A DNA stretch of 64,000 bases from assembly GCF_004010195.1 (NCBI RefSeq), contig NC_057734.1, forward strand, positions 23,303,423-23,367,422, in the 5' to 3' direction. Source of the stretch: Chiloscyllium plagiosum. Taxonomy: Eukaryota. The notes beneath the pieces are model-generated. The model did no database searches. It was given only the letters and a program-made list of their open reading frames with translations, and was not told the DNA's origin. The position numbers and the translations under genes are program-made. The number at the start of each line of letters is the position of its first letter. Positions within the stretch are counted from its first letter, which is position 1. Below, in pieces: positions 1 through 64,000 of the stretch.

Positions 1-2467
1 TAATCTTGCAACTTTATACTGATGTTCTTTTGAATTTTTGGAGTTCAGTGTCTATGAGCAGGTTTGTGACACCGACATTACTAAATCTGGCTTCCAAATC
101 TATAGCAGTATCATGGATTTACAATAAACTAGGTCTAGGAGTTTGCCAGATTTTGCAGTGTAACTGCCAGAAGCTGGTTCACAAATGCCATTTCACAAAT
201 GAAAGAATCCAAACTAAAAGAACATTATATTCAATAATAGTGAGATTGGCCTGAAGAGATATGCTGGTCTGTGGAAAAGTCATCCTGACAACTTGCAAGC
301 TGTTTTAGGAATATGGATGTGTGTTGTTTTTTAAAATTTATTTAGAGGCATTGGACAGTCCTGGGCAGTCCAGCATTTGTTTTCAATACTGATAGATACA
401 ATTAAGTAGGCAATTTGTTAGCCCATTTTGGAGGGAAATTAAAAGTCAACTTCATTGTTGTGGCTCTGAAGTCACCTACAGACCAGACAAGGTAAGGACA
501 GCAGATTTTCTTTCTTTGTTGGCATTAGTGAACTAGCTGGGTTTTTACAACATTTTTTTTAGTTTTATGACCAGCATTAATAACAGGCTTTTTATTAACC
601 AAATTGTTAAGCTGTAACATTGAGATTTTAAATTGTATATCTGAATCATTAGTCTAATCATATAATCACTTCGTTACTATATCCAGGATCAGGAATGTGC
701 ATGTGATTCTCATGATTATTGATAATCTTCCATCAAGTCAAGGATTATTCTTTCTTATGGATGTCAGCATTGGCTTTGGTTTCACAGATAGCTTCAGAAT
801 CCTATACGAACTTTATTGGCTCTTTCAGTGAGGCCATCTGTTATTAGCTTGTACAAATGATGGAGTTTGTTGGCTCAAATAGTCAGCCTCTCTGACTCCA
901 TTCTCTGTCAGTGATTGCTCTCGTTGATTAGAAAGTTTTCACACCATTTTTGATGATGAACCACCATTTTGTTCATGTTTGGGCATGTTTCCTGGGTTAA
1001 TTGAACAGAACCTCATGTACACTTTTGTATTATACTTGAAATTCTTTTTTATCTTTGGTCCCAGTACTAATGGTTTCCCTGCTGATCTCTGAGTACAGAA
1101 CCTTGAGTAAGCAGTAATATGTTGGGAATTCTGATGGCATGTTCCATCCATCTGAATTATTGAGAGATTATCATGGCCTTAAGACTTGCCATATCTTCTT
1201 CTTGGAAGCTGCTTGGTCTTCTATTATTCCAGTTATTGTGCATTACTCATCCAAAACAGCAATGATGATGTTATTGGGCCTTGACATGGTATCTTCACAA
1301 TCAAGGGAAGCAGGAGAACCATTGTCTGGCACACTTAAAGTTATGGGAAGTGCAACATCACAATTCTTAAAAATGTGAGTGTGTAATTTGCTGCAAGCTG
1401 AGCTAGAACATTGGATTTAGTCATGTACCTCTTATCAATGTCAGCATTTGGGGATAGGTAGCTTACAAGATATGGGAAATAAGGCACATTTTCCATACTT
1501 CATCATGAATCTCAATCGAAGGCAATGGATTTGACAAATTTGGTGTGGGTTAAGTGGGGGACTTTCTGGATGTTCAAGATAAGTAAGCTCTGAAAGACTT
1601 TGCTGAAGAAGTCAATTATTTGTTGTGGTTTATTTTCAGGACAAGCACTAACTTGTGTGTCATCGGTATTTTGGATGTCCCTACATTCCAGGGACAGCAG
1701 CGGTTCAAGGCAGCAGCTTGCTACCATCTTGTCAAGGGCAATTATAGGTGGTCAATGAGTGCAGGCTTAGCCAACAACATCCACATGCGAAGCAAAAAAA
1801 ACATTAAAAATCAGCATGCTTTAGTTCTATTACAGCAGTGGTTGTTGTTTTGGTTTTGGTTGGTTGAGGTTAAAGAACTTATCATCATGCAATTAATTAT
1901 GACCACACCTAGAGGACAGCCTGTCAGAATTAAGTTGTGGCATTTCTGCAAAAACAAAATGAGAATAGTATTGGTGCAATAACAAACCCCAGTTTAACGC
2001 TTGTTTTGACAAGTAGGGAGTCTGTGGTGAAGTCTCCGATTCTTAGCAATAACTGCATATTGGAAGTCGATTACATTTATGAACCTAGCTATGCATCCAT
2101 ATCACTGTAGCACATTCTAAAGAATAGATTCAAAGGCTGTTTTGAGATCCAAGAAAACCATGTTTAAAGGGATATTCTTTTCTGTTTACCAATCCTGAAG
2201 CTGATGCATTATGAAGTTCTTGTCAATGGTTCCTCTAGTCTAAGTGACAAGTGGGACTCCAGAAGGATTACAATTGGTGAGAGGAAATTAAGAAGTAATT
2301 TAGCTAGGACCTCATCAACAGTTGAACAATGCTGTGCCTTTTTGGTCTCCAGTGTTCAACTTATCTCCTTTCTTGAAGATTGTGATCATCATGGCATCTC
2401 TAAGGTCACTTGGAATTTCTACATTATTCCACAGCTTTACAGATAAGTTTACTAATGGTCAAACAAG

Positions 2468-2697
2468 GAGAAAGTGAGGACTGCAGATGCTGGAGATCAG
2501 AGCTGAAAAATGTGTTGCTGGAAAAGCGCAGCAGGTCAGGCAGCATCCAAGGAGCAGGAGAATCAACGTTTCGGGCATAAGCCATTCTTCAGGAATCTTC
2601 AGAATTCCTGAAGAAGGGCTTATGCCCGAAACATCGATTCTCCTGCTCTTTGGATGCTGCCTGACCTGCTGCGCTTTTCCAGCAATACATTTTTCAG
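2468..2697. mobile_element. Short non-coding foldback PLE-derived insertion with 16-bp TSD
   Basis: Inverted arms ~2493-2597 and ~2604-2699. Direct repeat ctaatggtcaaacaag at 2452-2467 and 2698-2713. Confidence 0.85.
2602..2640 (+). ncRNA. Minimal hammerhead motif, second family (antisense copy at ~2561-2598)
   Basis: GAAUUC-CUGAAGA-A-GGGC/uuau/GCCC-GAAA-C-AUC-GAUUC. Confidence 0.72.
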
Positions 2698-2874
2698 CTA
2701 ATGGTCAAACAAGTATACTCTTGAAATATCGAAGCTTGGTGACACTGCTGTTTTCCAAGTGTCCCAAAATGTTTCTTTTTCAGGAATTTATATTCTGCAC
2801 AATTCTGATTAACTGCATTAGTTAATTTGGTAAAAAATTATGTTCTCCTGATTAACTTTTAGCTACTTGCTATT

Positions 2875-3195
2875 TGATTAGATTAGATTACATTACAGCG
2901 TGGAACCAGGCCCTTCGGCCCAACAAGTCCACACTGACCCGCCGAAGCACAACCCACTCATACCCCTACATTTACCCCTTACCTAACACTATGGGCAATT
3001 TAGCATGGGCAATTTAGCATGGCCAATTCACCTGACCTGTACATCTTTGGACTGTGGGAGGAAACCGGAGCACACCCATGCAGACATGGGGAGAACGTGC
3101 AAACTCCACACAGTCAGTCGCCTGAGGCAAGAATTGAACCCGGGTGTCAGGCGCTGAGGCAGCAGTGCTAACCACTGTGCCACCGTGCCGCCCAC
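2875..3195 (-). mobile_element. HE1/V-SINE-like SINE
   Basis: Homologous to 11281-11600. Confidence 0.88.
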
Positions 3196-3788
3196 AAAGC
3201 TGCAGGATAAAGCTACAATGTAAAGCTTTCCATTTATTTAGTTTGTAAATATCAAGTTTCTTTCCAATTATTGTGTAAGAAAATCAGGAGCTCTCCTGGA
3301 ACATGATTTCACAATGTTGTAATTATTAATATTTGATGTGGGAGATGCATTGAGGCATATTGAAAGTGGTGGTGCTCTGAATTTGCTAGACATAAAAGCC
3401 CCTACTGACATTTCAGTAGACATGTTGCCAGCTGCATGATATAAAAAGAATAGCTGGTAACCAGATGGAGGGAAAACCCCATTAAGAAGAGCCTGAGGGA
3501 CTGCCAACAAGTTGAAAGTCAATGGGGAAAGCTTGGCTGTGATCAAAGCAGCACTGATGGAATTAATGAGCACACATAATCATGGCACCTACAGAAACTC
3601 TGAAAGATCCAAGTACAAGATGAAAATTCTTCAAATCTGAGTTGATCTAATTTTAAAACATAAAGAAGTGGATGTTTCATAATTTCTACTCTCCTCTGCT
3701 TCCCCTTACAAGCATCTAACCAGCAGCAAAACCACAACTCAATCCCAAAGAGATGAAAGAAACACCAAGAAGTGTATTGCAGACTTAC

Positions 3789-3866
3789 CAAGATCTCGTA
3801 TTAGTACATGCTGCCCTTTGACTTCCTCCTTCAGGACTGATAGTTTCTCCTCTAATGTTGTACTTC
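3789..3866 (-). CDS. CCDC157: CCDC157 coding exon 4 (GSTTLEEKLSVLKEEVKGQHVLIRDL); missed by the ORF track
   Basis: Acceptor ttctgttttag, donor G|GTAAGT, 78 nt, phase 1-1, in frame with the previous exon, heptad-like composition. Confidence 0.82.
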
Positions 3867-5423
3867 CTAAAACAGAACTACAGAATTAACATCAGGATAG
3901 CTCACAGCTTTTCACACCTCAGCTCTGTCCCATTGGATGTAATAGCTAGATTTTCAGAGTCTTGGAGATTCCATTGCTTATCCAAACTGGTTCAAAGAAC
4001 CAAGATCTAAACTTCCACCCTGATTTCTGACAGATCCTATTTTTAGGAGGGGGGGGGGGGGCAGAAGACTAAAAGGGGGCAAACTAAAAAAAAATCAACA
4101 AGGCCATTAGAACTCTTGCTTAGTTCAAACAGAGCCAATGTTTTGCTGTTGTAAAGGCCATGTCCTGCAGTGTGTGAGATATAATTATTTTAGAATAGAT
4201 GTAAATGCTTGTAAAAGGCTGATAATGCTTATGAAACCTCCAAATTATTTAAATGGGCAGTCTTTTAAATCTTGGAAATAAAACAACTTTGCTTATGTCT
4301 GCAAAATGAATAAAATCCCTGCTGGGAATTTCAACAGATAAATGTTGACATACATAATTGAAGTGCTATCATTGTGTACCTGACTGCTTCCACAACTTGA
4401 AATGATTACAGTGGAATGCTGTACTTTCACTATTAACAGCTTGCAGTGGTCATAAGAGATAAGCTGTTTTGATACAAGGTCATGAATAAATATTTTTGTG
4501 TTTTCAAGGAATTACATGTATTAAATGGAGCCTTACAAATGACTGTAATAGGTGCATAGAACTACAATTTATTTCATATTAGTATGGTTCCAGAGGTTCA
4601 CTAATAGTGGCTTTTGGGTGAGTTGGCATAGTGTGCAAAGGATATTGGGTAGAGGCACAGGTTGGCATGCCTGGATCATGGAGAATAGGCTATGAGGGGG
4701 TGAGCACTTGGGGCATGATATTTAACAACACAGCTCTAAACCAGCTGTTCCAAAGAACTTGGGTGGGTCTTCTAATCAGCCCTCTTTGGCACAAAGCAGC
4801 CTCTATGGCTGTATCTGATCAGTGGCTGGGAGAGGCAGGCCCAAATGCAGCATGGATTTGCCCACCATCACCCTCCCAGAACAAACATCCCACCATTCAG
4901 AATATTTTTGACTCACATGGGGAGCAGAAGTCCAGGCTGATGAATGACAGAAATGGGAAGTATTTCAGGATGAGAGTGAAGATTTTGATGTTCTAACCTT
5001 TAAATGAACTCAAGCATAACTGAAAATATATTTTAAAATATAATAGAAAAACAAAACACTGCAGCTGCTGGAAATCAGAAATAAAAAGTTAAATGCTCCA
5101 AATATTTAGCTGGTTAAGTTGCATCTATTGAAAGAGAAACTGAGTGTTTCATCAGAACTGGTTAAAAAGTGGAATGTAATAGATTTTTAAGCAAGTACAG
5201 TAGACAGAGAAAAGAGATGAGGAATAAAGAAAAAAAGTCAAGATCTGTGAAAATGTGGAAGATGTATGTGATTGAAGAAAACAATGGGCTTTAAGTCATG
5301 GGAACTTGACCAATCATTCAATAACCAATGAAGGTATGTCCTTGGCATAAATGCAAAATGACACCTACATCATTGAAAAATACTTTGTCTCCCTGTAAGC
5401 ATGCAATATCAAATTCATATTAC

Positions 5424-6129
5424 CTTTCCTAAGCATCTCTTTGTCATCTTCAAGTTTTCTTACTCTCTCAGAATTATCTCTATTTATCTCCTTCATTTGT
5501 TTGTCAAATTCTTTTATTTTCAAATTTTGTTGTTCTTTTTCCTTTTCGAGTTCTTTGTTAAAATTATCAATTGTCTTTTTCATTTGGCTTTGCTGCTCGG
5601 CTGCAGTCTGCAGCTCGGTTTTTAGTGGATTAATGCTGTTCAGGAGTTCAGTGAGATGTTTATTTATTCGGGCCAGGTCTTTGCTCTGTTCAGAAGCCCA
5701 ATAGGCTACATCAGTTGCTGTCATCATTCCATCACCCAAGGTTTCCTTCACTACTTCCTGAAACCGGCTCAGAGCTGAAGGGATATTCTGGCTTTGACAA
5801 ATGGCGATAATAGAATTGCTGACCATTTTAAGGGTTGCTTGTGTACGGGCACAGGCATCACATGGTACTAGAGCTGATTCTACTGTCTGTGAACCAATGT
5901 TCCGAGTATCTGTAGCTACACTAGGAGATCTTCTTTGTGCTTCACCTAATCCAGCATTTACAGGTGTGAGAGAGACTTGTGACAGTGTCATCCCAGTGAA
6001 CTTGCTGTTTTGAGGGAGTGATGGCGAGTTATAAGTTTCAGATGTACAATTCTTCAATCTTTCAATCTCTGCCTTGGAATTCATCAGGTCGCTTTGCAGT
6101 TTGGAAAGATTCATTGCCATCAAACTTTT
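5424..6129 (-). CDS. CCDC157: CCDC157 coding exon 3 (KSLMAMNLSK...SQTVESALVPCDAC...EMLRK), coiled-coil region
   Basis: 706-nt open exon with acceptor ttttaatag (phase 0) and donor G|GTAATA (phase 1). Conserved SQT.E.ALVPCDAC, CQSQN.PS.L and WA.EQ.KDL.R motifs. Confidence 0.92.
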
Positions 6130-6249
6130 CTATTAAAATAGGAACATAATTCAATATTTTAAACAATCTGTTCTGTTGGGTGCAATACCTTCTATTCAAA
6201 TTAAATTGCAGCAAATGCATTAAAGAATTTTTGTCAAAAGGCAGCTGAT

Positions 6250-6560
6250 TAAATTAGATTCCCTACAGTGTGGAAACAGGCCCTTCGGCCCAACAAGTCC
6301 ACACCAACCCTCTGAAGAGTAACTCACCGAGATCCATTTCCTTCTGACTAATGCACCAGCACTGTGGGCAATTTAGTATGGCCAATTCACCTGACCTGCA
6401 CATCTTTGTGACTGCATGGGTATGCTCCGGGAGGAAACCAGAGCAGACCCATGCAGACATGGGGAGAATGTGCAAACTCCACGCAGACAATCGCCCAAGG
6501 CTGGAATTGAACCTGGGACCCTGATGCTATAAGACAGCAGTGCTAACCACTGTGCCACCC
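6250..6560 (-). mobile_element. HE1/V-SINE-like SINE
   Basis: Same family, different subfamily body. Confidence 0.85.
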
Positions 6561-7440
6561 ATGCATGATTATTTGTAGCAATGCTTCTGTAAGAAACAAA
6601 TCAAGACTTCTTTTTACTTTATTCTATAGTTTTTAAGTTGCTAATAGTGAATTGTGAATGGACTAATAAATCATAGAAAGTCTTCCTGAAAATCTTTCAT
6701 TGAAGTCTGCAAAATAATCCCACTTTGGGAATTCCTCTTCCATTGTTATTGATGGCTGGTGCTTGTTTAACATTTGCAGTGTCCAGGAAACATTCAAGCA
6801 ACTGAAACTCTTCCCTGAGTAGCGGTTGCCATTATATAGCTGTTAAGTATACATATAGAAGATACATATAGGAAGTAATAAATGGGTACATAAGAAACAT
6901 ACCACAATAATTATGGGTGAGTTGAATTTCACATGGTTTAGGTGAATCAGATGGGCAAAGGTGACCTGGAAAATTATTTCTTTTCTTTTGGGGTGGTGGG
7001 ACAATTTCTTAGAAGAGTACATACTAGAGCCAACCAGAAAGTTGGCAGTTCCAGGTATGTAATGAGAAATTATTAATAATTAACCTTATTGTAAAGGAGC
7101 TCGAGTTGACAGTGATCATAACATTACCAAATTTCATGTTCTGTTCTGTTTGAAAGGGTCCATAATTAGTATTTTAAACTTCCACGGGGAGATGATGGCC
7201 ACATCGTACTGTTGCTGGATTAGTAAAAGACCCAGGCAGGTTGTGGAATTGAAATTCAATAAAAATCTAGAATTAAAGACAAATGATGACAATGAAACAT
7301 TGTCAATTAATGTAAAAACCCATTTGGTTCACCCATGTCCTGTAAGGAAGGAAATATTTGCTGGTCAGACCCACAGCAATGTTAGTTGACACGTAACTGC
7401 CCTCTGATGTAGCCTAGCAAGCCATTCAGTAGAATGCAAG

Positions 7441-8202
7441 GTTTATGAAGGTTTGTAGCTCAGGTTTAGGTTTAGGGTGTAGATTTGCTCGCTGAGCTGT
7501 AGGTTTGATATCCAGACGTTTCATTACCTGGATGGGTAACATCATCAGTAGCGACCTCCAAGTGAAGTGAAGCTGTTGTCTCCTGCTTTCTATTTATATG
7601 TTTGTCCTGGATGGAGTTCCTGGGGTTTGTGGTGATGTCATTTCCTGATCATTTTCTGAGGGGTTGATAGACGGTATCTAGATCTATGTTTGTTTATGGC
7701 GTTGTGGTTGGAGTGCCTCTAGGAATTCTTTGGCATGTCTTTGCTTAGCCTGTCCCAGGATAGATGTGTTATCCCAGTCAAAATGGTGGGTTTTTTTCCT
7801 CCGTGTGTAGGGCTACAAGGGAGAGAGGGTCGTGTCTTTTTGTGGCTAGCTGGTGTTCGTGTATCTTGGTGGCTAACTTTGTTCCTGTTTGTCCTACGTA
7901 GTGTTTGTGGCAGTCCTGGGACAGGCTAAGCAAAGACATGCCAGAGAATTCCTAGAGGCCTGGTACTCCAACCACAACGCCATAAACAAACACACAGAGT
8001 TGGATACCATCTATCAGAAAACGAACAGGAAATTATATCACCACAAACCCCAGGAAACCCATCCAGGACAAACATATAAATAGAAAGCAGGAGACAACAG
8101 CTTCGCTTCACTTGGAGGTCGCCACTGATGATGTTACCTAGCCAGGTAATGAAACGTCTGGATATCAAATCTACAGCTCAGCGAGCAAGCCTACACCCTA
8201 AA
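7441..8202. mobile_element. Foldback Penelope-like 3'-end remnant (inverted pseudo-LTR arms around a GIY-YIG fragment)
   Basis: ~7460-7760 is the reverse complement of ~7915-8200. It encodes REFLEAW..N..INKH, the PLE C-terminus. Degenerate TSD attcagt.gaat at 7424 and 8203. Confidence 0.85.
8122..8161 (+). ncRNA. Minimal type-I hammerhead ribozyme motif in a PLE pseudo-LTR (inverted copy at 7512-7551)
   Basis: CCA-CUGAUGA-U-GUUACC/uagcca/GGUAAU-GAAA-C-GUC-UGG: both core boxes, stem II, stem I and palindromic ACGU in place of stem III. Confidence 0.82.
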
Positions 8203-8865
8203 ATTCAGTTGAATCAACTGCTAGAAAGTCTCAAAAAAGGAATGAATCTGAATAGGCCACCTGGCATTAGCTAAGGCATCAGAAACTTCAATGGTAAACA
8301 CAGCCCCTGTCAATCCTGCTGAGTCCTCCTTACTAACACCTAGGGGCTAGTGCCAAAAGTGGGACAGCTATCTCTTAGCCTAGTCAAGGCACAGCTGATG
8401 TAGTCATATTCACAGAATCCTAATTTACATACAACCCAGAGAATACTACAACCATCCCTGGATACGTCCTGCCCCACTGAGACGACAGACCCAATTGAGA
8501 TGCTGCACAGTATATAAAGACTGCATCTTTTTATTTTTATTTGTTGTAGCATAGTCCTGTTCACAGTTCAGTCCATAATCAAAAGTAAAGGACTGAGGAA
8601 AGAATTGCTGTACTTCTAAAAAGCAAATTCTGAAAATCACTGGGTCACATTTGCACTGTTGCTTTGCAAACAGTGGGGGTACATTTTTAAGAGGAGATAA
8701 CACAGTACGGAGGTGCATGCGAAGTGAGCTTTGGCCAGCAACAGGTTGCTGATTGGTTTATGGAATTGTGACTATTTGTGAATGTCGGACAACATCAGGC
8801 TGATGATAATCTTCTGTATGGCTCACGGGAATCTGAACAGCTTTTGGGTGTGAACAATTACAATA

Positions 8866-10312
8866 CTGTTTAAGAAGGGTGGTAAGGACAAGCCAGAAAA
8901 CTATACACCAGTGAGCCTGATATCGGTGATGGGCAAGTTGTTGGAGGGAATCCTGAGGGACAGGATGTACATGTATTTGGAAAGGCAAGGACTGATTAGG
9001 GATAGTCAACATGACTTTGTGCGTGGGAAATCATGTCTCACAAACTTGATAGAGTTTTTTGAGGAAGTAACAAAGAGGATTGAGGAGGGCAGAGCAGTAG
9101 ATGTGATCTATATATACTTCATTAAGGCATTCAACAAGGTTCCCCATGGGAGACTGATTAGCAAAGTTAGATCTCGTGGAATAAAGGGAGAACTAGCCAT
9201 TTGGATACAGAGCTGGCTTAAAGGTAGAAGACAGAAGGTGGTGGAGGGTTGTTTTTCAGACTGGAGGCCTGTGACCAGTGGAGTACCACAAGGATCGGTG
9301 CTGGGTCCTCTACTTTTTGTCATTTACATAAATGATTTGGATGTGAGCATAAGAGGTACAGTTAGTAAGTTTGCAGATGACACCAAAATTGGAGGTGTCG
9401 TGGACAGAGAAGAGGGTTATGTCAGATTACAACAGGACTTTGACCAGATGGGCCAATGGGCTGAGAAGTGGCAGAGGGAGTTTAATTCAGATAAATGCGA
9501 GGTGCTGCATTTTGGGAAAGCAAATCTTAGCAGGACTTATACACTTAATGGTAAGGTCCTCGGGAATGTTGCTGAACAAAGAGACCTTGGAGTGCAGGTT
9601 CATAGCTCCTTGAAAGTGGAGTCACGGGTAGATAGGATAGTGAAGAAGGTGTTTGGTATGCTTTCCTTTATTGGTCAGAGTATTGAATACAGGAGTTGGG
9701 AGGTCATGTTGCGGCTGTACAGGACATTGGTTAGGCCACTGTTGGAACAGTGCGTGCAATTCTAGTCTCTAGACTGGGTTGGGATATCTGGTCGGCATGG
9801 ACGGGTTGGACCGAAGGGTCTGTTTCCATGCTGTACATCTCTATGACTCTATGTACAGCATGGAAACAGACCCTTCGGTCCAACCCGTCCATGCCAACCA
9901 GATATCCCAACGCAATCTTGTCCCTCCTGCCAGAACCTGGCCCACATCCGTCCAAACCCTCCCTATTCATATACCCATCCAAATGCCTTTTAAATGTTGC
10001 AATTGTACCAGCCTCCACCACTTCCACTGGCAGCTCATTGCATACACGCACCACCCTCTGTGTGAAAAAGCTGCCCCTTAGGTTTAGTTCTGGACTCCCT
10101 GACCCCAGGGAAAAGACTTTGCCTATTTATCCTATCTATGCCCCTCATAATTTTGTAAACCTCTATAAGGTCACCCCTCAGCCTCCGACGCTCTAGGGAA
10201 AACAGCCCCAGCCTGTTCAGTCTCTCCCTGTATCTCAGATCTTCCAACCCTGGCAACATCCTTGTAAATCTTTTCTGAACCCTTTCAAGTTTCATAACAT
10301 CTTTCCGATAGG
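8866..10312 (+). mobile_element. Young CR1 LINE with inverted 3' segment (9852-10312 on - strand)
   Basis: 284-aa RT ORF ([29 protein letters not shown]). The 3' tail is present in both orientations. Confidence 0.92.
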
Positions 10313-11280
10313 TCTTTAGATATCTGATAGGGGAGGTATGTCTCTCTCTTCAGTGAAAATACCTGAAGCTAAAGCAAATAAGTTGTTTTCTCCTAGTAGT
10401 TGATATAATCTGTTATTTCTAACCAATAAATCAGAGTCTTTATAACTTGTGAACTCTTTGCCTCCTTGAAAATTTGAAAGAGTCTGAAGCAAAAGCTCAG
10501 AAAACTGAAGGACTTGGGACACAAAATAAATTCCTCCATCAAACCTGACAACTGGTGCCATTGAGCTATCTCCCCAATATTCTCCCCCCTCCATCCATAA
10601 CACCAATTTATTTGAGTGTGCATGCCTGGAAGATCGAAGTAAGATTCAAGAGTACATAGGTTACATCTCTTTTAGATTTGAGGATGATAAAACATTATAG
10701 TCCTTTAAAAGGATGGTCATCCCATGAAAAAGAGCTGAAATGAGACATTTCATTAGCAATAAGGCACCATTATTGTTGAGCAAGTTCTCAATTAAAAAAT
10801 GCACAGATGAAACCAGATTTGGAAAATGATAAAAAAAATATATTTGGGAAAGCAGTGAATTTAAACTTCACTCAATCAGGGCAATGCTACATACCATTAA
10901 GGAAACCAGACATTTTCATTGAGACATACGGGCAGTATTATTGACTTCAGGTGACAAGTCTGGCTGACAGGAAGTTAATTATTTGACATTCCATAGATAA
11001 TGTAGAGAATGAAAGGGGATGAATATATCTCAAGATGTTCTTGTCTATTTTTAAGTGTGCTCTCTTGAGATAACGGAGGAGTCAGGAGTGTTGCAGGCTG
11101 GATAAGACAGAGATTTAAATTAGTTGTATTTGTTCTTTTAAAGTTTTGTATAAATAATCTCCTTTGCTATTCCTGATCTCAGAAGTTAGAGAGATTTCAG
11201 AATTTAGAATGACTTAGGGTGATAGTCTTTGAGAGACTCAGCAAGACATCATAGTTTGGATTTCTGACTTTGCACGCTTT

Positions 11281-11600
11281 AGATTAGATTAGATTAGATT
11301 ACAGTGTGGAAACAGGCCCTTCGGCCCAACAAGTCCACACCGACCCGCCGAAGCGCAACCCACCCATACCCCTACATTTACCCCTTACCTAACACTACGG
11401 GCAATTTAGCATGGCCAATTCACCTGACCTGCACATCTTTGGATTGTGGGAGGAAACCGGAGCACCCGGAGGAAACCCACACAGACACGGGGAGAATGTG
11501 CAAACTCCACACAGTCAGTCGCCTGAGGTGGGAATTGAACCCGGGTCTCCGGCGCTGTGAGGCAGCAGTGCTAACCACTGTGCCACCGTGCCGCCCACAA
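11281..11600 (-). mobile_element. tRNA-derived HE1/V-SINE-like SINE (young)
   Basis: On the - strand it begins ggcggcacggtggcacagtggttagcac (A box), then ggttcaattcc (B box), a CR1-like 3' end and an (aatct)n tail. Confidence 0.88.
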
Positions 11601-12689
11601 AATTTGGGACTTGAATTCTTGTGGCAGTGTTTCTGACTTTAAGCATCTCAGACTTTAAACGAGGAAATTGCCCCATGACAACCTGGCATAGTCAGCAAGA
11701 TCTACTGATGAATTCAAATGAAGAACTATCCCCACAGACAGAAAACACCAGAGGGTGAGCATTGTTTATTTTATATCACCCATGGCTCTTGCTCACTGGT
11801 GAGACTTCCTCGTAAACTAGGGGATCATGGAAACTTAAACGGAGTTAGAATGGTTGAAAGTCTGTAAGCAAAGAATTAAAACAAACTAGGGGGAAACAAA
11901 AAATTCAGCAAACAACATTGTACACAGAATCACTGACAAGCAGGCTGGGAGAGAAAACTTAGCTGATGCTCCTCAGTGGTGAAATCCCTCATGAGGCATC
12001 TCTTTAGTCAGCCCTAATAACGGATTGGCCACGGAGGACTATTTAGCAGCTGTTCCCAAAGGTGAAGAACCTGTGGATACAGTCAAGCACCTCAGGAAGA
12101 CAGCAGAATGGTGAACAGGCTACTGAGGAGACATCATTCAAAAGACACAAATTTTGATTTGAGATCAACACACTCCATACTACTATAAACTACACTTGGA
12201 ATTTGAGAAGGAACAGTCTTCAATTGTAGTTAAATATATGTGGAATTATTTTCAATTGGAATAGGAAGCTTTAATAGCATTTGCAATATTCTAAATTGCA
12301 ATTGATAGTTTGACATAGAAGATTGCATTAGTAGAAAAAGCTGGATTAGAAATTGTAGAAGTCGATAATGGACACTCTCAGTGTGTTCCTGATAGGCTTT
12401 CTAAAGAGATTCTAAAGGAACAGTGAAGTTAGAAACAGTCCAGAATAGGTTAACCCACAGTGTGCACCTGTGTTTACAACTGGACAAACAAAATCAAGAA
12501 CTACAAGAAATGTAAATAGCTGCAAAGGAGAAGTGATGACTGACAGGAAAGTGCTGCTGTCCCACCTAATAGAGTGCAAGTTATGTCTCAAAAGTGGCAA
12601 ATACCAGAAGACATCACCACATCCAGTTGCAAGTCTTCTACTGGCCTTATTTATCACCCTATCTATATGTCATGCAAACTTCAAAAAAT

Positions 12690-14130
12690 TTTGGATCTAA
12701 ACCCCTTGGTCTCTCTGTTCTACAACATTACCCAAAGCTCTACTTTTAATTGTATATGTCCTGCCCTTGTTTGTTTTACCAAAATGCAAAACCTTGCATT
12801 TATCCAAATAAAATTGCCACCCTTCGGCCCATAGACCCCATTGATCAAGATCTCTCTGTAACCTTAAATAACCTTCTTCACTGTACCACCAATTTTGGTG
12901 TCATTCGCAAATTTACTAACTAACCATGCCTTCTATATTTTAATCTGAATCATTAATATAAATGACAAACAAAAGTGGACCCAGCATTGATCCCTTTGGA
13001 AGACCACTGGTCACAGGCTTCCAGTCCAAAAACTAATCCTCCACCATCACATTCTGTCTATTGCTGTTAGCCAATTTTGTATCCAATTGGCAAGCTCACC
13101 CTGAATCCCAAGTGATCTAATTTTACTAATCAGCCTTGTCAAAGGCTTTATTAATGCACAAGTAAACAGTGTCAACCGCTCTGCCCTTATCAATCTTCTT
13201 GATTACTTCCTGAAAAAGCTCAATCAAGTTTCTGAGCCAGAATTTCCCTCGCACAAAACCAGACTGACTATCCCTAGTCATTCCTTGCCTCTCCAAAGGC
13301 ATTTAAATTCTATCTTTCAGAATCACTTTCAACAACTTACCCACCACCTAAGTCAGACTCACAGATATATTGTTCCCAGGCTACTCATTACATCCTTTAT
13401 TAAACAAAGGCACAACATTAGCCACTCTCCAGTTCTCCAGCACCTCAACCCTTTCAAGTTTCACAACATCTTTCCGATAGGAAGGAGACCAGAATTGCAC
13501 GCAATATGCCAACAGTGGCCTAACCAATGTCTTGTACAGCCGCAACATGACCTCCCAACTCCTATACTCAATACTCTGACCAATAAAGGAAAGCATACCA
13601 AATGCCTTCTTCACTATCCTATCNNNNNNNNNNNNNNNNNNNNNNNNNNNNNNNNNNNNNNNNNNNNNNNNNNNNNNNNNNNNNNNNNNNNNNNNNNNNN
13701 NNNNNNNNNNNNNNNNNNNNNNNNNNNNNNNNNNNNNNNNNNNNNNNNNNNNNNNNNNNNNNNNNNNNNNNNNNNNNNNNNNNNNNNNNNNNNNNNNNNN
13801 NNNNNNNNNNNNNNNNNNNNNNNNNNNNNNNTACCTTTGAGCCAGTTCTGTATCTAAATGGCTAGTTCTCCCTTTATTCCATGAGATCTAACCTTGCTAA
13901 TCAGTCTCCCATGGGGAACCTTGTTGAACGCCTTACTGAAGTCCATATAGATCACATCTACTGCTCTGCCCTCCTCAATCTTCTTTGTTACTTCTTCAAA
14001 AAACTCAATCAAGTTTCCCACACAGAAAGCCATGTTGACTATTCCTATTCAGTCCTTGCCTTTCCAAATACATGTACATCCTGTCCCTCAGGATTCCCTC
14101 CAACAACTTGCCCACCACCACTCAGGTCAG
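12690..14130 (-). mobile_element. Two CR1 fragments (older 12690-13440; young 13448-14130, spanning the assembly gap)
   Basis: Reverse-strand RT text homologous to 8.9-9.7 kb. Confidence 0.85.
13624..13831. other. Assembly gap (N run) inside a CR1
   Basis: Continuous Ns. Confidence 1.
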
Positions 14131-14159
14131 GCTCACCGGTTTTTAGTTCATAAAATGCT

Positions 14160-15985
14160 CATGCATTTTATGGACCAGAGCCAGAGGGACAACATGTGAT
14201 ATATCGAGGGCTAGATGCCAGTAAAGATATTGAACAAATTACAGAAAGTTGGTTCCCTGGTGATGCAATTGCTCAAAAAGATTAGATAACTAATAGGATG
14301 CCGCAATGTTGAATAGACAGGAAAATCTATTGGAAAATGCAAAATTGCTTTAATATCTAGGAAGGCTGATAAGGGGCAATGGATTGGTAGAATGACTTAG
14401 AAGAATGGAAAATAAGTAAGTATAGATCAAACTCCAGTAATGACTAAGGAGATGTATTCCTGCTGAGGAATCACTCGCGTACAGGTAAAGTATATCTGAT
14501 TAGGCTTCACACAGCATCTAAACAGTCATAGCCCTGAAAGACTTCAATGGGTTAGTAAATGTCACAGTCTCACTCAACAACACAGACTTCCCAAATATAG
14601 AAGCAGAAATCCCCTTCACCAAGAGGTGTTTGTAGCTATCAAACAAACTGGGAGATAAAGCTTTCCAGGAGACTTAACAAAAGAGTTCGAAAGTTGAGAA
14701 GAATGCGGCATGTGTTTAGCGTTCCAGATAGAGGTCAATTTTATCATATAGATGGGTTTGCACAGAAAAGGTCCCACCTGACAGAACTTATAAAGCTAGG
14801 ATGATAGCAAATATGTAAAATGCTGGAGAAACTCACCAGGTCTGGCAGCATCTGTAAACAAAGAAAGATAGTTAATGTTTTGAGTTCAATCTGACGTCTT
14901 CGAGGTTAGTAACAAGGGTTTTGAACAGAGCTTAGAAAATAAAGGTTCTTCTATGCAAGATTCCCCAAGGCAGTAAAGGTAATTTTGAAATTTTATTTAG
15001 CTACTTTTTCACAGGAAAAATATAAATTGCTTTTCAGTAGGAGATCACCTTCAGAAGGTGGTGTTTCCACAATTTCAATTGGAAGCAACAGACTTAGAAG
15101 GAAACTTTGGAAATTAAATGTGTATAAGGTTTGTCAGATGATTCCAGGGTGTGATACTTTCCAGTGTGTGCAAGGGCCAGTTTGTTAAAGTTACATCTAA
15201 CCAAAATAAGATCTCGCCTTGTTTTATTAGCACCATGATGGAAAACCTTCGGGTATCTTTATATTGCACATGAATGAAGTGGTGCTCACTGATTTGAAAA
15301 TAAGTTATTTTTAGGATTAGAACAGGATTTAAGATTCACAGTCAGGCTTTTAAATATATTGGGTTGAAAATAAGGTTGAGCGTGGCAGCTGTTACCGAGC
15401 TTCAATAATTCGACTTAAAAGTATGTTAACCCTATCACAGACAATTTTGTGCCAAGTCCTCGCGAAAAGACACAGCTGATTTCAAAGCTGAAATGGACTA
15501 TCTGCAAAGTCTAATTAGACAACTGAATTGACTGGACACACACAAATCAGACGTAAGATTTGATATCTGAGAATGCAAGTACTATAATGACAAGGTCAAA
15601 GAACTTGTACCAGTAAATGAAATATTTTATAAAAGAAGAAACATGAACTGAAATTTCCATCTTTTGATGAATTTATAAAAATAATTGGTTTTATTGATAC
15701 CTCTTGTACAGTTGTGTTTTCAAGCTGACGTAGTTTCACGATGTGTGTTATTGGAAAAAAGGAAATGTTGCACCTTGGCTTGGGAAACCAAGAAAATGGG
15801 ACTAACAGAAAGTGCTCTGCTGCTGAAATGGTTGCATTTTTTAAGGCAGTTGACATGGCATTCTTATCATGGATATTAAAAAAAAAACTATTATATTAAG
15901 CAGAGGCTAATGGAAACCTACCAAATGTTGCCGTTCTTAGAATAACGTGCACTTTACAAAATGTGTGAAGGAGAAGAGATTGGCC
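14160..15985 (+). mobile_element. Heavily decayed Ty1/Copia-type RT-RNase H remnant (protease-region remnant at ~10620-10920)
   Basis: Fragmented motifs RWVCTEK..YKAR/LVTRGFE, GIFILHMNE, FKYIGL, QLN.L, LAWETKK and DNVHFTKCVKEKRL. Upstream motifs PLLLSK and LNFTQSG..YIPL. Confidence 0.68.
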
Positions 15986-16239
15986 CAGAAATTCTGATCC
16001 ATGTCATAATCCATTTTTGAAACTGACCAGATCACAAAATATCCACGTCTCTTTTAATGACTCTTGCTCTGGAGATTTTTGGATAAGGGCCTCCTATTTA
16101 GAAATTTTTCCAGGAATCACTGAATCGAACAGTGGAGAGAATCAGTGTGGAAACAACACCCCCTTTTACAGCACTAAGTGCAGTATTTTGAAGTTTTCCA
16201 GTAGACACTTTGAAAGCTATCGTGAAAGGGCAAGTTTAT

Positions 16240-16850
16240 AAGGCAAAAGAAGTGCATCTATTGCACCCAGTGTGGTCTCCTCTACATGGGTGAGACAGGA
16301 TGCCTTCTTGCGGATCATTTCAAAGAACATCTCTGGGACACCCGCAACCACCAACCCCACCCCCTCGTGGCTGAACACCTCAACCCCTCCCACTCCATCA
16401 AGGACATTCAGGTCCTGGGCCTCCTCCACCACCAAACTATTGCCGCCTGACGCCTGGAGAAGGAACGCCTCATATTCTACCTTGGGACCCTGCAACCATA
16501 CGGGATAAATGTGGATTTCAACAGCTTCCTCATTTCCCCTCCCCCCACATTATCCCAGTCCCAAGCCTCCAACTCGGCACCACCATCCAGACCGGTCCAT
16601 CACTGCCCCCCCTGACCTATCACCTTCTCCCTCACCTTCATCCACCTATTGCTTTCCCAGCTACCTCCCCCAACCCCACCCCACCTCTCATTTATCTTTC
16701 AGCCCTGACCCACAAGCCTCATTCCTTAAGAACAGCTTATGCCTAAAACGTCAATTCTCCTGCTCCTCGGATGCTGCCTGACCTGTAGCGCTTTTCCAGC
16801 ACCACACTCTCGACTCTGTCTCCAGCATTTGCAGTCCTCAGTTTCTCCTA
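16240..16850 (+). mobile_element. PLE 3' fragment (GIY-YIG remnant + pseudo-LTR with decayed hammerhead)
   Basis: Decayed IYC..CGLLY.GET and RLEKERLIF.LG motifs. Ends in the same ...cagtcctcagtttctcc terminus as the foldback family. Confidence 0.75.
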
Positions 16851-18154
16851 AATGAGGAGTATAGCTTGAGTAAGTGAGAAATGACAGGATTTTGAGGAGT
16901 TAGTGTGCCAAGAAGGTGAAGTACTTGTATGCTAAGTGGGTGGGGTGGGTTGGTTGCCAAGAATGCAGATGAGTACTTAGGGCATATAAGGGAGAGTCCA
17001 GGTGGGAGATGTCAAGTCAATGGGGGTTATTGTGTTGGAACTAGGAGTGTGAATCAGGTTGGATCAGTAGGGTTGGATCTCAGGAGAGGTGGCAGTTGTT
17101 GGAAATGGTGGGGCACATAGGGATCATGGCGAGTAAAGTTGGGGGTGCTATGGAGAGTCAGGGATTCAGTTTAGTAGTTACCCAGGAGTTACAGAAGGTT
17201 TTTAAACTTTTAACATTTCCTGACTAACTATTACATTTAGGAATTTTCTCAGAGGGTTCCAGATGCAGGAATTTGCGTACTGGACTTTTCAATTTTCCAT
17301 GCAATTTATTCAGAGACTGAACACATTCAGAGTCAGTGTTTATGTTGGACTGAGGAGTGCGAATAAAGTAATGTGGAAGACAGACCAGTTCCTACCTCCT
17401 ACATTACTAGATTAATATTGACCAGATTAACACTTGTAACTATTTTGATAATATTTATTTCTTAACCAACATCACATACAGAAACTGGCTGTTGTATTTT
17501 GCTATATTGCAACAATGACTACCATAAAATTTCATTGGTGCTTTCCAGTGTCCTGAGGTTGTGAAGGGTGCTGCATTAATGCAAGTCTTTATTCTTTTAC
17601 ACCCACAACTTATTAATAAAATCATAAATTTCCTACAACCAGACTGATAAATGGGAGGCAGTTGGGAGTTTCTGCAAGCATTTCTAACATTAAACTATCT
17701 CTTTTCAGAATTGTGCCCATTTTTAAATATATTTGTTATGGTTTTTATTTTTGTTTCATAAATTATTCAAACAAAGAAGGAAAATATAAAGAAGCTATGT
17801 ATAACTTTAAGAAATCTGAGCAATCTGGTTGGTATGTTTTGTGGTAATTCCAGTTTGCTAGATCTGGAAAGATTGATTAATTTAGTCCGCCAGTTTTTTG
17901 ATCCTTGCTTGTTGTAGACTGATAACTTTATACTTTGTCCACTGAATGTCCACCTTTAATTCTGACGTGAAGGGCAAGAGAATAATAATTTAACATGTTT
18001 CAAAAAGTCAGATTGCAAAGCATTTGAATTACAATTTCTTTTTGTTACCCCCTGTTTAACTTTCAGTATTATGATTTCAGACAAGGAATCAAAAGCAGAG
18101 GAGTTTTACAAATATTGTGAAAATGAACACTAAACTAAATTGAAGAAATCCAAC

Positions 18155-18314
18155 CTGTTGGTGGAGGTTCCCCAGTTTGAGCATGCTGTTCCAGTATTTC
18201 TTCACTACCAAGCCAACAGACATGGATGGACCTACTGACTTAGAGGAAGGAATACACTGTTCCTTTGTAAGAAGATCAACATAGTGTGTGAAACTCTGCA
18301 GCAATAGCACCAAC
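18155..18314 (-). CDS. CCDC157: CCDC157 coding exon 2 (LVLLLQSFTHYVDLL...KLGNLHQQ)
   Basis: Acceptor ttctgtag|G completes the Arg codon from the previous exon. GPSMSVGLVVKKYWNSMLKLG resembles human [21 protein letters not shown]. Donor CAG|GTTGGA, 160 nt. Confidence 0.9.
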
Positions 18315-19699
18315 CTACAGAAACAAATACAAGGTATACTTAGAATAGTGATCATATTAACTCTTTAGTTCTACTCCAATTTAATATCTTAAGTATACAA
18401 GATTTGAATTTAACATTATGTTTTTTGTAAATAGGAGAGAATTTGTTACAATGTATTCAATCCATTGTATAAACCAATACTTGGGAAAAAGATAAATGTA
18501 ACGCGTCATTTTGTAGTGCCAGTTTTACATTGCACTTATATTTGGTTAATCATTCAGCAAAGATGATGTCACATTGTTATCCTATCAATTAAATTAAGCA
18601 TACCATTATATGGTTTCCCAATTCCATTTATTTGTACAATTGCTAAGGTTCCCTTGGTATTTGTTATATATATTTACAACTCTGTCTGCAGCAGATAAGG
18701 TAGGTGTTAGAATAATTTTACGTGAATTATGCAAGATGCGATTTACAAGGGAGCTAGAAATGCTCTTTCTGACACACGGATCTTGTCCATACAACGCCAC
18801 ACAGAAAACCACGACTTTGGAGGCAAGTCTGCTGTACTGAAGTAAATTCCAACTATTTATAGAAGAAAATGTTCTTATTGTACGTGCTCAATTTCAATAC
18901 TAAATGAATGGTTTTCAAGTGCTTAAAATTCTACCCTATCTGTTGTAATTAAATTATCCTTTGAGGGGTCCCATTGCAAACACAATAAAAATGGCATGAT
19001 TTCAAATGAGCCCAAGAGCTGTTGGGCTAACTGACCTCAGGAAATCATGTTACAAGTGAGAAAGTGTACAACCACAACTTGTTGGATATTCATTCACATC
19101 TGGTGTGATTCTGGGTGCAGGCTCTAACATTACACTTTATCCACTATTTCAATGGGGATGCTCTGTAATGCAGTGGTGGTGTTCCCAAGCAGACAGTTCA
19201 AGGTTTTAATTTTTTTTTCAATTTCTTTTATTTAACCTATTTTCTAATCAACCTGTTCAGAAATGTTATTACACACCTCTGGAACAAGTGGGGCTGGAAC
19301 CCAGGCCTCCTAGTCCAGAGGTAATGGATACTACCACAAGAGCCCTTCACAGGTTTTTAATGGATAAATGCAACGTTTTATTCACGTGGTGATCCGTTGG
19401 TCTGAAATGTTGACATCCTCAGACCTACTTCTCTGATATTATTGATTGAGCTACATCCTATACATAGGGAAATTCTCAAACACAGCAATAGATTTCCATA
19501 CAAGTCGCATCAAGTTCACTTAAAAACATTATATTCATTATGAATATTTTTTGCTTTTATGGGTTTTTGTAACTCAAATGTGCTTCAAATATTCATTTTT
19601 CAGGTACAAAAGGCAAAATAATGTAAATGCTGGAAATTTATACACAAAATGCTGAAAATACTCAGATGGTTAGTTGAGGAGAGAGAAACAAAGTGAATG

Positions 19700-21250
19700 T
19701 TGCATCTTTGTAATGAAACAAAGAACTGCAGATGCTGGAACTCTATGAAGAGTAAACAGAGTTAACATTTTCGTGCCCAGTGAAACACCAGTTTCATCTT
19801 TAGTTTTGGGATCCACCTAGAATCACAACAATCTCCATAATGTACAATGTTCCTCGAGCAGTTGTTTTCGCCTAGATCCAACCTTAGTGCCATGTAGTGT
19901 AATATTCGCACTCTCAAACTTTCTCTGTCCATCAGCACTGCCTCACACTGTCTCAGAGCTGTGCTGGACCCCAGTTTAATTTTCCAGTTCGTTCGGAGTT
20001 CTAACAAGAAACTTTTTCTCTCCCTGTCAGACCTCAAGGAGCACAACCTGGAACAACTTTGAGATACCCACATTGCTCTGGAACATCACTCTCCTCCCTT
20101 TCTCCATGACTCCATGCTTTCTCCTGATCCCACCACTTGTTGGGTATTTACTATTCCTTCTGACCTTCCAGTCTTTGAAATTGATCTTTCTTTACACGGC
20201 AAAGGTCTTAGTTTTATCCCTTTACACCCTACCTCAATGAATTTCAGGAACGAAAATGTTGAACTCTTCTTATGTCACCTTTGTGCCCACTTCTTTTGAC
20301 AAGAGTACTCTTTCAATCTCACAAACGCCTTCACCCACCTCCAACAGTCTCCTTCCACTTGGACCTCTCCCTCTGGCCTTTTACCTGCACTCTGTTCATC
20401 AAGAACTATCAATGTAACATCAGTCACCTTAATTTTTCTGCCCCTCTCACCCATTCAAGCCTGCCTCCCTCTGAACTGACTGCACTACATGCTCTTGAAT
20501 CCAATTTTGACTTTGTCATCAAGCCTGCCAACAAGAGTGGTGCTCTTGTTATGTGGCACACTGACTTCTACATGTGGAGGCTGAGCACCAACTCGCGGAC
20601 CCCTCTTCCTATCTACCCTGGTCCGTAACCCCATCATCAAACATCAGGACATGTGTCCACAACTGTCACCAACCACATCTCTTCTGGTGATCTCCTCACA
20701 ACAGCCTCCGAGCTCATTGTCCCTCAACTCCATTCAGAGCACTTCTCCAAACGTACCTTCCAGGTGAAGGAGCAGAGTTTTATGGGCTCTATCCACAGAA
20801 AATGACTTGCCAACATTTTTGTTGTAGTCCTGCTGCAATGTTCCAGCAAACCTCAGCACAAGCGCAAGGAACAACACATCATTTTCCACTTTTGGATCCT
20901 GCAGCCTCTAGGACTCAACATTGAATTCAATTATTTTACAGTCTCATTCTATTCTTCCATGTTTTCATTATCTCTTATTCAGCTTTGCTTCTGTCCTGGC
21001 CTGCTGTCTATTATCTCCTTGTTTACCTACTCCTCATATCTCTCACTCTCTCTCTCTAGGCTCTGTCCCAAAATTCTGGTTGTTATCTCCCCCCCCCCCC
21101 CCCCCCACTTCGGCTTCAGCATAAATACCAGTTTTTCCTAAACCAACAGGTTATGATGAAGGGTCACCAGACTCAAAATGTTCATTCTGCCTTCTCATTG
21201 ATGCTGCCAGACCTGCTGAAATTTTTCCAGCAATTTCTGTTTTTGTTTCA
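19700..21250 (+). mobile_element. Old, internally deleted PLE copy
   Basis: KGLSFIP and FVIKPANKSGALV motifs of the PLE N-terminal/RT region. Decayed hammerhead and terminal repeat at ~21150-21245. Confidence 0.65.
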
Positions 21251-21664
21251 ACAGTGTGTCTTTTTGTCAGAGTTGGACCATGTTGCACATTTGACGTGTT
21301 AAGCAGGCACAAAGGCAGAGAGGGGAAAGGGACAAAAGGAAAGGTCCATGACAGGGTGGATGGTGAAATGACAAAATGAGGTGGGAACGGGTCCAGTAAA
21401 GAAACAAAAAGATGGGTCAAGAGGAGATGCAAATGATGACAATTTAATGTAAGATTGAGATCCAAGATACTGTAACTCGGGTTGTTCCTGCGTGGTTAAA
21501 ATATTCCAACTTTGTGCATGTACAAATTGCATTCACTGTAACCTCACCAATCTGTGGAAGCTGCATTTAGAGTGATGGCTTTTGGTGTACATTTGGAGAA
21601 AACCTTTTGTTAACTTATGCCTGTAGTCTTGTACATTTCCAGAATCATTATATTCAATTAATTC

Positions 21665-22125
21665 AATACAACACAGGAACAGGCCCTTCGGCCCACCAAG
21701 TCTGTGTCGATTCCTAGTCTTATTTCAACCCACTACTTACCACCCATATATGGTTTCTATCCCTGTGTTCACCTCACATTCGTGTGCCTATCAAGATACG
21801 CTTTAATTGTTGCTAATGTGTCTGCTTCCACTGTCTCCAATGGCAGTGTGTTCCAGGCATACAACACCCTCTGTTGGAAAGGTTTTCCCTGCACTTCTCT
21901 CCTAAACTTGCCCCTCTCACTTTGAACCTTTGCCCTCACGTAGTTAACCTTTTCACCCTGGGAAAAACCCTCTGACTATCCACCACATCTATGTCTGTTA
22001 TAACGTTATCCTCTATCAGATCACCCCTCAACCTCCAACTTTCCAGTGAAAACAGTCCAAGTTTATCCAACCTCTCCTCATAACTAAAACCCTCCAGACA
22101 AGGCAACAACCTGGTAACCTTCTCT
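21665..22125 (-). mobile_element. CR1 3'-end fragment (similar fragments at ~25710-26075 +, ~33035-33305 +, ~36345-36640 -, ~63470-64000 -)
   Basis: Remnants of the CR1 ORF2 C-terminus (LFSLE.RRLRGD, FFTQRVV..WN.LP). Confidence 0.75.
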
Positions 22126-22526
22126 GATGTTAACCCAGCAACTAGTCCAATGTGTTTTTATTTTATTTAATCCAGTTGCTGCAGCTTAATTGACCTGTGC
22201 CATTGTCAGCTGCTTGCTCAGTTGCTCAAAAACGGATCTTTCAAAATGCAACAATGCCATCCGGTGGTCAATAAGTACAGCAAAAGATTTATTAGTGAAC
22301 TTGCAATTTTATACATTTTAACTGCAGAAAGGGTACCAGAACATTTCATAGAGGGTAATATGCACAGAAATCACAAGCAGGAGATTTTGGAGAGCGAACT
22401 GAAAATGGGATTAATAGTATTGCTGTGGTATTCCTCCTTAAGCCCCCTCACATAACATTTTCCAGTACATCAAAGACTGTACTGGTTTTGTATCTTGCTC
22501 TCATCTGGGACTGGAAATGTTGATCA

Positions 22527-22893
22527 ATTTTGCTTCCAATTTCCACCTTCTGCTCATCTTTATTTGGTCTATTTCTGGGAGAAAGTGAGGACTGCAGATA
22601 CTGGAGATCAGAATCAAAAAAGTGTGGCGCTGGAAAAGCACATCAAGTCAGGCAGCATGGGAGGAGCAGGAGAATCAATGTGTTGGGGATAAGCCCTTGA
22701 TCAGGAAAGGTAATTCCTGATGAAGGGCCTATGCCTGAAACATTGATTGTCCTGCTCCTTGGATGTTGCTTGACTTGCTGTGCTTTTCCAGTGGCTCACT
22801 TTTTGATTCTGATCTCCAGCATCTGCAGTCCTCACTTTCTCCCAGAAGTAGACCAAGTAAAGATGAGAAGAAGGTGGAAATTGGAAGCAAAAT
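22527..22893. repeat. ~370-bp imperfect palindrome: foldback PLE-derived element plus inverted ~50-bp flank
   Basis: Arms contain gagaaagtgaggactgcagat... and its reverse complement. Hammerhead core ctgatgaagggcctatgcctgaaa at ~22717-22740. Confidence 0.85.
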
Positions 22894-24372
22894 AACTTAT
22901 CCCCATCCCATAACACCATCCTATGCAAATTACAGGAGTGTAACATTTGTCCTTTTAGCTCCTCCCTCCTGAATCACTCCATCCAGGTGAAGCAGCAATT
23001 TACTTGTATTTCCTTCAATCTAGCCTGCTGTATTAACTACTCAAGATGTTGTTTCTGCTGCACAGATGTGTCCAAATGGAGACAGGGTAACCATTTTGAG
23101 TAACATCTCTGCTCAGTCCACCAGTTAACTTGACCTTCCAGTCATTTGCCACTCAATATGCCATCTTACACTCATGCTCTCACCTCTGTACTAAGTGTTC
23201 TGAAGTGTTCCAGTGAATAGCACTTCATTTCTGTTTAGGCATTTTACAGCCTTCTGCACTCAATATAATTTCAACAACTTTAAACCATGAACTCTGTCCT
23301 CCAATTTGATAATTCCAAAATCCGCCTACCTGCATTTCTATATCTTCTTCCTATGTTTATGTTTTCAATCAGATCAGACCTACGTTCTGGTATTAACACC
23401 CACTTCAGATGTATGCTTTGCCCTTTCTCTACAACCATTACTACTGCCTTTGCTTTTGGTTCTATGACATCTTTGACCTCCATTCTCCCTCACCCTCAAA
23501 CCTTTCCTTGACTTTCCCTTCTGTTCCACTGCTTCTTGCCACATTCTTCAACAGTTGAAAACTCAATTTTCCATCTGTCTTTAGTTTTGAAGAGAGATAT
23601 TAGACTTGTAACAATTACACTGTCTCTCTCTCTCTCTCCTCAGGTGCTACCAGACCTGCCAAGTGCTTCCAGCATTTTCTATTTCAGATCTCCAGCATCT
23701 GCATTATTTTGCATAATCAAAAACATAGTTTTCACAATCTTGAATATAGAGCTGGAGGAGATTGCAGTGATAGGATAACTATAAGGTAACTGAGGAATTT
23801 GAATCTGATGTAAGGAAAGAGAGCAAAGGAATCGGGCATTATAGATGAGCAGGCCTTCATGGGTGATGTAGTGTACGCAGTACAAGTTGGAATGAGATAC
23901 AGTTTTACAAAGGAATAAATTCGGGAAGAAGACAAGATGTACATTGGAGAAATTGATTCCAGAACTGGCTAAAGTGTATAAACAGTGAATGAAAATAGGA
24001 CAGAGGTTGGTCATGCTACAGAGCTGGAAATTAGCAATCTAGTGAGGGATATTTGATTAGAACTTCAGCTTGTGGTTACTTTAGACAACTAGGGTGTAAA
24101 CTATCTGATACAATTTAAAGGAGCAATCAGAAAGAAGATGAAATTGTATGCCTCAAGTCTTATTAAGGATCAATTGGAAGAAGTACTGAATCATTGTCAG
24201 ACAAGCAACACTGAATGGATTATGAAGTCAAGGGTGATGAAGGAGAAGAACTGGGTGTCATCAACATAAATGTGCTAACAGTTATTATGTAGAGGTACCA
24301 GTATTGGACTGGGGTGGACAAAGTCAGAAGTCACAGGACACCAGGTTATAGTCCATTAAGTTTATTTGAAAT

Positions 24373-24407
24373 CACCAGCTTTCAGAGCACTGCTCCTTCG
24401 TCAGGTG
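24373..24407 (-). ncRNA. Hammerhead-like motif, third family, probably inactive
   Basis: CAC-CUGACGA-A-GGAGC/agu/GCUCU-GAAA-GCUG-GUG. G at the cleavage position breaks the NUH rule. Confidence 0.55.
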
Positions 24408-24699
24408 AAGTGGTTATTGTAATTGAAGTGTGTAAATGAGGAAGAGGATTGTGAATCTAACAGGCAAAGCAGGGGCAAGAGAAGAGGAGAAGGGTGGGAC
24501 CTTAAGGTCGAAGTGGAGGAGGGAGAATGGAATGTTGGATTAAGCTGACTGCCATCAACAGTCAAAAAAGATGATCAAAGTTACACTGGAGAAATAGAAT
24601 ACTGCAGGTGCAGAAACTCTGAAATCGAAACAGAAAATGCTGAAAAAAAAGTCAGATCAGGTAGCATCTGGGGAGAAAATAGTTAACTTTTACATAAGA

Positions 24700-24975
24700 G
24701 TCGAAAAGTGTGGCGCTGGCCAAGCAAGTCAGACAGCATCTGAGGAACAGGAGGGTCAACGTTTCAGGCAAAAGCCCTTCATCAGAAATGTGGCGGGGTG
24801 GGGGTGCTGAGAGATAAATAGAAGGGTGGGGTTTGGGGTGGGGGGAAGGTAACTGGGCATGCGATAGGTAAATGCAGATGGGGGGGTGGGTGATAGTGAT
24901 AGTTGAGAGGGGAGGGTGGAGCGGATAGCTGGGAAGGACGATGAACGGGTGGGACAGTTCAAGACAGCGGTGTCA
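24700..24975 (-). mobile_element. PLE pseudo-LTR fragment with hammerhead core
   Basis: Reverse complement of the 16.6-16.8 kb family. CUGAUGA-A-GGGC/uuuu/GCCU-GAAA-CGUU on the - strand at ~24757-24786. Confidence 0.7.
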
Positions 24976-27499
24976 CCTTTTACTTAACCCGGTTTCTGTA
25001 TCTGCACCTGCTACTAGTTCTGCTCAGCTTTATTCAGAATTTTCTGTTTTTTATTCCAGTTATGATAGATATTCTTTGATCAAATTGGTAAAATTGTAAT
25101 AAGTGCACAAAATGAATTTGTTGCTTCACAAATTGTTACAATAGGTACAGCCATCTACTTTCTTCAGAATATCGTTTTAAGTTAGTTGCAGGTGTTTTAA
25201 ACAGTGAAAATACTTTTAAGGTTCTTTTGAACACATTAACCAACAAATATTTAAATCTTTGCTGCTTATTAGCAAGCCTCAGGAAATACAAACATAAATA
25301 ACAATGTTTGCCAGTTCTCCCATTATCTTAACACAAGTACTGCATGGGCCACTGTCTCAAATGAAATTGGCTAATTTGACATAGAATATGGATCAAAGTG
25401 AAACCTTCCTGGTCCCTGTGGCTTATCAACTATCTACTGTTTGCCCTAACAATTGAGTCATTGAGGGAGCTGTGACTAGAAATATACTCCATAGCATTTC
25501 AAAATTATGTTTGAACAAATGTCAAGAGCCAACCACTATGTACACATCATTATAAATATTTACAGCTTGGAGAGTTGTTATAAACACAACTAATTATACC
25601 GTAAAGCACAATTCCCAATAGAACTCTACTGAATCAAAATATACTCTTGACTTTTTCAGGATACCATTTAAATGACTTATCTCTACCAAAAAACTAAGGA
25701 TATATTTGTTTAAACTTGGATTGTTTTTGCTAGAGTGTCGGAGGGTGAGGGGTAACATGATAGAAGTATGTAAAATGATGAGAGGCATTGATAGAGTGGA
25801 TAGTCAGAGTTTATTTTCCAAGATGGAAATATTAAATACCAGCTAAGGTGAGAGTGGGAAAATTTAAAGAAGATGTGCGAAGCAAGTTTTTTTACACACA
25901 GAGGGCAGTGAGTTCCTGGATTGAGCTGCCAGGGGAGCTGGTAGAACCAGGTACGATAGCAACATTTCGGAGGCATTTGGACAGACACATGAACAGGCAG
26001 GGAATAGAGGGATATGGAGCATGTGCAAGCAGATGGGATTAGTTTAGAATGGCCTCATGGTTGACATGATGAGCCTAAGCTGAAAATGTGTTGCTGGAAA
26101 AGCGCAGCAGGTCAGGCAGCATCCAAGGAACAGGAGAATCGATGTTTCGGGCGTTTCTGTGCTGTACTGTTCTATGTTCTATATTGTAGAGCATGTACTC
26201 TGGGATTCTGAAGATAAATATTACAAGCATGAAGATGACAAATGTCACAATCACATTTTTAAATACCACTTAATTTATGATATAAGTAAATTTATTGTAA
26301 CCACTAAATAATTTAAACCAGAATTATTGACTATACCAGCTCTCAATAATGCTTCTCCTAATATGTGTGTGACCATAAAGTGTGCGTAATTACTAAAGTT
26401 GGGAGGCACATGTGTAACAGTTATTTAACACAGGTTTGTGCATGTCACAGCTGGATCACACATGTTCTTGTTCCACTGAATAAAAAACAATCTACCTATT
26501 GCCTGAATTGGACTCAACAAAGAACCTTGGCAAGACCAGGTCATGGAACCCAACACAAATGTGAAAACCTTTTGCAAAAACAGATTAAAAGAAAGGCACA
26601 CATGCAGATAGACAGCACCTGTATTTGTAACACAAGATCAGAAACTTACTCTAATTATTGCTACTTCATTGCCCCAATGAGTTTTACTTACTCATGGAGT
26701 GGAGGCATTATTGGCTATGTATCCTACCTTTGTTGGCAGAGATAAGTCAGTTAAAAAGTATTATTGCCCTAAAGAAGATGGTGGTGAGCTGTCTTCTTGA
26801 ACTGCTACCCATTGATAGCACTTTAAAACATTTAACTTAAGAGATTATACATTTTTCTCATAAAAATGACGAATGGGAAACAGTCTGAGAGTTACATGGG
26901 GACAGCAATTTGAATAGGTTTTCAGGACAACATTCAATTTACAATTTTTTTTGTGATCTCTGATTTGTTGCCACTTTATTCCACGAACAAGCATCACTAA
27001 GTTAATTCATTTTGACAGTGCTGATTTTGTGGTTATCATGTTTGCATCATGTCAACCTATAAAATTACCAGTCAAATCAAAGTAAAGTGCTGCAAATCTG
27101 AAATAAAATAATGTGCCAGCAATACTCAGCAGGTCTGGCAGCATCTGTGGAAAGAGAAATAGAGTTAACATTTTGGGCTCCAAATGTCTATTCCATTATC
27201 TATTTCTGGTCACAAAGGTACAAAGAAGACACTTCAATAAAAGCAAAATGTTGGAAATCTGAAACAACAAAGAAAATATTGTAGCAACACAGCAGGTCTG
27301 GCAGCATCTGTGAATAAACAGAGTTAATGTTTCAAGTTCAAGGTGACTCCTCCTCAGAACAAATACTTCAATGTTGGAGGAAGTTATAAGAATTGCCACA
27401 AAGATCATGCCTATTTAGAGGCTGAATTATGAGAAAAGACTGCAGTCTTTTCTCATAATTCAACCTTGAAAGATGGAAATGAAGAAGGTATCGTATAAA

Positions 27500-27815
27500 G
27501 TGGGCAGCATGGTGGTTCGGTGGTTAGCACTGCTGCCTCACAGCATCAGGGACCCAGATTCAATTCCAGCCTTGGGCAACTGTCTGTGTGGAGTTTGCAC
27601 ATTCTCCCTGTGTCTGCTCGGGTTTCTGCCGGGTGCTCTGGTTTTCTCGCACAGTCCAAAGACATGCAGTTAGATGGAATTACCATGGTAAATTGCTCCA
27701 TAGTGTCCATGAATGTGCAGGCTAGGTGAGTTAGCCATGATAAATGTAGGGGTAGGATGGGATGCTCTCGGAGGGTTGTTGAGACTTGATGGACCCTGTG
27801 GGAATTCTATGATTC
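27500..27815 (+). mobile_element. HE1/V-SINE-like SINE (older)
   Basis: A/B box head gtggttagcactgctgcctcacagc...attcaattcc. Confidence 0.8.
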
Positions 27816-28366
27816 TAAAGGGTGTGTAAGATAGTAAATTATCTGAAAAAAATGTAAATCTGCAAAAAGAAATGCTTTGAACAAATTATGTAGAATAGCA
27901 TTAGCAGTTATGGGTTCAAATTAGTAGAAAATGTGAAGTCTCAGACTTTATAGAATCCCCACAGTATGGAAACAGGCCATTTGGTCTATTGATTCCACAA
28001 TATTGGTAACCTTGTATTTACCATGGTTAACCTACCTAGCCTGCCCATCCCTGGACACGATGGTCAATTTAGTATAGCCAATCTACCTGCACATCTTTGG
28101 ACTTGTTTGCCTAGAATTTAAAGTTATGAATTCATAAATTGGGCCTTCAGTGAGTAATAGGGGTGAAAACTTTCTCCTCTTTTTTAAAATAGTTACTCTG
28201 AGGATTAAGTGTCGGGCCTTTCCAGCTAAGTGGCCTTCCTAATCTGATATGTTAGCTACGTTGAGAGGCTTGATAGGCTTGAATTGTTTTCTTTAGTGCA
28301 AAGATAGCAGAGAGGAAATCTGATTGAGTTTTATGAGATGATGAGAGGCATAGACAATGTATTGAT

Positions 28367-28572
28367 TGTAATGGAATATGAATTCCCTGATTAGGGCTGT
28401 TAATCTGGGACAACCATAGAGCCCTGGCTGATAAGTTTAAAAAAAAGAGTGTCTGACAGTCTGATCACTCTGAGAACTGGCTCTGAGGGAGCTGGATGAG
28501 TATCAAGGACTTTCCACATGTCAATAAAGGGTGACTTGGTGATGGGATACCAGTCTCTCTAGAATTATTTTA
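28367..28572 (+). mobile_element. Possible short solo LTR
   Basis: Starts TGT, has AATAAA near the 3' end and interrupts a CR1 3' fragment. No second copy in the window. Confidence 0.4.
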
Positions 28573-28577
28573 GATAG

Positions 28578-29720
28578 GTTTTTTTTCATTTGTGGGACAT
28601 GGGCATCGCTGACTGGGCCAGCATTTATTACTTAGTTACCCTTGATAAAGTGGCAGTGAGCTGCCTTCTCAAACCACTGCAGCCTATGTGTTGTAGGTAG
28701 CCTCACAATGCCTTTAAGGAGAGAGTTCCAAGATTTTGACGCAGCAATACTGAGGGAACCGCGATACGTTTCCAAATCAGGATGGTAAGTGGCTTGGAGT
28801 TGACCTTGCAGGTGGTGGTGTACCCAGGTATTTGCTACCTTTCTCCTTCTAGATGGTAGTGGTCGTGGGTTTGAAAGGTGCTGTCTCAGGATGTTTGATG
28901 AATTCCTGCTGTGCATCTTGTAGATAGTAGCAGTAGTGTGTACTGTGCATCTGTGGTGGAGGGAGGGATGCTTGTGAATGTGATGCCAATCAAGTTGCTT
29001 TGACCTCGATGGTGTCAAGCTTCTTGAATGTTGTTGGAGCTGTATTCATCTAGGCAAGTGGGGAATATTCCATTACACTCCTGACTTGTGACTTGTAGAT
29101 GGTGGACAGGCTTTGGGGAGTCAGGTAAGTTACTCACTGCAGTATTCTTTGTATCTGACCTCTTTGTGTAGTCACCGTGTTCATGTGGTGAATCCATTCA
29201 ATTTCTGGTCAATGGTAACTCCAAGGATGTTGATCGTGGTGGATTCAGTGATGATAACACCATTGAATTTCAAGAGGTAGTGGTTAGACTGTCTTTTATT
29301 AGAATTGGTCATTGCCTGGCATTTGTGTGGGGTGAATATTATTTACCACTTGTCAGCGCAAGACTAGATACTGTCCAGACCTTGTTGCATTTGAACATGC
29401 GCTGCTCCAGTATTTGAGGAGTCATGCATAGTACTAAACATTGTTCGCTGACAGTTGCACATCCCCACCTTCCGAAAAAGGGGAGGTTATTGATGAAACA
29501 GCTGAAGATGGTTGGGCCTAGGTCATTACGCTGAGATGTCCTGGATGCTGAAATTTCTGACTGCTAACAAACACAACTATCTTTCTATGTGCCAGGTGTG
29601 ACTCCAGCAAGTGGAAAGTTTGCCTTCTGAAACATGGATTCCAGTTTTGCTAGGGCTCCTTGATGCTACAGTTTGTCAAATGCAGCCTTGATATCAACTG
29701 CTGTCATTCTCACCTACCCA
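28578..29720 (-). mobile_element. Same LINE family as 40720-42780, nested within an old CR1 3' end (~28260-30025)
   Basis: Reverse-complement homology to 41500-42780. A poly-T/A tail end at ~28578. Confidence 0.78.
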
Positions 29721-31437
29721 TAGCTGGATAGGAAGCAGCTGCACCTCTTAGGTGAAGGATCAACAATGAGGGGACATAATTTTCAGGTAAATGATAAGTG
29801 GTTTAGAGGGAATTTCTTTCAGCCGGAGGGTGATAGGAATCTGGAATTCACTGCCTCGGAAGTCAGTAGATATGGCAAACCTCACAATCTTTTAAAAATT
29901 ATATGATTGAGCACTTGAAATGTTATAACATTCGAGACTATGGGCCAAGTACTCGCAAATGGGATTAGTTAGGTAGGTCAGTGCAGACTTGATGGGCCTC
30001 TTCTGTGCTCTATGACTCTATGATATGTATCCTGTGATGTCTTGTCAAGCCATGTGCTTTGTTTTCATTTAACAAGGTCAGAAGAAATGCCCGAGACCTA
30101 ATGGGACCAGGAGGCCCAAGTTCAAATCCTCAGTTCCAGAGATGTGTCAGTAAAAGTGTGGTCTTGGACTCTGTGTATGAATACAGTTATTGTCTACTGT
30201 ATAACAATGTTTACTAAAACACTAAACACCATTCTCAGAAAGCGGTCCTCTGACATGTGGGATTAGTCCTGTGTCCCTTCTCTGTTTGGATGTTTCTCTC
30301 CCACCTTTCTGACCAGAACTAAACACAATCTTCAATATAAGGTACAAGTGGAGTATGTTAGGCAAAATTTTAGCTCCATATTTACAATATATTAATTTAG
30401 CAGCATTATTCAATATTTTGTTTGCTTTCTTGGTTGCTGCTCTGCAAATGATTGGATATTGTAAATTGTTGACTCTCATATCACTGTTAGATCTTAATCA
30501 TTCTTTCTCCCAGCTAGCCAATATGTATTTTTAAGGAAAGTGTAGCACAGCATCTCGTCAGTCTAATGCTAACTTTTCAATCTCATATTTCATCTTTTTG
30601 TGCCAAACCCACCAAGAATTTCCCATCAGTTTCCTTCTTCCTTTTTTAAAATTAATTTCTTGTTCACCTTCAAGATTTCCCTAAGACACTCAGCCCTTTA
30701 AGCTGATGTAGCACTATTCCACTCATAGTTCCATAAAGAACTATTCATTTGGATTTCTGAAAGGATGGTACTACTCAGTATCACAGGACTTTACACTGTC
30801 CATTTTGGATATGTCACAAGGTTTCAAGTGGAAGGATTGCTTCTAGATGAACAGATCTGGACACACAAACTATTTCGCTTAATCATTCTCTTGAAAATAG
30901 TCATTTCATTATTCAAAGTTTTCAGATCACTAAATAACATTTGATGACATTTAATTAAATGTCACAAAATTTATCCCTGGAAGTTAAATCTCTCAACACT
31001 ATTTTAATGCAGCGTAAGATCAACAACAGCCTGTGAACAGAGATGGTATAACTATAAAAGAAACAGACAATCTTGGTTCAGTACTTCCAAAATACTTGAG
31101 TGATTTTCAAAAACATTCTTCAGAGAAAAAACAAATCAACACCTTAAAAAGAAAACCATTACTGAAAACAGCAGCAACAGGACAATGCAAGTAAGTGTAG
31201 ATCTTGGGCATATTCTCATTGAGTATTACCTCAATTAATGAAAAATAAGACACTTCTATTAGGTGAAATTGAGGCACAAAAATAAGTTGTTAAATTGTTT
31301 AAAAGGAAGTAAACATTTGTTGACATTCTGTATGCATGGGGCACTATCACTGTGTAATAGTTGTTTCCAGCATGAATTCTATTGAGCATTGTTGGTATTT
31401 TCTGGAGAAAAGCCAAAGAACAACAACTTGTCCCTTA

Positions 31438-31803
<366 letters not shown>

Positions 31804-31914
31804 CTACAAGAAATAGAAAATAATTAGGTTAAGAAAGTTGATTCAACAGTTTTAAACAAATATCCCTTTAAGTCCTAATTTAGTGTAAATGTAATATTGT
31901 TTACAAGTTTTGAG

Positions 31915-32180
31915 AAGACACGCATGAGACTTCCTAGAAGTATGGCATTTTAACCGGAACTCTATCAACAAGTCAACACATTGACTTGGACCCAATTTAC
32001 CACCCCCTGAGAAAAAGAACAGGAAATGACATCGCCAACCCAAAGAAACCCAAACATATAAATAGAAAACAGGAATCACCAGCAATGCTTCATCCGGAGG
32101 CTCACTGAAGATTTTACCTAGTATGGTGATGAAACATCTGACCACAAACCTTCCAGCTCAGCCAGCAAACCTAAAGCCAG
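31915..32180 (+). mobile_element. PLE 3' fragment (same family as 7441-8202)
   Basis: DFLEVWH..SINK remnant. ctgaaga-ttttacctagtatggtgat-gaaacatc hammerhead-like core at ~32105-32140. Confidence 0.7.
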
Positions 32181-33344
32181 AGTATAGTTTACTTTGTCCT
32201 AACCTTATAAGACATCTGCTATCAGATTAAAAATATTTTTAACAGGACATGATGCACAGAATGATCTGCAAATTGTATTCAACCAACAGTCCACATACAT
32301 AGCAGTGATATTTAATATGTTGGCAGTTGCTGCTGAGATAATTGACAAAATTTTACGTGAACAGTGATAATCAATGTTCATAGTTTGTCAATAGTCCTAG
32401 ATTACTAGTACTACACATGAGAACACAAATATCTGCACAATTGCCATTAGTACTAATACTATTTTTATTTCATAAATGGAAGAATTAGGCATGGAATTCA
32501 ATTTAATGGTATTTTTAAAAATTACTTCCCAAAGTTAGTAGATGTTTTGCTAACAATAGGATTTAATAAAACTAATGGCAAAGGAAAATGCAAGTACCTC
32601 CAACCTTGCTTTATATGCAAAAATTGCAACCATACTAATTGCTTTCTGTCTATAAAACTGGAGTAGAATGTCATATTGGAATAACCACAATTCTCTAGCC
32701 TCAATTAAGAACAAAACTAACTACTGGATAAAAACAAATCATCTGGCCATTTCTGCATCTGTGTCAGCACTTAAAAAGATTCTTCTTTACATTGTTTTTT
32801 TTCTGGGGGAATTCAGTGGGAAGGAAGGATGAGAAAATAAATTATAGAAGGTTGTTGTTCATAACTCATAGTCAGACAAGTTGAAGTGGTTGTTTGGGGC
32901 TGACAAAGAGGAGAAAGGACTATATTTGGTAGCAGTGTCCTCTATAGTTAAAAAAAACTGCTGACACAAGGAAAGAGTCAGTTGGACAAGAATCAACAGT
33001 TGCAACAAGGAGTTGGCATGTTCGAGGGCCTTCTTGAGATTCAACTACTAGGGGGCACAGATTTAAAGCGAGGGGTGGACGTTTAAAGGAGAAATGTGAG
33101 GCAAGGTTTTTTTTAAACACAGAGGGTGGTGGGTGCCTGGAATGCACTACCATGGTAAGTGGTTTAAGAGGTATTTAAATAGACACATGAACGGGCAGGA
33201 AATAGAGGGATACAGGCTGATGAGAACAGTTCAGAATAGCATCATAGTCGGCACAGAGATGTTGAGCCAAAGGGCTTGTTTCTGTGTGGTACTGTTCGAT
33301 GTTCTGTCTTCTGGTGTCAAGAAAGCTGGACCAAAAACAGTATC

Positions 33345-36202
33345 GTTGTGGTTCTGTTCGCTGAGCTGGGAATTTGTGTTGCAAACGTTTCGTCCCCTGT
33401 CTAGGTGACATCCTCAGTGCTTGGAAGCCTCCTGTGAAGCCCTTCTGTGATGTTTTCTCTGGCATTTATAGTGGTTTGTCTCTGCCGTTTCCGGTTGTCA
33501 GTTCCAGCTGTCCGCTGCAGTGAAGAAGGGCTCATGCCTGAAACATCGATTCTCCTGCTCCTTGGATGCTACCTGACCTGCTGCGCTTTTCCAGCAACAC
33601 ATTTTCAGCTCTTGTCCTATAATAGTAGTGTTGTCACAATTGAACTTATGTTGCTTGTCACCTGCGTGTGTGGCTACTAAGGATAGCTGATCGTGTCGTT
33701 TCGTAGCTAGTTGGTGTTCATGGATATGGATCGTTAGCTGTCTTCCGGTTTGTCCTACGTAGTGCTTTATGCAGTCCTTGCATGGGATTTTGTACACAAT
33801 GATGGTTTTGCTCATGCTGGGTATCGGGTCCTTTGTCCTGGTGAGTTGTTGTCTGAGAGTGGCTGTTGGTTTGTGTGCTGTTATGAGTCCTAGTGGTCGT
33901 AGTAGTCTGGCTGTCAGTTCAGAAATGTTCTTGATGTATGGTAACGTGGCTAGTCCTTTGGGTTGTGGCATGTTCTCATTCGTTGTCTTTCCCTTAGGCA
34001 TCTGTTGATGAAATTGCGAGGGGAACCGTTTTTGGCGAATACATTGTAGAGGTGTTCTTCTTCCTCTTTTTGCAGTTCTGGTGTACTGCAGTGTGTTGTG
34101 GCCTTTTTGAACAGTGTCTTGATGCAACTTCTTTTGTGTGTGTTGGGGTGGTTGCTTTCGTAGTTCAGGACTACTGTAGTCTGTGTGTGTGGCTTCCCTG
34201 TATACCTTTGTGGTGAATTTTCCATTCGGTGTTCTCTGTACCATCACGTCTAGGAATGGGAGTTGGTTGTCCTTTTCTTCCTCTCCAGTGAATCTGATTC
34301 CTGTGAGTGTGGCATTGATGATCCGGTGTGTGTTTTCTATTACTGTGTTTTTAATGATTACAAAGGTGTCATCTACATATCTGACCCAGAGTTTGGGTTG
34401 AATTTGCAGTAAGGCTGTTTGTTCTAATCTTTGCATTACAGCTTCTGCTATGAGTCCAGAGATGGGTGAGTCCATGAGTGTGCCGTTGATTTGTTCATAT
34501 ATTTGGTTGTTGAATGTGAAGTGTGTGAGGCACAGGTCCAGTAGTTTGAGTATGCAGTCTTTGTTGATAGGTTCCCTGTCTTGTTGTCTGTTCTGTATGT
34601 CCAGCAGGTTGGCTATTGTTTCTCTGGCAAGGGTTTTATCGATACAGCCGTTACATCGAATGAGACCATAGTTTCTTCCTTATCTATATGTATATTTCTG
34701 ATGATGTCCAAGAATTCCTGTGTTGACTGTATAGAGTGTCTGGATCCACTGATCAGGTGTTTCAGTTTCTGTTGTCATTCTTTAGCCAGTTTGTGTGATG
34801 GTGTCCCTGGTTGCGATACGGTGGGTCTGAGTGGGATGTCTGGTTTGTGCACTTTAGGTAGTCCATAGAATCTGGGGTGGTGTTGCTTTCAGGTTTCATT
34901 CTCTGTAGGTCAAACCTGGTTATTTGTCTGTTTTTTTGCAGGTTTCTCAGTGTGTTGTTTATCCTATTGGTGAGCTGTGGAGTGGGGTCAAACTCTCTCT
35001 TTAGGTAGGTGTTGGTATCTGCAAGTAGTTGTTGCGCTTTCTGGATGTACTCTGCTTTCTGGATGTACTCTGCTTTGTCCAGGATGACCATCATTCTGCC
35101 TGTGTCTGCTGGTAGTATGATTATGTTCTTATCATTTCTTAGTGTTTTTAGTGCTTCCCTCTTCTTGGTGTTGAGGTTGTGTATTTGTCTTTTCCTTGTT
35201 ATCAGGGGTACAATATTTTGTCTCACTGTTTGTTGTGTCTCTTCTGTCAGTCCATTGATTTTTGAGTGTGCATTCTAGTGCTGCTAGGAAGTCTGCTGTC
35301 TTGGTGTCCATGTGGTTATAGTCGAGTCCCTTGGCCAGTATTGTTCCTTCCATGTCTGTGAGCTGTCTGTGGGAGAGGTTTCTAACCCAGGTATGTGTTG
35401 TGGTGTCCTCTCTGTTGTGTGTTAGTTTGGCCATTTTTTCTTTTAGCGCCGTTATTTTGCGGTGTGTGGTCCTTTTCTGTCCTATGGTGACAGCCTGTTC
35501 TATGGTCCGGGTCCATTCCTGATTGGTGATTTTTGAAATTAATAATTTTTGGTGTGCAATTTCTTGTATGTATTTGTGTAGTCTGTTGTGTGCATCTGTA
35601 ATCATTACCTGGATCATCCTGAATCCGTTCTGTCTGGCTGTGTCTCGGGCTTGTGGGTTGTTGACTGGTGGTCTGTATCTGACACATGGTGGAAGGATTC
35701 GATTCTTTTGGCATTCGTGCAAGAACTGGAGTTGTTCGTATGTGGCACTTAGGCAGTTGGCACAGGATTCCCATTTCCTGGATTGTCTTAGCATCTCTCG
35801 CTCGTAGGTGTTCAAAGTTTGTGAGAAGATTTGTAGCTCGGGTGTTCGTTGTTGCGGTTCTGTTCGCCGAGCTGGGAATTTGTGTTGCAGACATTTCGTC
35901 CCCTGTCTAGGTGACATCCTCGGTGCTTGGGAGCCTCCTGTGAAGCGCTTCTGTGATGTTCTATCAACAAATACATCGACCTGGACCCAATATACAGACC
36001 ACTGCAGCGGACAACTGGAAGCGGCAGAGACAAACCACTATAAATGCTGGAGGAAACATCACAGAAGTGCTTCACAGGAGACTCCCAAGCACTGAGGATG
36101 TCACCTAGACAGGGGACGAAATGTCTACAACACAAATTCTCAGCTCGGCGAACAGAACCACAACAACGAGCACGCGAGCTACAAATCTTCTCACAAACTT
36201 TG
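33345..36202 (-). mobile_element. Near-full-length Penelope-like element (RT + GIY-YIG endonuclease), frameshifted, with direct and inverted pseudo-LTRs
   Basis: RT motifs MDSPISGLIAEAVMQ, WVRYVDDTF and LPFLDV. GIY-YIG motif IVYKIPCKDC..HYVGQTGR. Terminal repeat at ~33345-33520 and ~35810-35950, inverted at ~35960-36202. TSD aaaaacartatc at 33333-33344 and 36203-36214. Confidence 0.93.
33381..33420 (-). ncRNA. Minimal hammerhead motif in the Penelope 3' pseudo-LTR (other copies at 35887-35926 -, 36089-36128 +)
   Basis: GCA-CUGAGGA-U-GUCACC/uagaca/GGGGAC-GAAA-C-GUU-UGC. Confidence 0.78.
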
Positions 36203-37719
36203 AAAAACAATATCTCCCAAGTCAATTTGCCCAGCATCAAGGCTCTAATCAATTAAAACTAGATCTATGGGGTAAGACATGTTGTTCGTAGGCCTAAAAC
36301 CAGACTCCTGAAGCAACTGTTTTACTCAGAAGTCAGTTATAAAAACATAGAAACATAGAAAAAGGCCATTCAGCCGTTTGAACCTGATCCACCATTCAAA
36401 TGAGACATGGTCGATCTGTGGCCTAAATCCATATACCTGCCTTTGGCCAATATCCTTTAATACCTTTGGTTAACAAAAGTATCTCAGATTTAAAATTGGC
36501 AATCAATTTAGCATCAACGACTGTTTGTAGAAGAGAGTTCCAAACCACTATCACCCTTCTTAACATCTCTCTTGAATAGGGTGGCCCTAATTTTTAGAAT
36601 CGCCAATCAGAGAAAATAGTTTATCTTTATCTATCCTGTCACAAAAGGAAGATTATGGAAATGCTTTAGGCTGTCCTTAAAACACCTTTGAAGAAGTCAA
36701 ACATCCCCATAAACCTGGCTTGTGTAGAGACCGAAATAGAGGAGACTCATTTGCAAAGTCACTGATCACATGCAGAAACCTCAGTGGGACTGTGCAGACA
36801 TTAAATCAAAGCTTCGGGTAAAAACCTCAATCATCCAAACAATTCCCCAGCCAGTCATTCAAACAGCACCAGCTTTGCCTCACATGTGGCAGATCCTGCA
36901 GATGGGTGCATTGGACTACTTGGACATTTCAGAACCCATGGTACCAGAATGGAAGCAAGTCATCATCAGTTCCAAGGGACTGCTCAAAAAGGAACAGCAT
37001 CGCAAGGGAGATTGGGGAGAAGCACTTTGAGGAGGTAGGGGTGGGGGTGAGGAAGGGAAAAGCACTTCAGAAGAGAGGAGGGAACCTGAAGCAGGAGGTG
37101 AGTGGAGGGTGAATCACCTCGAGAATGGGGAGAAGGGAGGGAAGAACACCCTCAGAGGACAAGAGTACGAGATGGGAAGCACCACCAGCAGATGAGTGTA
37201 TTGCAGAAGATGGAGAGTCACACGGCTTAATCTGCTTTCCAAACCCTCACAGCACCCCTGATCCAACTGAATCTGAATTATAAAGTTCTTTTTCCCCCAT
37301 ATTGGATAAACAATGAACTATTCAATTATTAGCACGAGGGCCCCCAGCCCAAGGTAAACCAAGAGAATGATAGATGCTGTAAATCAGAAACAAAAACAGA
37401 AACCAGGGTCACCTGGGGACCTTGCAGTCCACTGGATTCGATATCGAGTTCAATAATTTTAGGGCTTGAACTCCCCCATGTCCTCGTCCTCTACGACACA
37501 CACCAGGCCTTTTTAAATCGCATAGTCTGCCATTACACAGTACCTATTGTTAGCCACTAACAGTCTGCGTTAACAGCTATTCACCCTCCCAGCCAGATCG
37601 TTATCTACTTCTTTGATCTTCTCTATCTTTGGGCTCTATCCCCACCTATCGTTTACTCTTTATCTCCTCTCCCCACCCTATCTTCTTCATATAAACCGAC
37701 AATTTCCTAACTACCATCA

Positions 37720-37755
37720 GTTCTGAGGAAGGGTCACCACACCCGAAACTTTAAC
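37720..37755 (+). ncRNA. Minimal hammerhead motif in an old PLE 3' remnant (~37360-37820)
   Basis: GUU-CUGAGGA-A-GGGU/caccac/ACCC-GAAA-C-UUU-AAC. Confidence 0.6.
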
Positions 37756-37949
37756 TCTGACTTCTCTGCACAGAAGCTGCCAGATCGGCTGAGTTTTTCC
37801 AGCAACTTCTGTTTCTGTATATTACGGGGGGGGGGTGGTCGGGCGACAAGTAGCACACGAGTACTATCACTGGACATTCATTTTAGGAATGAAGGTCTAC
37901 ATTAAAGTTTTCCCGACTCCAAAGATATGTCTGAAGAGGTTGATCAAAC

Positions 37950-38380
37950 TCCATCACTGAGCCTGTACCTACCTGCACCGACCGTTAGCTACTCTCCGGC
38001 TGTTGACAACGTGCTGTCATGGACGCACGCAACGTAACCATAACGTACTCACGCGTTTACGTGCTTGATCGTCATAAGACGTAAGGAGTGTACCAGGCAA
38101 TCGAGGGATCAGAACAACAAAAACAAGACTTTACAGTTTAAACATAACAAAAGCAACATTATAACAAAAGTGAAGTATAATTAAAAGGTGATAAGCGGTG
38201 GAGACTGAATTAAATGTGTGGGAAGAACTTTACATAAGATACCCAACACTCATCCCACCTCCCCCCGTATGAGGAGGTGGATGGCGCAGGCCGTAGCCGC
38301 CATCTTGTTCAGGTCGAGTTTGTTCACGGAGCGGCGGCGGTGGGGGATTGAGATTCCCTATCCTGCTCGGTATTGACATC
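37950..38380. promoter_or_regulatory. Bidirectional CpG-rich promoter of CCDC157/SF3A1, with YY1-type motif GCCGCCATCTT (38296-38306)
   Basis: Clearest non-repeat CpG-enriched stretch in the window, lying between divergent 5' ends. CCGCCATNTT matches the YY1 consensus. X-box-like sequences at ~38000-38045. Confidence 0.75.
37973..38060 (-). other. CCDC157: Putative non-coding first exon of CCDC157 (5' boundary uncertain)
   Basis: CpG-rich segment ending in a strong donor CAG|GTAGGT on the - strand at 37973. The first coding exon has an acceptor, so an upstream exon is required. Confidence 0.55.
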
Positions 38381-38437
38381 ATGCCGGCCGGACCTGTGCA
38401 GGCATTGCCGCCGCCACCTCAGACCGAAAATAACCAG
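38381..38437 (+). CDS. SF3A1: SF3A1 coding exon 1 (MPAGPVQALPPPPQTENNQ)
   Basis: Matches the recalled SF3A1 N-terminus MPAGPVQAVPPPP. Donor CAG|GTGGGT, 57 nt. Confidence 0.93.
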
Positions 38438-39786
38438 GTGGGTTTTAAAACGGCAAGAGGTTTTGAGAAAAAAAAACTTTGGCACCGTCTGTCGTTGTGA
38501 TGCGGGTACCACCCCACCCCCAAAACAAGCTGAGGCCTCCAGTCCACAGGCTCTGGGCCTGGAGCTCGCAGTCAACGTCGCATATTGGCCTTGCATCCCG
38601 GATTCCGGGATGTGGTTATTTTCCTGTCTCCGGTCTGTATTATCTATTGGTTATGGGAGCTGGTCCTGGATTAATCTCTCGGGCACACGATTAAATAATC
38701 CACACATCTGCGGAATGTTAGTCTGATTTGTCACAGAGATGATAATGTCTGCGTTTACCAAGCATTAAAATCAGGCCCATTGTCCGACTGCAATCCGGAT
38801 GGTTACATGATACTTCTAAAATTCCCCTCGTCCAGTTCACACACGTTTGTAAACAGTTGATGATGGGGAAATATGATACTTTGAAACGCAAAAACAAATA
38901 GTGCAGAGTATTGTAAAACAATTTATTTTAGAAGACTGCAGTATTCCAATCATTACTGAGTACTGTTGAGATTATGGCATTGTTGTTAAAATTAATCCAG
39001 ATAAGCAACTGCTCGTTTAGTTGGAGAAGATGGAGCTGAACAAAGCACAGTACCCTACTGCGCACTTAAATTGTAGTGCGCTTATATATTCCAGACTTCA
39101 TAGGGTCCAGATGAGCCCTATCCCAATATAAAATTAAGTAATAAATTAGCATGGATTTTTAATGTAAGGAACTAACAAGAAAGCTTTCGTTTGTCCAATA
39201 TAGCATACATCTAAAAGCCAAAAAGAATGTAAATCTTTCAAGCCTGAAAAATTTAGGCAAAATATGATAAGTAATATATTGTTTGGTGTGTAGAGGGGTG
39301 ATGGCAACTTATGATGAGTTAAATCCATCTACCATCACAAAGCACTGAAATACAATTTGCTGCTTGCCCAGTTAGGCATCTGAACAAATAGAGTATTGAC
39401 TTGAACCAATTCTTCAGCTGTCTGGGAAGAATTCCATGCCCTATTGACAGCTATAATCCATCAATGGGACAGGTTAGCAGGCCTAGTTATCTGTAGTGCT
39501 TTGGAGTATTGAACAGCTACCTGGTTGTAGTTTTTTGACGTTTTGGGCAAGAGACCTTCATTAGGAATGAGGCTTGTGAGCCAAAGGGCCTGGAGAGATA
39601 AATGCTATCCTAACATAACATGGGCATTTTTTTTTAATCAAAGATTAATGTGTTTTGGGGGTTAATTGGAACAAAAATACCATTTCCACAATCTGATTCT
39701 GAGTCATCTGCAGACACAAAGTCAGGTTTTAAAAATCATTAAGGTGATTAAGAATTTAGTGGCAATTATTTTGTTTTGTTTTAAAG

Positions 39787-39899
39787 GTGCCAGAAGAAAC
39801 AAAAGATGAATCTGCAACATCCAAACCCATTGTTGGTATTATTTATCCTCCTCCTGAAGTCAGAAACATTGTTGACAAGACTGCAAGTTTTGTAGCAAG
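39787..39899 (+). CDS. SF3A1: SF3A1 exon 2 (VPEETKDESATSKPIVGIIYPPPEVRNIVDKTASFVAR)
   Basis: Start of the first SURP domain. Acceptor ttttaaag, donor AG|GTGAGT, 113 nt. Confidence 0.96.
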
Positions 39900-39991
39900 G
39901 TGAGTGCCAAGTTCAGACAGCTACATGTTGTATTTGATGTGTTACAATGATTCTTTGAGCTTAAAATTGAAAATTATTTTGCATTGATTAG

Positions 39992-40154
39992 AAATGGCCC
40001 TGAATTTGAAGCTCGAATCCGTCAAAATGAGATAAACAACTCCAAGTTTAACTTCTTGAATCCAAATGATCCTTACCATGCATATTACCGACACAAAGTT
40101 AATGAGTTCAAGGAGGGGAAAGGCCAAGAACCTTCAGCTGCTATACCAAAGGTT

Positions 40155-40185
<31 letters not shown>

Positions 40186-40196
40186 TGCCACAAAAG
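39992..40196 (+). CDS. SF3A1: SF3A1 exon 3 (NGPEFEARIRQNE...polyQ...LPQK)
   Basis: SURP1 motif FNFLNPNDPYHAYY. 205 nt, phase-consistent, donor AAG|GTGAGT. Confidence 0.96.
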
Positions 40197-40719
40197 GTGA
40201 GTAATTTTGTTGACAGTAATGATAGCTTATAATTATATACATGCTTCTAACAGATAAATGTCTTGAGACATTTCACAGGAGCATTAGCAAAAGAAATTTG
40301 ACACTAAACCCTAAAATTAGATATCAGGAAAGCTAATCACCAACTTGATCAAAGAGGTGGATTTTAGGGAGCATTTTAAAGGATAAGAGAACATTAAAGA
40401 CAGTGGATTAGAGAGGGAATTGCACAATTTAAAGCAGTAGCAGCTGAAAGCACAACTACTGAAGGTGGAGTGATTAAGATTGGGGAAAGGGGGACAGAAT
40501 TGAGACACAGCTTTTGGACGGTTGTAATGCTGTTGGAATGCTCTGAAATGGGGAGGGGTGATCCCATGAAGTTACAGTGAAAACTTTAAATGAAAACTGA
40601 AAATGCTTTAATTACTCAGAGGCTCTTGCAGTATCTATGGAGAGAGAAGAAAGATTTAATATTTCAGCTCTGTGACGTTTCATAATCAAAATCTAGTGGT
40701 TCAATGGAGAGTGCAGGAA

Positions 40720-42780
40720 GGCATGCCGAAAGCAGCAGCAGGCATACCTGAAAATGAGGTGTCAATGAGGTAAAGCTACCAAGCAGCAAGTGATAGATGG
40801 AGTTTTGTGATTCTGCAACCAATAGATTAGATCTAAGCTCTGAAATCCTGCCACATCCTGTTATGAATGGTGGTGGACAATTAAACAACACATTGGAGGA
40901 GGAAGCTCCACAAATATCCCCATCCTCAATGATGAAAGAGCCCAGCACATCAATACAAAAGATAAGGCTGAAGCATTCACGGAAATCTTTGGCCAGAAGT
41001 GCCAAGTGGATGATCCATCTCTGCCTCCTCCAGTGATCCCAGCCATCACAGATGCGAATCTTCAGCCAATTTGATTCACTCGACATGATATCAAGAAAAC
41101 AATTAGAAAACTGTGGATACTGCAAAGACTTGGGGCCCGGACAACATTCCAGCAATACTATGGAAGATTTGTACTCCAGAGCCTCCCACTGCCCAAGCCA
41201 AGCTTTTCCAATACAGTGCAGCACTGGTTTCATATCTGACAATATGGAAAATTGCCCAGGTATGTCCTGTACACAACGCATGGCAAATTCAACCCAGCAA
41301 TTACCACTCATTACTACTCTTCTTCATCAGTAAAGAGATAACCTGTATAATCAACAGTGTTATCAAGCAGCATCTGCTGAGCAATAATCTACTTACAGAC
41401 ATCCAGTTTGGATTCCACCAGGGCTAATCAGCTCCTGATCTCATAACAGCCTTGGTACAAACATGGACAAAAGAGTTGAATTCCACAGATGAGGTGAGAG
41501 TGACAGCCCTTGACATCAAGGCTGCATTTGACTGTGTGGCATCAGGGAGCCCTAGCAAAACTAGAATCAAGGGAATCTGGGGCAAACTCTTTGCCAGGTT
41601 GGAGTCACACCTGGCAAATAGAAACATTGTTGTGATTGTTGGAGTTCAGTCATTTTGACTCAATAAGTTCCTCCTTCAGCTGCTTCAACAATGACCTTCC
41701 TTCCATAAGGTGGGGATGTTTGCAGGTGATTGCATAATGTTCAACACCATTCGTAACTCCGATAACTGAAGCAGTCCATGTTCAAGTGCAACAAGATCTG
41801 AGAAGCATCCAGTATTGTGCTGACAAATGGTAAGTAATTTTCATGCATTCCTGATGAAGAGCTTATGCTCAAAACGTCAGCTCTCCTGCTCCTTGGATGC
41901 TGCATGACTGGCTGTGCTTTTCTAGCACTATGCTTTTTGACTCTGATCTTCAGCATCTGCAATCCACACTTTCTCCAATGCCACACAAATGCCAGGCAAT
42001 GACCATTTCAAATAGAAGGCAATCTTAACTACTGCTCTTGACATTCAATGGTGTTACCATCAACAGAACATCCACCATCAACAGAACATCCACCATCAAC
42101 AGAACATCCACCATCAACAGAACATCCACTATCAACTTCCTTCAGTTACAATTGACCAGAAATTAAATTGGACTCTCCATATGAACAGTGGTCCAAGGGC
42201 AGGTCAGAGACATGGAATACTACGGTGAGTAACTCCCAAGACTCCCCAAAGCCTGTCTGCCATCTGCAAGGCTCACGTCAAGAGTGTAATGGAATATTTC
42301 TCACTTGACTGGATGAGTGCAGTTCTTACAACAATTGACAATATCAATGAGAAAGCAGCCAGCTTGGTGGGCACCACATCCACTACCTCTACCACCACCG
42401 TTCAATAACCGTACTGTTTACTATCTACAAGATACACACAGAAATTCATCAAAGATCCTTAGACAACACTTTCTAAACCAATGACCACTGCCATTCTAGG
42501 AGGACAAGGGTAGCAGATACATGGACACACACCCCACCTGCAAGTTCCTCTCCAAGCCACTCACTATCCTGACCTGGAAACATATCGCTATTCCTTCAGT
42601 GTTGCTGCATCAAAATCTTGGAATTTCCTCTCTAATGGTGTAATGGGTCTACCTACAGCACATGTGTTGCAGCAGTTGAAGGCAGCTCATGACCACCACC
42701 TTGAGGGCAACTGGGGACAGGTAAAAACGCTAGCCAGCCAATGATTACCCATGTCCAATGAATGAATAAATAAACAAAAA
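40720..42780 (+). mobile_element. Decayed non-LTR retrotransposon (CR1/L2-like) in SF3A1 intron 3
   Basis: GPDNIPA, QFGFHQG and ALDIKAAFD motifs. A-rich tail at ~42760-42780. Confidence 0.8.
42056..42136 (+). repeat. 18-bp tandem repeat (accatcaacagaacatcc) x ~4.5
   Basis: Directly visible, nearly perfect units. Confidence 0.95.
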
Positions 42781-43475
42781 TAATTGAGGCATAGACAGAT
42801 TTGGAGGTAATACAAATTAACCAGGTCAGTGATAATCAGTGAATTGGGCATGGTAGGTCAAGGACATGGGCAGTGTGATTTTAGATGAGCTCCAGTGTAG
42901 TCAAAAATGAGAGACCAACCAGGAGAGCATGGACTGATTAATTCAAGAGGGAGCTGGTAAGGATGCTGGTTAGGCAGGAAATAAACTGTGACAGGTGTGG
43001 AGGTGGGCACTATTATGTACAGTTGGTAGTTTGGGTTATGGGCCCGGAGCTTGTCTGTGGATTAGATGCAATGTCACTGTTGTGAATGGTCTGGCCCCAC
43101 AGAAAGGGATGGAGGCAAAAACTAGATAAGAGTCTGTGGTAGGGTTTGAAGACACTAGCTTTAATCTTCCCAATATTTAGTTGAAGGAAATTTCTCCTTG
43201 TCCAGCATTGGATGTTAGACAAGGGGTTGGACAATTTACAGACTGTGGAGGGATCAAAAGTGGAAATGTGCCTAAATGTTTTATTTAACATAGGCAAAAG
43301 TTCACAAACAACATTTATTATGTTATCACACAAACTTTTTAATGTGTTTTCTTTCCTTTTTAAGTTGCAACATTGATGAATAAATACATGTTTTTAATAT
43401 CTCTGTTGAAGTAAATAAAAGTTCTTTTAAATTTTATTTGTGAAATTATAAATTCTTTCCTGTCTCTGTGAATAG

Positions 43476-43733
43476 GTGCAAGCACAAGTAATTCAGGAAA
43501 CAATTGTCCCAAAGGAACCCCCACCTGAATTTGAGTTCATCGCTGATCCCCCGTCAATCTCGGCCTTTGATTTGGATGTTGTGAAACTAACCGCTCAATT
43601 TGTTGCGAGAAATGGCCGGCAGTTTTTGACTCAGCTGATGCAGAAAGAACAACGTAACTATCAATTTGACTTCTTGCGACCACAGCACAGTCTGTTCAAC
43701 TATTTCACCAAACTTGTGGAGCAGTACACAAAG
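43476..43733 (+). CDS. SF3A1: SF3A1 exon 4 (VQAQVIQETIVPKEPP...VEQYTK), SURP2
   Basis: 258 nt, AG/GT flanks. KLTAQFVARNG and FDFLRPQHSLF are SURP motifs. Confidence 0.97.
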
Positions 43734-44907
43734 GTATTTGAAGGCCAAGGATCGAATCCATCCTGTATAAGTGCATAATTGTTGAGTACTGTGGATCAAG
43801 CCAAAATAATGTTCTTGCATATTGAAAGTGGATCGTGAGGTAGTTGATGTGTTGCTTTTAGTTTCCAAAATGTTCCATTAGGAAAAAATGGAAAAAAAGA
43901 ATGTAACTCCAGTCAAAATGTTTGAGGCAGAAAGCAGGAAACAGCAGGCCAATTAGTTTAACATCTGTCACAGGGGAATTGTTAGACAGTATTGTTGTTT
44001 CAGAGCACATTAGAAAAAAGATTTAAAAAGGGAGATCAACACGGTTTGTGAAAGAGAAGTCATGTTTTACCAATTTATCGGATTTCTCTGAAACTAATGT
44101 ATTCTGGATAAAGACATACTGTACATAGAATGCAGTTGATAAGCTCGAAGGTTACTGTGGAAGTTAAAACTTCATGGTGTAGTAATATTGCAGTTCATAT
44201 AAATTAGCATGTATAAAAGATTGTCTAGCTCTCAGGAAATATAATAGGTATCAATGGGTCATTTTCTGGTTGGCAAAATGTGTCTCAGAGATCAGTGTTA
44301 GATTTATGTAAATGATTTGAATGGAAGGACCAAAGGTTTGGGTGCTAAATTTGCTGTTGATACAAGCATAGTTAGGAAAATAAGTTGTGGAAAAAGACAG
44401 CAGGAGGCTATAAAGGGCTACAAGTATGCGATTAGTCAAAGATTTGGAAAATGGAGTACAATATGAGCAATGTGAAATTGTCAAATTGACATGAAGAATA
44501 AGATATATTTTCTGAATGGTGAGAGATTGCAGAGGGATTTGAATGTCCTGTGAACAAATCATAAAGTACAGCAAATAATTAGGAACAGAGCAAATAATTA
44601 GGAATGGTAATAGAATGCTCTTGTTTGTTAAGAGACTGATTGAACACAAGTAGAGAAGTTGTGCTTTAGTTGTGTAGGGCATTGGTGAGAGCACATTAGG
44701 TATATTGTATGCATGGTTGGTCTCTTTATGAGGGGAAAGATGTGTATATACACAGAGCAATTCAGAGAATGTTTATTAGATTAATACAGTTGTTCTGCTG
44801 TAATTCACATTTCATTATTGCGCTTTCACTGTAACACTATTGACAAATTGGGGGTATCGTTTCTAAAGTGCAAACTTTTAAAATGTGTGTTGGCTGTAAC
44901 GCGATTA

Positions 44908-47182
44908 CAGAGGAAACTTGATTATCTGAAAATTGGATTATCCAAAGGAAATCTCGAGGTCCCGATGGAAACGTTACATCAAAGACGTGTTTCCAACAGT
45001 GATTGTGTCTTTTGTTTACAGTGATTAAGTAGGCACTGTCACCAAACGACTGTCTGTCTGCCCGCCCTCTCTCCCCACACTTTCCCTGGAGTTCTACACA
45101 GGTGTGTACACTAAACCTCCCCCCCCCCCCCCCCCCCAGATAATCTCTCCAACATTATCCTGTACAGGGCAAAGGTGGAACCTGTCAAAAGGTTGTGCGT
45201 GTGCGTGCGAGAACTATTTAGAGACTTACCCCACAAAGGCAAGTGCAGCAGTCTTGTTGGTGTCCAGTCCAGCTGCCCTGGAGAGGGGCGGATGTGTATG
45301 GGGGAGGGGGGGCGGGTTCACAGGGTTGGGGCCGTGGCATCGCGTGCTGTGTGCTGCTGTAGTCTCCTGAATGGGGAGTCATGAAAAGAGTCAGAGGAAA
45401 GGCATTCAATCGATTAACCAAAGGCTTTTTACAAATATATTAAGGACAAAAGGGTAACTAAGGTGAGAAAAGGGCCCCTCAAAGATCAGCAAGGCGACCT
45501 TTGTGTGGAGCCGCAGAAGATGGGGGAGATACTAAATGAGTATTTTGTGCAGTATTTACTGTGGAAAAGGATATGGAAGATATAGATTGTAGGGAAATAG
45601 ATGGTGACAGCTTGCAAAATGTCCAGATTACAGAGGAGGAAGTGTTGGATGTCTTGAAATGGGTAAAGGTAGATAAATCCCCAGGACCTGATCAGATGTA
45701 CCTGAGAACTCTGTGGGAAGCTAGAGAAGTGATTGCTGGGTCTCTTGCTGAGATATTTGTATCATCAGGTGAGGTGCCTGAAGACTGGAGGCTGGCAAAT
45801 GTGGTGCCGTTGTTTAAGAAGGGCGGTAAGGACAAGCCAGGGAACTATAGACTGGTGAACCTGACCACGGTGGGTGGGCAAATTGTTGGAGGGAATCCTG
45901 AGGGACAGGATGTACATGTATTTGGAAAGGCAAGGACTGATTAGGGATAGTCAACATGGCTTTGTGCATGGGAAATCATGTCTCACAAACTTGATTGAGT
46001 TTTTTGAAGAAGTAACAAAGAAGATTGAGGGCAGAGCAGGAGATGTGATCTATATGGTCTTCAGTAAGGTGTTCAACAAGCTTCCCCATGGGAGACTGAT
46101 TAGCAAGGTTAGATCTCATGGAATACAGGGAGAACTAGCCATTTGGATACAGAACTGTCTCAAAGGTAGAAGACAGAGGGTGGTGGTAGAGGGTTGTTTT
46201 TCAAACTGGAGACCTGTGACCAGTGGAGTGCCACAAGGACATTTTGTCATTTGCATAAATGATTTGGATGTGAGCATAAGTACAGTTAGTAAGTTTGCAG
46301 ATGACACCAAAATTGGAGGTGTAGTGGACAGCGAAGAGGGTTACCTCAGATTACAAGAGGATCTTGACTAGATGGGCCAGTGGGCTAAGGTCCTCGGGAG
46401 TGTTGCTGAACAAAGAGACCTTGGAGTGCAGGTTCATAGTTCCTTGAAAGTGGAGTCGCAGGTAGATAGGATAGTGAAGAAGGTGTTTGATATGCTTTCC
46501 TTTATTGGTCAGAGTATTGAGTACAGGGGTTGGGAGGTCATGTTGTGGCTGTACAGAACATTGATTAGGCCACTGTTGGAATATTGCGTGCAATTCTGGT
46601 CTCCTTCCTATCAGAAAGATGTTGTGAAACTTGAAAGGGTTCAGAAAAGATTTACAAGGATGTTGCCAGGGTTGGAGGATTTGAGCTGTAGGAAGAGGCT
46701 GAACAGGCTGGGGCTGTTTTCCCTGGAGGGTCGGAGGGTGAGGGGTGACCTTATAGAGGTTAACAAAATTGAGGGACATGGATAGAGTAAATAGGCAAAG
46801 TCTTTTCCCTGGGGTTGGAGAGTCCAGAACTAGAGGGCATAGGTTTAGGGTGAGAGGGAAAGATATAAGGGGCAACTTTTTCATAGAGGGTGGTATGTGT
46901 ATGGAATGAGCTGCCAGAGGTTGTGGTGGAGGCTGGTACAATTGCAACATTTAAGAGGCATTTGGATGGGTATATGAATAGGAAGGGTTTGGAGGGATAT
47001 GGGCTGGGTGCTGGCAGGTGGGAGTAGATTGGGTTGGGATAACTGGTTGGCAAGTGTGGGTTGGACCGAAGGGTCCGTTTCCATGCTGTACACCTCTGAT
47101 TGTATGACTCTGTAACCGAATAATCGATTATCCGAATGAAATAGTGCCCACTCATCACGTTCGGATAATCAAGGTTCCCCTC
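44908..47182. mobile_element. Tc1/mariner-pogo-type MITE (TIR cagaggaacctcgattatccgaa-like), interrupted by CR1
   Basis: ~23-bp imperfect TIRs and TA on both sides. Confidence 0.8.
45420..47110 (+). mobile_element. Young CR1 LINE, 5'-truncated, with internal deletions
   Basis: RT motifs in ORFs at 45561-46785. Same 3' tail as the 9.8-kb copy. Confidence 0.92.
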
Positions 47183-50100
47183 TACATCACCAACACTTTA
47201 AGCACTGTTTCTAAAGTGTGATCTTTCTACAATGCAGGGTTGCACAAGAACACAACCATCACGTGATAGAGGAACTACCTGTAACTGGAATACTTACATG
47301 GTTATGTTGGGCAGGTTAGGCTTGAATTTGCTGGAATTTAAGATTAGTAAGAGGCAACATTATTGAAGCAGTTAGGATCCTGAGGGTTCTTTACAGTGTG
47401 GATTTAGAGAGGATGTTTCCTCTGGGAGAATCAAGAACTAGGAGTCATTATTTAAACTAAAGGGTCAACCATTTAAGGTAGAGATGAAGATTTTATCTCT
47501 CGAGGGCTGCATCTTTGCAGCTAATCTTCAAAACGTGGTGAAAGCAGACTCTTTGAATACTTTTAAGACGGAGGTGGAGGCATTCTTGAAGGGGTTAAGA
47601 AAGGGGTTAAAGGTTAATGGGAGTAGGTGGAAAATTAAAGTTACGATCAAAGCAGCTATGAGTCAAATAACCTCCTGCTCCTAATTTGTGCACACATGAT
47701 AGCATTGACTCTTAGGCCCCTTATGATGCAGCAGTAATGCCCCTACCTCTGAGTCAGGAGGCAGAGGTTCAAGTCCCACTTGCTCTAGAGATGTATAATA
47801 ACACCTCTTAACACGATTAGAATAAAATATCTAGGATTAACTGTTCAAAGTTCAATGCTGTAAGTTGAGCATGGGGCATCTAAGTGTCTACAATTGTGCA
47901 ATAGTGCTTACTTAGGGAAGCAACGTTTTCAGATGAGAATGATGTCAAATATTTATAATGGTCATTGAATGCATTTGGGCTGTAATCCAATTCTTTCTTG
48001 TCCTCTTACTATTATTAATATTTATGTTGATCAGGGAAATCTATTGCATCTCAAATAATAATAAATTATCCTGTTTCTATTTTATGATCCTTATAAAGAA
48101 AACCTTTAGAAACAGATATGAATTTCCCAGTGATTGACTCAGAGCATCTTGGGAGAAGATCTCAGGTTTTAAGACTTGTATTGTAACACAAACACTAAAG
48201 TCAATGTTGACTGAACATTACTTAGGGAAAAAATAGTTGTCTACTATCAGTAACACAACAGAGCCACTGTATGTTATCAATAAATATGTAACCTTGTAGA
48301 TTCTAGTCCAAATCCCTCCTGTGGTTTCAGCAGGCTTTCATCTCCCCACCACACCAGAATATGTTGGTCAGTGTCCTTTTTGAAGGTCACTTCACTCAAT
48401 CTTCTGAGTATGCTTGAATAAAATCCAGCTACAAAACCCATTTCAGTGACTTTTTAGGTTTTTTTTCCCTTTCCCTCCTTCCAGGTTCAAGACCAATTAT
48501 TTTCTGTGTGCAAGACTTAAAATGTACACCTTACTTTCAATATGCTTTAACTTGAGCTCCTATCCCTGTGGCAGCCAGGCAGATTTCATTCAAAGTCACA
48601 TTCTCCCTCTCCAAACTGTACTTTCTCTTAAATTAAAAGAGACTGTTTAAAACCCAACTATCTTATGTAGTCTTCAGTTTGAAAGAATTTTGGATATTTT
48701 AGATGTCTACATTAAATTTAATAACTTAAAGGGAAGTCTCCCAGCTTCACTGTTTCTGATTTATTTTCTAAATGGTGAGTGCATCAGTGAATGTTTACAA
48801 ATGGCAAGTAAAATGTTGGTTCTAATTCTATACATTTGCATTGTTATTGGAAAATATCTGTAAATCGCGAGCTTCTGCTTTGTTAGTATAAAGTGAAAGA
48901 TTTTATGATGTATACAAATTGACTTGGCTTTTAGAACTCTACATGATTAGTAACCCCATCACTTTTAGTTTAGTAACTTTTTTTAAAAATACGTTTTCAG
49001 CGTGCAAACCCAGCTTTGAGATTCAATGGGATATATGAGATTTATCACCACCAGTACACTTCTGATTCCTAAGATCTTTTGCGACAGTACTATAGGGATT
49101 TAACTATCTAGGTTTTTTTTCCAAATGTCTGACAACATTTTATTAGAAGCACTACAGTAGTGAAAATTTGTAGATTCTGTGAAATTATCAAGGAATCTGT
49201 ATATTTTTGAAGAGATTTTGAAAAGAATTTTTAAGAGTTTGCATGAATTGTCAAGGAATCAGTTGTAATTTTCTTGGATAATAAACACTAGTCCATATGA
49301 CCTGGTGAACCTTGACCTGAGAGTAATATCCACAGGATTAAAGAAGGAAGCAGTAATGCTGGTGGCAGAAAGTACTTGACAGGAAAGGAGAAAGATCCTC
49401 TTTGATGTCCTGAGAGCTTGTGAAAACAAGAAGTGACAAAGCCATGAACCTGAGGTATTAGTTGGTTCATTAAAAGGGAGCTCTGAAAAGTTACACCATT
49501 TGACCTGTTGTGATAGTGAGAAGGTTTGAAGAAAAATACTATGATGATAATTGTACCTGTCAAACCTCAAAGGTGAATTGTGTTATCAAATAGGTGTCCT
49601 AACCTAGCGTGTGCAACTAAAAAGCAGCAATTGTGGAACAGATGTGATATATAGTGCCACATTCAAGCAAGGATGTGACCATGTTTGTGATTGTCAGCAA
49701 TATCTTTGACTGTTTAAAATGACATTTACTTTTCAGTTTGAAGTATCATTTGATGCTAATTTGTTTTAAAGTGCAAGGTAGAAAAAGTAGAATCTTGTTG
49801 ATAATTGCTTTGTTTTGGAGTTCATTGTTATTTGGCAAATTATTTTGGTTTATGGTTCCCATAAGGGAGCTGTAATATATCAGGGACAATTATTCTTTGA
49901 GGTCATTTGAGGCAAAAAAAAATGTAATTTGAGCAAAATAGTGTGGCAAAGGATATAGTCTTCACAAACCTAAGATGATTTAAACAAAAGCATGCTGGCT
50001 AAAACATCAGAGGAAGAAGTGTAATATTGAAAGATTGTAAGTGGAAGTTAGGAAGATTTAACATTTTGTGTAATATATTTTATAATGAAGTTGTTTCAGG

Positions 50101-50347
50101 GTACATCAATCAACTTACAAAGTTTAGTTCAATTTTTAATCTTTTTTATATTAGTAATTTGAAAAATCTAGAGTGTGCTTTTTTTGGAATTACATAGGGC
50201 AGTACTGGAATAGTGTGCTGGGAAAAGTAGATTGTGATATATGCTATAATTGCAGGATTATCAGGTGAGTATTGATTTGAACTTGCCCCTTTCATAAGGA
50301 GCAAAACTTATTTGTGTTTCATATAATATTTATTTTCTTCTTCTTAG

Positions 50348-50422
50348 ATCTTAATACCTCCAAAGGGATTGCTTCAGAAATTGAAGAAAGAAGCAGAAAA
50401 TCCTAAAGAAGTTTTAGATCAG
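50348..50422 (+). CDS. SF3A1: SF3A1 exon 5 (ILIPPKGLLQKLKKEAENPKEVLDQ)
   Basis: 75 nt, strong polypyrimidine acceptor, donor CAG|GTGAGA. Resembles the recalled human sequence. Confidence 0.95.
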
Positions 50423-53407
50423 GTGAGACAATACAGATGACTATAATAGACAAAAAGTCATGAACCCCATTAATTGCAGACATAATTGAAACTTGTAATT
50501 AATATTTGTTTTGAATAAAGTGTATACAAAAAGCTGTAACAACTTTAGCACTATTTGGGGTAATTAATAGTCCTTTATTGCATTGCAAATCGTTCCTAAA
50601 TGCTGTGGTGTTTTTTATCCATTAACCCTGCTCTCCTGAGGAGCACCTAAAAATTAAATCTTGCCCTTTACATTATCCACAAAGTTTTGGTCAAATCATC
50701 CAAGATGTGGAACATAAGAACAGGTGTACAATATTCAGCTCCTTAAACATGTTCCACCGTTCACGTAGCTCAAGTCTGATCAGAATCCTAATCCCATCTA
50801 ACTGCATTGATTCCATATCACTTTGTATGTAGCTTTCAATTGATTTAGTGTTATGGACTAGGTGAGACCAATCAAAACATTCTAAAGCAGGCAGCCCAGA
50901 CCATAACTTTGCAATTTGTTTTGGTAAGTGTACAGTGAAAATTACCCGAAGTAAGTTAGCTAGGTTGACTACTAGATTTTAAAACAGACAAAAATTTATT
51001 CACAAAATTACACAATGAAAGACAAAGAACAGAATAACGATGATTATATAATTATGATCAATGTATATGATTGTCTCGCATGCATTGCTGGTAAATAAAC
51101 ACTGATATGTAATACCAAGACAAAGCATAATGTCTCTTTTCCCACCATTGAATATTTCTGTTGGTGAATGTTCAACTTCCTGGAAAAATACCCAATGGGT
51201 CTTTCTATTCCCTCCTCATCCTCCTGCAGGAGCACTGCACCGACACCCACATCATCGATAGCCACCTTGAAAGGCTTCCTGTAATCAGGTGTGGCTAATA
51301 TTGGGGCAATGGTTAACATGGCTTTTCGGCTGTCACATGGCTTTTGACAGTCTGCTGTCCACTGAAACATCTTGCCTTTTTTTAACAATTCGGTGAGTGG
51401 AGCAGCCACACTGCTAAAATTCAGCACCAACTTTTGGTAAAAGTAGTACTGCTTTTTTTTTTTGTAGACAATGTAGGAGGTTCCCTAATTACTTTCATTT
51501 TCACATCCCTTAGGGCTTTTTGTCCATGTCCAATAATGGCCCAGGAAGGTGACTTGGGCTTTGGCAAATTCACTTTTAGCTAGGTTTACCACCAAACTTG
51601 CCTCTGAAGTCAGTCAAATAAGTCCGATAAACGCTGTACATGTTCCTTCCATGAATGACTAAAAATCACAAGGTCATCAATATACACCACACAGTTGGGT
51701 AATACGCCAGTGACCTTATTAGTCAGTCTCTGAAAAGTGACTGGACGGTTTTCATACCATTTGGCATTACAAAAGCCGAAATTGCCTTTGCTCTTACTTC
51801 ATGCCCAAAAGTTAATTCAAGTAGACTGAATTTAGTCAATTCGGTGCATCTCTGATTGCGAAAAGTATAAACGGAACTCCCATATCCCAATCATCTGGAT
51901 AATCCAGACCATAAGCCCTCAACATGGTCTTTAGTGTTTGATGCCATCTCTCTAGCACTCCCTGCCATTCTGGATAGTACGCAGTAGATTTGAATTACTT
52001 TATTCCCAAGTTATCCATAACCTCTTTGAATAGTTTGGATGTAAAGTTTGATTTGATTGGATCTCTATTGGTAGTCCATTTCTAGTAAAAGAATTTAAGT
52101 AATTCTACTACAAACCTTTTAGCTGTGATGTTGTGTAATGGGATTGCCTCTGAAATCTAGTCAATACATTCATTATTGTTAATAAATACTTATTCCCACT
52201 TTTTGTTTGAGGTAGGGGATCTAAACAAACAATCAAGACTCTTGTGAAACGTTCCTCAAATACTGGAATAGGTATTAAAAGTGCAAGTTATATTACTGAC
52301 TGTGGTTTTCCAATTAGCTGATGTGTGTGACACATCTGGCAAAATTCAAATACATTTTCGTGCAGTCCAGTATAAATGTCTTTGTATTTTAGCCTGCGTT
52401 TTCCTCGCCCCTAAATGACCTCCAAGTGTTAACTCATGTGCCACTCTCAGCACCTCCTTTCTGTACCCTACTGGCAAAACAATGTGACGAATCTCTGCCC
52501 ATTTCTCATCAGCTTGAATGTGTGATGGTCTCCATTTTCTCATTTGTTAAGTAATAACATACAGGGATGCATTCACTTTCCTTCTCTGTAAATGCCTTTT
52601 GATATAACTTTTAATTTCTCATCTTTCTGCTGTAATTCTATAAGCTTACAGAACTAAAGATACTTGCAAGTTTACCTATTTGCTGCTTCTGATCAAAAAA
52701 GGTCTCTGAGAACATTATATCAGTTTCCTTATCTGTGCCCTTTGATCTCTCCTGTTTCAACTTGTGCCTTTATGATCTTGTGACCACACAATCAGGGAAA
52801 ATGCCTGGATAAACATCCTTCATGTTTTCAGTTGCCTGCATCTCCACTAGAGTAGGTAGCACGCCTATCGGTGAATGAGCTGTATCATTCGCAAGGACAA
52901 ATTGTATTCCTGGAACTGAGAGTTTGCCCAGTACTCCTACCACAAATTCCCCACTCTTCTCTAGACACTCTAGCCTCACTTTACATAATTTAGCACTTCT
53001 TGTCTCACCATGAATTCCTGTTACCAGTCCCTTTTCTGGCAGTAGTCCCTCAGAAGTACATATCTCCTCATCCTTCAGCATTACAGACTGAGAGGATCCT
53101 GTGTCCCTTAACATTGTAACATCTTTACCTGTTACTCCTGGCCTGTGTGAATAAACTTTACCCTTGCATGTATATTTTTTCAGCAGCTCTGGCACTTCTC
53201 CTAAATCAACCTCTGATCATCTTGTACACTCTGAGGCAGTTGTCTGACTTCCCTCGTGCTTTTTGTTACTAGTCTGTCCAACAAAACTTCCAGACTTTTC
53301 TGGTTTTCCTACATTTGGTTTCTCCTAACCCACCAACATTGTGATTTCATGTGGTCCACTTTATTACAATAAAAACACCGGAGCTTTTCAACTTTTGTCC
53401 CCCTCAA

Positions 53408-55680
53408 GACAATAGACAATAGGTGCAGGAGTAGGCCATTCTGCCCTTCGAGCCAGCACCACTATTCATTATGATCATGGCTGATCATCCTCAATCAGTA
53501 TCCTGTTCCTGCCTTATCTCCATAACCCTTGATTCCACTATTCTTAAGAGCTCTATCCAACTCTTTCTTAAAAGTATCCAGATTCTTGGCCTCCACAGCC
53601 TTCTGGGGCAGAGCATTCCAAACACCCACTACTCTCTGGGTGAAGAAGTTTCTCCTCAACTCTCTTCTAAGTGGCCTACCCCTTATTTTTAAACTGTGTT
53701 CTCTGGTTCGGGACTCACCCATCAGCGGAAACATGCTTCCTGCCTCCAGAGTGTCTAATCCTTTAATAATCTTATATGTCTCAATCAGATCCCCTCTCAG
53801 CCTTCTAAACTCAAGCGTATACAAGCCCAGTCGCTCCAATCTTTCAGCGTAAGGTTAAACCTACGCTGCACTCACTCAATAGCCAGAATGTCTTTCCGCA
53901 AATTTGGAGACCAAAACTGCGCACAATATTCCAGGTGTGGTCACACCAGGGCCCTGTACAGCTGCAGAAGGACCTCTTTGCTTCTATACTCACTTCCTCT
54001 TGTTATAAAGGCCAGCATGCTATTAGCTTTCTTCACTGCCTGCTGTACCTGCATGCTTGCTTTCATTGACTGATGTACAAGAATACCTAGATCTCGCTGT
54101 ACTGCCCCTTTACCTAACTTGACTCCATTTAGGTAGTAATATGCCTTCCTGTTCTTGCCACCAAAGTGGATAATCACACATTTATCCACATTAAACTGCA
54201 TCTGTCTACTCACCTAGCCTGTCCAGGTCACCATGTATTCTCCTAACATCCTCCTCACATTTCACCCTGCCACTCAGCTTTGTGTCATCAGCAAATTTGC
54301 TAATATTACTTTTAATACCTTCATCTATGTCATTAATGTACATTGTAAAAAGCTGCAGTCCCAGCACTGATCCCTGTGGCACACCACTGGTCACCGCCTG
54401 CCATTCCGAAAGGGAGCCGTTTATCGCTACACTTTGTTTCCTGTCAGCCAACCAATTTTCAACCTCCTATGTGGGACTTATTCAAGGCTTTCTGAAAGTC
54501 TAGGTATACTACATCCACTGGATCTCCCTCATCCATCTTCAGAGTTATATCCTCCAAGAAATTCCAGAAGATTAGTCAAGCATGATTTCCCCTTCATAAA
54601 TCCATGCTGACTCTGACCTATCCTGTTACTGCTATCCAGATGTGTCGTAATTTCGTCCTTTATAATTGACTCCAGCATTTTTCCCACCGCTGAGGTCAGA
54701 CTAACTGGTCTATAATTCTCTGTTTTCTCTCTCCCTCTTTTCTTTAAAAAGTGGGACAACATTAGCCACCCTCCAATTAGCAGGAACTGATCCTGAATCT
54801 ATAGAACATTGGAAAATGATCACCAATGCATCCACGATTTCTAGAGCCACCTCCTTCAGTACCCTGGGATGCAGACCATCAGATCCCGGGGACTTATCAG
54901 CTTTCAGATCTAACAGTCTCTCTAACACCAGTTCCTGCCTAAAATTCCCTTCAGTTCAGGTCCTTCAGCCACTATTACATCTGGGAGATTGCTCGTGTCT
55001 TCCTCAGTGAAGACAGATCTAAAGTACCAATTCAACTCTTCTGCCATTTCTTTGTTCCCCGGAATATATTCACCCGTTTCTATCTTCAAGGGCCCAATTT
55101 TAGTCTTAACCATTTTTTTCTTTTCACATAACTAAAAAAATCTTTACTATCCTCCTTTATATTTTTGGCCAGTTTACCTTCGTACCTTATTTTTTCTTTG
55201 CGTATTTCCTTTTTAGTTATCCTCTGTTGTTCTTTAAAAAACTTCCCAGTCCTCCGATTTCCCACTCATCTTTGCTATGTTATACTTTTTCCCTTTTGTC
55301 TTTATATGGTCCTTAACTTCCCTAGTCAGCCACGGCCACCCCTGCCTCCCCTTAGGATCTTTCTTCCTTTTTGGAATGAACTGATCCTGCATCTTCTGCA
55401 TTATACCCAGAAATACCTGCCATTGTTGTACCACTGCCATCCCTGCTAGGGTATTGCACCATTGACCTTTGGCAAGCTCCTCCCTCAAAGCTCCATAGTT
55501 CCCCTTATTCAACAGAAATATTGTCACTTCCGATTCTACCCTCTCCCTTTCAAACTGCAGATTAATGCTTATTATATTGTGGTCACTACCTCCTAATGGC
55601 TCCTTTACTTCGAGGTCCCTGATCAAATCCGGTTCATTGCACAACACCAGATCCAGAATTGCTTTCTCCCTGGTAGGCTT
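53408..55680 (-). mobile_element. CR1 LINE (5'-truncated, frameshifted ORF2) nested in the Gypsy gag
   Basis: Motifs [50 protein letters not shown]. Short tandem tail (agacaat)x2 at 53408. Confidence 0.92.
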
Positions 55681-56432
55681 CTGGTAGGGTAGGGGTTTTT
55701 TTTTTTACCCTGGTAGGGTTTCTTTTATTTACCTACAGTAAATTATCCTCAAGATTTTCGCTGAGATCTACCTTTCCCTTTCTGCGTGATGATTTCTCTT
55801 TGCCCCAATTTCTATTCCTCGTGGACTGAAATTGATTCTGGAAGTCAAACTGTGTTTTATGGACCAGATCATAATCATCAGCTACTTCAGCTGCTAACCT
55901 TGCTGTTTTAACTCTCTGCTCTTCCACATAATTTCACACTACTTCCTCGCTAAGGTTACCTTCAGCCTTTATCTCCAGCCTTTCAGCTGACTTTCTTTTT
56001 AAGTGTCAGTTTTTGAAGTTCAAAAGCTCTCTCTTTTTCTCTCTGTTCTGCTGCTCTCTTTTTCCTTCTCTTGTGCTTTCAATTGTAAGTCAAACTGTTT
56101 CATTTCTGCTGCCCTTTCTTTATCTCCCCTCTAACTCAAGCTGCTTCATTTGCAATTGAATTCTTGCCATCTCTGTAGACTCTAGTTTTTCCAGCATGTT
56201 TAAATACTGAGCTACCACTGTAATTATCTCTCCTTTCCTCGCAAAAGCAGGTAGTTCCAATCCCACCTGGTCTGCTAATTCCTGCAGCTTGGTCTTATTC
56301 ACCTTTTGCGAACCTTCCAAAGTCACTGCATCCACATCCAGAAAACGTTTGGCGACTGAATGAGCCATTACTATCCCAAACTTTGTCTACCCAATCAAAT
56401 CAACACCTGAAATGCACTAACACCTGTTTAAA

Positions 56433-56450
56433 ATCCCAGCTGAGCCCCCA
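56433..56450 (-). other. Primer-binding site, tRNA-Pro-like
   Basis: TGGGGGCTCAGCTGGGAT lies 3 nt inside the 5' LTR and compares with the canonical tRNA-Pro PBS TGGGGGCTCGTCCGGGAT. Confidence 0.8.
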
Positions 56451-57431
56451 GTCTGTTGTGGACTAGGCCAGACCACTCAAAACTTTCTTAAGCAGGCAGT
56501 CAAGACCATAACTTTGCGATTTGTTTTGGTAAGTGTACAGTGAAAATTACCTGGAGTAAGTTAGCTAGGTTAACTACTTGATTTTAAAATAGGCAAAAAT
56601 GTATTCACAAAATTATGCAATGAAACATAAAGAACCCCTACAGAACTCAGTCTATCCAAACTAGACTTAATTATGCTGTTCCGAAGAGACACCAGTCCCA
56701 ATAAGCAAACCCCCTGAGAAACCAGTATAAATTAATAGAACAGATGCTTACAGGTTTGAGTTAGAAGGGCAGAGAGAGAGTGAGTTTGTTTCCACACAGC
56801 TCACTGTTGAACTCCCAACTAGTTCTGTTCTGAACTGAACTGGTCACTACAGAGCTGACCACTTCCTTTACATCATACAGGTCACTTCTAAAACATGACC
56901 ACTTTGGCCTGAAGTCTCATTTGTTTAAATATAAACAGAAAGACCTCTTATTACCCTTTAATCTCTATAGCAAACCAGATTAATAAGTCACAGAGAGCGG
57001 GTTTTTACCCTTCTGAAGAAAGCCAAGGACATAGCATCCTTGAGAAAAGGAACAGCTTTTACAAAAAAGAAAGCAGCTTTGTGACATTAGCATCAAATAT
57101 CTTTTGGAAGAGTGTTCCAGATTTACGCCATCTACACCACTATGCCACCTAACTTTATTATTTGAAAACTGAATTTGCAGCGCTCTCAGGTGCATTTGAA
57201 ATATGACCCTCTGCTCAATCATGAGATCGTTTTTCACATGCATGTTAATAGTGCCCTCTACACCACTCCATCATTCCTCTTCCCTCTGCCTCACATTCGA
57301 TGATGTGAATTTAGTTCAAATTGAAATTTTCATTTTCAGGAGTGTAGAAGAGTAGGAAGTCTGTCTCTTATGCTTAAAAGGAATGTCAATCACTGTATCG
57401 ACATGTAAATAATTTTGACTGTGTGAAATAG

Positions 57432-57582
57432 GTGAGGTATCGAGTTGAATGGGCCAAATTTCAGGAGCGTGAGAGGAGGAAAGAAGAGGAAGAACGGGAA
57501 AGGGAGAGAGTAGCCTATGCCCAGATTGACTGGCATGACTTTGTGGTGGTGGAAACAGTTGATTTCCAGCCCAATGAACAAG
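57432..57582 (+). CDS. SF3A1: SF3A1 exon 6 (VRYRVEWAKFQERE...IDWHDFVVVETVDFQPNEQ)
   Basis: PRP21-like motif IDWHDFVVVETVDF. 151 nt, donor G|GTAATG. Confidence 0.96.
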
Positions 57583-59013
57583 GTAATGTAACCATACAAT
57601 AGCATGAAATGTTGACTTGGGTTTAAATGTTGAACGTGGTCATTCCAAGATTAATCTGATTACAGTTTTTACAACATTCTTTCCCTTGAATGTTTCCTAG
57701 CTTGCACTTGCAATTACGGTAAGTTAATTTGAAATGTTATTGAAAAATAACGTGGATAATCTTGGAAGACTTTAATGGAATAGATTTCTTCTCTGTACTA
57801 CCAAGCACCACCTTAGAATCCTGGTCTCCAATCTTTTTGAACCCTGCCTCAGCAGTATGAAACGGTCATGGAAAAATGGAAACAATCTGTTCAGCTATTT
57901 TTCTTCACTTTCCCTACTTCTTATCTAAACTTAACGTACCGTCAATTGCTGACCTATCCTAGCGTGAATTCAACTCTTCAGTTTCTTTGTATTATTTTCC
58001 ATGCTCTCGCTAAGCTCAGCTCATTTATTAGACTCGGGCACTCCTCACTTGATACCATTCCTAAGGAACCTCTACTTCTCATGCTAGTTGACATTGTAAA
58101 TAGTTCTGATCTCATTTTTTCCTCATCCGAGATACTTGCATATGTTTTTGCCCTTTAGATCTGTGCTCATTTCAGTCTCAAAATTGTTGTCATCAATGCA
58201 AGCTGATTTTCTCCCCTTTGAAAAGATCTTAATCACAAATGTGTAATGGTAGTCTCTGAGATTGGGATGCATTATAATTTCTTAACCTGTCTATTCTTCA
58301 ACATGATCAATCTCCAACTTCTCCATTTTGAAGTGTGATGTAACTGCCCTTATTTGTTCCCACTTTCAACCTAAGGAGTTGTAGACACACTGTTTATAGG
58401 AGTAAGTAATATTTGTAGGAAACTTGCACTTTCAATTCCGAAGATCATCAGAGATCCATCCTAAGTTCTTTTCCTCTGTTACCTGTTACTTTGGCTGATA
58501 TCCTCGGCGTGGATCAGCTTGCACTTGCACATTATTAATACCCACCTGGATGGTCCTGTCATTTTCTCTTGGCTTCTGTCTTCATGCTGTTAGGTTATTT
58601 CTTTTTCAACACCAGTCTTGGATGAACAATGCTGTCTTGCAGGAAAAAATCAAAACCATCCTCTTCAATCCTGGCACAAACTGTGTTTACTTAACAGTAA
58701 CTCCACCCTTAGTTCTGCTTAAAGTTTATAGTTGGATTATTCACACTGTTCCATTGGACTTCAAGTTGAAATGTGGACTTCAAGTTGAAATGTTGACCTC
58801 TACTCCTTTTCTCATCACAAAGTCAGTCGACCAGCTTTTAACTTGCATAACATCAATTGCCATCACTCCTATTTCAATTCGTCCACCACTGAAGTATTCA
58901 TTTGAGCTGATTTCCCAATGATGTTCTAAGCAGCCTCTGGTATACCAACTTCAGCCCATTCAAATCCATACTCCCCCTGTTATCAATCCCACAACAAGTC
59001 CTGTTTAATCATT

Positions 59014-59210
59014 GTTGAAACTTTATTGCTGGAACAGCACAGCAGGTCAGGCAGCATCCAGGGAACAGGAGATTCGACGTTTCGGGCACAGGCCCTTCCT
59101 TGCCCGAAACGTCGAATCTCCTGTTCCCTGGATGCTGCCTGACCTGCTGTGCTGTTCCAGCAATAAAGTTTCAACTTTGATCTCCAGCATCTACAGACCT
59201 CACTTTCTCC
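59014..59210. mobile_element. Short foldback PLE-derived insertion, perfect 75-bp inverted arms, 18-bp TSD
   Basis: 59014-59088 is the exact reverse complement of 59101-59175. tcctgtttaatcattgtt at 58999-59016 and 59208-59225. Confidence 0.9.
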
Positions 59211-59631
59211 TGTTTAATCATTGTTCCTGTCCATGCTGTTTCCAGTTCCACAGAACCATATACTTAATGTATATTTTGTTAAATTTTCTTACTGGCTTAT
59301 GTTTCCTATCTCTAACTTCTTTCAGCAATACTATCCCGTCCTTTTGAAACTGTGATTTTGGCTTCTTGAGCACCCTTCCCTTCAACACACTGATTTTGGG
59401 TATATCTTTAGCCAATCAGATTCTATGCAGTGTAAATCCCCCTCCAGACATCTTCATTTTCCAACTTCAAGCCCTTCCTCAAAATACATCTCTATAAACA
59501 AAGTTTTGGTCCTAATCTATTCTTTGACAAAATCTGATGCTTCTTCCTCTGCCTCTTTAGTCTTAGGGATGTTTTCTACTCTGTATTATATGAATGCAAG
59601 TAACTGTTGTAGGCAACACCAATCATTTATA

Positions 59632-59971
59632 CAGCAAACTTTGTTTTAACCGGCACCTTATGAATCAGCACTGTCGGCATGTCAACAAATTTTATATACC
59701 TGAGTTACTGGACGGGTCCTGTTTTATCACAATATCCGAGTAGTCAGCTGAGACTGAGTGAGAAGGCTGTCTACTGCTAATTTTTATTTAAGGCAAAGTT
59801 ATTTTTATGCTGTAAGTAAGGTATAACTGTGATGTGTACAGCCCCTGCATTACATTTTGTTACTTAGTGTGTCTTTTTACATTGATTATGTGGACCTCAT
59901 GATCAACCAGATTATTTGATCAACTGGGTCACTGCCGGTCTCATAAGTGCTGCTTAATAAAAAGTTTACTG
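59632..59971. mobile_element. TA-flanked MITE
   Basis: ~30-bp imperfect TIRs (cagcaaacttt...cttatga / tcataag...aaagtttactg). Confidence 0.7.
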
Positions 59972-60084
59972 TATTATATTGCTTTTATGGATGTGTTTTA
60001 GCTTGACCGTAAAGCTGTGTTTTATTTGTCGTTTGTCATAATTGTGGGCCTGTGAATCAAAGGTTGTAGGTTTAAGATTTTGTT

Positions 60085-60385
60085 TTAGATTTCTTACAGT
60101 GGAAACAGGCCCTTTGACCCAAGAAGTCCAAACTGAACCTCTGAAGAGTAACCCACCCAGACCCATTTCCTTCTGACTAATGAGTAGTTCATACACTGGG
60201 CAATTTAGTATGACCACCTGACCTGCACATCTTTGGACTGTGGGAAGAAACTGGAGCACCCGGAGGAAACCCACGCAGATATGAGGAGAATGTGCAAACT
60301 CCACACAGTTGCCTGAGGCTAGAATTGAACCTGGGATCCTGGTGCTGTGAGGCAGCAGTGCTAACCACTGAGCCACCGTGTCGCC
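60085..60385 (-). mobile_element. HE1/V-SINE-like SINE
   Basis: Homologous to 6250-6560. Confidence 0.85.
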
Positions 60386-60772
60386 TGTTCTATCTGTACA
60401 CCTAATCTAGCATTATATCTAATAAAGTATTGAATGAGTGCTTTGATATTGTTATTCAGTAATATTAAATTGAGACCTCAACTGCCTGTTCTAGTGACAA
60501 AGGCAGTTGTTGAAGGTCATGAAACTTTTTTTTTAAAAAAAAGTTTTGATGTATATTGTTAACTAGGGTTCTTGCCAAGTATAAAGTAGCAGCCAAACTT
60601 GTCGAGCTAACAATATTTCTTTGATTATGTTTAGATTTAATTTTGATTTTTTTTTCTTCAACCAGACGTAGTTATACTGTAATAGTGTTATTCTTCTGTT
60701 GGGGCAGAAGTGGGAAACATAGATATGTGCAAGCAATGAAATTCATCAGTTGCTTATCCTTTCTAATTATAG

Positions 60773-60969
60773 GGCACTTCCCTCCACCAACTACCCCAGA
60801 AGAACTTGGAGCTCGTATTTTGATGCAAGAGAGATATGAGAAGTTCGGGGAGAGTGAGGAGGTTGAAATGGAGGTGGAATCTGATGATGAAGCTGAAGAA
60901 ACTGAGGATAAGCCAGAAGAGACTCCATCACAGTTGGATCAAGATACACAAGTACAGGATATGGACGAG
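60773..60969 (+). CDS. SF3A1: SF3A1 exon 7 (GHFPPPTTPEELGARIL...QVQDMDE); gene continues beyond the window
   Basis: 197 nt, phase 1-0, donor GAG|GTATGA. Resembles the recalled human sequence. Confidence 0.96.
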
Positions 60970-61209
60970 GTATGATATAAAATGATCCTGGTTATTGATG
61001 TAAAGATAGTTTTTGAGTATTTTATAGTTTATCCTCATGTTATCCTTGGAATTGCTGTCAATTTTGCAGAATTCTTCCAGCATCACTAACAACTGTTGTA
61101 AACCTAATGATACATTATAAAGACTTCAGAGATAATTACTGTAATGACAATTTGGTTTAATTTGGTGTAAAAATGTCTTTTAATTGTCCATTAAGTAATA
61201 GTGGTAATA

Positions 61210-62200
61210 CAGAGGAACCTCGATTATCCAAGTAAGATGGGCGGGCACTAGTTCGCTTCGGATAATTGATTATTCCGTTAAATGATTTCCTCTGGGGCTC
61301 GGAGTTTTCTGTGAGGTCTGATTCCCATTCAGGGGACCAGGCAGCAGCACACTGCGTGTGAGCCCCCAATCCCGTCCATTCTCCATCCGCTCCCACCCGT
61401 CCGTCCCTCCTGCACTCCCGCCCACTGGGGTGGTGGGGAAGGAGGGCCGCCTGACTGTACACCAACAGACAGACTGCTGCTGTCTTTATGGGGTAAGTCT
61501 CCAAATTAGATTACTTACAGTGTGGAAACAGGCCCTTCGGCCCAACAAGTCTACACCGACCCGCCGAAGCGCAACCCACCCATACCGTTACGTTTACCCC
61601 TTACCTAACACTACGGGCAATTTAGCATGGCCAATTCACCTAACCTGCACATCTTTGGACTGTGGGAGGAAACCGGAGCACCCGGAGGAAACCCACGCAG
61701 ACGCGGGGAGAACGTGCAAACTCCACACAGTTAGTTGCCTGAGGCGGGAATTGAACCCGGGTCTCTGGCGCTGTGAGGCAGCAGTGCTAACCACTGTGCC
61801 ACCGTGCCGCCCAAATAGTGCACATGCGCAAACACAACTTTTTTACTGCAACTTTTTGACAGGTTCTACCTCTGTCCTGTACAGGACAATGTTGGAGAGA
61901 TTATCTGAGGAAAGGGGAGGTTTAGGGTTCACCCCTATATAGAACTCTAGGGAAAGTATGGAGGGGGAGGGAGAGAGAGAGAGAGCAGGAGGTCGGTCGT
62001 TTGGAGACGGTGCCTGGACTGTCCAAGACTGTTCTCAGCAGCATTTCAGTGAGCCGAGTTTGTTTTTTAATCACTGTACCTGTAAAACAAAAGAATCGAT
62101 CAGGGTTGAAACAACTCTTTAACTTAATGTTTCTATCGGGGCCTTGAGGTCCTCTTCGGATGATCTGAAATTCAGGTAATTGATAATCGACGTTCCTGTG
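61210..62200. mobile_element. Second copy of the cagaggaacctcg MITE, opposite orientation, with nested SINE
   Basis: TIRs plus TA flanks. Internal sequence is reverse-complement homologous to 44908-45420. Confidence 0.82.
61507..61812 (-). mobile_element. HE1/V-SINE-like SINE nested in a MITE
   Basis: Near-identical to 11281-11600. ccaaat is duplicated at both ends. Confidence 0.88.
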
Positions 62201-62594
62201 TATTCAGTTCTGCTGTACATTCAAGTTATTAGCACGTCCTATGAGATGTTCAGATGTCTCTCTCTTTCAGAGAAGTCATGACCAGTGAATCAACCAGTGT
62301 CAGCGGCTAGCCTGTTAATGTGACAAGGGCTTTATTTTGAAGTTAGTTTGTTTTTATGAAAACTTAGAATTAATACTGAATTTTACTTGCAACAGACTTT
62401 GAAAATGTGTTACAGTTTTAGGCATTTGATATCTATAATGTCACCATGAACTTCTGTTCCTTTTTAAAGACATGCGTAATAACAACATAAATCATAGTAT
62501 ATTTCAAAAGGACTGACTTGATTTTCATGTTTCCAACCATACCTAACTTTTGATAAGATGCCAAGTAAATATTAAAATGAATTGTTCATTCATT

Positions 62595-63275
62595 TAGTTA
62601 GATCTCATGGAATACAGGGAGAACTAGCCATTTGGATACAGAACAGGCTCAAAGGTAGAAGACAGAGGGTGGTGGTGGAGGGTTGTTTTCCAGACTGGAG
62701 GCCTGTGACCAGTGGAGTGCCACAAGGATCGGTGCTGGGTTCTCTACTTTTTGTCATTTACATAAATGATTTGAATGTGAGCATAAGAGGTGCAGTTAGT
62801 AAGTTTGCACATGACACCAAAATTGGAGGTGTAGTGGACAGCGAATGAGGTTACCTCAGATTACAACAGGATCTGGACCAGATGGGCCAATGGGATGAGA
62901 AGTGGCAGATGGAGTTTAATTCAAATAAATGTGAGGTGCTGCATTTTGGGAAAGCAAATCTTAGCAGGACCTATACACTTAATGGTAAGGTCCTAGAGAG
63001 TGTTGCTGAATAGAGTCGCAGGTAGATAGGATAGTGAAGAAGGCATTTGGTCTGCTTTCCTTTATTGGTCAGAGTATTGAGTACAGGAGTTGGGAGGTCA
63101 TGTTGCAGCTGTACAGGACATTGGTTAGGCCACTGTTGGCAATTCTGGTCTCCTTCCTATCGAAAAGATGTTGTGAACCTTGAAAGGGTTCAGAAAAGAT
63201 TTACAAGGATTGTTGCCAGGGTTGGAGGATTTGAGCTACAGGGAGTGGCTGAACAGGCTGGCACTGTTTTCCCTG
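62595..63275 (+). mobile_element. Young CR1 fragment
   Basis: Near-identical to 9165-9770. Confidence 0.9.
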
Positions 63276-64000
63276 TCTCAATGTTTCTAAGCAAAATCAA
63301 TCCACCTGAAATACTCTTAAGGAATAGGTTTGGAAAACCAGTTGATCCAAATCTAGAATGTTGTGGGGTTTTGTTTGACTTGGGTTTTTGTTTCCAGTGC
63401 AAGTGGAAGCTGTAACTTTTTTTTTCAAAGAACAAAATACAAAACCATTGGGGAAAATGTCAATGTTGTAACAGCAGAGGGACAAGAGTAGGCCATTCAG
63501 TCCCTTGACCCTGTTCCACCACTCAAGATCATGGTTGATCTGTGGCCTAACTCCATATCTCTGCCTTTAGCCCATATCACCTAATATGTTTGCTTAACAA
63601 AAATTTAAATATAACAACTGATCAAGTATCCACTGTCACGTGTGGAGGAAAGTTCCAAACCCCTACCACCCTTTGCAATCAGAAATGCTTCTAACATCTC
63701 TCCTGAACGATCTGGCCATAATTCTCAGACTATTACTCCACTAATTCTCAGCTTCCCAACCAATGAATACCTACCCATTAATCCTATTTTCTGTTGCCTG
63801 CCATTCAACCAATCTCCTATCCACGTCAGTAATTTGCCCTCAATTCCATAGGCTTCTACCTTAGTTAACAGTCTTTTATGTGAGACTTCAAATGCCTTCT
63901 GGAAGTTCACATAAACAACATCTAGCCCAGTCCATTACTTTAGTCACCTCTTCAAAAAAAAATTCAGTAAGATTTGTTAGGCATAACATACCTGTTATGA

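Follow-up and report, generated by a model that had tools for sequence, protein, structure and literature searches.

The window analysed here, a 64-kb stretch of the Chiloscyllium plagiosum genome, holds the genes SF3A1 and CCDC157 in head-to-head arrangement and is strewn with short hammerhead-like motifs. This raises the question of what these motifs are and whether they act in the surrounding genes. A sequence-only reading had attributed them to at least three families of Penelope-like elements (PLEs) residing inside essential-gene introns. Our best explanation, to which we assign a probability of about 85%, is that they are minimal type-I hammerheads in the pseudo-LTRs (pLTRs) of at least four PLE families, whose remnants are insertions with truncated 5' ends, often arranged head to head. 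RNA cleavage is probably confined to active parent elements, where it would take dimers or the element protein, and the intronic copies are likely inert passengers.

Hammerhead motifs in the window

The host-gene exons and the insertions were placed as follows.

31686–31438, 18316–18131, 6129–5410 and 3867–3766, minus: coding exons of CCDC157, which continues past the left window edge
~38381–38440, 39790–39900, 39990–40200, 43476–43740, 57432–57590 and 60750–60970 (to 60972), plus: SF3A1 coding exons seen; gene start at ~38381
2467–2700, both strands: head-to-head family A insertion, CCDC157 intron; minus arm with long tail (C3 at 2592, core intact, G10.1>U, first stem-II pair broken); plus arm with short tail (C3 at 2608, palindrome decayed); 16-bp target duplication, 2452–2467/2698–2713
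7441–8202, both strands: head-to-head family B (Poseidon-type) insertion, CCDC157 intron; both hammerheads core-intact with GUC (C3 at 7548, minus, and 8125, plus)
16716–16848, plus: family A copy, decayed (G5>U and G12>A)
21150–21260, plus: decayed family D copy, three core changes
22578–22842, both strands: older head-to-head family A pair; C3 at 22704 (minus), broken; C3 at 22717 (plus), palindrome decayed
24260–24410, minus: family E copy, AGCU palindrome, C3 at 24404; G at position 17, hence no cleavable triplet
24704–24789, minus: family A copy with C3 at 24785; GUU triplet, stem I of 2 bp, core intact
26079–26152, minus: family A stub beginning inside stem II, without the 5' core
27260–27360, minus: family D-like copy, C3 at 27357, palindrome decayed
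32010–32176, plus: family H copy, an older family B relative; C3 at 32105, palindrome decayed
33345–36202, minus: Poseidon-type PLE of family C, full-length but broken, hammerhead at each end; 12-bp target duplication with one mismatch, 33333–33344/36203–36214
35923, minus: C3 of the hammerhead in the 5' pLTR piece of this PLE; U4>C, CpG-decayed
35917–35915, minus: start ATG of its frame, inside the motif, followed by RT (YVDD) and a GIY-YIG endonuclease
33417, minus: C3 of the core-intact hammerhead in its 3' pLTR, GUU triplet
~35960–36202, plus: inverted 5'-truncated family C piece, C3 at 36092, CpG-decayed
33520–33612, plus: family A stub lodged where the family C endonuclease region ends; begins at U4, so that C3 is missing; palindrome decayed
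37716–37820, plus: family D copy, C3 at 37723, CU at 15.2/16.2
39535–39568, minus: short broken family A piece, SF3A1 intron 1
41847–41976, plus: family A copy, sense, SF3A1 intron; G12>A
59002–59210, both strands: head-to-head family A pair, SF3A1 intron; both arms begin inside the motif, so that neither has the 5' core; 18-bp target duplication, 58999–59016/59208–59225

We identified 20 hammerhead-like sites, of which five keep the full core (2592−, 7548−, 8125+, 24785− and 33417−), while the other 15 are broken. A strict descriptor found four sites in the window, rising to seven when one mismatch and a stem I of at least 3 pairs were allowed, and none in 12 dinucleotide shuffles. All positions listed earlier carry a CUGANGA-N-stem II-GAAA-type motif on one strand, but of the eleven given as good copies just four (7548−, 8125+, 24785− and 33417−) have the whole core, and five sites (2592−, 22704−, 27357−, 39564− and 59103−) were absent from that list. 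Eleven sites lie in the coding span of CCDC157 and six in the interval that separates its first coding exon from that of SF3A1. No 5' non-coding exon came to light for CCDC157, so that these six, at 32.1–37.7 kb, may be intronic or intergenic. SF3A1 holds solely 39564, 41851 and the pair at 59002–59210, each core-broken. The placement inside essential-gene introns was thus not upheld: no SF3A1 copy is core-intact, and CCDC157 or its upstream region harbours most of the sites.

The palindrome said to replace stem III is present as ACGU in families A to D and H and as AGCU in family E, but in single copies it is often CpG-decayed (gone at 2608, 22717, 32105 and 36092). The G at the cleavage position of 24404 is replaced by A or U in its genome-wide relatives among the matches listed. 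The closing stem I exists but is weak in the commonest family, family A (2 pairs, a U-U mismatch, 1 pair), in which helix II has 4 bp and helix I 2–4 bp. The minimal type-I architecture, needing a partner, was supported. Dimer cleavage of PLE hammerheads was reportedly described by Lunse et al. in 2017. Close motif pairs in the window are mostly on opposite strands, with copies solo or head to head, and the sole same-family, same-strand close pair brackets a PLE frame. Animal non-LTR retrozymes (bioRxiv 10.64898/2026.07.22.740005) resemble these copies in carrying type-I hammerheads related to PLE pLTRs and occur in one chondrichthyan, but they form tandem arrays; head-to-tail units, each with a hammerhead, were not found among the window copies, which are solo or head-to-head element ends.

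Families and their link to Penelope-like elements

Families A, B and C each form the 3' end of an RT and GIY-YIG frame, a direct link to PLEs. The link is weaker for family E, whose frame shows 25–35% identity, and families D and H are joined by likeness. The proposed PLE origin and the count of at least three families therefore stand, with A, B, C and E tied to a PLE frame. Family A represents the 3' terminus of a PLE of Neptune/Nematis type, the clade names being given by motifs and not by a tree. Among 25 loci chosen for their family A RT sequence, 20 had a same-strand family A hammerhead match downstream, and one locus, L208, carries RT, CxxC linker, GIY-YIG and hammerhead in a single run. 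Its linker between RT and endonuclease (CNCKKCTTC) is of the CX2-5CxxC type, which PMC8557442 gives for both Neptune and Nematis, so that it does not separate these clades.

The DNA upstream of family B matches the family C endonuclease at 54–69%, and the minus arm of 7441–8202 extends into endonuclease-coding DNA with 67% match to family C. In families B and C the frame consists of RT and, at the C terminus, GIY-YIG, lacks a zinc-finger linker and lies between direct pLTRs; the window copy is broken. Protein look-alikes carry RVT_1, GIY-YIG and HTH_animal, with scores of 0.96–0.97 from one source. An inverted 5'-truncated copy, a tail at one end and a target duplication are all present in families B and C. 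The insertions show target duplications and two alternative 3' ends, and head-to-head junctions vary from copy to copy. These traits resemble those of EN+ PLE insertions in two accounts (Arkhipova et al. 2013, PMC3846280; Craig et al. 2021, PMC8557442), namely 5' truncation, inverted 5'-truncated copies, head-to-head palindromes, an optional tail at one end, target duplications and the CX2-5CxxC linker in Neptune/Nematis.

The motifs are confirmed as an already mostly known kind, the minimal hammerheads of PLE end repeats (Cervera and de la Pena 2014, PMC4209133), with which they share both the extra nucleotide and the palindrome. The novelty implied earlier falls away, as all structural traits appear in that paper. 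It describes, for metazoan PLEs, the lack of helix III, the palindromic 15.2–16.2, the extra nucleotide between 9 and 10.1, and G10.1-C11.1. It also describes several families per genome, mostly as solo motifs of truncated PLEs, opposite-strand pairs 100–700 bp apart, and rare same-strand pairs ~3 kb apart around an ORF. Single motifs do not cleave there and dimers cleave weakly; no shark is named in the parts consulted. The helices of the commonest family here (II 4 bp, I 2–4 bp) are shorter than the 7–8 and 4–5 bp of Schistosoma. In the Poseidon element PAc of Anolis (Frangieh et al. 2024, PMC11167929), the ORF likewise opens where stem II starts, so that in families B, C and H the extra nucleotide is the T of the ATG; PAc also shares two 3' ends fitting two internal priming sites and the lack of RNA ends at the cut. 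In vitro tests were done on PAc, whereas the window copy is dead: its frame has stops and frameshifts, a stub sits in its endonuclease end, and its 5' repeat is without TATA. Literature on shark Penelope hammerheads yielded no paper on these motifs in sharks; they may already be listed in subscription papers, in Repbase/Dfam or in supplementary material, for example the motif tables that accompany PMC4209133.

Genomic load and core conservation

Two core patterns matched 169,237 and 52,838 times genome-wide, against 2,249 and 402 times in reversed controls. The claimed very high load of ribozyme-bearing retroelements is borne out by these more than 220,000 core-intact matches. The total of 222,075 exceeds the ~9,000 of Xenopus and ~4,000 of coelacanth in PMC4209133, although the comparison is not like for like because the pattern used here demands no stems. 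In 56 sampled stretches, families A and D occur at a density of ~1 copy per 5 kb, which extrapolates to ~0.65 million.

A core-only search of 642 kb gave 62 hits, against one in the reversed control, without a stem. Stem II reached at least 3 pairs in 46 of the 62 hits when the extra unpaired nucleotide after CUGANGA was included and in 12 without it, in agreement with the first description. G10.1 with a pyrimidine (C or U) at 11.1 occurred in 51 of 62, families B and H using G-U. Among 46 hits, the first pair of stem I was C-G in 29 and A-U in 8, and the second was U-A in 35 and C-G in 7. The stems thus covary between families among the genome hits, and stem II, as had been claimed, differs yet stays paired while the core is conserved. 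An Rfam search returned 11 matches with E values of up to 5, none of them a hammerhead. Motifs without helix III are expected to escape hammerhead covariance models. The Rfam miRNA matches at 2540–2659 are the head-to-head palindrome. Single-strand folding z-scores were modest (best ~−2.0 among 11 sequences), so that folding energy is no evidence either way. The partner helix has only 4 bp (−3.1 to −3.9 kcal/mol), and in unconstrained cofolding, stem-II swapped dimers beat the hammerhead dimer in three of four cases.

Core positions changed about as often as flanks in families C (4/242 vs 19/1518, p 0.55) and B (5/288 vs 46/1512, p 0.33), and core CpGs decay at 4–17%. Single copies decay about neutrally, the core roughly as fast as the adjoining DNA. 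In family A, core changes fell below those of the flanks (10/380 vs 108/2090, p 0.035), in a test where subfamily differences inflate the flanks and copies were chosen with a model that includes the core; the deficit could mean selection on copies. This bears on whether dispersed copies are active in host pre-mRNA, in trans or by chance pairs, and shape host intron processing. Besides that deficit, the many possible partners, the presence of family RNA in reads, and the sense orientation of four of the five core-intact sites to CCDC157 or its upstream region speak for such activity. We nevertheless consider it very improbable, given that 15 of the 20 window sites are broken, that B and C lack core-specific constraint, that the partner helix is so short, that RNA ends show no pile-up (see below) and that published activity is weak (PMC4209133). 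Cleavage by dispersed copies is unlikely because of their near-neutral decay and because nearby pairs are mostly on opposite strands. The findings give no evidence for host gene regulation.

Template ends and the start of family A copies

The 5' ends of copies bear on which RNA is the template. In family A (Neptune-type), 47 of 79 copies start within −15 to +10 of C3 and three near the cut site. A young subfamily, with a perfect 4-bp stem I and AATAAA, starts at the motif 5' edge in 22 of 30 copies and exactly at the cut in none. Poseidon-type (B/C) copies start at the motif 5' edge in ~4 of 60 cases and near the cut site in one. Cleaved RNA as template was rejected on these counts. Reverse transcription would begin at one of two sites ~75–130 bases downstream of the motif, and uncut RNA would serve as template, since copies retain the motif in full and hardly any begins at the cut site. 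Cleavage would remove the Poseidon-type start codon, which falls within the motif on the upstream side of the cut. In Anolis, the PLE hammerhead cuts only with protein, and the main template is uncut RNA (PMC11167929). RNA evidence covers one stretch of the window, 31301–38700, in which no pile-up of RNA ends was listed at the cut, a weak test given a shallow, fragmented poly(A) library (depth ~20 for family C, ~180 for A).

Uncut templates, together with the marginal stem I of family A and a GUU in place of GUC in ~47 of the first 100 B/C matches listed (counted by eye), might suggest that cleavage has been lost in these lineages, the motif being retained for protein binding, as a promoter or for its start codon; according to PMC8557442, PLE clades that lack hammerheads also proliferate well. 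We regard this as unlikely. Families with unrelated stems and flanks, including the ACGU/AGCU swap, have all catalytic positions, the extra nucleotide and G10.1-Y11.1 in common, and for the anole homologue both cleavage and C3/G8 rescue are on record (PMC11167929).

The clustered 5' ends could also mean that short family A copies form a separate non-autonomous SINE-like or retrozyme-like family with a fixed 5' end and short masters. This, too, is improbable, slightly more so than a non-catalytic motif: six of the 30 young copies bear the same diagnostic letters and extend into the PLE body, head-to-head junctions vary among copies, and copies are solo or head to head, not tandem. A splice acceptor as cause of the 5' edge was rejected, as there is no AG at −4 and upstream flanks are unique.

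A tentative account of the pile-up, possible but short of probable, is that Neptune-type transcription begins at the hammerhead's first base (initiator-like TCATTCC, A at −4). The ribozyme would then be the first 32 bases and a decapping off-switch, and internal priming on uncut RNA would run off that end, making stubs of 95–135 bp. Families B and C carry TATA/initiator-like motifs, yet show no 5'-end pile-up, so that an RNA-end explanation of the family A pile-up is not matched there. Pile-up at the hammerhead 5' edge, restricted to one lineage, is not described in the available parts of the EN+ PLE accounts (PMC3846280; PMC8557442).

These results extend a known class to Chiloscyllium plagiosum at very high copy number. 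The genome is a good dataset for the role of PLE hammerheads, in which thousands of young insertions record template ends and indicate an uncut template. The lineage-specific 5'-end pile-up is the real twist relative to the known class and is directly testable. If true, the transcript-start reading would explain several hundred thousand stubs and a load far above published counts, as well as why Poseidon-type families of the same genome show no pile-up.

Hammerhead motifs, copy load and host genes

The identity of the motifs, their linkage to Penelope-like elements (PLEs), their architecture and their decay could all be demonstrated. A hammerhead-like motif was present at every coordinate listed by the sequence-only reading. 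Profile searches and a site-by-site check recognized the motif at 20 window sites, five of which retain the whole core (named by core position C3 and strand: 2592-, 7548-, 8125+, 24785- and 33417-); among these, only 7548 and 8125 have the GUC triplet. Four of the eleven main sites in that reading were core-intact, and the other seven were not. CpG decay of the ACGU palindrome was the most frequent lesion. When a descriptor required an intact core and at least three pairs in stem II, four window sites matched; seven did so when one mismatch was allowed and stem I had to reach at least three. No descriptor matches arose in 12 dinucleotide-preserving shuffles. An Rfam search of the window returned no hammerhead match. 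At the cut, GUU replaces GUC in about 47 of the first 100 family B/C matches listed and at window 33417, which looks like a C subfamily trait rather than decay.

A core-only pattern gave 62 matches in 642 kb, versus one in the control. The proposed extra nucleotide was borne out, as stem II reached at least three pairs in 46/62 when it was allowed and in 12/62 when it was not. G10.1 was accompanied by C or U at 11.1 in 51/62. Among the 46, the first stem I pair was C-G in 29 and A-U in 8, and the second U-A in 35 and C-G in 7, although the pattern did not demand stem I. These pair changes fall between families, indicating selection acting on the parent elements.

Across the 3.56 Gb genome, CTGANGA-N10-28-GAAACGTH had 169,237 matches (2,249 for the reversed pattern), and the GAAAGCTH form 52,838 (402 reversed). 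Family-specific patterns matched 135,609 times for A, decayed palindromes counted, and 11,281 times for B/C. A sample of 56 10-kb stretches, set at round coordinates on C2-C23 and totalling 538 kb once N is excluded, yielded 106 A/D copies with the family A model and 13 B/C copies with the B/C model, extrapolating to genome totals of about 0.65 million and 80,000, respectively. PMC4209133, whose descriptor requires stems, counts about 9,000 hammerheads in Xenopus and 4,000 in coelacanth.

Two genes were located in the window.

31686 down beyond the window's left edge, minus strand: CCDC157 coding exons (protein match)
~38381, plus strand: start of SF3A1 (spliced contig ends at 38440)

CCDC157 has 97% identity to a Chiloscyllium punctatum-named protein. 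Of the 20 sites, its coding span holds eleven and SF3A1 three; the other six fall in the interval separating the genes' first coding exons. SF3A1 is an essential gene; CCDC157 is not known to be one. The suggestion that the load lies inside essential-gene introns failed, since only the three SF3A1 sites, all core-broken, are so placed. With 5/20 intact overall, 0/3 is an outcome that chance often gives. Exon 3 of SF3A1 codes for a nine-glutamine tract (40156-40190).

Other repeats were also observed. A dispersed repeat of ~300 bp, presumably a shark HE1-type SINE, occurs at 2873-3186, 6255-6567, 11279-11597, 60084-60385 and 61495-61813. LINE-type RT and endonuclease fragments lie at 8854-9765, 45865-46785 and 55237-55704 (Pfam RVT_1, E 1e-26 and 1e-9). 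An LTR-retrotransposon remnant in an SF3A1 intron (50849-51484 and 56123-56635; RT_RNaseH_2, E 5e-20) carries direct repeats of 182 bp separated by 5.6 kb.

Linkage to Penelope-like elements

The proposed PLE origin held for A, B and C, in which RT and/or GIY-YIG coding DNA is linked to the hammerheads, and more weakly for E, at 25-35% likeness. The window contains a whole insertion.

33345-36202, minus strand: family C PLE, with pseudo-LTR (pLTR) piece, frame, second pLTR, inverted piece and target duplication

The first pLTR piece carries a hammerhead and is followed by a frame with RT (YVDD) and GIY-YIG endonuclease. This frame begins MSPRQGTK, and its ATG consists of A9, the extra nucleotide and G10.1. 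A second hammerhead-bearing pLTR lies 2.5 kb downstream; the inverted piece is 5'-truncated, and the 12-bp target duplication has one mismatch. The frame is disrupted by stops and frameshifts. Pfam returned RVT_1 at E 0.004 only, and Atlas look-alikes gave HTH_animal, RVT_1 and GIY-YIG at 0.96. A family A stub (33520-33612) lies within the end of the endonuclease region, where element sequence seems to be missing; no target duplication was found around the stub.

Family B upstream DNA is 54-69% alike to the family C endonuclease. For family A, a GIY-YIG domain is encoded upstream at one locus (L004), and a match lay downstream of RT on the same strand in 20/25 loci, which were chosen on RT sequence. 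Another locus (L208) has the order DKG, RT core, CX2-5CxxC linker, GIY-YIG, ~160 bases of 3' UTR and hammerhead; the linker marks Neptune or Nematis, according to PMC8557442. The 25-35% likeness of E (AGCU) is of DNA upstream at L230, L232 and L238 to the family A endonuclease region. D (resembling A downstream) and H (resembling B) show likeness only, with no frame tied to either. Family E (L212-L241; window 24360-24375) has AATAAA or ATTAAA ~10 bases past the predicted cut, placing the predicted cleavage and polyadenylation signals next to each other, and its TATA-like box lies near -42.

Insertion ends and RNA

Target duplications flank these head-to-head pairs.

2467-2700, both strands: pair with 16 bp target duplication
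59002-59210, both strands: pair with 18 bp target duplication

Every family shows two alternative 3' ends. Counted from C3, those of A fall at about +92-95 or +130; for B and C the corresponding positions are +72-78 and +101-117. Four window insertions have the long end on one arm and the short on the other. The tail and inverted-copy pattern is that described for PLEs in PMC3846280 and PMC8557442, and the two 3' ends fit the two internal priming sites of PMC11167929.

5' ends were mapped on copies chosen by sequence downstream of the cut. The family A set (109 matches minus 20 of low score, 8 at gaps or edges and 2 of other families) comprised 79 copies, 41 of them inverted. Forty-seven ends lay within -15..+10 of C3, of which 22 were at -6..-2; another 13 lay beyond this on the upstream side, 3 around the cut at +28 (+26..+30) and 16 elsewhere. 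A core-containing model placed 50/74 at this 5'-edge. By eye, 22 of 30 copies of a young A subfamily start at ~-6..+5, six run into the PLE body, two start inside the motif and none at the cut. Among 60 B/C copies (partly by eye, with paired arms of an insertion being non-independent), ~4 ends lay within -15..+10 and one at the cut, most copies extending 50-700 bases upstream. The pile-up is thus specific to family A. Because 5' ends almost never fall at the cut, the templates were uncut.

In several family A copies that stand alone, the target duplication ends in ATT or AAT and runs into the first bases of the element, or the 5' junction carries a fold-back of 6-7 bases.

L242, L245, L065:7339 (other loci) and window 24789: solo family A copies with overlap or fold-back

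The anole PLE endonuclease prefers ATT (PMC11167929).

Transcription of family C relatives is evident in X21, a poly(A) single-cell run of which 2% was read; at 92% likeness, its reads derive from many copies. With strand set by SF3A1 exon 1, reads tile the frame mostly in sense (~3:1 to 11:1 in most bins), and their strand flips over the inverted piece. Family A gave 113 sense and 66 antisense reads. No place with many RNA ends was listed in X21, which says little on cleavage. Sixteen reads join a repeat near 37400 (37229-37475) to opposite-strand family A tails (33598), probably reflecting adjacency at another locus.

Decay and a proposed cycle

At non-CpG positions, core and flank changed at like rates in C (4/242 versus 19/1518; 22/30 copies used) and B (5/288 versus 46/1512; 24/30 copies). 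The core changed less in A (10/380 versus 108/2090, p 0.035; 38/39 copies past the score and length filter), where flanks are inflated by subfamily variation and the model used to pick the copies includes the core.

An active element would be transcribed from its own pLTR. Two motifs, on one tandem transcript or two RNAs, could come together through their 4-base palindromes, probably aided by protein, and would be cut after the triplet; the pairing energy is -3.1 to -3.9 kcal/mol, versus +1.2 to +1.3 for decayed forms. In B and C, such cutting would remove the start codon. Insertion would use RNA that is still uncut, with priming at one or the other of the two tail sites. The family A -4 base lies within an initiator-like sequence; if this is the start, the stubs may be run-off copies of the transcript 5' end. 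B/C show no like pile-up at their own TATA/initiator-like motifs. Since they are solo or opposite-strand and decaying, most genomic copies are likely inert.

The traits named from sequence alone are all already in PMC4209133. The present analysis adds a Poseidon-type copy of full length, a lineage contrast, a test of decay, a count for the AGCU family and a corrected gene context.
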